Origin: Bilabrum cf. latius
Taxonomy: Eukaryota
Length of the DNA stretch: 64,000 nucleotides
Direction of reading: 5' to 3'
NCBI GenBank assembly: GCA_965178125.1
Contig: OZ237754.1
Location: 992,001-1,056,000 of the forward strand
Shown here: positions 1-64,000 of the stretch, piece by piece
Numbering within the stretch: position 1 is the first letter of the stretch
How the letters are laid out: each line of letters opens with the position of its first letter
Program-made: the position numbers and the translations under genes
Notes under the pieces: generated by a model
Database searches by the model: none
What the model was told of the DNA's origin: nothing
Seen by the model: the letters and a program-made list of their open reading frames with translations, nothing else

Positions 1-709
1 GAGCCGTCTCCGTCAGAGATTTTAGTGGCAAGCCCCGGACTGTCGGACACCTCGTGCGGAGGGGCGACGACAGTCCTGGGGGGGGGCCGAGGCCACCGGT
101 CACTGGGACTACGCGGCGCAGAGGACCGTGAACGACAAGGTCATGAATAAGCTCGTGAAGAAGTTTGAGGATCGCGACGACGCCCGCGAGCGCGCGCTGA
201 AGAAGGCGCGGACCGAGGGCCCCAAAGCCGAGCCCCCGCACATGGTAGCCGAGCGGGAGGCAGGCAAGCCGCTCGACAAGTTTAGCCAGCAGGATTTGAT
301 CGATACTACACTTGCGCAGCGTTCCGCGGGCGGCAAGCTAGCTGTTGAGGGCATGTGGAAGATGCGTGTGGACTACGCGGAAGGGCTGGCCAGGAAAGCT
401 GCCAAGAGCTCACAACCTGCCGGTGGTCGCAAGCGCAAGCGGTCAGTCAAGACCGAGCTGGAGGGTGGCTCCATCATGATGCCCGAGTACTACGACGCGA
501 AAAACCTGAGAGGCTACGTGGACCAGGAGGTTAAGTAGCTAGCATCTGCCTCTTCTGCAGTGTTTAAGTCTATTTCAGGCATCACCTCTGCAGCAGATGG
601 CATCAAGGATGCAATGGCGCAGTTGCAGTCAGTTCCAGCAGGCACGGGACGCGGTCTACGGCGGAAAACCTCCGACGTGATGTCTCAACTCGCCAAAAAG
701 GTAGATTAA
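1..709 (+). CDS. 3' part of a hypothetical protein, truncated by the window edge; reads through TAG 536-538 and ends at TAA 707-709 (possibly TAA 839-841)
   Basis: ORF 128-538 continues in frame after TAG as LASASSAVFKSISGITSAADGIKDAMAQLQ...KKVD. No family recognised. Confidence 0.55.
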
Positions 710-1977
710 TTGGCTGTAAGTGCGGAGGAAGCTGAGAAGCTCCGAGCTATTGCGACAGAAGCACTACGCAAGGCGACAGCTGCAAAGCCAGAAACCCTGC
801 TGAATGCTGAAGGGGCTGTGCCAGCTGAGCTCTAGAGCTAAATTGTTGCAGTTGGCCAACGTGACTTTTTTTAAATACACGATTATACAATTGGGACTGC
901 CTAACGCGAAGAATACACCGAATCACCAGCAGTGGACCTGATACAAGATGTCCGTCGCTGAGGTGAACGGCAAGCTGTGCTCCTTGCTCCCGCAATATCT
1001 GATGGACCACCCATCAAACACGCATGCAAATCGTCAATTAAACATTGTTTTGATGATATTAAAACTATAGGAGAGTAAACTAAGGCTGCAACTAGGGTCC
1101 AAAAGCTGCATGAGCAACATCCCATACATAGAGGTCGCCTGTTCGCAGGCAGAAATCACCCTATATTCAGCGCCCTGTATCTCAGTACGTACTTATGGTA
1201 TGAAAAAATGGAAATGTGCTGAAAGTTCGTCAGAAGGTGCTTGATTACTTGGGAACAATGCCGAATACGCTACTTTGGACATTTCGATTCTGTTGCGTGT
1301 ACTAGATCGGACTAAAATATCCCAGACTTAGAGGTTGCAACCCTACCCTCCCCAACCCCTCCATTCGTCCCCCCCCCCCACCCCACCCCTGCTCCCCCCC
1401 CTAGCTGCTCTCTCTCTTTCACTCCTCCGCATCGCTACGTCGCATCTGAGCCTGCTCCTCGAGCGGGTCCTGCGCCCACCGAGCGACCTCAATCTCAGAG
1501 ACCTTGCTGGCCTCACCAACCATGATTGCACGCGTGCCTGCCAGCCGTGGTGTGTCTTGCAGGCTCGGAGTTGCAGTTCGTATTGCGGCATGCAAGTACT
1601 TGGGGTGGGGGCGGCCCATTGCTGGCGGAGGAGGAAGCCCACGCCATCCCTGTCGCCGTCTTTCTCAGCAATTGTACCCGGCAGGGATAGCATCCAGTGC
1701 CACAGATCCAGCGACTATCCAGGATGCCTGGTTACCAAACCTCCCACCAATAACTCGTGATCTATAGCCATTACTGACTAATTCGTCCTACTGTAGTTTA
1801 AATACTTACTGCACAGCTTCATCCGCGTGTGTCTGTATCCGTATTCTGGAATCCGGATCCGGATGCGGCGGCGCACCGAAGTAGCTACAGCTAAAGCACC
1901 GGATTCCATTTACACCAGTGCACGCATGGATCCTGATCCGGACATGACCCGGCTCCTCCCGCGTTGCCGCGCCCTAC

Positions 1978-4900
1978 TCACTGCCTCGCACCGCTGCTGC
2001 CAGATCTATCCGATCCCGACAGACCTGGCCTATCCCCCCACTTACCCCCAGCGGCGGCAACAGAGCCGTCTCCCTCACCGTCGCCGTCCAAACCGTCCGC
2101 CTCGTCATCGTCCCACCCCCCGCCATCCTCCTCCTCACTCCCTCCTTCCTCTCCCCACTCGGCCTGATACAGCGGCAGGCCCCCCAGCGGGCCCGCCGTC
2201 GGCAGCGTGAAGGGCCCTGCCCCGGGCGCCCCAGGCGCGGTGGACCCGTGCGGTGCCTCTGGGTGCCTCTCGTGCTCGCCCAGGCTGCGGAGGGCGAGGG
2301 CGCTGGCCACGCGCCTGGTGACCCTCCTGCCCGTGCGCCCCGCCCACGTGTACCAGTCCTGCTCGTCGTACGCCTTGCCGTGCCCGTCCCCGTGTGCTGC
2401 GGGCAACAGTGCGTCCAAGGGATGCGCCAGCTCCCCGTCCACCTGCTCTCTGTCGCTGCCGCTCTAACTAACTACCCCGGCGGATGCCTCGGGCGCGGAC
2501 CGGCCACCGCCCTCACCCTGTTCGTGGGCAGCTGGGCCAGGGGTGGCACGCGGGCCAGCGCGGGAACGATCTGCCTGCTCGACTTCGATGTCGGCGCTTA
2601 ATCTGTCGGGTTCACGGCGAGCGGTAGCTGTGGAACTACTTGCCCCCAAAGCCAACGACGAGGGAGCAGACCCAGCCCGTGCCCTGGACCCTGCGCCCAA
2701 GGAAGTGGGCCTTCCACTTGGGTTCGCCGTGTCCACCCGCCCCTGCCTCCCCGCATCCGCCCCACCACCTGCCCCTGCCAATGCCCCTCCAACTCGCTAG
2801 TCCTGTTTCCTCGCTGTATCCCTTCTCGCCCTCATTTGCCGCTCGGCCGCCGTGGCCTCATGCACCCCCACCGGCTCGCGACCCTCGAGGCCAGAGGGCG
2901 AGGACGAGGACGAGGACACCTATCGCCCCCCGAGTGCCCTTGCCGCCGCCTAGTGCCCGGCTCCCGCCGCCCGGTCCTGTGCTCGCCTCACGCGCAGCAT
3001 CTCCTTCCTGGCGAGCACACGAGCCACACGCAGGGAGGCGATGCGGGGGCCCGCGATGGACGGACCAACCAGCGGGAATGCGGGCGGGTTCGCTCTGGCT
3101 GAAGCTGCGTTGGCTGAAGCTGCGTTGGCTGAAGCTGCGTTGGCTGAAGCTGAAGCAGACCCGGGCTGGCGGCTTGCTTCGCTCCTGGCTTGCGTGCCAG
3201 CCGCCTCCCGCCCGGACCTCCTCCCCTGCAGACCGCACACGCCCAGGGACAGCTCCCTGTAGGCCTGGAGCAGAGCCGCGCACGAAGAACAAGACGCACT
3301 GCTCCCATCGCGCGCCGCACCCACCCGGGCCCCCTGCATGGAAGGCACCCACACACCCGAGGCACGCGCCACCGCCGGCCAGCGCGCCCCCGTGTCCCGG
3401 AGGACCCACCCAAACCTTGGCTTGCCCCTCGTCTGCCCCGCACCGGCCCATGGCCCAGCTCCCCTCGATCGGCTGCCGCTCCCGAGGACAAGTGCGGCCG
3501 GCAGCACTGCCCCGGCCAGCGCCGCCACGAGAGGGGGCAGCTGCGGGGCGGGCTCGAGGGCAGCGAGGAGGGCGGGGGGCTGCGGGGCCAGGTCAGGGGC
3601 CCTGCCCTCCTCCATGCCGAAGACGCGTGGGGTGCCACTGCCGCTGCCGTGCCGACGCCGCTGCTGCGACTGCTGCGACTGCTGCCCCGGGCGCTGGGAG
3701 CTGATGCGATCATACTCGGCTTCGGACTGGTGGGCCAGGGCGAGGTGCATTGCGCTGCGGCGCGCGGCCTCGCTCCCCTTTCTGGCTGCACTCAGCAGCG
3801 CGCGGCGGTGCTCTGCCGCGGCGGTTTGGGCCTGGTGCATCGCACTGCGGCTGGTCGCGTGGTCTGGGCGCCCTAGCCTGTCGCGTGCCCCAAACGACGA
3901 TGAGGCTGCCTGGCCGTACATGCTGCGCACTGGGGGCGCGGGCAGCACGGGTATGCCGCGTCGCCTCATGACGGGGCCGAGGTGCCGCCGACGATAATGG
4001 CCATGTTCCCCGCTGCTTGACTCCTCCTCGTCGTCTACCTCTTGCTCGCTGCGATCCCTGCGATACATACCCCGCTGCTCGCCAAGCACAGGCGACGGGG
4101 GCCGGTTGGCGAGCAGCAGTATCCCGCATAGGTCTTCCCCAGAGAGGGACACGGGCACTGTGGGGACGGTCGCTACCTCTGCCTCGTCACGGGCCCCTGT
4201 GTATGGCTCCGTGCGTCCTTGTTCTCCGATGGCCCCGGGCGCTTGCTCCTGCTGTTGTGACGTGATCTCGGCCTCGCCATGTGCCCCTGATCCACGGCTG
4301 GGTGCATCCGCACCGCCAGCGACTTTACGAAGCGAAGGCTGCTGCTGTTCCCGAGTAGGGACTGCCTTGCCATCAGCCACATTGCGGACATCATCAGACA
4401 CTGCTTTTGCATCGCTGCTTGACGTGTTCGCGGGAGCTACCCTCTGCTGCGGAGGTGCAGCGGCTGTCCCAGCCTGCACTGCCATCCCCTACTCGTCCTC
4501 ACGATCACGCTCCTGCTGCCCCTTGGCACCCCGGGCCTCGTCCTCCTTTGTCCGGTGCCCTTTTCTCGCAACCGCTTCGTTGGCTGTGCCGTGGGTGCTT
4601 CCACCGACTCCGACCAGGGACTGGGGCTGGGGCTGGGGTGCGCCAGCATCTACATCCCCGACCCCGGTGTTTGCCTTCGCCCCGGGCCCGGATCCCGCTG
4701 CACTGCTCGCCGCAGGACCGGGGCCTGCGCCAGACTCCCGCCTGCCGCCCCCCGGGCTGGTGGCTCGCACGGGTGCAGCGGCTGCTCCGTGGGGGGGCGG
4801 CTTATGATGTTCCCTAGCGTTGGACCCACGCCCGTGTTCTCCAGAGACCCCCTCCTGGAGTGCAGCAACCCCCCGCAGCACCCCTGCCAGCTCCAGCTCC

Positions 4901-7317
4901 GCCGCAGCCACGGCCTCGCACGCCTCCCTGGCGCCCCTCCGCATCCACGGGGCCAGCGCCAGCAGCAGTACCGGGGCTGGGAGGATCGCACCGGCTCGGG
5001 CCAGGGTCAGAGCGACGTCAACGGCATCGAGGGGGGGCTGGCCCTGCTTAAAGATGCTGGTGCTGCTTCCGTTGCGCTCCCCCTCTGCACCTGGCCTGGC
5101 TCGATGCGGCCCGGACCTCTTGGGCACGCGCTGTTCCTCCTCCTCCTACTCCTCCTACTATTCCTCGTCCTCGTCATCCTCATCGCTGGAAGACCACCAG
5201 GACCACAGCCACTGATAGTCCCGCACGCCGTCCACCGGTGCATCCGAGCCGCGCAGCAGGCCCAGCAGCTTGTCACCGGCACCTCTTGCATCCTCATCCT
5301 CCTCTTCTTCCTCCTCGACACTCTCCTCCTAATCTTCGCCATTGTCATCATCATCGTCACCCGCCCCCCTCCAAAACCAGTACCCTTTATTCTTTCTCTC
5401 CACCCCCCTGGAAGCACGGCTCTTGTCTCTTGCCTCGCCGCCCTCGTCCTGCGCCCCACTGCTGTCATCATCGTCATTGCCACTACCTTCACTGTCTTCG
5501 TCATCATTGCTGCTGCTCCAGAACCACCCAGAGCTTTTCTTGGGCTTTGAGTTTAGCTTGGGATTGGGCTCCTCCGAAGCCCCATGCGTGGGATCTCGAG
5601 CGCCTCTCGCGGCCCCCCTCCCTGCCGGTGGCCGCACAGCACCGTGAGGGGGGCCCTCGGCTTCGAGACGCCCGAGCAGCACCAGCGGGGACTCTGCCAA
5701 CGGGGGAAACAACTCGTTTACCGGGCCTTCCCCTCCCCGCTGCCCCCTTTGTCCACCTACGCTCTTCTTTGCCCCCGCCTTCCCACTGCCCCGCTCCTGG
5801 TCCTGGTCCTGTCCCTGGCCCTGTTCCTGGTCCTGGTCCTAGCCCTGTTCCTCCAGAGCCGCAGAGGGCACCGACGCGGCCCGCACAACACTCCCGCCGC
5901 TCCGCGATGCTTCCCCCCCTACTCCACCCTCTTTGCTCACATGCACCCCACCGTCAAGCTGGGGACCACCCCTCGGCTGCCACCCCCAGTGCAAGCCCCC
6001 GATCGCCACGCTGGGTGACAGCGCCAGCGCCAGGGCGGCTGCACAGCCACTGGGCGCTTCCCACTCGCCCGCCCCCATGCCCGGCGCACCATCCTAGTGC
6101 ACTGCACTGCCCAGTTCAGCCACCGCCCGCTCCATCTGCGCCCGCGCCATCACCACCGCGCTCACGTACCGCCCGACTGCCCTCGCCGCGCCCTCCGCCC
6201 GCACCACAGCTGCCGCCACGCTGGGATCCTCGAAGGCGAGCGGCAGCTGCAGGCGGCTGCGCAGAGCCCGAGCCCCGGCCCGGCCCCACGCTGCGGTCTT
6301 CCTCTTCTACTTCTTCTGCATCTCCTTGGGCCCTCCGCCTTGTCCTTGTCCCGCACCTGCTGCACCGCTGCCTCCCAGCCCCTCCAGCAGCTGCCCAAGA
6401 GAGAGTCCCGCCAGCTCAGAGGCGGGGCCACGGGATCTGGTCTCCTCCCCCCCTGTCGCTGCCTGGCCAGATGCGCCCTGTTGCGATGCATGTGCACCAT
6501 CCCCGACGTCTGCTCTCCCATCTGCTCCTGACCCCGCCCCAACCGCGTCCATCTACTTTTCCTACTCACTCGTAGCCGCCCGCATGCGGGCTGCCTCCTC
6601 CTTACCGAGCAGGTACTCCACGGAAACCGCCCCCCCTTTAGAGGCGCTGCCCTTGGCCTTATTGACCGTGTCCACGCACAGCTGCGCCAGCTCCCACGCG
6701 TCCTGGGTCATGCCCCGCTTGAGGAAGGACCGGCACACGGCCCGCAGCTTGTCCGTCTTGGTGGCTGCCGCCTCGCCCCCTAGGTCCTTGCCGATGTACC
6801 GCCGGGCAAGCTTGCGGGCGTTTTCCTCCTCCTTGAAGTGAAGGTAAAACTCTACCCACAGGGGGGTGTCATACCGGAACGACTCCCCGAACGCCCGCAC
6901 GATGTCGTACCTGAACCAGTACACGTAGATCTTGCCCGTCAGGCAGAGCTGCACCACCTGCCCCGTCGTGATCGTGCCCGTGTACACCCAGCGGAACGTC
7001 GTTGTGTCCATCTCCATGACGCAATCCGGGGAGCGCCCGTCAGGCAGCGGGCCAAAGTAGGCGCGCACGGGGTTCTCCTCGTCCGACGGCTCGATCTCCA
7101 GAGTGAGCAGCTGCCGCTCACCGCCCCCGTCGGGACATACGCGGAACTGCAGCGAGCCCTTGTAGGTTGGTTCCCCTTTGCGATACGCAAACTTTAGAAA
7201 CCTTGCGCTCTGCAACCACAGAAAGAACGGAACTAGTGGCATAAAAACTCGTGACAATACCTTGTCGTTCTAGCCTACCTCGAGTGATCGTCTAGTTGAG
7301 AGTGGGGTCAGCCACAT
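1978..7317 (-). CDS. Large (~1,780 aa) low-complexity protein with an N-terminal SCP2/sterol-carrier-like domain; about 15 in-frame TAG
   Basis: ORFs 6562-7257, 6307-6552, 5839-6078, 5329-5712, 4489-5127, 2950-4485, 2464-2781 and 1978-2442 share one frame, are separated only by TAG and end at TGA 1978-1980. PDCVMEMDTTTFRWVYTG...LTGKIYV resembles the SCP2 fold. Start is uncertain (ATG 7317 or 7242). Confidence 0.7.
3098..3151. repeat. 15-bp tandem repeat (GCTGAAGCTGCGTTG, about 3.5 copies) encoding ASANA repeats on the minus strand
   Basis: Directly visible in the sequence. Confidence 0.85.
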
Positions 7318-7971
7318 GGCCCCAAAAGAGAAGTGTGACTATAAAAATACTATTACTAAACATAGAGGCAGAAATTCCATTTCAAATCGTGCTCTAAAGG
7401 CTGATAATCTGACACGATTGTATGCTACCATCAGCGAACACCACCGGACATCCGTGCGGTACCGAAATTGGGCATGGTTGCGGCCAGCTACAGGTAGGCA
7501 CCCATACTATTTCGATTGCATCCTAGACGAGCTCATTCTATTCTAGTGGCGCACTTCAAACCAGTGGACCGGTGGCATGAGACCCAGCATGGTCACTCAC
7601 TTCTCTCGAGTCCTCTTCCCAGCCCTTTGAACGACCCAAATCGACCTTGTCCGGCAGGGACTCAGCCTTTTCTACCGGCATGCCAAAGGAACAATCTCGA
7701 AATCGAACGGTTGGCTTGATATTAGGAAGGGTTGACAGCTTGCGTGGCAGTTGCACAGTGACGAGTGACATGATGAGTAGATCAACCTGCAGATGGAATT
7801 TGAACAAGATTTTGGTAATTCATTCCCCCACTCAGAAGCGCTGATCGCAGTGGTTCTAGTCCGCACAACACCAAAATCAGCCGTCCGTGACACAGAGCCC
7901 ATGCAGCCCAGCACCACCAAGAAGGCCGGTCATCCACACTACCAGTGGTGGGTGGCACTGGCAGCCAGCCC

Positions 7972-9084
7972 TCACCGCCCCGAGGGCACCTGGATCGTGT
8001 CGGTCAGGGCCGACCGCAGCACATCATACAGCACGAACTGCGCAGAAGCGGCCGGAGCCAGCTTCAGCACGTTCACCCAGAACCCCCTGTAGAGGGACAG
8101 AGCCCCCTCCTCCTGCACCACGTGCCACAGCACGCGAGCCCAACGGGGACGCCACGAGAGCCGCCCCTTGGCCCCGGAACCCCCATCACTCCCCACACCG
8201 GATCCACTCGCCACATCAAGATCGATGGCCTTGGGCAGCACGGGTGACCTCTCTAGCTCGAGCCTCCTGCGCAGCGTGTCCAGGGGGTAGGTCAGCGAGG
8301 CACCGGCCACCGCGGCGCTCAGGCCAACGGCTAGCCTGGAGAGGGGGAACCACCACTGGCGCCGCGCGTGCTCGTTCTGCGGAACCATGGACCGGAAGGC
8401 GTCGTAGCTTGCGTACGAGACCCCCAGCAGCGGCGGGAGGCCCAGCAGCGAGGGAGTGAGGCCGCGGTAGAGGGCCGCAGGTCCGCCCGCCCGCAGGTTC
8501 TGCGCCCAGCAGTCGGCGATGCCGGCGATGGAGCGCCGCCCGCCCGTCAGAGTGACGTCGGCACTGATCTGCGTGCGGGCCAGTTCCAGCGGGTAGAGCA
8601 GCACCAGAGTCGAGGCGCCGGAGCACACGCCGGTGGCCAGCCGCCGGAAGAAACGCCCTGTGGACGGCTGGCGTCGCTTGCTGTCGCCAAACACGGGCCC
8701 CCAAAGGTTAAAAAAAACAAAGTTGAGGGAAGCCTACGGGATGACCCGCATGACGTTTGTACCGTTGCCGCGCCACAGGCCCAACGCGCCCTCCGTCCGC
8801 CAAATTGCCTTGAGCGCGTGTCTCGCCGTGGTCACAGACGCCTGAAACCCGCGCGGCTTGGAAGTCCCAGCCCCTTCCAGCGCCCTTGGCACCATCGGAG
8901 CGACTTGCAGCAGTATTTTGATTCGAGCCAGCGGGGCTACCAGGGTTTTAGAGGCTGCCACCGCGCCTCCGCCAGCCGCAAGCTGCAGAGAGAGACGCGA
9001 AAACCACTCGGTAGGGACGTCTACGGTTCGATGCGCGGTTCGACGCCGGCGCTTGGCAGAGTTAAGTGGTTGACGCTCGTTCAT
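7972..9084 (-). CDS. Mitochondrial carrier family (SLC25) protein, nucleotide/CoA-carrier-like; one in-frame TAG at 8734-8736
   Basis: Carrier motifs SKTLVAPLARIKILLQ, LWRGNGTNVMRVIP*ASLNF, YPLELART, YPLDTLRRRL and LYRGFWVNVLKLAP. The two ORFs are in the same frame, joined by TAG, and end in TGA. Confidence 0.9.
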
Positions 9085-9253
9085 GACTGCAATCGCATGG
9101 CCAATAGTCCACTTTTATGCCAACTTTGACTGTTGAACATTTTTCTACGATGTGACGAGTCTCATGTACCGTGCTGTTAGATAGATTAAACCAGAATCGC
9201 GCCACCGGTTCCCTGCTGGCGCTGCGATCGCCAGTTGCGGAGTAAGGAGAAGC

Positions 9254-10709
9254 ATGCCCAAGAAGCAGTTCGAGCCCGTGCAGTTCCTTAAGGATTTGGC
9301 CGCTGGTGGCGTGGCCGGTGGCATCTCCAAGACCGTGGTGGCCCCCATCGAGCGCGTGAAGCTTATCCTTCAGGTGAGACGCAAGATCATGTTTTCGGCT
9401 GGCCTTGCCTCTGTTCTGACCCCGCTAAACCAGTGTTTGCCAGCCATTATTGAAGGTATTATAATCCATTGCATGCTCCAGTATAGAATTCGGTATTGCT
9501 TAGGCTTGACTCTGAGAGATTGGCCCCAAGATGCATCTTGTCGTGCCAACGCACTGGCATCTCAGCACGATGGCTAGCACCAGCTGGGACCCCGTGTCAA
9601 TGCATCCGTTGTGTGTATTTTTGAGCTGTTTCAAATATTTGTGTGTTGCATATCAGAATTAGGGGCAAGCTGGGCCTGACTTGGACTCGTACATGTCATG
9701 ACCATACCACAGCGGAACACGTAGCCGTCGCTTCGAAGCGACGGATGTCGGTCGGGATACCGCTGACCACATAGACTTGCAAATTCATGTACTGTCTATG
9801 TGCCTCGATGCTCTGCTGCTGTCTACGAAAAGCTGAAACGTACGTTGAGCGCGTGCGGGGTTCCATCTGCTTCTTCCCTTCCATCTGCTTCAATGTCTGT
9901 TCTCGCAGGTCCAGGATGGTGCCAAGAACATCACCGAGGACAAGAAGTACAAGGGAATCGTGGATGCATTCCGCCGCATCCCCCAGGAGCAGGGCTTCGC
10001 CTCCTTCTGGCGCGGGAACATGGCCAACATCATCCGGTACTTCCCCACTCAGGCGCTCAACTTCGCCTTCAAGGACACCTACAAGGAGATCTTCCTGGCC
10101 GGTGTGGACAAGAAGAAGCAGTTCTGGCGGTTCTTCGCCGGTAACCTGGCATCTGGTGGCGCCGCCGGTGGCACCTCACTGCTGTTCGTGTACCCCCTCG
10201 ATTTCGCCCGTACCCGCCTCGCCGCCGACATGGGCAAGGGCGCCTCGGACCGCCAGTTCGCCGGCCTCGGCGACTGCATCAGCAAGATCTACAAGGCTGA
10301 CGGCATGGCCGGCCTGTACCAGGGCTTCGGCGTGTCGCTGGGCGGCATCATCGTGTACCGGGCCTCTTTCTTCGGCGGGTACGACACCGCCAAGGGCATG
10401 CTGCCCGACAACGTCAAGAACAACATCATCGTGCAGTGGGCCGTGGCCCAGACCGTGACCACCGCCGCTGGCATCATCTCGTACCCCTTCGACACCGTGC
10501 GTCGCCGCATGATGATGCAGTCGGGCGCGGGCAAGGAGCGCCTGTACACTGGCACTCTGGACTGCTGGCGCAAGATCGCCTCCCAGGAGGGCCCCGGTGC
10601 CTTCTTCAAGGGCGCCTTCTCCAACGTGCTGCGTGGCACTGGTGGCGCCATCGTGCTGGTCATGTACGACCAGATCAAGCTGCTCATGGCCGCTAACGAC
10701 GGCAAGTAA
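9254..10709 (+). CDS. ANT: ADP/ATP translocase (adenine nucleotide carrier); exons 9254-9373 and 9909-10709
   Basis: [36 protein letters not shown] and the RRRMMM signature. Intron GTGAGA...CGCAG at 9374-9908. Ends TAA; no internal TAG. Confidence 0.97.
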
Positions 10710-11234
10710 GTCTTCTTTTGAGAGCGAGGATGACCAGAGAGCAAGGGGAGGAGGATGGGGGTTGCGTGGAGGGAAAGGGTTTCAGCAGCGGGGGCACGGG
10801 TGGGGGATGCGTGGGTGTGGGAGACGACGGCGACGGAGCGACTACCCGTTGGCGGTAGGTCGCTCCGAGCCGCGGTGGTGGCGGGCGAGCGATGCATCCG
10901 ATCGATGGTTCGGGTGCCATGAGAGTGGGCGGGTGTGTGTCTGAGGGAGAGTGTACATTGCACAGCAATATCGTTTTGCCCCCGATCGATTTTCCCGCAT
11001 GTAAGGTCAGTGTGGCACAACCTTCTTGGTGCTGGTGGATTTGCCGATCCGATCCTCTCGAATCGTGTGACGAGCTGAGTCGACCCCGACTTTTTTTCTG
11101 ATTTCTTGTGCACCGGCCGACCGGACCGGGTACTGATCGGCACAGCCGATCACAACCATCGCGACTTTCCAGCGCGTTGCAACCCACGACACCTTATTGC
11201 GATATATATTTCTGTTTTGGAAACCGGCTGAGGT

Positions 11235-13888
11235 ATGAGTGAAACAGCAGCGCTGATCTCTGAGCTAGAGTCGGCGATTAGTAATGCGAAGGCTGAAATT
11301 GCTGCTGTTGGATCTCCACGGGACTAGCCGTCTGCACCTTAGGTGCAAGAATTGTAGCTTATACCCGGTGAGTTGCTTCCATTGGTTCGGCTTCCTGTGC
11401 TAGCACGTATGCCGGCCTTTAATGTTGCGGAATCGCTGCACCACACCAGAATCGTCGCCTGCATCATGCTCTGTGAACGCGGCAAAACGTGCAAGCTTGG
11501 CTTTATCGGCGCAATAGCATTTATGTCAACTAAAATATCCGCTAGTTAACTTCGATTTTTTCCGTGGACGTGCACCGCAGGCGTGCTCCACCAAGTTTTC
11601 ACGCCTGGCCGGTGTCCGGACGATTCCAAGAGTAGGATGTTCTACCAGGTGCCAAAGTCGCTGGAGTACACCCCATTCTTTGCAGACTTTGGGCCAGTGA
11701 ACACTGGAAAGGTGAGAAATGCCTGCTTCGGACCTCCGCGATCGACAGCGGTCAGAAGTAGTAGTCGATTCGCACCGATGTCGTGTCCATGGGGTGGTAT
11801 TTGCGCACGGCATGGTGGTTTAGTTCAATGTAGAAGTGCTGATTCTGATGTTGCGTGTGGGCCAATCACAGCATCGCCCCCGACATACCTCGCGTAAAAC
11901 CAGTGAGCCATCGCGAGTCGCCGATATTTTTTTGTTGGTGGTGCCCGGTGATCAAGTCAACATCGCAGGTCATACGATTTGTGCAGAAAACAGATGAAGC
12001 TGTTCGCCGTGCTGCAAGGGCAAACAAGGTCGCGGTGTACTGCTCTCCCGATAGCCCGCAGGAGCGTGCGAACGCGGCGTTTCTGGCCGGATCCTACCTG
12101 GTGCTCCGGGGCGGACGCACGGCCGAGGAAGCTTTCGCTCCGTTCATCGGTATCCATCCCCCGCTTTCACCATTTCGAGACGCGGCCTTTGGGCTGTGCA
12201 CGTTCACGCTCTCTGTCCTCGACTGCCTGCGCGGGCTGCGAGCCGCTCTCGAGCGCGGCTTCATCTCGCTCAAGACCTTTTCGCTGGAAAAGTACGAGCA
12301 CGACGAGAACCTGGGGAACGGTGACATCAACTGGATTGTCCCCGGGCTGTTCGTGGCATTCTCGGGCCCGCTGGACAACCCCAAGCGGCTCGCGGACGGG
12401 CGCACCACATGGCGGCCCGAGGAGTACGCGCGGTATTTCCGGTCCAACGGGGTGACGGACGTGGTGCGGCTCAACAAGACGTGCTACGACAGGGAAAAGT
12501 TCGTGGCGCGTGGCATCAGGCATCACGAGCTCTTCTACCCGGACGGGGGTCTGCCCCCCTCGGACATCCTGGCAACCTTCTTCCGAGCGGCCGAGTCCGC
12601 GCGGGGGTCCGTGGGGGTGCACTGCAAGGCGGGGCTGGGGCGCACAGGCACCTGCGTGGGCGCCTTTTTAATGCAACACTACCGCATGACGGCCCGCGAG
12701 TGCGTGGCCTGGATGCGCATCTGCCGGCCCGGCTCCGTGCTGGGCCCTCAGCAGCAGTACCTCGAGTCCATCCAGAGGGACATGTGGGCCCGGGGGGAGT
12801 CCAGGGGCTTCCACACGGCCAAGTTCGGGGAGCATCTTGGAAGGAGGGCGCGGCCTCCTCCTGCTGACGAGCTATCCTGCTGGGATGTGCTGGCCCGGGC
12901 GCAGGAAGCCGTGGGCCTGGGGGGCGCACCCTCCCCGGGGATGTCCCCACTGCCTCCCCCCTCCATGGGGGGAGTAGCGGGGTCTGCGGATGCGTACGCG
13001 AGTGGTCGGGGATCCCCTGCTCTCCACCGCCTGGTGCTGGGCCGCGGGGCCTCCGAGGAGGAGAAGGGCGGTCCGTATGGGCGCGGGTCCCGCGCCGCCT
13101 CGGTGGAGGGCAGCAGCCGCAGCACGAGCGACGAGTCAGCGGCCACTCTGCGCATCGTGGCTGTGCCTGTGCCGCTGCCCGCCGTAGAGACGGTGCTGCC
13201 CGGGAGCACTCGGGACCGGGCCCACGAGCTGTCTGGGATCCGCACCAACATGCGTGCCCTGGCCTCTGCCTTCACCGAGGACGCAGCCACGCCGGGAGGG
13301 TTCCGGCTGCAGGAGGCACCGAGGGGTGGGAGGGGGGATGGCACAGGGGCTGAAGGGGGGGAGCACGCTGCAGGGACCCCCATGCGGGGGGCGGGTACTC
13401 AGGCAGCCCTCCCGGGGTCCAGCGGGGGCACCCCCTCCCGCTTGCGTGGGTTCTCGTCGAGCGGGTTATCCGTGATCAGTGGGGAGCGGATTGACGGTGG
13501 AGGAGGGGGAGGAGGCTCGCAGCTGAGGAGCAGCCGCACCTCCCGGGAAGAGGGCGGCAGCGGGATGTCAACTCCCCGGAGCCACGCCAGCGTGGACTCG
13601 CACGCGCTGTCGCTCTCGAGGTTGAGGAGGAGGGTCACCAGCCAGGACGACGGCATGCAGCTGGGCGCGGGGACACCATCGGCGGTTGCAACCGGCAAGG
13701 TGAGGGCGGGGGAGGGCGACGCCGCGGCCTTTCCTCCCCGCGGCAGCTCCGAGGAGGGGGGGCCTGACGACGATGCGGAGGGGGGGCCCGAGGAGTCGGA
13801 GGGCCCCGTGCGCATGGGGGGGGGCGGTTCGCCGGCGAGAGGGAGCGGCGCCGCGAGGCCCACACCCAGCCCCCAGGGGACCACCTGA
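11235..13888 (+). CDS. CDC14: Cdc14 dual-specificity phosphatase; exons 11235-11367, 11581-11711, 11969-13888; three TAG in exon 1
   Basis: YTPFFADFGP, FRDAAFG, GDINWIVPG, active site VHCKAGLGRTG and RPGSVLGPQQQYL. Both GT-AG introns restore the frame. Ends TGA. Confidence 0.93.
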
Positions 13889-14572
13889 TCCGATCCTTTT
13901 GATCCGATCCTGGCGTGACTTTACCCGTCAGGTGCGGTCTGCTCGGCTGTGTCGCGCCGGGTAAGTCTCCCCTTCCACCCTCCTACTCCCCCTTGTCTCT
14001 GCTCTCCCCCTCCCGGGCCGCCCCCAGCCAGCACAGGACGACCAACCTCTCGCAAAGAGGCCAGGGCGGCAGCTCGCCGCGGCATCACGCGAAGGCCAGC
14101 TCTTGCTGGCGACTCGCGTGACTCGTCGCGGCAGCTGTCGCCCCCGCTTCCAAGCCGTGAGTGGCACGTTGTCCGGTGCAGGCAGGTTCTTGCATGCGGC
14201 GGCCCGGGCCAGGGGATGGGGATCGGGCGGTGAGGCCTGCAGAGCTTTGGATTGGGTTATGCGAAAAGTGGATGACCCTGATCTCTGCTTTGAATCCGAT
14301 CGCGTGATTCTGATCCGATCCAAGTTTGCGTGCGTTGCTTCGTCTCAGCGTGTAACACAGCGGAAGAGAAGCGATAGCGGTGTCCTTTCTAGTCAGTTTG
14401 TGGCGCGACAATCAGCTGTAATTCTATCACGAAGGCCGTTCCAAGGCTGGTTTACTCGGCACATGCCGACCTGCCTGTGGATTCAGCAGTCCCTCTCCCC
14501 ATCCGGCAGCAAGCCTCACTCCCACTGCCGCTAGCCTAGTCAGCCGCGTTTTGATTCGCCTGGTCTAGGCTG

Positions 14573-16680
14573 TCAGTCGCACTGCCATAGGTGCACTCTT
14601 CCCGAAGCCGTGGTGGCGCCCAGGAACGGCAGCACGGGGTGCACTGCATTGAGCGTCGGTACCGCCGTCATGCGGTCAGGGTCCGCGAAGGCGTGCAGCC
14701 GCTGCCCCGAGGACGCGTCGAACACCTCCACCTGCCTCGTCTTCATGGCGCCCACCAGCACGACGTCGTCCCCACGCGGGTCCCAGACCGTCCGGAAGTT
14801 GGACAGCCAGCGGCCCGTGTGGTTGTTGTGCCGGATCACCACAGAGGCCTGCGGCCCCGTGCCCTTGCCCTTGCCCTTAGCCGCTGCACCAGCTCCCCCA
14901 GAGAGGCACGCCTCGGTGTCAAAGACGCGGATGGTGTCGTCGTTGCAGGTGACAACGAACTTTTTCCCTGTGGGGGAGAAATAGCCCGAGGTGACCGAGT
15001 TCTTGTGGGTCATGGTGGCCAGAGGCTGGAAGGCACCCGGCTTGGGGATGTGCTGCCAGTCGGCGCTGCCTTCGTCCGTGGTGTCCACAGGGTGCTTCTT
15101 GTCCCCGCCGGCAGGAATCACCGGGGTGCTGGGCCACTTGCGGATGTCCCAGATGCAGGCAGTGCTGTCCATGGCGCACGACAGCAGCCTGTGCCCGTCC
15201 GGGTGCAGCGAGATGGATCCCGTCTTCCTCTCGTGGATGCTGATGAACCGGGGGGCCGTGTAGGCAGGCGTGCCCCCTTGCACAGAGTGTAGCACGGTGG
15301 CAGCTTCTTCTTTCTCCCCTGACTCCTTGTCCTTCCCAGCTCCCCCCTTCGCCTCTGCCTCCTTGTCCTCGCCCTCGTCCTCGCCGCGCTTGCGCTTGCG
15401 GCCCACCGATGCACCCGATGCACTCCCGCTTGGCCCATCGTCCGCCCCCGCCCCGCTTGCGGCTGCCTGGCGGCGGGGACTAGACCGGCGAGGGGAGCCA
15501 GACGATGAGGAGGATGCTGCCGCTGCTGCTGCTGCAGAAGACGATGACGAGGATGACGAGGATGCAGCCGGCGCAGCTGCTGCAGTAGACCCCTTGCCAG
15601 CCGCCCGCTTGGTCCTGAGAGCCTGTGCCACGGCCCTGGGCCCCTCTCTCCGGTCTACCCGCAGCAGCTCCCCGCGCGCAGTCGAGGCAAACAGCACGCT
15701 GCCGTCGTCAGGGGCCTCCACCCCGTACAGTAGCTCGTCCCACATGGCGCAGCACACGCTCGTCTCCGTCACTGCGTCAAGGCAGCGCACTGTGCGGTCG
15801 TACGAGGCCGTGAATACCTGTGTTGGGTCGCTCCGCAGCGGCAGCAGCCCGCTGATGGCCCTGTTGTGCACGAAGAGCTCGGTGACGCATGCGTCGTCGT
15901 CCTCCTCCAGCGGCCTCCATGCGCCCAGCTTGCCCCAGCGATCGCCGACCCACAGGACTGCGCTGTCCGCACGGGGGTGCCATATCGTAGAATAAATTCT
16001 GGATGGCACGCACTTCGCAACGTGGTCGTCGGATCGAATACGCATGCTGGAGTAGTCCAGGCAACTCTTCCCTTTAAAGCGAGCTGAAATTTCCGCCCTT
16101 GAGGTGGTCGATCCCCCAGCATCACCAGCAGATGAGAATGTATACGTGTGTTTACCGCTATGCTTAGCAAGGGACTGCATCATGGCTTGTGCATGGCCGA
16201 CCTGGTCCTCTTCTGCATTCAAAAACACCGGCAGCGACCGGTCGCCGAGTTTTGCCGCTCCTCCGGGATGGGAGGGAATAATTGACTCAAGAGCCTGCAA
16301 TAATATGTAAACATAAAGCAATCGGGGCTTGCTTCAAGTGGTTTGGCTGGATAAACAGCAATACTTTCGCCGGGACAATCCAATTAGCAGGTGCGTCAGA
16401 TCCCTCTTACCTGCGCTTGCCTTGCTGCTGGGGGTGGGACAGGATTCCCCTCTGGATCCAAGCCCAACCGACGGCTGCTTCTCCGCCGAGGCATCACCGC
16501 GGCTGGTTTAGACTGGCTGTATTTTGAAAGGGATCGCTCCGTTCTAGCTCGCTTCCGAGCCGACTACTGCTCTTCTACTACAGTCTCAATAGCGCGCTTC
16601 TGGTCTGCGATCCCCAACTTCTGGGCAATTGCTGCCTTTGCCGCGATGGCTTGTCGACGGGCTTCTTCGTAAGCGTCCAT
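14573..16680 (-). CDS. WDR76: WD40 protein of the WDR76/Cmr1 (DDB2-like) family; exons 16680-16411 and 16294-14573; TAG at 16564-16566
   Basis: N-terminus MDAYEEARRQAIA...KLGI and RRSSRRLG; VAKCVPSRIYS, GDRWGKLG, HNNHTGRWLSNFR, TASGRVHLW. Intron GTAAGA...TGCAG. Confidence 0.88.
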
Positions 16681-16808
16681 TATGGTCTGTTGTATTGTAT
16701 GAATGTCGGAGCGTCGGACAGCCGGTCGTGATCTTCATCTTCAATACTATGTGCACTTGCGCTTCGGCAGGATGGCCCCTTAGTCGCACGTTTGGCTGCA
16801 CCTATCAA

Positions 16809-17041
16809 TCATGTTTGGGCAGCTCCGCTCCCAGCCGCCGATTCCCCCGCGGCGCCCTCCCCCAGGCCGCCCTCCCCCGCACCGCGACCCGCCCGCAGCC
16901 TCGCATTCTCCCGAGCCAGGTCCGCGAGACGCGCCCGCAGCACTTGGTTCGCCAGCGCCGCTTCTTGGGCCACATCTCCCTCTCCAAGTGTCACCAGCCC
17001 GCCCCTCGCGAATCCACCCGGTCCCAGCCGGTGCACCAGCC

Positions 17042-17078
<37 letters not shown>

Positions 17079-20000
17079 AGTACCGCGTGGCTCCAGCCCG
17101 GGACCCATGCCCAGCACGGGGGTGTGCAGCCCGGGCCCGGGGCCCAGCGCCCCCATGTCAGCCCGCCCCCATCCCGCCTGCAGCAGGGCCCGCACCCTCA
17201 TGGCCCTCCTGAGGTGCCGCCCCATGTCCTGCAGCCACTCGCCCATCTCCCCGCGGCTAGGCCCGATCCACTCGGACAGGTGTTCCCCGCGGTGGTGACC
17301 CGGCCCTTGCCCACCCGCCATCCCACTCATCACACCCCCCACGAGCGGCTGCTCGAGTCCTCCTCCTCCTCCCCGCAGCTGGGCCAGGGCGCCCACCACT
17401 GCGCTCTCCTCGGGGCCTAGCGCCGACTGAGGCGGCGGACCGCTGCGATGCCCCTTACCCTGCCCTATGCCCTTGCCCTTGCCCTTGCCCTTGCCCTCGC
17501 TATTACAAGCGTTTCCACCGGACGCCGCTGCACTCACAGACGATCCTGACCTGAACCCCTCCCAGTCGTCGAATGGGTCGCTCCACCGGCGGGAATGCGC
17601 AGTGGCCGCTGCGGCCGCCCCTGCTGCTGCCGCCAACCGCACCCTGTCCGCCCCGTCCTGCATGCCAGCGCGGGCTAGCAAAGAAACAGCCGATGCAAGA
17701 GACTACAGCGCGGCTTTGACACCAGCTACGCCAGTTCTGCTGCCATGGCTACTGGCGCTGCCTGTCGCTGCCTTCCCCTTCCCCTTCCGTTTCTGGTCCT
17801 CCTCGTCCCCGTCCCCATCCCCGTCCTCGTCCTCGCTCTCTGACAGAGCCTTTATGGCCCGGGCAGCGGCCTGTTCAGCTGCCGCCAGCATCGAGCGGCT
17901 GCGGTGCTGCAGATACTTCCGACTCCGAGTCATTCCGCGGCCCGCACCCCCACCACCACCACGGTGTTCATAGTCCTCCTCGTCGTCCTGCTCCATGCTG
18001 GAGCCAGAGCCAGAACCAGAACCAGAACCAGCCATCAAGCCCAACTCAGAGGACGCGCTGGAGGATACTGACTCGGAATCAGAATCGGAATCAGAATCAG
18101 AATCGGAACCGGAGTCGGAGTCGGACATATGATGCCCGGCTGGCTGAGATGTGACTCGCGGCGCGGTGAACCCGCCATTGGCAACCACGCCCGACCGGTT
18201 GTTCTTGCTCTTGTTCTTGCTCTTGCTCTTGTTCTTGTTCTTGCTCTTGTTCTTGTTCTTGCTCTTGTTCTTGTTCTTGTCGTCCCCAGCTCGTTCCTTG
18301 CCAGTTGTGGCCGTGGCTCGCACCCGGGCAGTGCCCCCCTTGCTGCCGAGAAACAGTCCCGCCGCCTCGCCTCCCTCCTCCCGCATGATGGCGATCTCGG
18401 CAACCACGCGCTTGGTGATGGTCTGCGCGGGGGTGCGTGCCGATGGGGGCCGCAGCCACAGGGTACCATCGTCCTGGGTCTTGCCCGGGGCACCAGGTGC
18501 ACTCCCCCTGGGTCTGAGACCCAGCTGTGGCTTGGCTTGGTGCTTCAGTCGGACGAGTTCCTCAAGGGCCTCTCGCGATAGCCGATGCAGCCTGGGCATA
18601 CGAGTGGAAGCATCCGTCGATTGCGATGACGGTGGTCCACTGGAGGTCCTCGCTTTCTTCCTGGGCCTGGAGGAAGAAGCCAGGCCGCTCCCGGTCTCAT
18701 CCTCATCGTCGTCCTCCCCTTCGTCGCTCGCTCCTTGCTCCCGAGCGGCAGCACAGCCCGAGCTGCCATGCACCGCGGCCCACCTCAAGAACTCCGCATC
18801 CATCCACTCGGGCTCGGCCAGACGCAGCACCGTGTTGCTGCCCGCGTCTCCGTGCCGCACTGGAGGAGCACCTGCCATCTAGTCCCGGGCTAGGGCAGGC
18901 AGCAGCCACCGCCTCCAGCCGAGCACGCCGCCAGAGAAGGCCCCTGGGAGTACCTCTTCGATGGAAGCCCCACTATCGCTGGCACTGTCGCTATCATCCT
19001 CGCTATCATCGGCACCATCGCCATCGCTCTCGTTATTGCCTCCACCGTCCCCCCGCCCACTGCCCCTGCCACCCCCTCTTCCTCGTCTCCCTCCCTTCCT
19101 GCCTTCCTCATTTTCCTCGTCTTCGTCGCTGCTATCAGAGCCGGACAACCTCAAGCTATCCTGATCGTCGTCCTTACCAGCACCCTTGTCCTTGTCCTTG
19201 TCCTTGTCCTTGGTCTCACTCTGCCCTTCGCCCCCGGATATTGTTCGCGGCCGCTTCATGCCTGCCATCCTGAGACGTGCCCCTCCCCCGCCCCCCTTAC
19301 TCCCCATCTTCCTCTGCTATCTCCTCTCAGCCTCCTTGGCCTCCATCAGCGCCCCCTTCACCGCTCGCCTCACGTCCCGCACGTTCTGTCGCGCCTGCTG
19401 GGAGGCAGACATGGGCCCGCTCCCAAGAAAATACTCCCGCCTGGCTGCCACCGCCTTTCGCCGCACCTCCCTAGCCGCCTCGATGCGCTCGTCCCCCAGT
19501 GAGTCGGGCAGGCACTCGGGCGCGATGTCCGCTGCTCCCTTCAGCTCCCACTGAAACAGTCCCTCCGGACCTAGCCGGTCCCTGAGCCCCGGCCTGCGGG
19601 CCGCGAGCAGCCGGCCTTGCTGCGCCTGCATGCGCTCCGCTGCCCCCGACACCGCCCTCTCCACCGCAGTGACGCCCTAGATGGCCCTGCCCCACGCAGA
19701 GATGGCTAGGTCCGGGAGACCGTGCTCTGCCGGCCTCTTCGCCCTCTCCTCTAGCTCGGGGTGCAGCCGCATCGACACCATCGGGAGACCTAGAGGCTCG
19801 GCATCCCTCCGCCCGCCCGTATTGGCCTCCTGTTCCATTGGCATGAATCCGGGCTGCATGCCTGCCACTCTTCCCAGCAGCTCCAATCTCCAGGACAAGG
19901 GCGGCAGCACGGTGGCCTGACAAGGGCCTGCCACCAGGGGGCTTGCCCCCCTGGACTGCAGGGAGGCTCCTCCTCGCCCCTACCCTTGCCCCTCGCCCAG

Positions 20001-22142
20001 TCCCAGCCCCGCGAGACTCAGCTCCCGTAGCTCCGTCCTCATGCACTCCAAGGCTCGTCCCAGCCTCCTCACGGCGTGCTCCTGCAGCGCGCCTCGTAGG
20101 TGCCCGCAGCACGTGGCCACAGCGTCTCTCCAGGCCAGCGAGGGACTACCCTCTACTTCTCCAGCCGTCTGCAAGCTAGCCCGGGTCTCGATTCGGCTCA
20201 GCGCGGCGGCGGCCTGCTCCAGGCTCTCAAACCGCAGCTGTCGAACCGCCAGCAGCCAGTCCAGCCCGCACTCCATGCGCTGCTTGCTGCCTCTGTCCCG
20301 CGCACCACCCGCCTTCCCCCTTCCCTGCACCCCAGATCTGGAGGGTGGGAGTGCAAAGGCAGCCCAGAGCGGGCCCTCGGTGGGGCCCTGCAGGCAGCGG
20401 TACCAGCAGCTCTCCATGCAGCGGGCTAGCAGGAGGGCAGGCAGGGCGCGGCTGCACCCCGCTGCGGCCACCACCGCGGCATCGCCGACCCGCGGGGGAA
20501 CAGAGCCCAGGCTGCGCCCACAAGGGAGTTGTGCCAGCAGCAATGACCGCAAAAATGGTCCATGCATGCCCATGAGGCTGTTGGGGGCCCCCACCGGCCA
20601 CTCGCTGTGGGAGGGGGGCTCTCGACCAGCAGGGGGCCCACTTGATGATGCAGGGGGGCGTGTGCCGCTGCTGCTCCCCCTTGTGACGCCGCCGCTGCTG
20701 CCGCTGCCGCTGCTGCCGCTGCTGCTGCTGCTGCTGCTGCTAGCCGATATGTGCTTGGGCGGGTGAACGCCAACCTTAGCGTCCCCACTACTTGACAAAC
20801 TGAGTGGCCCACCTCCACCTCCACCTCCGATGCCTCCGATGCCTCCGATGGGTCGGGAGGGGCTGCCCAGCCGCCCCGCCCCGTGCACAGAGCGGGCGAT
20901 AGCTCCGGCCCTGGGCCTATTCCCACACACTGCCTCCATCACTGCGGCCGGCAAGGGACAGTCCAGGTCGAGCGGCCAGCAGCCGTGCAGGCCGGCAGCC
21001 GGCGAGTCCTGGTCCGGAGAGAGCGCGGACGGGAGGCGGGGGCTCGTTCCTGCCGATAGAAGGCCCCACTGGGCGACGGTGCCCGCTTCCAGTGTGACGA
21101 GTGCGTTTGCCACGGCGTGATCACTGGCCGCGTGTTCCTCGGGGCCCAAGGGCCCGCCTCCCCGCACGATGGGTGGGAGCCGAGGCGGGCTTGGGGGGCT
21201 GGGCGGGGAACTTGTCTGTCTTGACTGCCTGTCTGCTTTCGCTGCCTCTGATGAATCCCCTCCCTCAATACCACGGAGGGACCCTCGCGGTGCGTTTGCC
21301 TTTGCCTCTGTCTCTGTCTCTGCCACTTGACCCCTGGCACGGCCGATGGACCCTCGGGGACTGCTACTGGAGCTCGACGATCCCTTGGCAGATGCACTCG
21401 ATGCAGACGAGGTGGAACGCCCTAGAGAATCGGCCGGATTTACACTACTTTCACCCTTGAGGACAGGTCGTGGGGCACGCAGGGCCTCCTGGGCAGCCAG
21501 CACAGCCCTCGAGGCGGCCACTGGGGCCCAGTGCAAGTCGTGGTCGCGGCCTCGCTCCGCTAGCTCGCGGGCCCTCTCCGCTGAAAGGGGCCGCACAGCA
21601 CCCGAGGGCTCCTGCCTACCTGCTTCTACATCTGCAGCATCTGCAAGGGCACAGTGCAGGGCGGGCAGCGCCCCCATCACTGCCAGGCAGGGCAAGCACA
21701 GCCAGTCGTTGTCTCGTGACATTAAACAAGACTGTCGAGCCTTGCCCTCACGTCTGAATGTGTGGTTTTGTATGCCAAGCAACACTACGGATTCCCATCT
21801 TTGTAACATTTGTTCCCATTGGATACAGTCTGCCTCCTGCCATGAGCCGCCGCAGCTGCAGCATCGATACAGACCGCTCGGTGCTGCTGCTCCGGAGCTT
21901 AGCGGGATCTTTCTGCTTGAAATTTTCAATGCAGCGTCATGACAACCCCTCTGCTTGGTTTCCTCTTCGGGTGACTCGCGGTGTACGCTCCGACTGGGCC
22001 CAGCATGAGGCCAGCCCATCTCGCCTTGTATCCGGCAAGTTTCATGAGCATATGAACCAACTTCCAACTAGGATTCGGTGGAATGCATTCTACATATCTA
22101 ACAAAATCCTTCTGCTGCCATGTCACCCCCAGATGATTCCAT
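16809..22142 (-). CDS. Large (~1,780 aa) hypothetical protein with a Cys-rich, zinc-finger-like N-terminus and long low-complexity tracts; about 7 in-frame TAG
   Basis: ORFs 19980-22067, 19677-19934, 19317-19664, 18879-19307, 17703-18878 and 16809-17681 are one frame joined by TAG and end in TGA. N-terminus FC*ICR...HETC...CCSC...WLCLPC. Confidence 0.65.
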
Positions 22143-22516
22143 GGTATGGCTGAACACACCGAGCTGAATCCAAAATTTGATGTATTACTGGACAGCCTCC
22201 AGGTGATCGAAAACAGAACCAGAATGAGAAAATCTCGACAATCCGTTGTGCAAGATATCAAAGAAAATTTTGGGTAAGTAGTACTACGAGATACTGCTGG
22301 TATATCGCAGCAGTCCACCGTTCGGTAGGACCTCGACGTTCTGGTTTTAAAATGTTTATAACGCGTGAATAGAACGTTCCGGGTTCGAAGTGCTCAGCAA
22401 GACTTTCCAGAGCTCACCACCGCCCGTGTACTTGTATTCGACCTGCATTGTGCCGGCAAATATATTGACAATCATCACACGTATCATCTGGTGCATTGCT
22501 TGCACTAATTGGTGTC

Positions 22517-23617
22517 ATGTCATCAGTGACTGAGACGTTGCCCAAGTTCCAGCCTCGCAAAAAGAAGGGCAAGAAGCGTAAAGCTACGCGTCGTTCTGAT
22601 GTCTCTGCGCTGGACGATACTGGTTCTTCTGCTTTGCTTCCCACAAAACGGAACGGAGAAAAGGACAAGGCTTTGCAAGCTTCTTTCTCGACGGAGCAAG
22701 ACCGCAAGAGACGACGTGTTGCTCTTGACGACGCCTCCAAATCGGCCGGGCACGTGACTATGCTAACTTCAGACGCCGATGCTGTGCACGACAGTTCTTT
22801 GAACGCAATGGGGCCAAAACGAAGCGCCCAGGATAGCGGTAACAACAGCGCGTTCGACTACACGCCTGACCTATGCAAGGATTTCTTAGAGACGGGCTAT
22901 TGCGGCTGGGGAGACGCGTGTATCTACATGCACGACCGAAATCCAGGGACACCGGGCTGGAAGGTCGAGAAGGAGTGGCAAGAGAAGCGCAAGGCCGAGC
23001 GCGAGCAGCTCATGCGCGGAGGAATCGCAGGGCAGGACGAGGACGGTGCCCTCCCATGGGCCTGCTTCCTCTGCAGGGGGGACTTCCAGCGGCCCGTGCA
23101 AACTGCCTGCGGGCACATCTTTTGCGAAGCGTGCGCGCTTCGGAGGTTCCGCTCGGACACCCGGTGCGCGGTGTGCCAGCGGGACACGCAGGGCGTCTTT
23201 TAGTCGGCTGCACGGCTCGAGCCGCAGCTGAGGGCGAGGGCAGAGGCAAAAAGAAAAGCCGATGCAGCTGACGGAACTGCGGCCCCTTTGAAGAGCGAGG
23301 GCACCGCAGTAGCTGGTGCCTCCCAGGGTGTTGTGCCCCCTGTCGCTGGCTCCTTGGCACCCAGGGATCCTGTGGAAGATGGTGCTGTGCTGCAGCCCGC
23401 AGCTGCGTCCTCTACTTCCGCTTCGACTTCATCTCCCTAGTCTGGAACACCCGCTGGGCCACCTACTGGCGCGGGATCGGGCGTAGCAGGGGGAAAGCCA
23501 GCGAGTGCGGGCGCGTGGGGTAAGCCTGCGGCTTTAGCAAGTAAGGCGGGGTCGTGGGGGAAGCCCAAATCGGCGCCATCTACAGCCAACGATGTTACCC
23601 CAGGTAGCATAAAGTGA
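22517..23617 (+). CDS. CWC24: Cwc24/RNF113-type CCCH + RING splicing factor; reads through TAG 23201-23203 and TAG ~23438
   Basis: FDYTPDLCKDFLETGYCGWGDACIYMHDR and LPWACFLCRGDFQRPVQTACGHIFCEACA...CAVC. The frame stays open to TGA 23615-23617. Confidence 0.9.
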
Positions 23618-24031
23618 TATGCCAAAGTCGATTCCAGCTGGGACTAGCACGGTGCCTGGGTGCATGCACGTCCCATCTAGTAGCCCGGGCCAGTGCTGAG
23701 AGCCGGCACTGGATGGCCGGCATGCCAGCCTGCGTGTCTGCCAGCCAGCCAGCCAGCCTGGCGGAGCTGTATTGAGATTCGATCTGGGGTTTGGTTGAGG
23801 GTTCATACCGCGATGAATACCGGATGGCAGTGTGTTTGGCATACAGTGCCATATTTAGAGGCGTTCTCCACGTCGTCGAGCAGTCTTGGGCTCGGAAAGG
23901 CCTAAGTCATGGAAAAGCAGCTCATAGTTCGGGGCTAGGTATTAATTGTAAATGTGAGACGTGTTTCAATCTAGATCTATAGTAGCCGCTAGCGAAACCT
24001 CCTCATTCCGCAACTGAGAGCAGACCTCTCT

Positions 24032-24869
24032 TTACATGCTCATGCCCAAGCCCCTGCCCCGCATGCCCCATGCAACCACTCTGCGGTCCTCGCCTCCACT
24101 CACGCCGGCATCTGCCCCGCTCCACGCGCACGCCAGCAGCTTGGGTGGCGCCCTGCTGCCTAAAGCCTTGTCAGCCCCTGCCCCTGCCCCTGCCCCTGCC
24201 CCTGAGCCTGCCGATGCCGCGGCCTCGCCTGCTCTTGCTGCTGCCCCGGCGGTCTCCTCCCCGGGCCACCCATGCCGCAGCGCGTACAGCGGCGCGCGAG
24301 GGGCCCGCAGGTCCCACGCCCGGCACGCCCCATCGTGCGCCGCAGACAGAAGCAGGTGTCGGTCTGACGGGTGCCATGCCACCGAGCTAATCCACGGCAA
24401 GCCCTTGTGCCGAAGCACTACAGAGGCCCCCGCCTTGTCCGAGCCCGCGCCAGCCCTGTCCCTGGCATCGCCCGCCCTCGTGTCCCACACGCGGGCCGTC
24501 CCGTCCGAGTGGCTCGTGGCGAGCTGCTGGCCAGAGGGCCCGGGCGACAAGCCCGTCGGCGTCTTGCCCACGGCCACCCGCTGTCGCAGCGCCTCTGGAG
24601 GCACCGCTCGGGATCGAGACGCGGCGTCGCCCGAGGACCCCGCCCCCAGCAGCCTCTCCGTGTCCCAAAGACAGAGGCTACGGTCCCAGGAGCAAGTCGC
24701 GAGGACCGCGCCGGGCACTCCGAGGCCAGAGGACGCCCCGGCGCCGAAGGTGGCCCCACTCACGCACCCCCGGTGCATCTTGCCGAACCGGGCGGTGGGC
24801 TGCAGGACGGGGGCGGCGCTGCGCCGCCCCAGGGCCTTGCTAGGCTTGGCCCCTCCTACGCCGCCCGAT

Positions 24870-24901
<32 letters not shown>

Positions 24902-25831
24902 CCTGCCAAACGTGGGCGCCGCAGGCACGTCCCACAGCGAGACACCGCCTTCCCACTCGCCTGCAGCCACCACGCAGGATGGTCCGTCCCCAACAGCCCC
25001 AGCCCCAGCCCCAGCCCCAGCCCCAGCCCCTGCCCCTGCCGCCTCCACGGCTGCGATGCACCCGATCGAGGCCAGCCCGCCCTCCAACGTGGCGGCGTGC
25101 AGCACCGAGAGTCCGCCGCCTCTCGACGCAGAGTCCTCTGCGCCATCGTCGTCGGTCATGGGAGCAGAGGCTGCGGAAGCGCCGCTCACCGCCCCGGAGT
25201 CGGTCGCCTCCCACAGCTTGACCAGTCCCGCCTTGCACCCAGTGGCGAGACGGGTGCTGCCCGAGGAGACTGAGGATGCGCTCTCAACCACGTGCACGGC
25301 GCGAAGGGCTCGCACATGCACTCTGTTTGTCCATGCTGGGCGCGCCGCAGACAGGCCAGCAGCTGTTTTCGAAGTCGTCGCATCTGCTCGAAACAGGGCC
25401 AGAGTGCCGTCGTATGCCCCGGCGGCAACTAGGGAAGATGTGCCTGACAAACAGCCAATCCAATCTGGACGCCGCTAGCTAGTAGATCGCCTGGGTGGCT
25501 GGAGCGCTGCCACAATTTCTATCTGCACGACATCTTCTGTCGACAACAAGTGTTGTGCCTCCAGGCGTCGGACAGTGGAACCCAGTGAGTCCTGCAACAA
25601 GTGCTTATGACCCCCAGTGCCTTCCAAGGAGATATCATTAAGGCAAATCAAAAAATCAAATGGGATTGGGCTTTCGAGAGACAGCAACTAGTTCGCAACC
25701 TCGCTCAGACCAAGTCTACCCAAGTGCTGCGGCACGGCAAACGCCTGTTTGGGCAACGCCGGCGCGATTGACGCTAGCTTGGTAGTAAATACTATCCTTT
25801 GCCTGGCTACATCGTCGTCACTGGTGCTCAT
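24032..25831 (-). CDS. WDR12: Ribosome biogenesis protein Ytm1/WDR12 (NLE domain + WD40); TAG at 25688-25690 and 25475-25477
   Basis: FAVPQHLGRLGLSEVAN*LL...PIPFDFLI...STEDVVQIE (NLE/UBL domain), PDWIGCL, TCSWDRSLCLWD, WDLRAPRAPLY, SGGEDRRV. Ends TAA. Confidence 0.88.
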
Positions 25832-25978
25832 TCCTGAAGCAAAAGTGGACAACATCGCGTCGCCACCGCAACCAAAGGTACTCGCTACTTCAAGGAAACC
25901 GCGGACAAGTGCAACACGTGTGCAAACTTGTGCAACTAGCAGCTTGCCTTCATACAATTGCAAAGATACATTGTTAAG

Positions 25979-26939
25979 ATGTCATCTGCTGGGAAAAGCG
26001 GCCTTACGATGCGCCGATTGGCCCGAGAGTTGAAAGCATTGCAAGCAAACCCTCCACCTGGTATTCTTGCTCGGCCGGAAAGCGCCTCTAATCCCTTCAG
26101 GGTGCATTTTTGCGTCGATGGTCCAGCAGACACTGATTATGCAGGTGGTAAATACCACGGTGTAAGAAAAAGAGAAGTGTAGGAGCATGAATCCTGCATA
26201 CCGACGTACGCAACATCTCTCTTGCCGCCACGAGCAATCATTCGTCTTCTCTCAGGTTATCATGATTCCGCCCTAGTATCCGATGAAACCACCTGGGGTA
26301 AAGCTATTTACTCCTTCGGGGAGGTTCGAACCTGGCGTTCGGTGAGGCTGAGCGCTGTGCTGGGCAATCCGGCGAATTCGATCGATTCCGACCGAATCCT
26401 CCGTCTTGCACCCAAGTACTCATCGCAGAATATGTATGTCGAATACGGACTACCACTCTGAATCTTGGAATCCGACTTGGAACCTGCAAACGATGATACT
26501 TGCGTTTCAATCCATGTTTCCAGTGGACGAGCCAGGGATAGGCGCGATCAGGCGGTCATCAGAGAGTCGGAAGCAACTTGCCAAGCAATCATTGGCATTC
26601 AATGTGTCTTAGTCTCCGTAGAAGAGTACTTTTTGTTAGCTGTTCCCCGAGATGGTTGCCGAGGCGGAGGCAGCGATGGAAGCAGAGCGAGCTGCAGCTA
26701 GGGCAAGCCACTCGGGCCCAGCGTCCGGTGCAGGAGCTGATGATGCGCCAGGAGAGCTGGCTGGGCTGTTGGACGGTGGAGCGGAAGGCGGAGGGGGGCC
26801 TAGGGCGGGAATGTAGGCGGGCGAGGAGTAGGGAGGGGTGTTTGGCAGGTGCTGCGGGTCCACTGCCAGGGCTGCTGTGGCTGCGCTGGTTGTCGGGGCT
26901 GGCATGGTGGTGCTGTTCGCGTCGGCTCTGGGGGCGTGA
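25979..26939 (+). CDS. UBC6: Ubc6/UBE2J-type tail-anchored ubiquitin-conjugating enzyme; exons 25979-26161, 26256-26341, 26429-26939; about 6 in-frame TAG
   Basis: GPADTDYAGGKYHG|VIMIPP*YPMKPP...TPSGRF..R|ICMSNTDYHSESWNPTW...FC*LFPE, then a C-terminal TM helix AVAALVVGAGMVVLFASALGA and TGA. Confidence 0.9.
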
Positions 26940-27651
26940 TACTTGATGGAGGAGGCGGGGGCGGAAGGATGTGGGCATGCCAGTTGGGGCACGCCTAGCT
27001 GTGTGTCTAGGCACAGGGTATAGTCGGTATTGTCTAAGCAATCTACCGAATTAGTTGTGCGTCATGCATATGGGGTGGCATGGTTGGAACATGAGCTACT
27101 GGTTGGGGGTGGGGCTCGGGCGCAAGCTCTCGGCGCGGCAGAGAAGTGCACGAGGTAGATGGTGATACGCACAAATCTCATGCAGAGGACTGGTTTCCCG
27201 AGGGGCAGTGCCGTGCCCAGCTGGGCGTGAGCACCGATGCTACGAGTAGTACCAGCGTCAGTCCTGCCAGCAAGCTGTTGGGGAGTCCAAGCTAGTTTGA
27301 GCAAGGGCGCGCTAGACCGCCTCTTCAATTCAGTGCATGTTACTGCAATTCAAATAGCACCGGTACTCACAATTGCCCGTAACGAAGGCAAGCTGGGTAT
27401 GTGCCAGTGGCGTGTGCTTTTATTGCGCTACCGCGTCGTTTGGACGACAGGTCCCCACGAACAGGGGACTGTGTTCGCAGCGCCGGTTTCGCTCAATACA
27501 TTTGCTTGTGTAAGCATTGACGTTTTCAATTGCAATTTCAGTTCATGAATTTCCCCAGCTCGTGTTAGTCGCTACGTTTCGGATTGTGGTATTCCTTACG
27601 CTATCAATTTGTGCTCAGAAAGTGCATTGAAACCCGGTTTTGGCGATCCGT

Positions 27652-30600
27652 ATGAGTGGTGGGGCAATAATGATCGAAGATGGATTTGTACCGAACGATG
27701 GTGGCGTGGATAATGGACTCTGGGCGGACGAAACTGACAATGACGAGGACCTCACAGAGATCAAAGAGGATGATTGGCCCACAGATACGAGGGAGGGGAT
27801 GGTAAAGCTTGTTGCAGCTCTGGATTAGGAGCATAGTGTGTCAGAAATTCCAACTGCGGCCGAGCAATGGCTGGAAGATGACGTGAGACCGAGCATTGCA
27901 CGCAAGTATAGCAACAGCCCGGCAAAGCGCGAATGCTGCATTCATACGTATCACGAATCTGACCGTCGCAATAAATATGTGTTTTGCGCAGTTGCATCGA
28001 CTGGACGCGCTTGCTGACATAATCGTTCGACCGAAGGTACTTCACCCGGCGGTGGCGTCAGCACTCGCTGGAGTGGGTAGCGGCGGCTCGGAGGCTAGTG
28101 CCGATTCGAAGCCGCCTACATTGCCAGGCGCTGATGAGTCTGCGGCTTCCGGCTCTTCCGCGGGTGTCGCGGGCTCGTCCCCTCCCTCCACTGGAGCGGA
28201 CGAGTCACCCGCGGCCTCGATGGAGGGCCTGGGTCTCATGACGCCTCGGGAGCACGAGCACCCTGCCGGCCTGGGGTCGGACCCGAGAGACCCTGTCCAT
28301 GTGCGTCGCTCGTTTCGCTTGATGCAGGCCCTCGTGGGCGGGCGCGTGGGGGCCACTCGTCTCCTGGCGGAGCATGGGCTGCGGCTGGGTCGGTCGCTGC
28401 TCCGTGTGTTCTCCGACGACTCCAGGGGTTCCTTCCGGCACGCGTGCTCGGTGCTGTAGCGGATCGTGCAGGCGCATCCGGAGCTCTCCGTGGAGCTGCT
28501 GTCCACGGCCTTCCGCCGCCCTGGGGGCGAGGACGAGGCAGAGCGCGCGATCGAGGCCCAGGCCCAGGCCCAGGGTGCGGGCGAAGGCGAGGGCGAGGGT
28601 GCGGGCGAGGGCGAGGGCGAGGGCGAGGGCGAGCAAGCCAGGAAGGAGAAGGAGGAAGAAGGCAGCAGTGGTGATGGCGAGACCGCCGCCGGCACTAAGA
28701 CTGCGTCCTTCCCCGGCCGGGAAGAGGCGGCGCCCGCCAGGGTGGGCGAGGCAGAGGCCACCAAGGCGTCCAGCGCGGCAGGTCGCCTGCTGCGGTTCAT
28801 CCACCACCCCGCTGTGGGGGACGCTCTCCTGCAGCTGGCCACTTGCAACCACAGGGCCTCGCACGCGGGCGGGGCCGGGGCGCAGGCCGGCATGGGCGGC
28901 CAGGGTGCGGCTGCCATGTTTGGGGGCGCCCCCCAGGAGGGGGACCCGGGGCGGCTCTACTCGGAGCAGCCGGCCCGGCCCATGCACCTGCTGGACGGGT
29001 CGCTGAGGGCGAGCGTGGCCTTCGCGGCGGATGCTCGGCTGGGCGAGGCGCTGGCGACGGAGGTGTTCGAGTGGGACCATGGGCTGGGGAGGGGGCAGGG
29101 GGCGAGAGAGTAGCAGCAGCAGCAGCAGGAGGAGGAGGAGGCAGGAAAGGGAAAAGGCGGTGAGCAGCCGCTTCGCGCTGCCCCCGAGGATGCGAAGGCT
29201 GAGGCGAGCGAGGATGTTGTCCCTGCGCCCGCCTCTGCTTCTGCCTCTGGTGCCGGTGCCGGTGCCAGTGCCGGTGCTGGAGCTGGCTCGAGCGACAAGG
29301 GCGACTAGGATGGGCGGGCCCCGCCTCCCAAGCTGAGGATCGTGGCAGACCTTCAGGAGCAGGACGAGGCAGGCGGCATCCGCAGCGACTCGCCGGCGGC
29401 CACCGCCGGGGCAGGGGGGCAGGCGCTGCGGAAGGGCAGCATCGACGCGGCTGCAGCGGTGCGGCAGGGGGACGAGGAGACGGAGGAGGCCGCGGTGCAG
29501 TCTGCGTGGAGCAGCGGGGACCAGGCGAGGCTGAGGGACGTGTCCGAGGGCGAGCATGCGCTCATGGCGGCGCATGCCCTGCACCAGCTGCTGGCCTGGG
29601 TGCAGCAGCAGGACGCCCCTGAGGCGGACCGTGTGGTGGAGCCCGTGGTGAAGAGCGACCGCGTGATCCGCGGGCTGGTGGGTGCCATCTGCGAGCCCAT
29701 CGAGAGGGCGGCAGAGGAGATCCAGCAGGCGGCAGAGGAGGGCAAGGAGAAGGGCGAGGGCGGGTCCGATGCGCCCTCGTCCGCCGCCTCTACTTCGGCA
29801 GGCACGAAAAACAAGGATGCCCTCGTGGAGTCCAAGACAGACACGGAGCTGGCGGCTGCATCCTCGGCCGCTTCGACTGCTAGCCAGCAGCCAGAGGGCC
29901 CCAAGGTGCCTCCAGCGGTGGCCAGGCAGCTGTGGAGGCCCAGCGCCAAGCAGCAGGCGGCGCTCAAGGCGCTGCACTCGCTCATGGAGCACGTGTTCCC
30001 CGAGACAATCGAGGACGAGGACGCCCAGGGACAGGCACAGCAGCTGCAGGCCATCCTCCGGCAGAGGCCGGCTCGCTAGAACCCGCTGCACCGCCATGCA
30101 GTGCTTCTCATGGCCAGGCTCATGCGGGCACTCCCCCGGCTGTGCGCGGCCATGGCTCACCTGCACGAGCTGCTGCACCCGGGCACAGCGGCCGCGGTGG
30201 TGAGGCTCAAGAAGGCCTCTGGCGGCGGGTCGGGGAGCAGTTCCCCAGCAGCAGCGGGAGGCAGCGGCAAGAAGAAGAGGGGCAGGCGGAGCCGGAGGCG
30301 GCGCACGGGCGGGGACGGGGGATCCAAGAGCGGCGGGAGCACGCCGAGCAAGGATGACAAGGACAAGGATGACAAGGACAAGGAGGGCAAGGAGCAGGGC
30401 GCCAGTGTGGGGCATGCAGAGGCCACTGCCGGCACCATGGGCCCGCACGCGGTGCACCACCCGGGACACGTCGTGAACGTTCCCTTCGGCAGCCTGCGGC
30501 TTGGCGTGATGCGCCTTGTGGCGGCAGTCGTGGAGCGGAAGCCCCGCAGCGCGCTGGAGCGGTGCAGCGGGGAGGGCGCGGCCAAGGAGGCCACCAAATC

Positions 30601-31999
30601 GGCCGAAGGGGCGCCGGGGGGTCGCGTGCCGGAGCCGCCGGCCACTCTGGGCGGCTGGGAGGGTCCTGGCGTGTGGGGGGCCTGCGTGGTGTGGCTCCTC
30701 GAGTACCAGCACTCGACCATGTGGCACAACGTGCTGGAGCGGCTGGTGCGGGCCGCCGTGCAGTCGAGGCACGGCCCCACACTGGAGCGCATGGTGTCCT
30801 CTGGCCGCATGGCGTACGCTCTCACCCAGCTCTACGTGGCTGCGGCCCCGCCCTACTCCCCCGCGGGGTGGAGCATGCGGGTGGCCCGGGCCTGCCTCGA
30901 GGGCGTGCCCCCCAGGGGCAGCAGCAAGGCCAGGGAACTCCCCAGGCGGCCTCGGGGCAGCCCCCCCGTGGATGTGCACCGCTTGCGGCCGCTGGTGCGC
31001 GCAGCTGACTCCCTCACCAAGCGGCTGCCCCGATCCGGCCGCTCTTCTGCGCAGGGCGTCACCCGCCGCATCCTCAACATGATCCGGCTGGCAGGAGAGG
31101 CCAAGGCGTTCTCCTCCGAGGTGGAGAGGTACCTGGGCATGAGTGAGTGGTGGGCCGCCGTGCAGGACCTGCTGCTGGCGGACTCGTACGAGGAGCTGAG
31201 GCCGCTGGTGCGGGCCCCGCGCAAGCAGTCACCCAACCTGATGCTCATGCGGCTGCTGGGGCAGGCTGTGCCTGACGAGGACAAGGACAACGAGGCTGAG
31301 GAGGGGTGGAGCGACTCTGACGGGGACGAGGACGTGGTGCGAGCCGATGCGGTGCTGGCTGAGCTGGGGCTCGATGAGGAGGGCGAGGGGCCCGCGATGG
31401 GGGGCGCTGCTGCTGCTGCTGCTGCGGGGGAGAACAAGAACAAGGACAAGGATGAAGATGCCGAGCAGCCCGGGGTGGGACCCACCACCGAACCTCCCCG
31501 TCTGTCGGAGGATGCTTCGAAGGTGCTGTCGACGAGGCGGGACAGGTGGAGGGGGCGGCTGGGCCTGGGGTCCACTCTGGCCAAGGCCCTGGATCTGGGG
31601 GAGCTGTAGGTGGGCAAAGATGGGGGCGGGTCCAAGGGGGCAGGCACGCCAGAGAAATCGCCAAGGGTACCTCCTTCCCCTCCAGTGCCGGGGGCCGGCA
31701 GCCAGGGCCAGAGGCAGGGTGGGAGTGGGAGTGGAGGAGGTGCCCCGGGAGGTGGGCAGCCAGGCGGACAAATCCTGCAACTGCAGGCGGCGCTGCAGCA
31801 GCTGGCATCGGCGAGACAGGGTGGGGCACAGCCCCCTCAGCGTGCTGGGGCGACTGGTGGCGCGACTGGGGCTGGGAGCGGCCAGGTGCAGCTGAACCAA
31901 GCGCCGTCTGGGCGAGCCGGTGCCGGGTTGATCGGCACGGGCAATGGCGCGAGTCCAGCAGGCGACGATGAGAGTGATCCCATGGATGAGATGGACTGA
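27652..31999 (+). CDS. SIT4/PP6 phosphatase-associated (SAPS-domain) regulatory subunit-like protein; probable intron 27883-27991; about 6 in-frame TAG
   Basis: VPFGSLRLGVMRLV, WLLEYQHSTMWHNVLERLV and QGVTRRILNMI resemble SAPS-domain motifs. ORFs from 27896 to 31999 are in one frame joined by TAG and end in TGA. Confidence 0.72.
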
Positions 32000-32055
32000 G
32001 GGAAAGTTTCTGTCGATTTATTGCGTTGGTTCCGTGTGCATAGCAGAGTGTTCCT
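31687..32055 (+). repeat. Source copy of a ~370-bp dispersed duplication (SAPS 3' end + 3' UTR); second copy at ~53628-53988
   Basis: Shared runs such as GCCAGGGCCAGAGGCAGGGTGGGAGTGGGAGTGGAGGAGGTGCCCCGGGAGG and GGTTCCGTGTGCATAGCAGAGTGTTCCT. Confidence 0.92.
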
Positions 32056-32502
32056 TCGTTCGAACAGTCGAGATTCTGCGTCGCTGCAAGTCTATGGTTA
32101 CTACCTGGCTCAGTAGTACCCATGCGACACCAATGGCTAGATTTCAGAACAGAAATCGGTTAGTTGGACTAGGAACCCCTAGACCTATTCCGGATCGATC
32201 GGATCCACGGAAGTAGATGCCTCACTGATTTCAAAGTTGGCGATGGGGGTCACCAGCTTGAAGCATTGTTCACCTTGCCCAAGAAGCAATTTACGCGATA
32301 CAAAAGCTGACTAGTTGGGTACTTTGGAGACGATATTTCATATTTCATTGTTGGCATCAGCCGTAGTACTGTTTGTGAGGGAATTATAGGACACATGTTG
32401 TATTCTGCTCTCTGAGCATTTCCAACGCACCTTTCAAAACCTGAGCCTGCTCAATCGTTGCAGGTCGTATAATTGGCGAACGGAATACCATACAGACAAA
32501 AC

Positions 32503-35500
32503 ATGTTTGTATCAACAGTGGCAACTTTGACCGTTCTTGTGCCTTTGGCAAGCGCATTGCCTCAAGCCACAGACCATGCTACCACGTGGCCCACGGCGCT
32601 CGCGGAGTCTATCCCTGCTAATCTGACGACTGTTTTACGGCCAAGTGTAATGATATCAGGCATTGGATTCGATTCTGGTGCACTGATTTACGTAGGCAAC
32701 GAAGAAGGCGGGGAAATTGAGCCAGTGGTTTTGCTGCGCGCAGGGTTCTCCGATTCTGATGCCTACATGATTGACGCGCGTACCAGCAGGACTGGGAGCT
32801 GGACAGCCAAAGTTCCACCGCCTAGCATAAGTTACAGCCAGAAGAGGGTTGCATTCTTTTCAAGAGATCCATCTACAGCTGGTCTTGAGCTAAACATGAT
32901 TGCTTCCGTTTCGGGCTCGGCGATTGACCGCTACCGCATTGACACTACAATAGTGACGGGCTCGGGTCTTCGCGTGAGACTTGGCCATTTGAATACGGAC
33001 CTTGCGCCAATTTGGATCAACAATGACGTGGTCTGCGCATCAGGCCAGCTTCTTTTCGAAGGCAGCGGGGCTGACTTTGGTTCCGCAGTCGTTTGTCACG
33101 ATGCGCGGCGCCAGCTAGAGAGGGGCATGTATGTCGTGACCAACTCGAATGGTGCAGTCCCGGGGCAATCTGTCACCCGTGTTGACGACTCTGTCGCGTG
33201 TTTTTACAGGAGTAGCCCTGGATCAGGAACAGAGCTTGCTTGCTTCAACGTCTCGGCAACTTCATCAATTCCGAATGCACGCCGTGCAGCGGAAGCGGTT
33301 GGTACAGTCTACGATCCGATAGCGTCGAATCCCATCGTATGTGGAAGCGAGTGGGTTTGCGACATGGCATATTCGAGCGGGCTGGTTCAGCCGGTCTGCA
33401 TCAACATCAAGACGAACGCGACTTCGAACGGCACGAAGGTCCCTGCAGCCGTCGCGTCACCGCCGGTGTGGCAATGCAGCGTTGGCCCAAGTATCGTTTA
33501 CGACTCTGCCTCCATGCCTGTGTACTGGGAGGTTGGTACGGAGACCGCACCGAGTACGCCAGAAGTGCAGCGGTCCGACGGTTCGGCCTTGGACGTTGTA
33601 GCTGCAGATTTGCACGTCAACACTGACATTCGGACCTCGATCATCATCACTGAGCAGTACGAACAAGATGGCCAGTAGCTGAAGTGCGCCGCGGCGTGGT
33701 ATCCGGCCAAATCGAACATCGCGAAGTGCATGATTGAGACGGCTTCGGATCTGAAAGTGCTCAAGATCATGCGACTTTCGAACCAGTACGAGCAGTACTT
33801 TGTGTTTTTCTCCAACACAACTGAGATGTTCTCATTCTTCTTCAATGGCAACGACGGCCTGCCGTTCATCATCCCGTACCAGACCCTGTCGGGACCCGCC
33901 CTGCACGGCAGCGACATCTACGTGCTGCCAAACGTGGGCAAGTATTCGAACAATGCGGTCGCCTTCGTGTCCACTGACCCGAGGTACAAGGGCATTCGAT
34001 ACTGGCCTGGTGATCTGGAATCCTCTGCCCAGCTGCTGACGACCGCATTCAAGGCCCCGGCGGGCGAGATGATGCCGATGCCGCTGGTGCTGGTGCAGGG
34101 CACGCCCCCCGTGGGCTCGCCTCCGCCACCCCCGCTTGACCATGACATCCCAGCGCTTGTGTTCCCTGGCAACGACCCAATAACAGGTAAGGATAACGCG
34201 GCTTTTCTGGGACTCGAGACGTACTACTACGCCACCCAGGTGCTCACCGCGGCATGGACCGAGCCGGTGGGGCACTCGAGAATCGGGTTCAACAGCTCGT
34301 TCGTGGAGACGTCCGAGGCGGTGTATATTTCAACCACGGAAACATCTTGCGCGTACTATCTCGACACGCACAACCTCTTTTCGGACTGGGCATGCTTCGG
34401 CAGCGAGAGCAAGGAGCCCTTCAAGCCGTGGGATCTGCCCAGCCATCCATTGGACGAGACGCAGGCGTGGGAGCCTAGCCTCAATTTCACCGAGTCAGTT
34501 TGGAGGGTCGAAGGGGGTGGGCTTCTGATCGAGGATCGCACTCATAACGTGCTGCGGTACTTCGACGGGAGCGTCGCACCCCGTGCCATCCCCCTGCCCC
34601 ACAACCTGTCATCGCGAGCGGGCGAGTCCGAGGTGCAGGCGCACCTGGCCCAGGAGCGCTACCTCGTCCTCGTGCTGCCCGTCCCGCATCCTGTCAATGG
34701 GAATGAGCCAGTCGTGGTGGACCTCAATACGTGGAGTGTTTGCACGGCTGACATCAACCCTGGTGTCGCTGGGTCGTCGCCCCTCCTGGCCGGCATCGTG
34801 CTGGACACGTATGCCGTGTTTCAGGCCAGCAGCCCTGACACTGGAGTCGAGCCCTGGTACTGGACGGTTGAAGACTGCTCAACAAAGGATCCAGTCGTGA
34901 TTAGCACTGTGGCGGGATCTAGCTCGATGGTATCATCTGCAGGCGAGTCTTTCTCAACTCCCGGGTCACCGATCATAGTGAGGGCACACGGGGATGTGCC
35001 CAGTGACGGCGGCTCGCTGATCAAGCTCATTGAGACCCCCGACCAGGACGTTCAGCTGACGCTTGATACCATTGAGGTTGCATCGAATAGTGATGAGTAC
35101 CCGCTGCCCTCCAACAGTGCCCTCGTCAACGACGAAGTGGCCCTGGCCAGGGTGGACTCGTCAGGCGTCGTATCGGTCTTTTTCATGGACGACACCTACT
35201 AGATGGTGCATTCGAGCACCCAGGCGTCCACTCTTTCTGGCAGCAGCCTTGCAGTGGATGGAGTGGATGTGTTGGATGCCGCTACTGGTGAGATTGCGGT
35301 TCAGATCGTCTTGCCGTCTAGCCTGGACAGGGCCCTGCTACTGTTCGATCGGACCTCTGTCAGCGCGAGCGAAGTGCACTACTTCAGCTCCGGCTTGCCT
35401 GCGTACGTACTTCCGTCCGGATGGATATGCTGGGGAGACACAAAATCGGTTTCCGAGGGAGAAGAGCCTTCCTGCCTGGCGCGGTACCCGGGCGGGTCCA

Positions 35501-38500
35501 CGGCGTTCCGATTAGGAGAGATGAATCCAGGCCCTGCAGGTGAGATCAGGGCGATGATGCCTTGGCCAGAAGACCGCAGGGGCTTCATTGCGGCTTTAGA
35601 CTACCCTGGCTACTCATTCACCCCCGTGCTGCTGCGAGTGCGCGAACCGCTCGTTTTGGCGCTGAACGAGTCGGGTCCCGTGGTTGTGAAGGAGGACGAT
35701 AAGGGGGGCTCTCCACTGGTCAGGCTGACCAACCTCACGTTCGAGGCCACAGTGTCGGCGGAGATCGAGATTGTTGGTGACAGCGAGGACACAGACAAGA
35801 TGTTCCTGAGCATCGACTGGGATGCGTACAACTCGTCGGTAGCATTGGATAAGCTGTCTGTGACAGTGCAGCCCCTGCACCAGGCTGGGCTGGCTCACGT
35901 GCTGGATGGAATCAAGTTCCGATGCGTGGGCGAGCCGATGATCGAATCAAGATTATTCATGCTCACCCTCACAGCAGAGGACGGGGCGCGCGTGACCCGA
36001 AACATTAGCGTGGCCATCGCTCGGCAGGTGGACCCGCCAACCCTCAAGCTGTCTGAAAGTGCGGGCGATTTCTCCGAGGCTTTAGAGCGCGGGCTTTATC
36101 CGTATTCTGAGGTGTTCCAACATGTCATGATCAACGATTACGACGGGGTCGATGCTGTCAAATACTCTGTGCGCGTGCTCGGCATGGAGGCGGGAGAAGA
36201 CCTGGTTGTTGTTGCGCCGCCAGCCGAATATCCTGCTGATTTGGTGCTAACTCAGTCTACGGTGACCCATGATACCTTCGTCAGCTCTCAGGTTGCCATG
36301 GACCATCTGAAGTACCTGCGGTACAGGTGTAACGCAAGCCGTTACGAGAGCGTGGATCGGGTGGCGAGTGTCTCGGTAATTGGCGGTGGCTCGGAAATCA
36401 ACGCGTTCCAAGAAGTCACGTCCACCCTCAACGTCTCGATCCGAATCGTGCAGGTTAATGATCGGCCGACCCTTTTGCTGGAAAGCAGCTTCGGGGAGTT
36501 TTAGGAGGCAAATGGGTCTGCTGTCCAATTCATCGCGAACGCAACCATCTCCGACCCAGATGACTCGATTTTCACAGCAGTCATCAGCACGGACAAGTTC
36601 AGCGATGGCGACGAGATATTGTCTACGTTTGGACAGATTTCGGACCTTGGTTGGATGTCAAGGCCAAATGGAGGCGGGACAGCCGGGATAAGCGCATCCA
36701 ACGCATCAACACTGTCGGCAAGGCTTGCCTCCCTGCAGTACCGCAACACCCAGACCTACACAGATATGCTCTATCGTAATGTTTCTGTCACTATCACGGA
36801 TAGCAGCAGCGAGGGGGGGACCGATGACACTCAGAGCGTGTCCAGAAAGGTGCTGCTTGCAATCACCCCGTAGAACAACCCACCGACCGAGCGTTGTGAC
36901 GACACCGTGAATTATGTTGAGGGAGCCGCGCTGTCGATAGTCTACCAAGATTGCAACATCGAGGACGGGGACGACGACACACTGTCTGCCAATGTGTCTA
37001 TCATCGCACCGATCGCAGGGGATCACCTGTGGGTGAGCGGGAGCGACAGCTCAATCCTGTCGTCTGACAGGTACTCCGTGCACATCCCTTTCATGGGAAT
37101 AGGGGATTTTGCCGTGCACCTTCGCTCCATCAGGTTTGGCACAGATGACGATTTCCCGCTTGTGCTTAATCGAAGCATCCAGGTGAATATCACGGACAGT
37201 AGCAGTCGGGGCCAGGTATCTGCAGATGACAAGCAGACCATCTCCAAGACTGTAGAGGTCCAGATCCAGAGGACGAACGACGTTCCTGTTCTCGAGACAT
37301 CGGGGCAGCCATTCAACTTTATCGAGGGATCCCCGGATGCGATTGACGTGCTTGCGACTTTCAATGTCAGCGATGCAGACGATCTAGACGCTCGAGCAGT
37401 GGTGTCCATTCAAAATTTTCTGTCAGGCGACGCACTTCTGCTGGACGGTGGGCCGGGCCCGAGCGGAGCCGTTGTCACTGCGGCCAACGTGACTATTCCA
37501 GTACTGCCTTTAGCTGATCTACAGGCCGTCGTCCGGAGGATACAATTCATAAACACTGCACAGTCCACGCCGGATCTCACTCGGTAGATCGTCGTATCGG
37601 TAATTGATGAGGGCAGCCAGGGCCAGCTGGATGCAAAGGAGCAAAGCTCATCCGTCACGATCAACCTCTTTCCCAAGAACCAGAGGCTCGTCGCGCTCTT
37701 CGGCGAAGGAACGAACCGAACGTTTGAGCACAGTGAGGACATGGGCATGACGGCAATGTTTCCCGATGTTATTATCAACGATGTCGACGACGTTGAAGTC
37801 TCTGCTGTAGTCTCGATCAGCAGGGGAGCCCTCCAGTGGGACCAACTCAATTTCATCGATTCAGCGGGGTCTGGAGCCGACGTATCTCCCGATGGTCACA
37901 CCGTGGAGATACACCAAGCGACCATACAGTCAGTGGTTGATACGCTTGCAACCGTGGGGTACTACACATCGAGCGAAGATCCCGACGTTCGGGAGAGGTT
38001 TGTCATGGTGAACATCACCGATGGCGGAAGCAATGGTCAGTTACCGGAGAGCAAGCGCTTTGTAACTCTCGAGGTCCAAATTGATGTACTCAGAACAAAT
38101 GATGCACCAGCGCTGACCGGATTCGAGCAGAATGCGGTCTACCATGAGGTGCCTGGAGTGCCCCTTGCTCTCTTCGAGAACGTCAATGTGGTGGATCCCG
38201 ATGATGTCGACTGCAACGCGACCGTTCATCTCCTCAATGGCACCGACGACGATGCTTTCAATTTGGTTTGGAAGCCTACGACTGACTTCATCTTATCGAG
38301 CGACCGCCACAGCTTGACCATTCCCCGGACTAGCAGAGCAACAGTCAGCTCTATTCTGCGGAACCTAACCTATGCCAACTCGGCTTAGTACGACCCAAGC
38401 CTTTCTCGAGCCGTGTCAATTCAATTATTCGACATGGCGAATAATGGACTGTTGCCAGGTACTACGCAGTTCCACATGAACAACGTGAGCATCGCCATTT

Positions 38501-41500
38501 CCCCCACAAACACAGGGCCGATGATAAACAACATCACATTATCACACGAATTCCGAGAGAACCAAAACCACAGTCCTCGGATTTACGCTGGATTCAACTT
38601 AGCCGACTATGACGATGTGTCTGCGAGCGCGGTGGTGCAGATCGAGTCGGCGCTGGCGGGGGACGCGTTGGTGGTGGCTGGGGGTGCGGACGCTGACATG
38701 ACCGTGTCTGGGGATGGTCTGAGCGTGACTGTGTCTGAGGTGTCGCTGGCTGACCTGGCTGTGAAGCTGGGCAAGATCGGCTTCACGAACACGGCCGAGT
38801 ACACGTCGGCTCTGACTCGCAATGTGTCGGTGGTGGTGACGGACGGCGGGAGCCAGGGTCAGCTGCCGGGCGCGCGTCAGACGGCATCATCGGAGGTGCA
38901 GGTGGTGGTGACGCCGCTGAACGATGGCCCATTGATCGGCAGCTTCCAGCATGTGTACAACTTCACGGAAGGGTCGGGCGATGCGGCGGGTCTGTTTGTG
39001 GGCTTCAGTGTGAGTGATGCGGACGATGTGTCTGCGAGCGCGGTGGTGCAGATCGAGTCGGCGCTGGCGGGGGACGCGTTGGTGGTGGCTGGGGGTGCGG
39101 ACGCTGACATGACCGTGTCTGGTGATGGTCTGAGCGTGACTGTGTCTGAGGTGTCGCTGGCTGACCTGGCTGTGAAGCTGGGCAAGATCGGCTTTACATC
39201 ATCGGAAGACTTTCCATTTGATCTGACTCGCAATGTGTCGGTGGTGGTGACGGACGGCGGGAGCCAGGGTCAGCTGCCGGGCGCGCGTCAGACGGCATCA
39301 TCGGAGGTGCAGGTGCGGATCACGCGAACGAATGATCAGCTACATATAGGTACCTTCCAGCATGTGTACAACTTCACGGAAGGGTCGGGCGATGCGGCGG
39401 GTCTGTTTGTGGGCTTCAGTGTGAGTGATGCGGACGATGTGTCTGCGAGCGCGGTGGTGCAGATCGAGTCGGCGCTGGCGGGGGACGCGTTGGTGGTGGC
39501 TGGGGGTGCGGACGCTGACATGACCGTGTCTGGGGATGGTCTGATCGTGACTCTGTCTGAGGTGTCGCTGGCTGACCTGGCTGTGAAGCTGGGCAAGATC
39601 GGCTTCACGAACACGGCCGAGTACACGTCGGCTCTGACTCGCAATGTGTCGGTGGTGGTGACGGACGGCGGGAGCCAGGGTCAGCTGCCGGGCGCGCGTC
39701 AGACGGCATCATCGGAGGTGCAGGTGGTGGTGACGCCGCTGAATGATGGCCCATTGATCGGCAGCTTCCAGCATGTGTACAACTTCACGGAAGGGTCTGG
39801 GAACGTAGCAGCTCTGTTTGTGGGCTTCAGTGTGAGTGATGCGGACGATGTGTCTGCGAGCGCGGTGGTGCAGATCGAGTCGGCGCTGGCGGGGGACGCG
39901 TTGGTGGTGGCTGGGGGTGCGGACGCTGACATGACCGTGTCTGGGGATGGTCTGAGCGTGACTGTGTCTGAGGTGTCGCTGGCTGACCTGGCTGTGAAGC
40001 TGGGCAAGATCGGCTTCACGAACACGGCCGAGTACACGTCGGCTCTGACTCGCAATGTGTCGGTGGTGGTGACGGACGGCGGGAGCCAGGGTCAGCTGCC
40101 GGGCGCGCGTCAGACGGCATCATCGGAGGTGCAGGTGGTGGTGACGCCGCTGAACGATGGCCCATTGATCGGCAGCTTCCAGCATGTGTACAACTTCACG
40201 GAAGGGTCGGGCGATGCGGCGGGTCTGTTTGTGGGCTTCAGTGTGAGTGATGCGGACGATGTGTCTGCGAGCGCGGTGGTGCAGATCGAGTCGGCGCTGG
40301 CGGGGGACGCGTTGGTGGTGGCTGGGGGTGCGGACGCTGACATGACCGTGTCTGGTGATGGTCTGAGCGTGACTGTGTCTGAGGTGTCGCTGGCTGACCT
40401 GGCTGTGAAGCTGGGCAAGATCGGCTTCACGAACACGGCCGAGTACACGTCGGCTCTGACTCGCAATGTGTCGGTGGTGGTGACGGACGGCGGGAGCCAG
40501 GGTCAGCTGCCGGGCGCGCGTCAGACGGCATCATCGGAGGTGCAGGTGGTGGTGACGCCGCTGAACGATGGCCCATTGATCGGCAGCTTCCAGCATGTGT
40601 ACAACTTCACGGAAGGGTCGGGCGATGCGGCGGGTCTGTTTGTGGGCTTCAGTGTGAGTGATGCGGACGATGTGTCTGCGAGCGCGGTGGTGCAGATCGA
40701 GTCGGCGCTGGCGGGGGACGCGTTGGTGGTGGCTGGGGGTGCGGACGCTGACATGACCGTGTCTGGTGATGGTCTGAGCGTGACTGTGTCTGAGGTGTCG
40801 CTGGCTGACCTGGCTGTGAAGCTGGGCAAGATCGGCTTTACATCATCGGAAGACTTTCCATTTGATCTGACTCGCAATGTGTCGGTGGTGGTGACGGACG
40901 GCGGGAGCCAGGGTCAGCTGCCGGGCGCGCGTCAGACGGCATCATCGGAGGTGCAGGTGCGGATCACGCGAACGAATGATCAGCTACATATAGGTACCTT
41001 CCAGCATGTGTACAACTTCACGGAAGGGTCGGGCGATGCGGCGGGTCTGTTTGTGGGCTTCAGTGTGAGTGATGCGGACGATGTGTCTGCGAGCGCGGTG
41101 GTGCAGATCGAGTCGGCGCTGGCGGGGGACGCGTTGGTTTTGGCTGGGGGTGCGGACGCTGACATGACCGTGTCTGGGGATGGTCTGAGCGTGACTGTGT
41201 CTGAGGTGTCGCTGGCTGACCTGGCTGTGAAGCTGGGCAAGATCGGCTTCACGAACACGGCCGAGTACACGTCGGCTCTGACTCGCAATGTGTCGGTGGT
41301 GGTGACGGACGGCGGGAGCCAGGGTCAGCTGCCGGGCGCGCGTCAGACGGCATCATCGGAGGTGCAGGTGGTGGTGACGCCGCTGAACGATGGCCCATTG
41401 ATCGGCAGCTTCCAGCATGTGTACAACTTCACGGAAGGGTCGGGCGATGCGGCGGGTCTGTTTGTGGGCTTCAGTGTGAGTGATGCGGACGATGTGTCTG

Positions 41501-44500
41501 CGAGCGCGGTGGTGCAGATCGAGTCGGCGCTGGCGGGGGACGCGTTGGTGGTGGCTGGGGGTGCGGACGCTGACATGACCGTGTCTGGTGATGGTCTGAG
41601 CGTGACTGTGTCTGAGGTGTCGCTGGCTGACCTGGCTGTGAAGCTGGGCAAGATCGGCTTTACATCATCGGAAGACTTTCCATTTGATCTGACTCGCAAT
41701 GTGTCGGTGGTGGTGACGGACGGCGGGAGCCAGGGTCAGCTGCCGGGCGCGCGCCAGACGGCATCATCGGAGGTGCAGGTGCGGATCACGCGAACGAATG
41801 ATCAGCTACATATAGGTACCTTCCAGCATGTGTACAACTTCACGGAAGGGTCGGGCGATGCGGCGGGTCTGTTTGTGGGCTTCAGTGTGAGTGATGCGGA
41901 CGATGTGTCTGCGAGCGCGGTGGTGCAGATCGAGTCGGCGCTGGCGGGGGACGCGTTGGTAGTGGCTGGGGGTGCGGACGCTGACATGACCGTGTCTGGT
42001 GATGGTCTGAGCGTGACTGTGTCTGAGGTGTCGCTGGCTGACCTGGCTGTGAAGCTGGGCAAGATCGGCTTCACGAACACGGCCGAGTACACGTCGGCTC
42101 TGACTCGCAATGTGTCGGTGGTGGTGACGGACGGCGGGAGCCAGGGTCAGCTGCCGGGCGCGCGTCAGACGGCATCATCGGAGGTGCAGGTGGTGGTGAC
42201 GCCGCTGAACGATGGCCCATTGATCGGCAGCTTCCAGCATGTGTACAACTTCACGGAAGGGTCGGGCGATGCGGCGGGTCTGTTTGTGGGCTTCAGTGTG
42301 AGTGATGCGGACGATGTGTCTGCGAGCGCGGTGGTGCAGATCGAGTCGGCGCTGGCGGGGGACGCGTTGGTGGTGGCTGGGGGTGCGGACGCTGACATGA
42401 CCGTGTCTGGTGATGGTCTGAGCGTGACTGTGTCTGAGGTGTCCCTGGCTGACCTGGCTGTGAAGCTGGGCAAGATCGGCTTCACGAACACGGCCGAGTA
42501 CACGTCGGCTCTGACTCGCAATGTGTCGGTGGTGGTGACGGACGGCGGGAGCCAGGGTCAGCTGCCGGGCGCGCGTCAGACGGCATCATCGGAGGTGCAG
42601 GTAATTATAGCTCCACGACCAGATGCCCCACTTTTAGCAACGATTCAGCATGTTGTTCTATGGATGGAGAACCAAAAAATGGCCTTAGACGTTTTGGTTG
42701 GACTACGTGCACAGGACAATGACGATGTGTCTGCGAGCGCGGTGGTGCAGATCGAGTCGGCGCTGGCGGGGGACGCGTTGGTGGTGGCTGGGGGTGCGGA
42801 CGCTGACATGACCGTGTCTGGTGATGGTCTGAGCGTGACTGTGTCTGAGGTGTCGCTGGCTGACCTGGCTGTGAAGCTGGGCAAGATCGGCTTCACGAAC
42901 ACGGCCGAGTACACGTCGGCTCTGACTCGCAATGTGTCGGTGGTGGTGACGGACGGCGGGAGCCAGGGTCAGCTGCCGGGCGCGCGTCAGACGGCATCAT
43001 CGGAGGTGCAGGTGGTGGTGACGCCGCTGAACGATGGCCCATTGATCGGCAGCTTCCAGCATGTGTACAACTTCACGGAAGGGTCGGGCGATGCGGCGGG
43101 TCTGTTTGTGGGCTTCAGTGTGAGTGATGCGGACGATGTGTCTGCGAGCGCGGTGGTGCAGATCGAGTCGGCGCTGGCGGGGGACGCGTTGGTTTTGGCT
43201 GGGGGTGCGGACGCTGACATGACCGTGTCTGGTGATGGTCTGAGCGTGACTGTGTCTGAGGTGTCGCTGGCTGACCTGGCTGTGAAGCTGGGCAAGATCG
43301 GCTTCACGAACACGGCCGAGTACACGTCGGCTCTGACTCGCAATGTGTCGGTGGTGGTGACGGACGGCGGGAGCCAGGGTCAGCTGCCGGGCGCGCGTCA
43401 GACGGCATCATCGGAGGTGCAGGTGCGGATCACGCGAACGAATGATCAGCTACATATAGGTACCTTCCAGCATGTGTACAACTTCACGGAAGGGTCGGGC
43501 GATGCGGCGGGTCTGTTTGTGGGCTTCAGTGTGAGTGATGCGGACGATGTGTCTGCGAGCGCGGTGGTGCAGATCGAGTCGGCGCTGGCGGGGGATGCGT
43601 TGGTAGTGGCTGGGAGTGCGGACGCTGACATGACCGTGTCTGGTGATGGTCTGAGCGTGACTGTGTCTGAGGTGTCGCTGGCTGACCTGGCTGTGAAGCT
43701 GGGCAAGATCGGCTTCACGAACACGGCCGAGTACACGTCGGCTCTGACTCGCAATGTGTCGGTGGTGGTGACGGACGGCGGGAGCCAGGGTCAGCTGCCG
43801 GGCGCGCGTCAGACGGCATCATCGGAGGTGCAGGTGGTGGTGACGCCGCTGAACGATGGCCCATTGATCGGCAGCTTCCAGCATGTGTACAACTTCACGG
43901 AAGGGTCGGGCGATGCGGCGGGTCTGTTTGTGGGCTTCAGTGTGAGTGATGCGGACGATGTGTCTGCGAGCGCGGTGGTGCAGATCGAGTCGGCGCTGGC
44001 GGGGGACGCGTTGGTGGTGGCTGGGGGTGCGGACGCTGACATGACCGTGTCTGGTGATGGTCTGAGCGTGACTGTGTCTGAGGTGTCGCTGGCTGACCTG
44101 GCTGTGAAGCTGGGCAAGATCGGCTTCACGAACACGGCCGAGTACACGTCGGCTCTGACTCGCAATGTGTCGGTGGTGGTGACGGACGGCGGGAGCCAGG
44201 GTCAGCTGCCGGGCGCGCGTCAGACGGCATCATCGGAGGTGCAGGTGGTGGTGACGCCGCTGAACGATGGCCCATTGATCGGCAGCTTCCAGCATGTGTA
44301 CAACTTCACGGAAGGGTCTGGGCACGTAGCAGCTCTGTTTGTGGGCTTCAGTGTGAGTGATGCGGACGATGTGTCTGCGAGCGCGGTGGTGCAGATCGAG
44401 TCGGCGCTGGCGGGGGACGCGTTGGTGGTGGCTGGGAGTGCGGACGCTGACATGACCGTGTCTGGTGATGGTCTGAGCGTGACTGTGTCTGAGGTGTCGC

Positions 44501-47500
44501 TGGCTGACCTGGCTGTGAAGCTGGGCAAGATCGGCTTCACGAACACGGCCGAGTACACGTCGGCTCTGACTCGCAATGTGTCGGTGGTGGTGACGGACGG
44601 CGGGAGCCAGGGTCAGCTGCCGAGCGCGCGTCAGACGGGATCACCAGAATATCTTACTGTTTCCCTTCAGACTGATCTGGTGCCTGCTGGGGATCCGCCG
44701 GAAATCGTAGCTGGAATCGAGGTGGATCATGTATCCATTGATTTTTGTGACTCAAGCATATCATTTTCAGCTGCTTCGAGTGCCGTGATAACTAGAGCAA
44801 GCGGTTTTGGCCTTGTCTTTGAGTGGGCCGTGCACGTCTCTGCTGGATCCCCCAGCATTGGTAGTGTGGAGTTCGTCAGCTCTCTGGCAGCCCTCAATGA
44901 CAGGCTTCGCGCGCTTGCAAGGGATTCCCAGTTTGCCCGCTTGAGCGAGATTGAATTTTAGCTGGCGGATATAGCGCAGGCGTCAAAGCTGAACTCTAGG
45001 GCTGGTGCTAGAGAACCACTATATTTGCCCAGAGCCAGCCTGGGTGACAGCATGGAAGTCGAGGTGATGGTGCGAGCTAGAGATGCAACTATTCAATTGC
45101 CAGACATCAAGTTGAATGCCGACACAACGGGCAACGATGTGGCGTTGTCCTCTGTGCTGTCTGTTGGAGCTCCACGCGCCCAAGTGTTCCCCCCGGATGC
45201 CCACTCGGTCATGAGTACTAGGACCACCAAGCTGTCGCTCGGTCCCCAGGTACGGCTGTGCGGTAGAGCCTCAGCCGGCGACGCTGCTGTGGCTGGGTTT
45301 CAGTGGCAAGTGGTGGCATCGGTATCAGATCCTACTCTGAATGAGGCGCCTGCGAGTGCTGTGGACGCAGTGGGCGCCGCACTACTCGCCAGAGATGTGG
45401 TTGGCACGAACCGAACGGTTGTCAATCTTGTCGCTGGTGGCCAACTAGGGGGTCTGATTGCGTCAGAGCCCGCCCGCTCTGGTCTGAATGGCGGTCCTTT
45501 CGTTGGGTTTGATCTAGGGATCGGGCAGCAGGTTGTACTAGATAGCGTACTGAGGGGAAGTGGGGATGTGGTGACGCACGAGCTGGAAGGAACCCCGTGG
45601 TTTGACGCACTCTCTTACACATCGACCTCTCCAGGCAGTTCTCGGCTAAACGTTCCGGAAGGGGCACTCAGGTCCGGGCACGCATATATTCTGGCCGTTC
45701 GAGTCGATGTTCTAGTGCGCACAAGCAGCAACGGAACGCTAGCACCGCTTTCCGGTCCTGCTCTCGGGCTGACTTCTAGCTGCAGCCTTGTTGGCGTCGG
45801 GATTCGCCGCAATCAGCTGCAGCTGTAGATCGATGGGGGGGACAGAACCGTGTCGCAGGACCTCGGATTTACCATCGGTATCGGTAGCGGTAGAGTAGCA
45901 GGCTTCGACTCTGACTTCGACTCGAGCGGGGCATTCCTAGACCCAGGGTACGATCCAGGCTAGGACCGACCAGCCACTTTGTTTACGTGGGGCTGCGATG
46001 CGACACCGTATGGGTCTGCTGGCTCTAGTAGCACTCCGTGCCTTGATCTGGTTCCTGGTGCTGGTAGCCAAACCTCTGTGTCGGCCGTGACCATCAGCCC
46101 CGAGGATGCTGCGCCGTACGGCGGTAATGTTCTTAGGCTTCAGGTGAATGTGACCTCCGGGCTGTCCATGGGCAGTAGTGCCAGTAGTGCCCGACTGTTG
46201 TCCCGAGGCATGCAGGCTATGTCGATTCCAGACCCAGCCACAGTACGAGAAGGCTCTGTGACTGCCCTCGTGATTGTTGCGCCAACGGGTCTGCCTGCCC
46301 TCGAGATCGCCACCAGCAGGACACGATTCAGTCGACTGGCATCCAGTGGCGGAAATCTGATTGTGTCATCCTAGCAGCGGCTGGTACTTGATGCGGTGAT
46401 CAACCAGGTGACCCCTCAGAATGCATCCTTTTCTTTGGCGGAAGATGGCCTGTCGGTGTCATGGGTGCAGGTGGAGGGACCGGCAGTTCCAGGAGTACCG
46501 AGAGAGGCACAAACGGACCCATAGCCGGGACAGTCAGCCGTAGTCACCTCACTTGCCGCCCGCAGTCTGGTACTGCGCCAGGGTGTGCTGCAGCCCGGCG
46601 AGCAGTACAGCTTCCGGGCGGTGGTCTCGTTGGTTGGGCAGCCGGTGTCTCCGCTGACCACCTCAAGCGCAGAGGTGGCCGTGCAGGTGAACATGCCGCC
46701 AGTGCCTGGGACTGTCACGGTTAAACTCAACCCAGACGCCGAGCCAGCTCTTCCGCCGAGCACTGGTCGTTGGGCAAACCTTCCACGTGCGCTCGTCGAC
46801 ACGCTGTCCATCGAGACGACTGGGTGGATGGACGACCCTGAAGACCTGCCACTGAAGCACTCCTTCTTTGTTGACCCCACGGGCACTGTGCAGCCTCCGC
46901 GCGGAGCGGTCACCCCTTCACAACTGCAGGCGATGCTGACTGCTCCTAGCGTGCAGGCCCTGAGAGGAGACGAATTGAGCCCTTAGCTCGAAGCGATAAT
47001 GCCAGTTGGCAACACGAGCTCCAGAAAAGCGGTCAACATGACTTTGATTGTCGTGGCCACTGATCTGGCGGGCGGGCAGGGTGTGGCGGCGGTCAATGTT
47101 CAAATTGCGCCCGCATTAGACAGCAGGCAGGCCCTGAACGCCTCCATAATTTCCGCAGCAGCTGCCTCTCAATTGAAGAACGCTGCAGCTGCTGCTGCGT
47201 CCTCTAACCTTGCCGCTGCTCTTCTCCTCGTCGGTTCCACGACGAGCCTGCTAGCCGAGCTCCCTGCTCAGAACGGGACCAATTCCTCGACGTCGCCCAG
47301 CGATGCCCTCAGAACCCAAGTGCTTGATCTGCTGGCATTCCTGGCTGCGAATGCCGAGCCAACCTCTGCAAACATGCAGCTGCTGGCGTCAGCTGCTTAG
47401 GCGGCACTCTCAGACCCCAGTCAGGTTTCATCTGATCAGCTCGATACTGCTCTCTCCGTAGTGACGACCATTCTCGAGAACCGGCTCTCTGCAGGAAGTG

Positions 47501-50500
47501 ACTTTGGGTCGCTGGAGGACGGGCCTTCTGTGTCTATCCTTGGCGCTATGCGCGCTGCATCGGACGCCGGATAGTTTCTCATGACACCGACGGGGATTCG
47601 CGGCGGCAGCTAGGTGGCCAAGCAGTCCAACCTGTTGGGCCGGGCTATGCTGGCAGGATCAATCCCGGGAGAAGACCAGCGAGAGCTGCAAGTCAGCGGC
47701 ACTTCCGGTGGGTTCCAGCTGGCCATGGCCGTGGGCCGCCTCAACATCTTAGATGCAGTAGGCGGCAGCCAGTCACCGCAGGTGCAGGAGGGGGGTGCGT
47801 CTGTCCTCGGTCTGATTGCAGCCGGTGACTCGGACCCCGCAGAGATGGCGGCAATCGCGCGCAGGTATTGCAGCGGCTCTGCGACGGACTTCGATACTAC
47901 TGGTGTGGACGATTCGCCGAGCATGAAGGGCGGTGCGTTTGGCGTTGCACTTGTGGATGCCGCTGCAACTATCCGTCAGCGAGCGCTACAAACAGGCAAC
48001 ACGGATCTTCTCCAGGGTGTGGATGCGACTGCGATGGAATGGGGAGGAGGTGCTAACACCGCTGCGTCTCCTTTCTCCACCGACACAGCCGGGGTCGGCG
48101 ATGCGTTGGGCATTCCTGTCGGGGAGCAGAACGCCACCCAGGGTGCGGTCAGCCCGCCAGGCTAGAACAGTCTAGTGGAGTCGAACCGGACAGTGAAGCG
48201 CACCACAGAGACGCTGAGGGGAGAACAGGGCTCCACTGTGAGCGTGGATCTGACATCGTCAGCGAGCGGGACTTCGGTAGGATTCGAGGCCTAGGACCTG
48301 GAAGCATGCGTGTTCGTGCCCAAGCCAGCGAGCCCGGAGGTCCCTGAGCAATACACAAACTAGTTCGTTCCGATCGTCACACTATCGGGCGATGACTCGT
48401 CAGGCATCCCGCAGCCGAACAGCACGGACCTATCTGCGGTCGACTTACCTCTGACGTGCGATGAGATTAGGGCAGTGAACCAGTCAGGGCCTCCGCAGGA
48501 ACAAGTATTCGAGTCTGAGTCCCTGTCGCAGGTGGCTGCCTGCATCTACTGGAACGAGGAGGAGGAGCGCTGGCAAGGAGATGGGTGCCAGGCCGTTGCC
48601 TTCTTGCCCACCGGTACTGTGTGCCGGTGCAACCACCTGACCGACTTCGCGTCTCGGGTAGAGCTGCTACTGGCCTCGAATAGAGAGGTGTTCTCGGTTG
48701 GTGTGCAGCCTATCTAGCTTGCTGATGTGCTGGCCAACCCCGAAACGTTCATCGCCATCGGGGCAATTTGCCTCTTCATACTACTGTCGGCGTTCGGTAC
48801 TCTATGCATTGAGGAGCGGGACAGGGTACGATTCGCCCGCAAGCTGATCAAGGACCCAGAGGTGGCCGTGGTGCGCGACATGGCCCGTCTGGAGGGATCG
48901 AGCGAGCTGCTTGGCACTGCACTGAGGGACTACCGCAAGACGGTGCAAGACGAGGGTGCTAGCTCTGAGTTACGGAACGAGTCGCAGGCGCAACTCGAGA
49001 TGGCTGTGCAGGCCTCCCTGCAAGCGCTGCAGTCCGTTGCACACCCGCAACTTGGATCAATGCCGTCATGGTCTCTTGTTGCACCCTCGCCAACGAAGGG
49101 TGCCAGCAAAACGGGCAAGAACAGAAATCTACCTTCTCTCCCTTAGTTCGAGGAGAAACTCGCCACAACCCGCGCCTTCTTTCGGATCGAAACGGAGGCC
49201 CGTGTGGCTGAAATGGCAGAAAGACGGGCCATGGACCACGCGTGTAGGTGCTGCTTTGATCTCTTTTGCAGCGCGTCCGACTTGCTGAAGCACTCGTCTA
49301 GGGCAAAAACGAAGACAAGCAGCAGCGGCATGTGCGGATCCTGCTGCGATGCCTCTTCTTCCGAAGAAATATCTGCCATCGGCAACGAGCTCGGTCGGGC
49401 CTTCCGCGGTATTGGTTGGGATGATGATGAATCTCTCGCGGATACTTCTTCCAAAACGAGTGAACGCAGCCGCCGTCGGAACTCCATGGCATCAGCTGAA
49501 GAGCAACTGCACCGCAGCCGAGCGAGATTCACGACTTCAGCAGGAAGGGAAAGGAGCAGGGCGCGGCGTAACTCCCTTCCTGCATCGGTACCCAGTACAT
49601 CACTACTGTCTACTAAGGCAATAACAATCCCGGAGTAGGGTTCAAAGGTGCCTGCGTCACACACGATTGAACTTAGCCACATGAACCCTTGCTACCGCGG
49701 CTGGGTGCTTCGTATGGATGTGCTGCGGCTGTGCTTGGCCAAGCTACCCTACGAGCTCGAGCTGTTCCAGGCTTTCTGTAGGTTCAATTACCAGCAGGAC
49801 CGTATGATGCGTCTGGGTCAGCTCATGGCTGTGCTCTTCTCCGGTATGTTTGCCACGGCCTTCTTCTACAGCGTGTCCGGGGCGGATGCTGCAGGCATTG
49901 ACGAAGACTGCGATGGCGAGGATGACTTTTCCAACGTGCCACTGTGGCAGCAGCTCATCTTCTCGGTCATGGCCTCCATCCTGCAGGCCCCTGTAAGCCT
50001 GACCCTCACCGTGCTATTTGACCGGGCCGGCGAGGCGTGTTTCGTTGCTCGATACTTCCCGATCTGGCGAGAGCTGGAGATTCGTCATGCTGCGGAGGTT
50101 CGGTTGGGGTCCAAGGTAGGCGGATTGAGGATGAAGCTATTGGTGCTTCAGGCATCCTTAGCCAACTGGCTTGAGACGACCGACAAAAATGTGGCCAGCC
50201 ATGACGTTGAATAGCTTCGATTCGTCGGTGATCTCCTCGGAGACGAAAAGTCCGAAGCATTGGTGCAGCAGGTGCTGAAAGGCAGGAAGGAGCGAGATAG
50301 AAAGAGGCTAGCAAACTCCCATCCTGAGTTGCTGCCCATGGCAAGTCGGAATGCTTCCTCCGAGGAAGGAGAATCGATGATTGGCAAGGAAGCCACGGTC
50401 GCTTCAGATCTCACTATTTGGCGGGAGCCACTTGAAGGTGCACCGAGCGCTAGCGTTGTGCAAGCCCGTGCCTACGCTACTGGGCTTCGCTTGCAAGTCA

Positions 50501-52863
50501 TCCGAGCTGTTCGTGACCTCGGTGACTTCATGGCGCAGCAGAGCCGGTCTGAGGTGAGCTGCATGGAATATGCGTGGTCTTGGAGGTGCTTTGACCTGTG
50601 CTGCTGCTGCTGCATGGGCGAGCGACAGGCAGTGGAGCAAGAGCATCAGCGTCGGATTGCCGTGCTCTGCGCCCGTCTGCTGCTAGTAGTCGACCATGCT
50701 GGTGAATCGAAGTACGCCAAGAGCGAGAGGTGCGCAATGGCGAACCGGGCGCTAGCAGCGCTGCAGAACCAGCCTACTGGCCCGGTGACTGCTGAAATGC
50801 TGCGGCCAGTCGTAGACCTGCCCGCCCTCTTTAACCCAGTTGCTCTTGGTTGGCGCCCGCCTCCCACATGCTGTCGCCGCTATTGCCACTGCCTCGTGCG
50901 GTGCTGCAACCGAGACGATGATTAGCAGCCGATGTTTCTGGTCCAGCAGATGGCAGCTGATGGCCGGCCGTATGGGTGCTGCCACGCCCGGCAAGATCCC
51001 CGAGATGACTCAACGGGCGACTGGGTGGATGAAGTCGAGAAGGAGGAGAAAGAGCATGGCGTGATTCCAGGCGCTGCTAACGCCTTGGCCGGCAACAGTT
51101 CAAGCTTGAGGGCACGTGTTACGTGCGCCAGCCCTGTCATGCCAGCTCCCGTACCTCCCACTTGTCCCGATGGCAGCCTGTCGTCCCCTGTACGAGTGGG
51201 GTGCGAGCTTCGACAACCCCACGAGGAAGAGGTGCACTGTCAACTGTGCGACTGTTTCGATTGCGGCCCCCTAGATCCCTTCCGCTGCGTGTGCTCTGTC
51301 GTCAGCCCAGGCATGCGAGGCACTGTGGATCTTCAGGACGATCAAGCAGCATCTAGGGCAGCAGAGCTCAAATTGGCTCTCCAGGTGGCCGCTTCAAGGA
51401 AGCTCTCCGCATTGAAAGGAGCTGGCAGTGCGTCCTCGTCCGGAGAGGAGGATCTCGGCCTCCCAGCTGGTAGCCAGCTAGAGCAGGAGCCAACGGACGA
51501 CGCCAGCGTCCAACTGGATGGGATTCAGCTCGGCCTCATTGCCGAAGAATCCAAGCAATCAATGCGCGGCAGTGATCTCGGTGAGGAACAGCCTTCTGGT
51601 ACCGCGCTGCACATGTCTCCAGCTCAAGATGCGAGGCTCAGCGCAATGATCCCAGGCTTTGACGACATGCCGGAAGCTGAGAAGTTGGAATACAGACAGG
51701 CATTTTCGATTGTTAGGCGTGGGACCCGCCGCTCACGGGAATAGTCGCAGTCGAGCCAACAGCCCGTCGCCACGCCGCATGGTCCGTCCCTCCACGACTT
51801 GCTTAAGGAGACGATGGAAGACGAGGGCATGCAGGCTGCCGTCCGGGGTACCATTTTGCGAGAGAAAGGCTCATGGAGCGCCGCAGTCACCGAGTCTGTG
51901 ATTTCCTTCGCTCTGCTTGCCCTCGCCCTCGCCTTCATCCTGTGGTTTATCCTGGCCTTCGGTCTTACCAGGGGCAGGGCGGTGATTTCGTCGTTTATGG
52001 TGACCTTCTGGGTGTCCCAAGCATTCACGTTCTTTGTGAGCTAGCCGTTGGTCATGCTTGGCTTTCTCATCTGGGCGGTCTCGTTCGCGCCCACGCTGGA
52101 GCGCTACATGAGCTGGATCCCGTGGTGCGGCACTGTAGGCGAGGCTGCTATTCTCAAAGAGAAGTAGGTCCTCACTGGGCGCATGCAGCACGTGGCCATG
52201 CTCCATGCTGTCGGGGCCACTGCGGGCTTCGCGGCCAAAGACAGTTTGCTGGTATTCTCGGTGTCATCGGCGCTGACATCTGCCTTGATCAAACAGTTCG
52301 ACAAGCCGGAAGGTAGAGTGGATCTGGACAGCGAGAGAGGCGAGGGCAGAGTAAGTCTCGCCATGCACGGCTTCATCGCAGAGTCCAAGAATGTCCCTGA
52401 GGATAGCCAAGGAGTCACCAAGGCAGCCGATGAGCGAGACGGCCCTGAGGCTCAAGAGAAGGCCCGCAAGCAGCGCGAAAAGAGGCAGAAAGAGGTGTTC
52501 AGGACCATGGAGCACCGGCTGCACGGCCTGTTACTGCGGGAGTTTGCCAGACTGCGGTTCAAGCTGGCCGTGGACGGAGTCCAGAGAGCGATCGACGGCA
52601 TCGTGAAGGCTGTCTCTGAGGCTTAGCATTCCCTGGGTGCTCTGGAGGCGGACAGGATGGAGGGATCTGCAGCTGGTGCATATGGTGCAGAAAGTACCGG
52701 CCATTCCATGACCCAAGCGAGTCGCCTATCTGCAACAAAGACGCGCGCTCAGATGGTGAAGCGGGTGCTCGCAGATGTTGTCCGCACGCAGAGGGGCCGA
52801 CTGCATCCGGAGGTGCAACAGGCCCTGAATGACATTGCGCCGGGCAATCCGGTGGATGAATGA
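32503..52863 (+). CDS. Giant (~6,786 aa) PKD1/REJ-like membrane protein: signal peptide, ELWxxDGT-like region, ~20 cadherin/Ig-like repeats, REJ-like region, GPS motif, several TM helices; 27 in-frame TAG, no in-frame TAA/TGA
   Basis: All + strand ORFs from 32473 to 52863 in this frame are separated only by TAG. Signal peptide MFVSTVATLTVLVPLASA. GPS motif CIYWNEEEERWQGDGC...CRCNHLTDF at ~48541-48650 followed by TM FIAIGAICLFILLSAFGTL. REJ-like VNMPPVPGT and GWMDDPEDLPL. Ends TGA. Confidence 0.88.
38611..44637 (+). repeat. Coding tandem array of 15 near-identical 411-bp (137-aa) units, the last one partial
   Basis: GACGATGTGTCTGCGAGCGCGG recurs every 411 bp: 38611, 39022 ... 42721 ... 44365. 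Confidence 0.97.
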
Positions 52864-53037
52864 TGTAGTTTACCGATGGATAGACCTGACAGTTTAGCCA
52901 ATGTGTCTTTTATTTGTACTTCGGACGAACTGAAACTGAATGATGAAATGTACGCTTCCCTCCACCAACCCCCCCCCCCCCACAAATAGCATCATATTCA
53001 TTCTCTCTCTCCCATTCCAAATAAACTATGTCTCTTC

Positions 53038-53193
53038 CAGGTCGCCATGACTGTGGTGATTCGGGCGGAGGTCAAGATGGGGCACATGCCCGACGGGTGC
53101 CTGAAGGACGCGAAGCAGGTCGCCATGACTGTGGTGATTCGGGCGGAGGTCAAGATGGGGCACATGCCCGACGGGTGCCTGAAGGACGCGAAG
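53038..53193. repeat. Perfect 78-bp tandem duplication (2 copies)
   Basis: CAGGTCGCCATGACTGTGG...GGACGCGAAG begins at 53038 and again at 53116. Confidence 0.95.
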
Positions 53194-53627
53194 AAACTTG
53201 CCGCATCATGAGATAGTGCGGTGGATGGGCATAATCCTATTTTGTCCTAGCTCGCGCAGGCCAGCAATCTGAGGCACATCAAGAAATGGACGCACCTGCC
53301 CCTGTGGCTGTCGGCTGTTGATCCTAGCGACCGTGAAGAGATGGAAGCGGCTGGTGTCAAGGTGAAAAGTGGTCAGTGGGGCGGTGCAGCTGCCAGTGAC
53401 TGGGTTGTTCTACTCGGCCCCACAACTGTCCGAGGACAAGAAACGCGCGCTATTGTCCCAAATCAAGCGTCCTGCAGCGTACGTGGCTCGTGTCTAGAGG
53501 CGAGATGATTCAGACCTCTAAGGGGGCAATAGGCGAGATAAGTAGCAGCTTGCCGTGGGTCCATCTGCATAACGCCTCAAGAAAGAACCCGCCTGGCTCC
53601 TGCATAACGCCTCAGGGGCCCCGCCCG

Positions 53628-53988
53628 TGCCGGGGGCCGGTAGCCAGGGCCAGAGGCAGGGTGGGAGTGGGAGTGGAGGAGGTGCCCCGGGAGGTGGGCA
53701 GCCAGGCGGACAAATGCTGCATTTGCAGGCGGCGCTGCAGCAGCTGGCATCGGCGAGACAGGGCGAGGCACAGCCCCCTCAGCATGTTGGGGCGACTGGT
53801 GGCGCGACTGGGGCCAGGTGCAGCTGAACCAATGCGCCGTCTGGGCGAGCTGGTGCCGGGTTGATCGGCACGGGCAATGGTGCGGGCCCAGCAGGAGACG
53901 ATAAGAGTGATTATATAGATGAGAGGGACTGAGGCATAGTTTCTGTCGATTTATTGCGCTGGTTCCGTGTGCATAGCAGAGTGTTCCT
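53628..53988 (+). pseudogene. Diverged copy of the 3' end and 3' UTR of the SAPS-like gene
   Basis: Aligns to 31687-32055 with substitutions and a small deletion. No upstream SAPS sequence is present. Confidence 0.75.
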
Positions 53989-54247
53989 ATCACGTTCCAT
54001 TGCAGGACAGTCTGAGCTCTAGCTGTAATCAAGTTTGGGGACGTCGTCCAGGTAGCTGATTAATAGCCTCCATCGGCATTTTTTTCTTTGCAGATGCATC
54101 AGATATCCGGACTTGAGTCGTCGGAAGCCACCGAATGGCTGCAGTTGCACTTCGCTCCGCAATTGACGAGAGAACGCAATTTGGGCACACGCACACACAT
54201 TGTTCCAAGGCATAAAAACACTGAACTTTGAGTATTACACGTAAATT

Positions 54248-56392
54248 ATGAAGTTGCATCCTGCTGCATGGTTAGCAGCGGCATTGTGCGCTGCATCAAC
54301 AGTAAGATCGTTCCGTCCGAGTGGGAGCCAGAGCGCGTCATATATAAGCTTACCGGCGGAGATGAAGCAACTTCTGATGCACTCACGCCGCAGTGTGCGC
54401 ATGCATCATCTGCTATTCTAGGCGTAGAGTTTGGTGGGGTCATGGCATTTGCAGACCAGTGGACAAGCACTAAAGCTCCGAAGACATTGAACGGGTCAGG
54501 CGCAGCACCTGTTGACAATCATGGGTGGCCTATGAGCGACTTTTTTCAAGTAAGAATGGAATATCATTGAGCGCAATAACCGCGACTGTTTTCTGTTAAC
54601 TTGGAGTTGGCCTACTACCTGACTTCGGACGCCGGTTCAAGCAGGTGGTGTTCGATCTGCGGCCATCCTTCGCGTGGGCCCCACCAGAGGTGAGAAATGA
54701 ATGAGAACAAGTACGGCGCGAGACGTGCATCAAATTCATACCAATTTGTCGTTTTTATGATCCGATGCAAGACGCAGGATGACCCCCAGCACATCGGGGA
54801 GTGGACCGCTGGCGTGTGGCAGATGCGCTTCCAGGGACTCGCCAACGTGAGCTGCATCGTGGACCCGAACGCGGGCTGCGCCTGGCAGTTCAGCGAGCTC
54901 TCTTACGAGGAGGACACGAACTGGTCCTACCTCAACCTGACCATGCCATCGGAGAAGTGGCACCCGGAGCTGAACCTGATGCTGCTCAACTTCACCGACA
55001 CCAGGCGCAACCTCACCGCGCCCCTGGGCTCGGGCATCAGCAACATCAGCCTCATCATCCCGAACCACACGTTTGCCGATGCTGACATCCACACGGGCCA
55101 GTTCTTCTCCAACAACCTCATCACGGCCATCAAGAGCATCAAGGCCTGCAAACACGCCCGATTCATGGGCGCACTGCACACCAACTACAAGTCTGGATTC
55201 TACGGTGAGTCTGCGACCCCTTTCGCTTCCGATTGGGCGTATCCATGCAAGCAAATGCATTGTAACTGACACTACTCTGCTTCGTTTCACACCAATGCTG
55301 TCACACGCAGGTGATCCGGGCCATCACATCATCGAGTGGTACCAGCGGCACACTCCTGCCGATGCCAGCCGGAAATACAGTGCTCGCGACAACCCGTAGG
55401 GCGGTGGCATATCATGGGAGGCGATCGCTAAGTATGCCAGCACCTTTGGGCAGGACGTCTGGGTGAACCTGCCAGTGGGCGCCTCTTCTGCCTGCATGCC
55501 GGTGCCACAGGGTAGCAGCTGCTGGAGCGGCAACAGCAGCTCCTACGTCTCTCAGGCGGCCAAGCTTCTCCACGACCAGCTGCCCAAGGACTCGGCCGTG
55601 TACATAGAGCACTCCAACGAGGTCTGGAACTTCGGATTCTCCCAATACACGTACAACAAGCTCAACGCGCTGGACGTTTGCAAGACCACCAGTAACAAGG
55701 ACGCCATCTGCAGCGTGCCCTGCCCATCCAAGAAAGATCCCAATAGCACGCTGCCCTGCAATAACCAAGAGGTGCTCGGCCAGCGCAGGCACCTGCAGCG
55801 GCTCTATGAGAGCGTTCGGGAGTTCGCGGTTATCTTTGGCGAGAGTGAGATCAACAACCGAATCAGAGGCATCTACGCCGAGTGGAGCCGCTTCCCGCAG
55901 CACTACAACGACACACTCACTTGGTTTGAGACGGCTTACGGCAAGGGGGCGGCTGCCAAGTACTTGTGGGGTGTCGCGGCCACTGCCTACTTCAACTACA
56001 ACCAGACCGCTGCTGGCCCCAAGACCCTGCCCAGCAAGGCTCCCGTGGACGACATCGTGAAGGGGTACAGCCTCACGGCCAACAACGTGTCGCTGGACGA
56101 AGTTGAGATCGCCGCTGTCGGCAAGGCCTTTGGTCTCAAGATGACATCGTACGAGGCAGGACCCGGCATGAAGGTCGGCACCAAGACTGACCTCAGCAAC
56201 GTGCTGCTGGCACACGCTAACGAGGGCATGCACCAGGTCATGCTGGACTGGTACAAGACCTACGGGGAGGTCTTTGATATCCTTCACCAGTTCTCTCTGG
56301 CTGGGTACTGGAGTAGGTACGGGGCTTGGGGTGCCACGCGCATCCTGAGCGATACTGACGGGCCCAAGTTCAGCGCGCTCAAGGAGATGTGA
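54248..56392 (+). CDS. Secreted glycoside-hydrolase-like protein (clan GH-A-like TIM barrel); exons 54248-54301, 54394-54549, 54645-54689, 54778-55204, 55311-56392; TAG 55397-55399
   Basis: Signal peptide MKLHPAAWLAAALCAAST|CAHA; VDNHGWP, ARFMG, ISWEAIAKYA...DVWVNLP, VYIEHSNEVWN (candidate acid/base) and TSYEAG (candidate nucleophile). Four GT-AG introns restore the frame. Confidence 0.75.
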
Positions 56393-56516
56393 CGCGATCA
56401 GTAGGAACGGCATCGCGTGCACTTCCTGGCCTCTGACGCTACGCTTCGAATGTATTATACCGTGCCCTTCCCCGCAATCCCGTATCGTCAACCACGCTGC
56501 CATTGCCACGTAAACA

Positions 56517-59500
56517 TCAGTTCTCGGTAGTGCACATGGAGCACACCTTGGGCGCGCCTTCTCTGGTCTTGTTCTCGAACGTGCATGCTATGCAGTTCCA
56601 TGTGACCAGGGGTGCATTGGCGCGCGCGCCCCCGCCCCCCCTACCGATCCGCACTCCCGTCTCCCGGGGCTGAGATCCTCCGGACCCGCGAGAGCCTGTC
56701 TCCCAGGGTTTGCGACGGCGGCCACTCGCCGATCCACCTGCAGGCTTGCCCTTGCCTGCAGCAGCCTTTGCAGGCCCTCCCTCGGCCACCCACTGCTTGA
56801 ACTCCGCCTCTGACCGCACCATCACGGTGAGGCCATCCCTCAGGCCCAGGGCGGCCAGGATGGGGTCTTCCTGTGCGCTAGAGTCAGGATCGTGCCACTT
56901 GAGCTCGTGGGCTGTGCGGCCGCTTGGCTTAGGACCGTACCCCGCCACTTTGGCCAGTCCAACTCCCTGCCACACCTTGGCATCGCCGTCAGCTGTAGCA
57001 GCACCTGCCCGCCCTGCAGCACCTCCGGCTGACTCTCCAGCGCTACTCGCGGCGGCCGCAGCAGGAGAGGCTCCCGCATCATCTGTCTGCAAAGCGGCAC
57101 CCGCAGGCCCTGAATCTGCGGGCCCTGATCCCTCCGTGGGGTCGTTGCCCCCTTCAGCCTCCACGGGCACCTTTAGCTTGCGCGCCGCCAGTTCCTTAAG
57201 TTGCAGAATGGGCATTTTCTTGGGCACAATAACCTCCACGGGGGGGTTCAGCCGCATGGCGAGAGGCCGCCACCGCTGCAGCGAGATGATCATGTCGTGC
57301 GGGCCCACTTCCTCCGCCTCGGGGAGCAGCTGCACGCACAGCTCCAAGCCGTCCTCGAGCCTCCGGACCTCGTTTTTGAGAGGGCGGGCATCCCGTAAGA
57401 TCTTGCCGGGGCCCTCCCTCTGCTTCTTTTCCCGGAGCCGAATGCGGTTGGTCGGCAGCGATATGCCTCTCGACTCGAGCGCTGCGCATATCTTGCGCTT
57501 TAGCTGCCGCACCGGGGCCGTGGACTTGGCTGGAAGCTCGCACAGTCGGTGAAAGCGGGTGCCCGCTCCGCCCTTCTTGCGGCCCGCAGTACCGCCGCCC
57601 CGCCCACGCAGCACGGGTCGCTACCCAGGCATGCGGGGCCCAGCACCTGGCGGGGGCGATGGTGAAGTGCCCTCGCTCGCTTCTGTCGCAGCCCCGGAGG
57701 CGCTCGAAGCAGGCGAGCCGCGCCCCGCGGAAGCTGTCTCGCTGCCATCCTGGGAGTTGTGCGAGCCAGCTTCTGCGGGCTCAGCTGCTGTGCGACCCTG
57801 CTGCTTGCGCTTCCACTCCTCGACCGAAGTGCCCAGTAGGAATATCTTGCTGCGGTACTCGTCAGCCGCCATCTGCACCCCAAAGCACACATGCACGATG
57901 GATCTATCCACCAAACACAGGCCATCCCTGCGTTTGCCCCCCGTCTCTGCCGCCCTCATGTTCTGCCTCCTCAGCACGTCCACTGGGTCTCCCACGATCT
58001 GCTCCAGGTCCTTCACCACGGCCCCACGCACGCTGCGGCGCAAGTAAAAGTCGTCTGGATCTGCCCCAATCTGCGCTCCCACGGCCTCTTTCAGGGCCCG
58101 AACTGTGTCGGTGCGGCGCACGGTGACGGACCGGGAGTAGTCGGGGGGCGGTAACAGGTCCTCCCCGCCCGCCGCAGCCACTAGCTCAGGATCCACAGGC
58201 TCGTTGAAGCTGATTGCGATGGACGCGCGCTCAGCGTCGAACCTATCCTTGAAGGTAGCATGTACCACCTCCGCATCCTCCGATGGAGATGGAGGGGCGC
58301 TGGGTGCATCTGCCCCGGTGGGCGAGTCGTCCTCGAGCACAACGGTGCATCCAGAGTACGCGCCGAACTCCCTGCGCAGGTCAGCTTCCGCATCGCCCAC
58401 CAGCCGCACCAGAACGTCGCCGTCCAGCAGCCACACCTTCCTGCCTGGTTTGGCCAGCCCCAGCCCCGGTACCCTCTTCTGCCCCGCCTCGGAGGCGAGC
58501 GCGTCCAGCAGTCGGTCCAGGTCGCCCAGCTGGGCACCGTCACCTCCCAGCCGCACGCCCACCTGCGGCATGGCGGCCAGGCTCTCCTCCAGGGACACAG
58601 CGGGGGCCTGCTCCTCACCGCAAGCAGCTCCAGATCCAGACGCGGCAACCTCAGCGACCTTGCGCGCAGGATCCTTGTCCGGCATGTAGCGCACCACCCG
58701 CAGCACCACGTCGTCCTTCGAATAGGGGGCCCAGCGCCTGTCCGCGGGTCGCAGCTCGAGGAACAGATCCGTGGCACCCGAGACTCCAATCCATGACAAG
58801 GGGCACTGCAAGGGGCCGGCAGGCATGGAGGCACCACCACGGGCAGCCACTTCCCCGCCCGACCCACCGCTGGCCGCCCCCTCCTTGGTCTTAGTCTTGT
58901 CCGTCTCTTCCTCTTCTTGTGCCCTACGTCTCTCCGCAAGTCGGTCCAGCTCGCGGGCAGCTACACTCGTCAGGGGCTCCTGCGGCACGCCCGCCGCACT
59001 GTTGAAGCGGCGCAGGCGCACCCTCCAAGCGTCTGGGTCGGCTTCGGCACTGCTGCCCTCCGGTGGCACCAGAGCCAGCAATGCTGCAGCGGCCTTGGCT
59101 CGGTCTTCCCCGATGCCTGCCACGTCTTCACCCGCCTCCCGCAGCGCGTTCAGCAGGCCCTCTAGGTCGGCAACCGGTGTTTCCTTCCCTGCTGCATCGG
59201 CGCCTTCCGCAGACTCCCCGCTCTTCTCGGATAGCCCGCTGCCCACCGCGGCGACAGCTTGTCTAGTTGCCTCCGCCAGGGAGCTCCCCCGCCATATGTC
59301 GGCCTGGGCTGCAGCCAGGGCGGAATCATGACTCGGGCCATCATTGTCGGAAGCAAGGCTGGCTTGCACAGCCCCCCCGCCGGCGATCGAAGCCTCCAGC
59401 AGTTTCTCCTCGGGGCTGGCGGCTGCCACGGGCGAGTCCCCACCTGCACCACCCCCTGCCGCTTCAGATGCGGGGCGTAGTCTCTCGCCACCACTCTGCG

Positions 59501-61523
59501 CTCCTGGCCCCCTCACCCTCACCTGCGCGATGGCCCTCCTCACCCGGCTGGCTCGCAGCAGCTTCTCGTACACCCCGTTGAAGCCCTCGATCGCCTCTCG
59601 GACGGGCCCGGGTGGCACGGGCTCCACCAGAGTGGCGGCACAAGCCTCTGTGCCCCTCGCCTCCGATGCCTCCTCGGAGGCGGGCGGGGCGTCCTACGAT
59701 GCATCTTGGGCGCAGCGCACGTACAGGAGCAGGTACGCGTTACCTGCTGGCCCCCCAGTCTATTCTGGTTTCTCTGGTGTATGACTTTTGTTTGGCTTGG
59801 CCTAGTCGTCCTCAACCTGATCTCCTGTATCCTACTCGGTCTCGACTCCAACCGATTGCCCAGGGTCCGCTGCGTCCTCTTGCATCTTACCGGATTCGCC
59901 AAGACTATCCCCCTTGTCATCCGCGCCTTCTGAATCCACTTTTTTGCCATCCGTGCCTTTCCCATCCTCCTATTGCCCATCCGAGTCTCCGGCTACCTCC
60001 GACGAATTGAGATCCATTGCTCGTAGGAGTGCCTGCAGGTCAGGACCCCTCAGTGGCTTGACGTGGGCGTCGTTGCATTCGAACCACTCCCCTGCCCGCT
60101 TCTTCTCATCTGTCTCCGCTTCCCACACGCGGGCCGTACCGCCGCCGTCCTCCTCATCCACCGCCACATCTTTCCAGCGACCCTGCGGCAGCCTGGTACC
60201 CGCTGCCGCCCCCGGACACACGTACATGAAGTAGTGCCCTCCCCCCGCCGAGCCCACGTGGATGAGCACAGCGTACAGGCGGTACACGCCAGACCTGTGT
60301 CCCTCTTCGCCGGATTTGAGGGAGCCATGCGTGGTGAGGGGCGCGGATGGCACCTCGGGCCCGGTGCCCTCCACTCTCTTCTCCTGCTTGGCCTTGGCCC
60401 TGGCCTGCTCCCTGTCTGTTTCCTTCTTCTCGGCTGCTTCGTCCCCATCTCTTTCTTCCTCCTTGTCCTCCTCATCCTCCTCCGACGTGAGGGCAGAACC
60501 CATATCCAACACCTCCGGGAATCGGAATGACTGCTGCAGCTTGACCCTCCGCATCACCTGCAGGTCGTACACGAACCGCTTCAGATGCATGCACAGCATG
60601 GGGGGCAGAGCGACCAGGCTCATGCCCTTGCGGGCAGTCCTCTTGCGCCCGCACGAGTCGCAGTGCCAGCCCTCGATGCTCTCGGATCGACCAGAGGCGC
60701 GGATGGACTCCACTAGGGAAGGAACTCCGCTCACGGGCAGCTCCAGGTCGATGAACGGCTGGCGCGTGGCTCTCCTGTACCCGCACCCCTCATGCGTGCA
60801 CGCGATGTGGTCGGACGAGTACCCGCGCAACAAGTCCCACACCAAGTGCTCGCGCAAATAGGCGGACAGTGTGGCACGAGTGCCCTGCGCCGCCCTTAGT
60901 GCGACTTCCTCGCCCGCCTCCACGCTGTCCTCGGACGGCAGTGGGCGTGGGGCGGCCGACTCGCTGCCAATGGTGGGGTCAGAGGCACCTTCGCGGTCCG
61001 GCGCGGGCAAATCCTGCTCTCCTGCGGCCTGCTGCAGGCGGGAGCGGGTCTGTGTGTAACTGTTTTCCATGGCCTCCAGCAACAAGTGCAGCAGCTCCTG
61101 CACGTCGTGCTGCTTGAACGCATCAGCTCCTCCCCACCCGAAGGCTTCCGTAAGGCCACCCGTGGTCTGAGCTGGGGCGCGGGAAAGCTGCATGCCAGCA
61201 AAGAGGGCCTGCAGCTGGGCTGGAATAGCAGATAATTCCTAGGCAGCGGCAGACTCGCCTGGGTCATTCCGCCACTCGTACACGCGTTTCCTGAAGTCTG
61301 GGGAGTGAAACAATGCCTGCACCAGCGAGTTCAGGTAGCAAGTCGCGCCCTAATTCACCAAGCCACTGAGCCCATGCGATGGTTTTTCAGCAAAAAACTG
61401 TGATCCGCGCGTTTTGATTGCAGATTCCAAAGCAGGCCTAACAGAGTGCAGAAGCTTCAAGTCTTCCTCAGAAGGCGGTCTCAATTCGAAGTCTTGGTCC
61501 CGCGCGTCAATGGAACCCGACAT
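56517..61523 (-). CDS. Ubiquitin-specific protease (USP47/USP40/USP7-like) with probable UBL regions and a C-terminal RanBP2/NZF zinc finger; 7 in-frame TAG
   Basis: Cys box GLVN*GATCYLNSLVQ, FGW...QHDVQEL, LCMHLKRF, His box YAVLIHVGSAGGGHY, WFECNDAHV, NAYLLLYVR; WNCIACTFEN...CSMC then TGA. Confidence 0.92.
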
Positions 61524-61952
61524 ATGATTCCTATAGGGGGGTTTATAGAAATACCGCAATAATTGACGCCTGCGGGTTGAAACATTGGTGCGATAGGTCG
61601 AGCATGGTGTGAAAAAAGCGTGGGATCCATCCGCAGGCTTCAGAGAGGGGCCCCGAGGCTGTGCATTGCAATGAGTGCGCCATTATTTGCATGCATCGGT
61701 GATTCAAATTGCTAGAACACTGTCTCACACCAAACAGGCACCAGTTCAAAGCAAGGACGGACTGAGTGGATCGATAGTTTGCATAACGTTCTTGAAAACT
61801 CGGATCCACCTATAGGTAGTACCGTGCACATTGCCATAGCACTGCCAACCGAGTCAACTAAGCGTGAATGAGGCTACCCCACGGACCCTCGTGGCATGAC
61901 GTCGCACTGCATGTCTGGAGCAGCTCTCAAGGGCCAATGCAATCCCCCCAGG

Positions 61953-63116
61953 TCACTGCAGGGCCCCGAACCCCACGGTTCGAGACGCGTCCCCGGGCCC
62001 GATCTCCTGGGACACAAACACCCAGTCCAGGTCCCCGTTCTCATCGAGTACTACGCGGGGCCTCTCGTTGTTCGCGGACGGGTGTGGCGGCCCGATGAGC
62101 TTGGAGGACCACCCCCACTGCAGCCCGTCGGGGGACCACCCGTGCGTCAGGTCGGGGGCCGAGTGCAGCAGCAGGTGGAACCCTCGCCTGCCGCGGTACA
62201 GCACGGGGTCCTCCGTGAGCACCTTGCCATTGCCCACGGGGACAGAGCCGTTCACGCCGGCGAGAGGCACCCAGCTGTAGCCCTCGCTCCAGTGCTGCGC
62301 TCGGTACAGGAAGATGTTGTGGTACACCTGCCTGGTGCCGTTGGGGAAGCGGCCCGCGTCCTTGCCCCGGGCCACCATCAGCGTGGTGCCGTTGGGGAAC
62401 ACGTACGGGGCTGGGTTGCTGGTGCCTGCATCAAATGGTAGTTTCTTTGTGGTCACGTTGATGCTGCCCGCGCTGGCCCACGGCCCGTCCAGCGACTTGC
62501 TGTAGTGGATGTGCGTGATAGAGTTGCCGGGGCAGGAGGGGGCGGGCCATCCGGGTGGGGGGCGAATGCCTGTGCAGTTGGGCGTGATGCCTCCTTCGCA
62601 TCCTTGAAAGTACGGGTTGCAAGAGTCGGGGTTGTCCCCTCCTCCGATGTGGTACAGCAGGTGCATCTTGTCGGAAGGACTGTATGTGTAGTATGCGTTG
62701 TGAGCCTGGGTGCCCACGGCCACACCAACCTTCTGATAAGGGCCTTCAGGTCGATCAGCAACTGTGTGGGCAATCGTTGACATTCTCGCCCATGTGCACA
62801 TGCCACAGCCAGCTGCAATTTCGGTCACATACAAATGGTACTTGGTCCCGTCGTAGACAGGAGGTCCGCCGCCCCAGCTGGACGATTTCGATACACCATG
62901 ACCATAAACGACTTTTGGCGTGTTATCGAGGTTCAATATCTCGCAGGTGTCGCCTGTCCACCCCTTGTCACATTCGCAAGCACCCTGGTCGTTGCAAGCT
63001 CCGTTCAGGCTGCAGTCCATGTCAGTGCTGCATCCAGCGGCAACAACATGTGCTACCAGACTAAACGCTGCAACGACAAAGGCAGCTCCAGCTGGGATGC
63101 CCCCAGTGTTCCGCAT
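61953..63116 (-). CDS. Secreted protein with an EGF-like module and a GH43-like five-bladed beta-propeller
   Basis: Signal peptide; CSTDMDCSLNGAC...CECDKGWTGDTC; SSWGG, YHLYVTE, PEGPY, SNPAP, EDPVLY, NERP. Ends TGA. Confidence 0.75.
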   Translation of the reverse strand: MRNTGGIPAGAAFVVAAFSLVAHVVAAGCSTDMDCSLNGACNDQGACECDKGWTGDTCEILNLDNTPKVVYGHGVSKSSSWGGGPPVYDGTKYHLYVTEIAAGCGMCTWARMSTIAHTVADRPEGPYQKVGVAVGTQAHNAYYTYSPSDKMHLLYHIGGGDNPDSCNPYFQGCEGGITPNCTGIRPPPGWPAPSCPGNSITHIHYSKSLDGPWASAGSINVTTKKLPFDAGTSNPAPYVFPNGTTLMVARGKDAGRFPNGTRQVYHNIFLYRAQHWSEGYSWVPLAGVNGSVPVGNGKVLTEDPVLYRGRRGFHLLLHSAPDLTHGWSPDGLQWGWSSKLIGPPHPSANNERPRVVLDENGDLDWVFVSQEIGPGDASRTVGFGALQ

Positions 63117-63251
63117 GAAGCCAAGTACACTGGTAGTACGGAAGGAGAGGTCCCGTCGCTCGCGATTTCACGAAAACCGGAAACATTTCTTAAAGTACGG
63201 TGCACTTTTACATGCCCGTTTCGCTCCGGGCTTCCAACAAGCGGCTCTACG

Positions 63252-64000
63252 ATGTCGTCTTCTACTGCTACTAAGGTATGGTACTTCATCGTTAGCGTGT
63301 GTTTGGGTTAGCCGGATTAAGGCTGCTAGAGTTCTTTGTGTTAGACACTTCTTGCATCCCACACGCAGGTTGCTGGCTCGCTGCCACTAATGATGTTCGA
63401 TGCCGGCAAGAAAGAAGCTGGGGCCGCATCGATGCGAAAGTTTGCTCGACGGTTGAAGGCGACATGTAGATTAGCGCCGTGAGTTCACGCCCTGTGTCCT
63501 GCGTACGAGCCTGTGGTGCCGTCCGTTGGATTGCAGCTCCGGAAAAGAAATGCCTAAGAGAGCATCACTGTGCATAAGTGCGATTTCTGCATGGCACATT
63601 GTCATTAACCTATACTAATCTGTCGCTCGGCCCGGGGAAGATTAATTGGGAAGGCCAGCAACTTCTCATGTCGCTGCCCACTTTCGCAAATTCTCATCGC
63701 AGCTCGAAGAACGAAATATCCTCTGAGGTTCTCAAAAACGTGTCCGTGTTCGTATTAGCATGCCCTAGGTCAAAGCTTTCGGCTGCAGAAATCTCAAGCT
63801 TGCATGAATTCGTTGGGAGGGGCGGATCGCTGCTGGTCCTGTCTGGCGAAGGCGGTGACAAATCTCACGATACCAACTTGAATGAAATTACGGAGCCGCT
63901 TGGTGTAAAGATCAACTCTGATGTAGTACTTCGTGCCTCATTCCACCAGTTTTTACATCCCAAGGAATGTATCGTCAGCGGAGGAGTGGTGGACGAGGGG
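63252..64000 (+). CDS. IFT52: Intraflagellar transport protein 52, 5' part; exons 63252-63275, 63369-63478, 63703 to window end
   Basis: MFDAGKKE...RKFARRLK; FVLACPRSKLSAAEI..LHEFVGRGGSLLVLSGEGG...TNLNEI.EPLGVKINSDVVLR...FLHPKECIVSGGVV matches the IFT52 GIFT domain. Not present in the supplied ORF track. Confidence 0.9.

Follow-up and report, generated by a model that had tools for sequence, protein, structure and literature searches.

Gene content of the window

The window analysed here, a 64-kb stretch of DNA, carries fifteen genes distributed over both strands (Table 1). The gene identities are backed by Pfam or PDB matches, which agree with the housekeeping genes named in a preliminary description of the sequence. 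The DNA is 56–71% GC, and its introns are of the GT..AG type. The giant gene encodes a run of cadherin-like repeats, including a tandem array of 14.7 copies of a 411-bp unit (38611–44643); after these come a REJ domain and a GPS motif, with hydrophobic stretches beyond the latter. RNA depth over the ADP/ATP carrier gene is the highest of the stretch, and RNA contigs of three runs span the Cwc24/RNF113-like gene over its whole length.

Table 1. Genes of the 64-kb window, with their in-frame TAG codons and terminators.
Gene	Coordinates	Strand	Introns	In-frame TAG	Terminator
Gene 3′ part, runs off the window	2–709	+		2	TAA
Long low-complexity protein gene, no Pfam family	1978–7596	−		at most 18 (start uncertain)	TGA
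Second ANT-like mitochondrial carrier	7972–9114	−		1 (8734–8736, within carrier repeat)	TGA
ADP/ATP carrier (ANT)	9260–10989 (poly-A end 10989)	+	9370–9906	0	TAA (10707–10709)
Cdc14 phosphatase	11152–13888	+	11366–11580, 11709–11967	3 (exon 1: 11325, 11340, 11355)	TGA
WD40 (WDR76-like) gene	14573–16333	−		0	TGA
Long low-complexity protein gene	16809–22184	−		7 (5 under X5 RNA contigs)	TGA
Cwc24/RNF113-like splicing factor (CCCH + RING)	22469–23617	+		2 (23201, 23438)	TGA
Ytm1/WDR12 (NLE + WD40)	24032–25855	−		2 (25688–25690, 25475–25477)	TAA
Ubc6/UBE2J	25979–26939	+	26161–26256, 26340–26428	6 (one in UBC core, 26274)	TGA
Low-complexity protein gene	27887–31999	+		5	TGA
Giant gene, 6,796 codons	32473–52863	+		27 (0 TAA)	TGA
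Gene, family not assigned	54980–56392	+		1 (55397)	TGA
USP47-like deubiquitinase	56517–61682	−		8 (one in catalytic Cys box, 61350–61352)	TGA
EGF-domain protein gene	61953–63167	−		0	TGA

In-frame stop codons and gene ends

In-frame stops were counted over the stop-to-stop extents of the fifteen genes (seventeen segments, 17,752 codons), excluding terminal stops. The genes contain seventy-nine TAG codons, a few of which may precede the true starts of the genes at 1978–7596 and 16809–22184. No TGA and no TAA codons are found in frame, though the absence of TAA is partly by construction, as the ORFs were delimited with TAA and TGA. The other two frames of the same stretches contain 121 and 101 TAG, 39 and 67 TAA, and 381 and 356 TGA triplets.

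ORFs of at least 400 amino acids add up to 10,524 amino acids in the standard code; the total is 22,742 if TAG is read as sense and 11,561 if TAA is. In the TAG reading, adjacent ORFs in the same frame fuse, and the segment 32473–52863 becomes a single frame of 6,796 codons; no such fusion occurs when TAA is read through. When TGA is read as sense, overlapping frames appear on both strands, an unspecific effect that a high GC content is expected to produce.

TGA terminates twelve of the fifteen genes and TAA the remaining three (ANT, Ytm1, and the gene at 2–709). The ends at TGA or TAA give plausible C-termini, and none of the fifteen genes needs a TAG terminator. In the window, UGA thus stays a terminator, as does UAA. 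The last thirty-nine codons of the TAG-using genes are free of TAG, where by our own estimate about two would be expected, which is not a significant depletion. A dual role, with UAG also acting as a terminator, is very unlikely.

TAG codons in conserved domains and RNA

In-frame TAGs fall within the conserved domains of five of the proteins: the USP47-like deubiquitinase, Ubc6, Ytm1 (in the NLE domain), Cwc24, and the second mitochondrial carrier. Parts that the proteins need also lie beyond them. All eight TAGs of the USP47-like gene precede its USP47_C domain, and in the giant gene the REJ domain, the GPS motif, and the hydrophobic stretches all follow TAGs. Ubc6 has a hydrophobic C-terminal stretch downstream of all six of its TAGs, which we read as a putative tail anchor. 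As a control, USP47-like ORFs of other organisms were found to be free of TAG in forty-seven of seventy-five cases. At six inspected control loci (the three with three or four TAGs and three of the five with two), TAGs are confined to the flanking parts of the extent between stops.

Runs X5, X7, and X8 show GT..AG joints, a loose poly-A end, and depth varying from 0 to 1,928, from which we infer that they are RNA. Run X3 has a flat depth of about 36 and no GT..AG joints. Between positions 7501 and 27500, the listed contig pieces of X5, X7, and X8 include seventeen of twenty-one TAG codons. None of these seventeen has a listed deviation from the DNA, though contigs can hide rare variants.

TAG is therefore a sense codon in these genes, given the continuous frames, the TAGs within conserved domains, and the TAGs kept in spliced, polyadenylated RNA contigs. 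The only terminators in all fifteen genes of the window are TAA and TGA. The preliminary description had proposed this same division of the three codons, and frame continuity, domain positions, RNA retention, and gene ends uphold it; the retention of TAG in mature mRNA, which it had suggested checking, is borne out at the seventeen covered sites. Its estimate of about 75–80 in-frame TAGs, given for thirteen genes, agrees with our count, and our recount of the 20-kb gene (twenty-seven TAG, no TAA) is identical. It had twelve genes ending in TGA and none in TAG, as here, and had listed only ANT and Ytm1 as ending in TAA, missing the gene at 2–709.

Identity of the encoded amino acid

The most informative TAG lies in the Cys box of the USP47-like protein. 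At this column, 112 of 119 homologues have Gln, two have Leu, and none has Glu. The separate Gln counts at this column are 17/17 aligned homologues, 41/44 rows (from forty-three hits), and 71/75 motif instances (from eighty metagenome loci). The five other alignable TAG columns are variable and polar. Summing the log-odds over columns places Gln first (4.5 nats), with Asn at 0.5 and Glu at −4.6; without the USP column, the order is Asn, Asp, Gln, Lys. In addition, the TAG at 5841 takes the position of Gln in a (Gln-X)n repeat. The homologue columns are a poor match for Leu and Ser, with Leu occurring at most once in any of the Ubc6 TAG columns.

The main alternative is that UAG is a sense codon for Glu, or for another polar residue (Asn, Asp, or Lys), with UAA and UGA as stops. 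At two Ubc6-family TAG columns the commonest residue is Glu (28/96 and 39/128, with ten Gln in each), and a poly-Glu run at 5148–5160 contains three TAGs. The surroundings of TAG are acidic, as they are at GAG and GAA: the mean number of Asp or Glu within three residues is 1.09 for TAG and 1.08 for GAG, compared with 0.65 for CAG and 0.76 for CAA. A context score (Glu minus Gln) gives 17.8 for TAG, 6.6 ± 4.3 for CAA, and 23.9 ± 6.7 for GAA. In a comparison with gene-matched sets, the Glu-minus-Gln score of TAG was reached by 0/300 sets of true Gln sites and by 42% of sets of true Glu sites. The context method is weak, however, as it found the correct residue for only six of thirty-two test codons and ranked Gln only twelfth for CAA. 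With models built from major codons only, TAG and CAA differ by about 1.5 sd under a rough correction for sampling without replacement. There are also precedents, namely UAG as Glu in one ciliate (PMC11687900) and UAR as Glu in Blastocrithidia (PMC12153298).

Against Glu stand its complete absence from the USP Cys-box column, its negative summed log-odds, and a further Ubc6 column with Glu in 0/122 and Gln in 11/122 sequences. Overall, we consider a residue other than Gln unlikely. Gln, as the preliminary description had proposed, is most likely the residue at TAG, with the USP Cys box as the main evidence; the remaining columns are variable and polar, and the weak context test leans towards Glu.

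Other readings of the stop codons

Under an ordinary UAR code (similar to table 6), UAA would also be a sense codon, but one so uncommon in GC-rich DNA that a 64-kb stretch would contain none. TAA is indeed the rarest stop triplet of the window (182, versus 402 TAG and 905 TGA). Nevertheless, the ratios of CAA to CAG and of GAA to GAG predict seventeen to twenty-four in-frame TAA beside seventy-nine TAG, and the preliminary description's own refuting case, TAA used as sense as often as TAG, finds no instance in the window. Reading TAA as sense lengthens genes by no more than about twenty codons. ANT also ends in TAA where its C-terminus is normally found, 280 bases upstream of the poly-A end, and the same codon ends Ytm1 and the gene at 2–709. 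A UAR code is thus very improbable. Codes in which all three stops are reassigned or ambiguous (of the Condylostoma, Blastocrithidia, or Amoebophrya type), with UGA read as Trp inside genes, were rejected for the window, as none of the 17,752 codons is an in-frame TGA.

Finally, it is improbable in the extreme that the TAGs are sequencing errors, marks of pseudogenes, or codons edited or spliced out before translation: we found no points in favour of this, the RNA contigs keep TAG as in the DNA, the window sequence is matched by contigs of four runs, drawn from three studies (the sole base difference listed over 20 kb, 24550 A>G, lies outside any TAG), and the genes are expressed and spliced, with conserved domains intact past their TAGs.

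Taken together, we think it likely that the window belongs to the nuclear genome of a protist with GC-rich DNA and few introns, in which UAG is read as an amino acid, most likely Gln, while UGA (the main stop) and UAA terminate translation. All of this is drawn from 64 kb. In such a code, UAG would be decoded by a Gln-charged tRNA with the anticodon CUA, and eRF1 would have lost recognition of UAG and kept that of UAA. With most genes ending in UGA, a rarity of UAG as a stop may have eased its capture. The 64-kb window contains no tRNA genes (ARAGORN, Rfam) and no eRF1 gene.

Lineage and comparison with known codes

The nearest named relatives of the USP47-like protein are from Cafeteria, which are bicosoecid stramenopiles. 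Together with gene order and introns, this argues for a lineage outside the ciliates, whose genomes are typically AT-rich. The GC content of 56–71%, the GT..AG introns, the high expression of the ADP/ATP carrier, and the grouping of USP47 with Cafeteria are not known to fit ciliates or Iotanema. On the basis of the same features (GC, introns, the highly expressed mitochondrial carrier, and USP47), an independent origin of the UAG-only code is plausible, and this is probably a new lineage bearing a known, rare code. A more specific reading can be offered only tentatively: that stramenopiles here yield their first case of nuclear stop-codon reassignment, in a heterotrophic flagellate related to bicosoecids, with a GC-rich genome in which UGA is the main stop and a UAG-only code that arose independently of ciliates and Iotanema. 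Runs whose labels name several different organisms contain RNA of this one, so it seems to grow in cultures.

A close parallel outside the ciliates is Iotanema spirale, in which UAG encodes Gln, UAA is the primary stop, and a T32G change in eRF1 has been proposed (Panek et al. 2017, PMC5304391). Both cases combine reassignment of UAG alone, here most likely to Gln, with UAA as a terminator in a non-ciliate. Unlike this anaerobic fornicate, the organism studied here expresses a mitochondrial ADP/ATP carrier at a high level, has a GC content of 56–71%, and ends most of its genes in the window with UGA.

Among ciliates, UAG alone encodes Gln (NCBI table 15) in two phyllopharyngean lineages and in Protocruzia tuzeti (McGowan et al. 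2024, PMC11687900). These share with our window a sense UAG scattered through gene bodies and the use of UAA and UGA as stops. In those ciliates, 93.5–100% of aligned protein ends are at UAA, whereas UGA is dominant here. The UAR codes of many ciliates, hexamitid diplomonads, Streblomastix, ulvophytes, and Amoeboaphelidium (PMC11687900, PMC5304391) also have a stop codon read as Gln, but in our window UAA is not reassigned. Other UAG-only cases are the rhizarian exLh (Leu), Scotinosphaera (Ser), and Oligohymenophorea sp. PL0344 (UAG as Glu, UAA as Lys) (PMC11687900). As in all three, UAG and UAA differ in meaning here; the residues of exLh and Scotinosphaera suit our columns poorly, and Glu as in PL0344 is a minority rival.

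Implications

UAA and UAG are almost always reassigned jointly, and the exceptions named in the available part of PMC11687900 are Iotanema, a rhizarian, Scotinosphaera, Protocruzia, some phyllopharyngean ciliates, and one oligohymenophorean. Another independent case would be a data point on how eRF1 drops UAG yet keeps UAA, on whether capture by tRNA-Gln(CUA) is the usual route, and on whether a stop codon is more readily captured when it is rare. Here the DNA is GC-rich, UGA is the main stop, and the organism appears not to be a ciliate. One practical consequence is that gene callers set to the standard code will break up most of this organism's long genes. If the stramenopile reading is true, the reassignment occurred in a compositional setting opposite to that of the typically AT-rich ciliates, and the organism could become a model for experiments on how eRF1 discriminates between UAA and UAG.

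Reading frames and gene ends

Under the standard code, the largest open reading frames (ORFs) in the window (GC content 56–71 per cent) are abutting pieces in the same frame, e.g. 32473–33678, 33679–35202, and 35203–36504. Reading TAG as sense merges these pieces into a single ORF of 6,796 codons at 32473–52863, which contains the 27 TAGs that a preliminary description had attributed to a 20-kb gene. Further ORFs of 1,872, 1,791, 1,721, and 1,370 codons open elsewhere in the window. Treating TAA as sense leaves the ORFs nearly unaltered. If TGA is treated as sense, overlapping frames open on either strand, a gain that is the unspecific behaviour of GC-rich DNA. The summed length of ORFs of at least 400 aa is 10,524 aa with the standard code, 22,742 aa with TAG as sense, 11,561 aa with TAA, and 34,747 aa with TGA.

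Across the stop-to-stop extents of 15 genes (17,752 codons) we counted 79 in-frame TAGs, within the 75–80 estimated earlier, and no TAA or TGA. The two off-frames of the same extents hold 121 and 101 TAGs, 39 and 67 TAAs, and 381 and 356 TGAs. In frame, TAG is only mildly depleted, and TAA and TGA are excluded. The zero counts for TAA and TGA are partly true by construction, because these codons delimit the ORFs; independent evidence for both as stops is that the gene ends are plausible and that no gene is extended when TAA is read as sense.

Twelve of the 15 genes end in TGA, three in TAA (the ADP/ATP carrier ANT, Ytm1, and a gene at 2–709), and none in TAG. The earlier account of gene ends was therefore accurate for TGA and TAG, though it had two genes ending in TAA and missed the one at 2–709. 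If TAA shared the meaning of TAG, the codon ratios (CAA/CAG 0.22, GAA/GAG 0.30) would predict 17–24 in-frame TAAs, and these extents have none. The TAA of ANT coincides with the end of its homologues, with the poly-A end 280 bases further downstream. Because the predicted in-frame TAAs are absent and TAA ends ANT normally, a code of the table 6 type is unlikely, as far as 64 kb can show. The claim that TAA and TGA remain stops thus holds in the window.

Gene content and the position of TAGs

Genes were identified from Pfam and PDB matches. ANT, Cdc14, and Ubc6 have GT..AG introns, visible as joints in RNA contigs.

Features of the window, and TAG codons found in the RNA contig pieces listed
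Feature	Position	Strand	Identified by	TAGs in RNA pieces
Second ANT-like carrier	7972–9114	-	Pfam/PDB	
Cdc14	11152–13888	+	Pfam/PDB	3/3 (exon 1)
WD40 (WDR76-like) protein	14573–16333	-	Pfam/PDB	
Gene 16809–22184	16809–22184			5/7
Cwc24/RNF113	22469–23617	+	Pfam/PDB	2/2
Ytm1/WDR12	24032–25855	-	Pfam/PDB	2/2
Ubc6/UBE2J	25979–26939	+	Pfam/PDB	5/6
Giant gene (cadherin-like repeats, REJ domain, GPS motif)	32473–52863	+		
Tandem array in giant gene, 411 bp x 14.7	38611–44643			
USP47-like deubiquitinase (USP)	56517–61682	-	Pfam/PDB	
EGF-domain protein	61953–63167	-	Pfam/PDB	

The TAGs are not limited to gene tails. One lies in the catalytic Cys box of USP, and the USP47_C domain is downstream of all eight USP TAGs. 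Another is in the UBC core of Ubc6, where a hydrophobic C-terminal stretch, read as a putative tail anchor, follows all six TAGs. The NLE domain of Ytm1 and a carrier repeat of the second carrier contain one each.

Several other features of the window were observed. The array in the giant gene consists of 137-aa cadherin-like units (411 bp) with a 92 per cent match between copies; a stretch of 2,190 codons there has no TAG versus about ten expected from the gene-wide rate, likely because the copies are kept alike. No gene was assigned in 52864–54979, and the gene at 54980–56392 has no relative in PDB, Pfam, or NCBIfam; two perfect tandem copies of a 78-bp unit (53038–53193) lie between it and the giant gene. 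The start codons of Ytm1 and Ubc6 stand head to head with 124 bases between them (25855–25979). This arrangement and the short gaps at other places suggest that the genome is compact and that a divergent promoter region is shared. The two ANT-type carriers also adjoin on opposite strands (7972–10989). ANT is a canonical ADP/ATP carrier, intron-bearing and very highly expressed; its neighbour, a divergent paralogue, has no intron, carries long inserts, and shows an RNA depth far below that of ANT.

TAG codons in RNA

The stretch is present in ten sequencing runs (coded X1–X10), four of which (X3, X5, X7, and X8) were aligned to 7501–27500. X3 behaves as DNA: most of its bins have an even depth of about 36, and the intron joints are all absent from it. 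From their GT..AG joints (9370–9906, 11366–11580, 11709–11967, 26161–26256, and 26340–26428), a depth of 0 to 1,928, and a poly-A loose end at 10989, we infer that X5, X7, and X8 are RNA, though none of the runs listed is registered as such in the run records, and the tool output rates the RNA status of these three as a guess.

At least 17 of the 21 TAG codons in 7501–27500 lie within the contig pieces listed for these three runs. The TAG-covering pieces show no other letters, except for one at an unlisted position in an X8 piece (26428–27494), and X5 spans the same TAGs with none. Retention of TAG in mature mRNA, proposed earlier as a check, is thereby confirmed. Together with the in-frame counts and the fused ORFs, it bears out the claim that TAG is a sense codon. 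Because the RNA contigs match the DNA at TAGs, wholesale editing, splicing-out, or sequencing error is excluded; low-level editing is possible, since contigs can hide rare variants.

Only one base difference is listed for these 20 kb: A>G at 24550, inside the Ytm1 gene and not at a TAG, which accounts for roughly one-third to one-half of the depth in both X5 (RNA) and X3 (DNA). Apart from this site, there is very little heterozygosity or strain diversity.

The amino acid at TAG

The strongest datum for the identity of TAG is the USP Cys box. Its TAG is opposite Gln in the USP47 and USP7 structures, in all 17 aligned homologues, in 41 of 44 rows from all 43 homologue matches, and in 71 of 75 motif instances from a metagenome scan (80 loci, five without the motif). 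Combined, Gln is found in 112 of 119 homologues, the others having Ala, Leu, His, Pro, or Val.

The remaining TAG columns that can be aligned are variable and polar. For Ubc6, counted from 150 representatives, the first column has Glu 28, Asp 22, Asn 14, and Gln 10; the second Asn 40, Asp 29, His 13, Gln 11, and no Glu; and the third Glu 39, Lys 27, Ser 12, Arg 11, and Gln 10. The Ytm1 residues are His, His, His, and Thr, and those of Cwc24 are Asn, Asn, and Lys. Searches for Ytm1 homologues gave one and two matches, the candidate list being crowded by low-complexity words. Summed column log-odds, using assumed background frequencies, put Gln first (4.5 nats; Asn 0.5, Glu -4.6); once the USP column is left out, the ranking becomes Asn, Asp, Gln, Lys. 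In the gene at 1978–7596 a TAG stands where a (Gln-X)n repeat would have Gln, and in that at 27887–31999 a poly-Gln run begins with TAG. The second carrier's TAG is opposite Thr of ANTs in the PDB alignment, which is uninformative because those ANTs are paralogues. The TAGs of the giant gene have counterparts only in diverged repeat copies, where Thr, Asn, Glu, and Leu occur at variable positions; these are likewise uninformative.

The main alternative is that TAG encodes Glu. Its surroundings are acidic, with a mean D/E count within three residues of 1.09 that resembles GAG (1.08) versus CAG (0.65) and CAA (0.76), and none of 300 gene-matched sets of true Gln codons attained TAG's context score. 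A neighbour-profile classifier ranked Glu first at TAG, but it named only 6 of 32 test codons correctly and placed Gln 12th for CAA. Major-codon models put TAG at 17.8, between CAA (6.6 +/- 4.3) and GAA (23.9 +/- 6.7). Given this intermediate value and the poor validation, the context result is only a weak lean towards Glu, and against it stands the USP Cys-box column, where Glu occurs in 0 of 119 cases. If TAG is Gln, the acidic setting calls for an explanation; many TAGs may, for instance, have originated as GAG in acidic tracts that tolerate substitution. We consider Glu unlikely and Gln, the original assignment, probable on the strength of the USP column and the summed log-odds, even though the other columns are variable and polar and the context leans the other way; other residues or dual use take up the small remainder.

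Affinity of the organism

Placement was based on one protein, USP; a Protein Atlas search with ANT added nothing on taxonomy. Its best full-length relatives (36–37 per cent identity over 88–89 per cent of the query region; 42–44 per cent in the N-terminal part) are a Cafeteria protein cluster and two relatives 57–79 per cent identical to Cafeteria proteins. In a quick single-gene tree on query-anchored columns, the window's USP is sister to the Cafeteria clade (SH-aLRT 94, below the 95 mark). A bicosoecid-related stramenopile is thus suggested, as a lead and not a placement. The NCBI entry ‘Usp47, partial [Symbiodinium sp. KB8]’ shares a 90 per cent identity cluster with the Cafeteria proteins and is 98.8 per cent identical to one; it is probably Cafeteria contamination of a dinoflagellate assembly.

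The metagenome scan with the USP alignment found its 80 loci at 30–51 per cent identity. We inspected TAG positions in six (three with three or four TAGs, and three of the five with two); these carry TAGs solely in ORF flanks, so that none of the six gives a sign of the same code. For the giant protein, a metagenome scan with its last 2,633 aa yielded no relative. DNA or RNA of the window occurs in runs with four different organism labels from four studies (among X1–X10), and the aligned pieces show no differences; two metagenomes, one algal and one of protists, contain small shares. The same sequence under different labels suggests that the organism lives alongside others in cultures.

Mechanism and relation to known codes

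Essentially all genes are translated past their UAGs, since termination there would deprive USP of the catalytic domain, Ubc6 of the hydrophobic stretch at its C-terminus, and the giant protein of the REJ and GPS domains. By analogy with variant codes elsewhere, as excerpts of PMC5304391 describe them, UAG would be decoded by a tRNA(CUA), most simply a tRNA-Gln(CUG) after one anticodon change, and an altered eRF1 would have lost UAG recognition while keeping that of UAA and UGA. ARAGORN found no tRNA gene in the 64-kb window, and Rfam gave no match there. UGA ends 12 of the 15 genes, so UAG may have been an infrequent stop even before its capture.

Reassignment of UAG only is known and, as had been stated, rare: excerpts of PMC11687900 give a handful of cases. 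There, UAG is Gln in Iotanema, Protocruzia, and two phyllopharyngean lineages, Leu in another phyllopharyngean lineage and a rhizarian, and Ser in Scotinosphaera; in one oligohymenophorean UAG is Glu and UAA is Lys. Full-text searches of an incomplete literature collection gave no report of a UAG-only code for any stramenopile, bicosoecid, or heterotrophic flagellate. Compared with the UAG = Gln cases described in those excerpts, the window probably has the same table, but its organism differs in GC content and main stop and probably in lineage. The kind of code is thus already known, and this organism adds another case. The proposal of an independent origin of UAG-only reassignment has good prospects.

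Follow-up and report, generated by a model that had tools for sequence, protein, structure and literature searches.

An in-frame UAG, most probably read as glutamine, in the catalytic Cys box of a USP47-like deubiquitinase gene

Our analysis of a 64-kb stretch of DNA (the whole of which we call the window) leads us to an overall reading that we consider probable, namely that UAG is an ordinary sense codon, that UAA and UGA are stops, and that the TAG located in the Cys box of a USP47-type deubiquitinase most probably stands for glutamine. The parts of this reading are graded separately: UAG is almost certainly read as sense in this genome, where UAA and UGA are still stops, and it is likely that UAG encodes Gln, with Gln at the USP Cys-box TAG itself being probable, not proven from this window. 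The DNA would come from the nuclear genome of a eukaryote, intron-poor, with ~60% G+C and from marine sources, and the TAG at 61352-61350 would be codon 58 of a working USP47-type deubiquitinase.

The minus strand at the site reads ggc ttg gtg aat tag ggc gcg act tgc tac ctg aac, and this was read directly and rechecked, confirming the original observation of a TAG (61350..61352, UAG in the message) in the Cys box of a minus-strand USP. Codon 58 lies directly after the oxyanion-hole Asn and four codons ahead of the catalytic Cys (codon 62), within a Cys box (GLVN-TAG-GATCYLNS, 61326..61364, minus strand) that aligns to those of USP47 and USP7. The USP7 motif that had been given for this position agrees with the solved USP7 chains, which read glknqgatcymn at the Cys box, where USP47 reads glvnqamtcyln.

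The gene, identified from its ORF, Pfam matches and solved relatives, is a USP47-like deubiquitinase CDS of 1,668 codons plus a TGA stop on the minus strand (56517..61523), with its start ATG at 61523, its stop TGA at 56517-56519 and eight in-frame TAGs. When TAG is taken as sense, it lies in a single ORF of 1721 codons (56517..61682) containing 8 TAGs, whereas under translation table 11 the frame is broken up and under the standard code it falls into nine pieces. The claim that the 1,668-aa enzyme is otherwise intact therefore holds with the qualification that seven further TAGs must also be read through. The second TAG (codon 95, 61239..61241) falls in a loop that is variable and acidic in a MAFFT alignment, five more (codons 518, 564, 574, 588 and 610, 59694..59972) lie within and next to an acidic insertion in the catalytic domain, and the eighth (codon 1301, 57621..57623) is upstream of the USP47_C domain, all on the minus strand. 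A hydrolase-like ORF elsewhere in the window (54980..56392) had no solved relative and no NCBIfam match.

Membership of the USP family (Pfam UCH, peptidase C19) is indicated by a Cys box following the oxyanion-hole Asn, a His box, the family profile and USP47_C, all of which are present. The Pfam UCH match has an E-value of 7.3e-39 (134 bits against a cut-off of 23.9), and that to USP47_C (PF19718) has an E-value of 2.5e-6, its 27.7 bits being barely above the cut-off of 27; the USP47_C domain also occurs in the nearest database matches. The best solved relatives are USP47 (6.7e-23) and also USP7. A motif search and the solved-chain alignment located the QHDVQEL box of the USP fold (61092..61112, minus strand), and the fgw...qhdvqel block downstream of the Cys box aligns with the solved chains of USP7 and USP47, as had been proposed. 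Motif searches also found the His box GGGHYFMYV (60219..60245) and, downstream of it, an ECNDAHV stretch (60060..60080), both on the minus strand and both inside the Pfam UCH match. The Cys box (N-Q-G/A-x-T-C-Y in the group, with TAG in the place of the Q in the window gene), the FGW...QHDVQEL block, the His box and USP47_C are common to this protein and the USP47/USP7 group of peptidase family C19; the window protein differs from known USP47 and USP7 in being only 33-37% identical to its nearest database proteins over the catalytic domain, in its long acidic and Ala/Gly-rich inserts and in its eight UAG codons.

Alignment of the Cys-box site by MAFFT gave Q in 30 of the 30 nearest homologues, which runs counter to the Leu or Glu in the closest orthologues that would have spoken against Gln. 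Across the 113 homologues that had a recognisable Cys-box pattern among the 120 matches listed, the residue is Q in 92, L in 9, A in 6, H in 2, M in 2, E in 1 and S in 1. The homologue search was not biased towards Q, because the query bore X at the TAG. The nine with Leu include USP48-like proteins, which bears out the earlier remark that Leu occupies this position in other USP subfamilies. Where the group has its marker Gln after the oxyanion-hole Asn, this gene has TAG, and a Gln there is deduced from the nearest homologues together with the Gln reading; with Gln at the TAG, the Cys box would read GLVNQGATCYLNS, as throughout the USP47/USP7 group. A scan of metagenomes with the USP domain returned just two distant loci, L001 (44%) and L002 (28%), the former being an AT-rich USP47-like gene with a 1,203-codon ORF that lacks TAG and has the Cys box NQGATCY.

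That UAG is sense here rests on the window as a whole. A coding set of ten ORFs (15,822 codons) contains 63 TAGs, 0 TAA and 0 TGA, and the five long ORFs together hold 65 TAGs with zero TAA within their coding part. Besides the USP gene, these long ORFs include one of 6,796 codons (32473..52863, plus strand) that encodes REJ and GPS domains along with repeats of 137 residues and has 27 in-frame TAGs and no in-frame TAA or TGA, one of 1,872 codons (1978..7596, minus strand) with 18 in-frame TAGs, three of them inside one GAG run, one of 1,791 codons (16809..22184, minus strand) with 7, and one of 1,370 codons (27887..31999, plus strand) with 5, and all four end at TGA. If TAA shared its meaning with TAG, ~13 in-frame TAA would be expected from the CAA:CAG ratio of 102:501, and 0 were observed. 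The stop is TGA in the USP, mitochondrial carrier, CDC14-like, RNF113-like and E2 genes, and TAA in two conserved genes, an ADP/ATP-carrier gene (stop at 10707..10709, plus strand; its last exon is free of TAG) and a WDR12/Ytm1-like gene (stop at 24032..24034, minus strand). For the ADP/ATP carrier, the protein atlas gives Eukaryota and no narrower group. Since UAG is in frame in many genes, and genes end at TGA or TAA, the TAG at 61352-61350 is a coding codon.

We considered whether UAG might also retain a stop role, through context-dependent termination or site-programmed read-through, and regard this as highly improbable. ORF ends were set by TAA and TGA, so genes that end at UAG could escape view, which is the point in favour of such a role. 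Against it, the 69 in-frame TAGs in nine ORFs share no common downstream context. The base after TAG at these 69 sites is G in 29, C in 17, A in 12 and T in 11, and the usual first-base usage is 0.44, 0.23, 0.20 and 0.14, respectively; because the next base tracks ordinary first-base usage, there is no read-through motif after TAG. Coding also goes on past the TAGs: one or more of them precede the USP catalytic core, USP47_C and the carrier repeats. The in-frame density of TAG (63/15,822 codons, 0.40%) is moreover close to its frequency over all frames (0.65%), so TAG is not avoided like a stop. A code in which all three stops are ambiguous is likewise at odds with the data, as only TAG occurs in frame, with no UAA or UGA.

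A last possibility of this kind, that the TAG is a lesion (a pseudogene or an assembly error) or is edited or spliced out of the message, is scarcely credible: what speaks for it is the bare presence of a stop-like codon and nothing more, and the long frames are interrupted by TAG only, never by TAA or TGA. Using the window's own TAA and TGA frequencies, the probability of a 1721-codon frame free of both is 4.6e-13 by chance, and the catalytic Cys and His boxes were both found by motif search. Contigs from runs X1, X5, X6 and X7, which belong to three studies, cover the Cys-box TAG with identical letters and no alternative letter. Contig 10 of X5 has a joint between 61568 and 61728, skipping 159 nt bounded by GT..AG on the gene's strand, with all eight TAGs kept and no letter changed; this corresponds to a 5′UTR intron (61570..61728, minus strand, GTGAGA...CGCAG) that ends 46 nt upstream of the ATG. 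Because this intron-less contig carries all eight TAGs, the message appears to keep the UAG, contrary to what an mRNA lacking it would have implied, although X5 is labelled 'RNA? (probably DNA)', only 29 letters extend past the intron joint, and X5, X6 and X7 are guessed to be RNA, none of the matching runs being recorded as such. A paralogue contig from the same runs has CAG at the Cys-box place, as judged from the contig's loose end.

The mitochondrial carrier gene (7972..9114, minus strand, TGA end) has one in-frame TAG, at 8734-8736 (RVIP-TAG-ASLNF), and provides the second informative site. Its orthologue P0122 is 95% identical, with the 40 residues on each side of the TAG site identical, and has Q at the TAG. 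Should P0122 itself have been translated with TAG as Q, it would be non-independent evidence; it also appears to be a fragment. Among the 62 matches with the motif, Q occurs at this site in 1 (P0122 itself) and Y in 10. A scan of genome and viral contigs with P0122 found no relative. UAG thus lines up with a conserved Gln in both places that allow a judgement, namely the Cys box of the USP and, by comparison with P0122, the carrier (n = 2), and for the choice between Gln and Glu these are the only two informative sites in 64 kb. The RNF113-like TAG site is N in human and K in yeast, the WDR12-like TAG sites are H, H and S at one and F at the other, and four TAGs that the giant protein's gene has within its diverged 137-residue repeats are at columns that vary, all of which are uninformative for Gln against Glu. 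At the E2 gene motif FC-TAG-LFPE, the residue is E in human UBE2J2 and L in yeast Ubc6. Homologue searches gave 1 match for the WDR12-like protein, with low-complexity words swamping the candidates, and zero matches for the E2 exon, and comparison of the window with itself found no duplicate spanning a TAG.

That UAG stands for some other residue, such as the Leu of other USP subfamilies, Tyr or Lys, or is decoded ambiguously, is very unlikely. Leu is the second commonest residue at the Cys-box position (9/113), the carrier site has Tyr in the ten motif-bearing matches mentioned above, and Lys comes third in the context model described below, but none of L, Y or K occurs in any of the 30 nearest USP homologues, P0122 has Q, and the same model places L 10th and Y 19th of 20. 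Runs of the form EE-TAG-TAG-EE-TAG-EEEE are also implausible for Leu or Tyr.

Glutamate, with which the Cys box would read GLVNEGATCYLNS, is the alternative that draws most on the sequence contexts of TAG, and we consider it unlikely. Counting neighbours within three residues on either side, the 63 TAGs have on average 0.70 E, 0.52 D and 0.27 Q, the Glu codons 0.67 E, 0.44 D and 0.23 Q, and the Gln codons 0.40 E, 0.30 D and 0.43 Q. A naive context model applied to the TAGs ranks E 1st and Q 7th. The summed log-ratio of Q minus E over the TAG sites is -17.0. Resampling of CAG and CAA sites gives 95% ranges (-0.6 to 28 and -14.7 to 13.5, respectively) that do not include this value, whereas the range for GAG (-32.7 to 0.9) does. 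The view of the Cys-box site as evidence for Gln is upheld by the nearest homologues, which all have Q, and is qualified by these TAG contexts (n = 63), which lean towards Glu. Several TAGs lie within GAG runs, as in the ORF at 1978..7596, where one run reads GAA TAG TAG GAG GAG TAG GAG GAG, and the Glu-like contexts arise for this reason. Codon 95 of the USP gene commonly has E or D in homologues (E 13, D 8, A 4, T 2, H 1, P 1, R 1 and Q 0 among the 30 nearest, in a poorly aligned loop), and P0034, a natural USP, carries E at the Cys-box site, which means that E is tolerated there; the E of human UBE2J2 at the E2 site points the same way.

Set against this, the one strongly constrained site has Q in every one of the nearest homologues and E in a single one of the 113, and P0122 has Q, not E, at the carrier TAG. 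The context effect is carried by about ten sites, with 29 of the 63 TAGs favouring Q and 34 favouring E (median -0.03), and at codon 586 of the ORF at 1978..7596 a TAG stands in place of one CAG in a nine-unit CAG-GRN repeat. Our reading is that the Glu-like contexts reflect mutational origin in unconstrained acidic tracts, that is, which codon mutated (GAG to TAG requires one change), and not the meaning of TAG. That UAG means Glu, or a Gln/Glu mixture, in a non-ciliate eukaryote keeping UAA and UGA as stops is improbable; if it were true, the Glu-like neighbourhoods would reflect meaning and not mutational origin, the Cys-box Q would be a tolerated replacement, and the Q of P0122 would be an artefact of its translation.

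There is reportedly a ciliate in which UAG stands for Glu. Summary accounts describe a ciliate with separate meanings for UAA and UAG (PMC10553269) and the code of Blastocrithidia nonstop, in which UAR is Glu and UAA and UGA are reassigned too (PMC12153298). The likeness to UAG = Glu codes is that a UAR stop codon has come to specify a polar or acidic residue, and that the context statistics of the window are Glu-like; the difference from Blastocrithidia is that UAA and UGA occur in frame in 0 of 15,822 codons here. A code with UAR as Glu is further contradicted by the absence of E from the nearest homologues (0/30, and 1/113 overall) at the Cys box, by the Q of P0122, by the lack of in-frame TAA (0/15,822) and by the two conserved genes with TAA as their stop. 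In the titles and abstract openings of the literature searched, there was no code with UAG as Glu, or as Gln/Glu, in a non-ciliate eukaryote keeping UAA and UGA as stops.

Returning to UAG as Gln, this kind of code is already known, from the nuclear genome of Iotanema spirale (Fornicata), which in summary has UAG as Gln with UAA and UGA as stops (PMC5304391). As in the window, UAG alone is reassigned there, UAA and UGA end genes, and Gln was inferred; our data show in-frame UAG without UAA or UGA, UAA and UGA at gene ends, and Gln by alignment (n = 2), the other aligned TAG sites being variable (N/K, H/S, F and E/L). In contrast, the summary of that work presents I. spirale as an anaerobic metamonad known from a transcriptome, whereas the window is genomic DNA of 60% G+C, the runs matching it are labelled marine, algal and protist, and most of its genes end at TGA rather than TAA. 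The phyllopharyngean ciliates Hartmannula sinica and Trochilia petrani, by the abbreviated account of PMC11687900, also share a UAG-only reassignment, putatively to Gln, with UAA as the preferred stop; the window differs from them in that its 64 kb carry many genes, spread over the two strands, with GT..AG introns and mostly TGA ends. UAG is summarised as Leu both in the Rhizarian exLh and in a phyllopharyngean lineage that is uncultivated (PMC5304391, PMC11687900), a code that resembles this one in having UAG as sense with UAA still a stop. Leu of the exLh type was considered and set aside for the window, as it fits neither the nearest USP homologues (0/30) nor P0122 nor the acidic contexts.

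In mechanistic terms, UAG would be decoded as Gln by a Gln-charged tRNA with the anticodon CUA, and the release factor would no longer recognise UAG. ARAGORN and Rfam scans of the 64-kb window found zero tRNA genes, and no Pfam match to eRF1 was found among the scanned window ORFs.

The Cys-box TAG is a single instance of a property of the whole genome, and it would serve as a clean marker for mass spectrometry. Annotation of this organism with the standard code would break most long genes, so that its proteins will stand in databases as fragments. The first documented case of UAG-only reassignment in which UAA is still a stop dates from 2017, by the summary of PMC5304391, and the setting here, a G+C-rich genome with mostly TGA ends, is unlike the UAG-only cases compared as far as their summaries describe them. 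Such reassignment is known in few lineages, and each new case bears on the separation of UAA from UAG and on their release factor.

When TAG is read through, the USP47-like deubiquitinase gene on the minus strand forms a single frame of 1,721 codons (56517..61682) with eight TAGs and no TAA or TGA, while the same frame is fragmented if standard stops are applied. Given the window's own trinucleotide frequencies, the probability of a frame of this length without TAA or TGA by chance is 4.6e-13. The coding sequence starts with the ATG at 61523, ends with the TGA at 56517-56519 and has 1,668 codons, the protein length claimed in the original prediction. The protein contains all three of the Cys box, QHDVQEL box and His box, matches the Pfam domains UCH (7.3e-39), UCH_1 (3.3e-9) and USP47_C (2.5e-6; 27.7 bits, cut-off 27), and has USP47 (6.7e-23) and USP7 as its best solved relatives. 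Within the Cys box (61364-61326, minus strand; GGC TTG GTG AAT TAG GGC GCG ACT TGC TAC CTG AAC TCG), the TAG is located where it had been claimed, at 61352-61350, and the solved USP47 and USP7 chains read N-Q where the window reads N-TAG, in agreement with the USP7 motif given there.

Positions 61350-61352 are covered by Logan contigs of four sequencing runs from three studies (X1, X5, X6 and X7), with no alternative letter, and these contigs list no variant at ≥10% anywhere along the USP gene; the TAG is therefore not an error. The X1 contig is uninterrupted over 56363-61900. Contig 10 of X5 (5,241 nt) covers 56357-61568 and then jumps to 61728-61756, and the missing 159 nt correspond to a candidate GT..AG intron of the 5′ UTR (61570-61728, minus strand; GTGAGA...CGCAG), 46 nt upstream of the ATG and present in X1. 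This X5 contig looks like a spliced message retaining all eight UAGs, with only 29 letters beyond the joint and from a run labelled 'RNA? (probably DNA)'; its opposite end falls at a branch point common to all runs and so does not mark the end of a transcript. Runs X1, X5 and X7 also contain another contig that aligns to 61317-61351 with three differences, and by its loose end the homologous codon appears to be CAG following AAC, so that a paralogous USP in the same organism may have an ordinary Gln codon at the Cys-box site. Between the USP gene and its neighbor, contigs of X1, X5 and X6 carry linked variants at 56345 (C>T), 56353 (T>C) and 56356 (T>C), and contigs of all runs break near 56345-56356, as might be expected of two haplotypes or of a repeat.

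Four other long ORFs need TAG read-through, i.e., 1978..7596 (18 TAGs), 16809..22184 (7), 27887..31999 (5) and 32473..52863 (27 TAGs in 6,796 codons). Together with the USP frame, these contain 65 TAGs and no TAA within their coding parts, and TGA terminates all five. In a ten-ORF coding set of 15,822 codons, from which 5′ ends with an uncertain start were trimmed, we count 63 TAG, 0 TAA, 0 TGA, 501 CAG, 102 CAA, 727 GAG and 217 GAA codons; approximately 13 TAAs would be expected if TAA shared the meaning of TAG at the CAA:CAG ratio. TAA terminates two conserved genes, encoding the ADP/ATP carrier and a WDR12/Ytm1-like protein, and TGA terminates all others checked. For the 69 TAGs of nine ORFs, the bases that follow on the 3′ side (G 29, C 17, A 12 and T 11) are distributed as codon first bases ordinarily are, and a read-through signal is therefore absent. 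UAG is almost certainly a sense codon. The lack of TAG in the last exon of the ADP/ATP-carrier gene (at least two exons, 9137-9676 and 9849-10709, plus strand) and in the CDC14-like, second WD40 and hydrolase-like genes suggests that conserved or highly expressed genes avoid this codon.

The wider span of the hydrolase-like gene (54694-56392, plus strand) contains one TAG (DNP-TAG-GGGISWE); this gene has no match in Pfam, NCBIfam or solved structures, and it appears to be split between two frames, possibly by an intron near 55270-55290. The product of the giant gene at 32473-52863 (plus strand) has REJ and GPS domains close to the C-terminal third, and a 137-residue repeat of which hmmsearch aligned 22 copies, the earlier ones diverged and the later ones near-identical and free of TAG. 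Downstream of it, there is a second copy of the 3′ end of ORF 27887..31999 (31677-32055 and 53619-53988; 90.8% identity over 380 nt), and a perfect 78-nt tandem duplication is present at 53038-53115 and 53116-53193.

Given a sense codon, UAG probably encodes Gln. In the query for USP homologues the TAG was entered as X to avoid favoring any residue, and 120 of 130 matches were listed. Among the 113 of these 120 with the Cys-box pattern, the residue is Q in 92, L in 9, A in 6, H in 2, M in 2, E in 1 and S in 1, and the other seven include USP47 proteins reading NQAMTCY. The alignment with homologues that had been proposed as a check (MAFFT) has Q in all 30 best matches, with the nearest listed homologues just 33-37% identical; the Cys-box TAG is, as had been argued, the best single homology site in the 64 kb. 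The sole E is in the database protein P0034 (NEGATCYLNS), i.e., Glu can occur there. The second constrained site is in a mitochondrial carrier gene (7972..9114, minus strand), with one TAG at 8734-8736 (RVIP-TAG-ASLNF). Its orthologue P0122 (303 residues, E 4e-180, 95% identity) was identified with HMMER in a full search over 1.84 billion representatives. Apart from the TAG position, the two proteins differ by 13 substitutions and by indels in one loop only; P0122 reads RVIPQASLNF, with the 40 residues on either side identical. The 62 of 150 matches with this motif have T (14), N (11), Y (10), E (7), S (5), A (4), H (3), V (3), and Q, G, D, K and L once each; since the sole Q is P0122, Q here is specific to a close relative and is no habit of the family. 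P0122 begins at an internal Met, without the segment LVAPLARIKILLQV that precedes this Met in the window's carrier, as would be expected from a standard-code gene caller had a UAG further upstream interrupted the frame, and this suggests that its Q is a real CAR codon.

Sequence context favors Glu, which we consider an unlikely meaning. A neighbor model (residues -3 to +3, same ORFs, near-identical repeats of the giant gene left out) put E at the top (+7.4) for the 63 TAG sites, followed by D, with Q in seventh place (-9.6); in hold-out tests on true Q sites, also in sets of 63, Q came first to fifth. The summed log-ratio of Q minus E, -17.0, is typical of resampled GAG (95% range -32.7 to 0.9) and outside the ranges of CAG (-0.6 to 28) and CAA (-14.7 to 13.5), and mean neighbor counts (E 0.70, D 0.52, Q 0.27) resemble those of Glu codons (0.67, 0.44, 0.23) rather than Gln codons (0.40, 0.30, 0.43). 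USP codon 95, in a loosely aligned loop, has E in 13, D in 8 and Q in none of the 30 nearest homologues. In the UBE2J/Ubc6-type tail-anchored E2 gene (25838-26939, plus strand; at least two exons), the last exon has five TAGs, three within 12 codons (FNVS-TAG-SP-TAG-KSTFC-TAG-LFPE), and at FC-TAG-LFPE the residue is E in human UBE2J2 and L in yeast Ubc6. However, the Glu-like context is carried by approximately 10 sites in acidic tracts, and individual sites divide into 29 for Q and 34 for E (median -0.03). Its main source is a GAG run of ORF 1978..7596 with three TAGs (codons 813-817, window 5158-5172, minus strand; GAA TAG TAG GAG GAG TAG GAG GAG GAG). Where a tract is disordered and unconstrained, a newly arisen TAG would be tolerated irrespective of its meaning. 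The neighbors then record the source codon and not the meaning of TAG, and among the codons one step away from TAG, GAG is the most common; codon 586 of the same ORF, where TAG replaces one CAG among nine CAG-GRN units, is the converse example. The meaning is instead read from constrained sites, and both the USP Cys box and the carrier say Gln; another residue, or an ambiguous meaning, takes the little probability that Gln and Glu leave.

Codon usage, gene ends and the persistence of TAG in independent data are observed; given what is established for codes of this kind, UAG would be decoded by a Gln-charged tRNA(CUA), and eRF1 would no longer recognize it. Neither gene was found within the 64-kb window. 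An IFT52 exon is present at the window edge (63578-64000, plus strand; GIFT domain, 4.9e-30), and the organism therefore probably builds cilia or flagella.

Reassignments of UAG alone, with UAA still a stop, include those described for Iotanema spirale (UAG = Gln) and the rhizarian exLh (UAG = Leu) (PMC5304391). The code of the window is of the same kind, in a different setting: a 60% G+C genome that has GT..AG introns and encodes IFT52. The matching runs are labelled algal, protist and marine plankton, and our literature search found no published code that could be tied to this lineage. We class this code as a further case of the known UAG-only reassignment, with the Cys-box TAG being one symptom of a genome-wide property.
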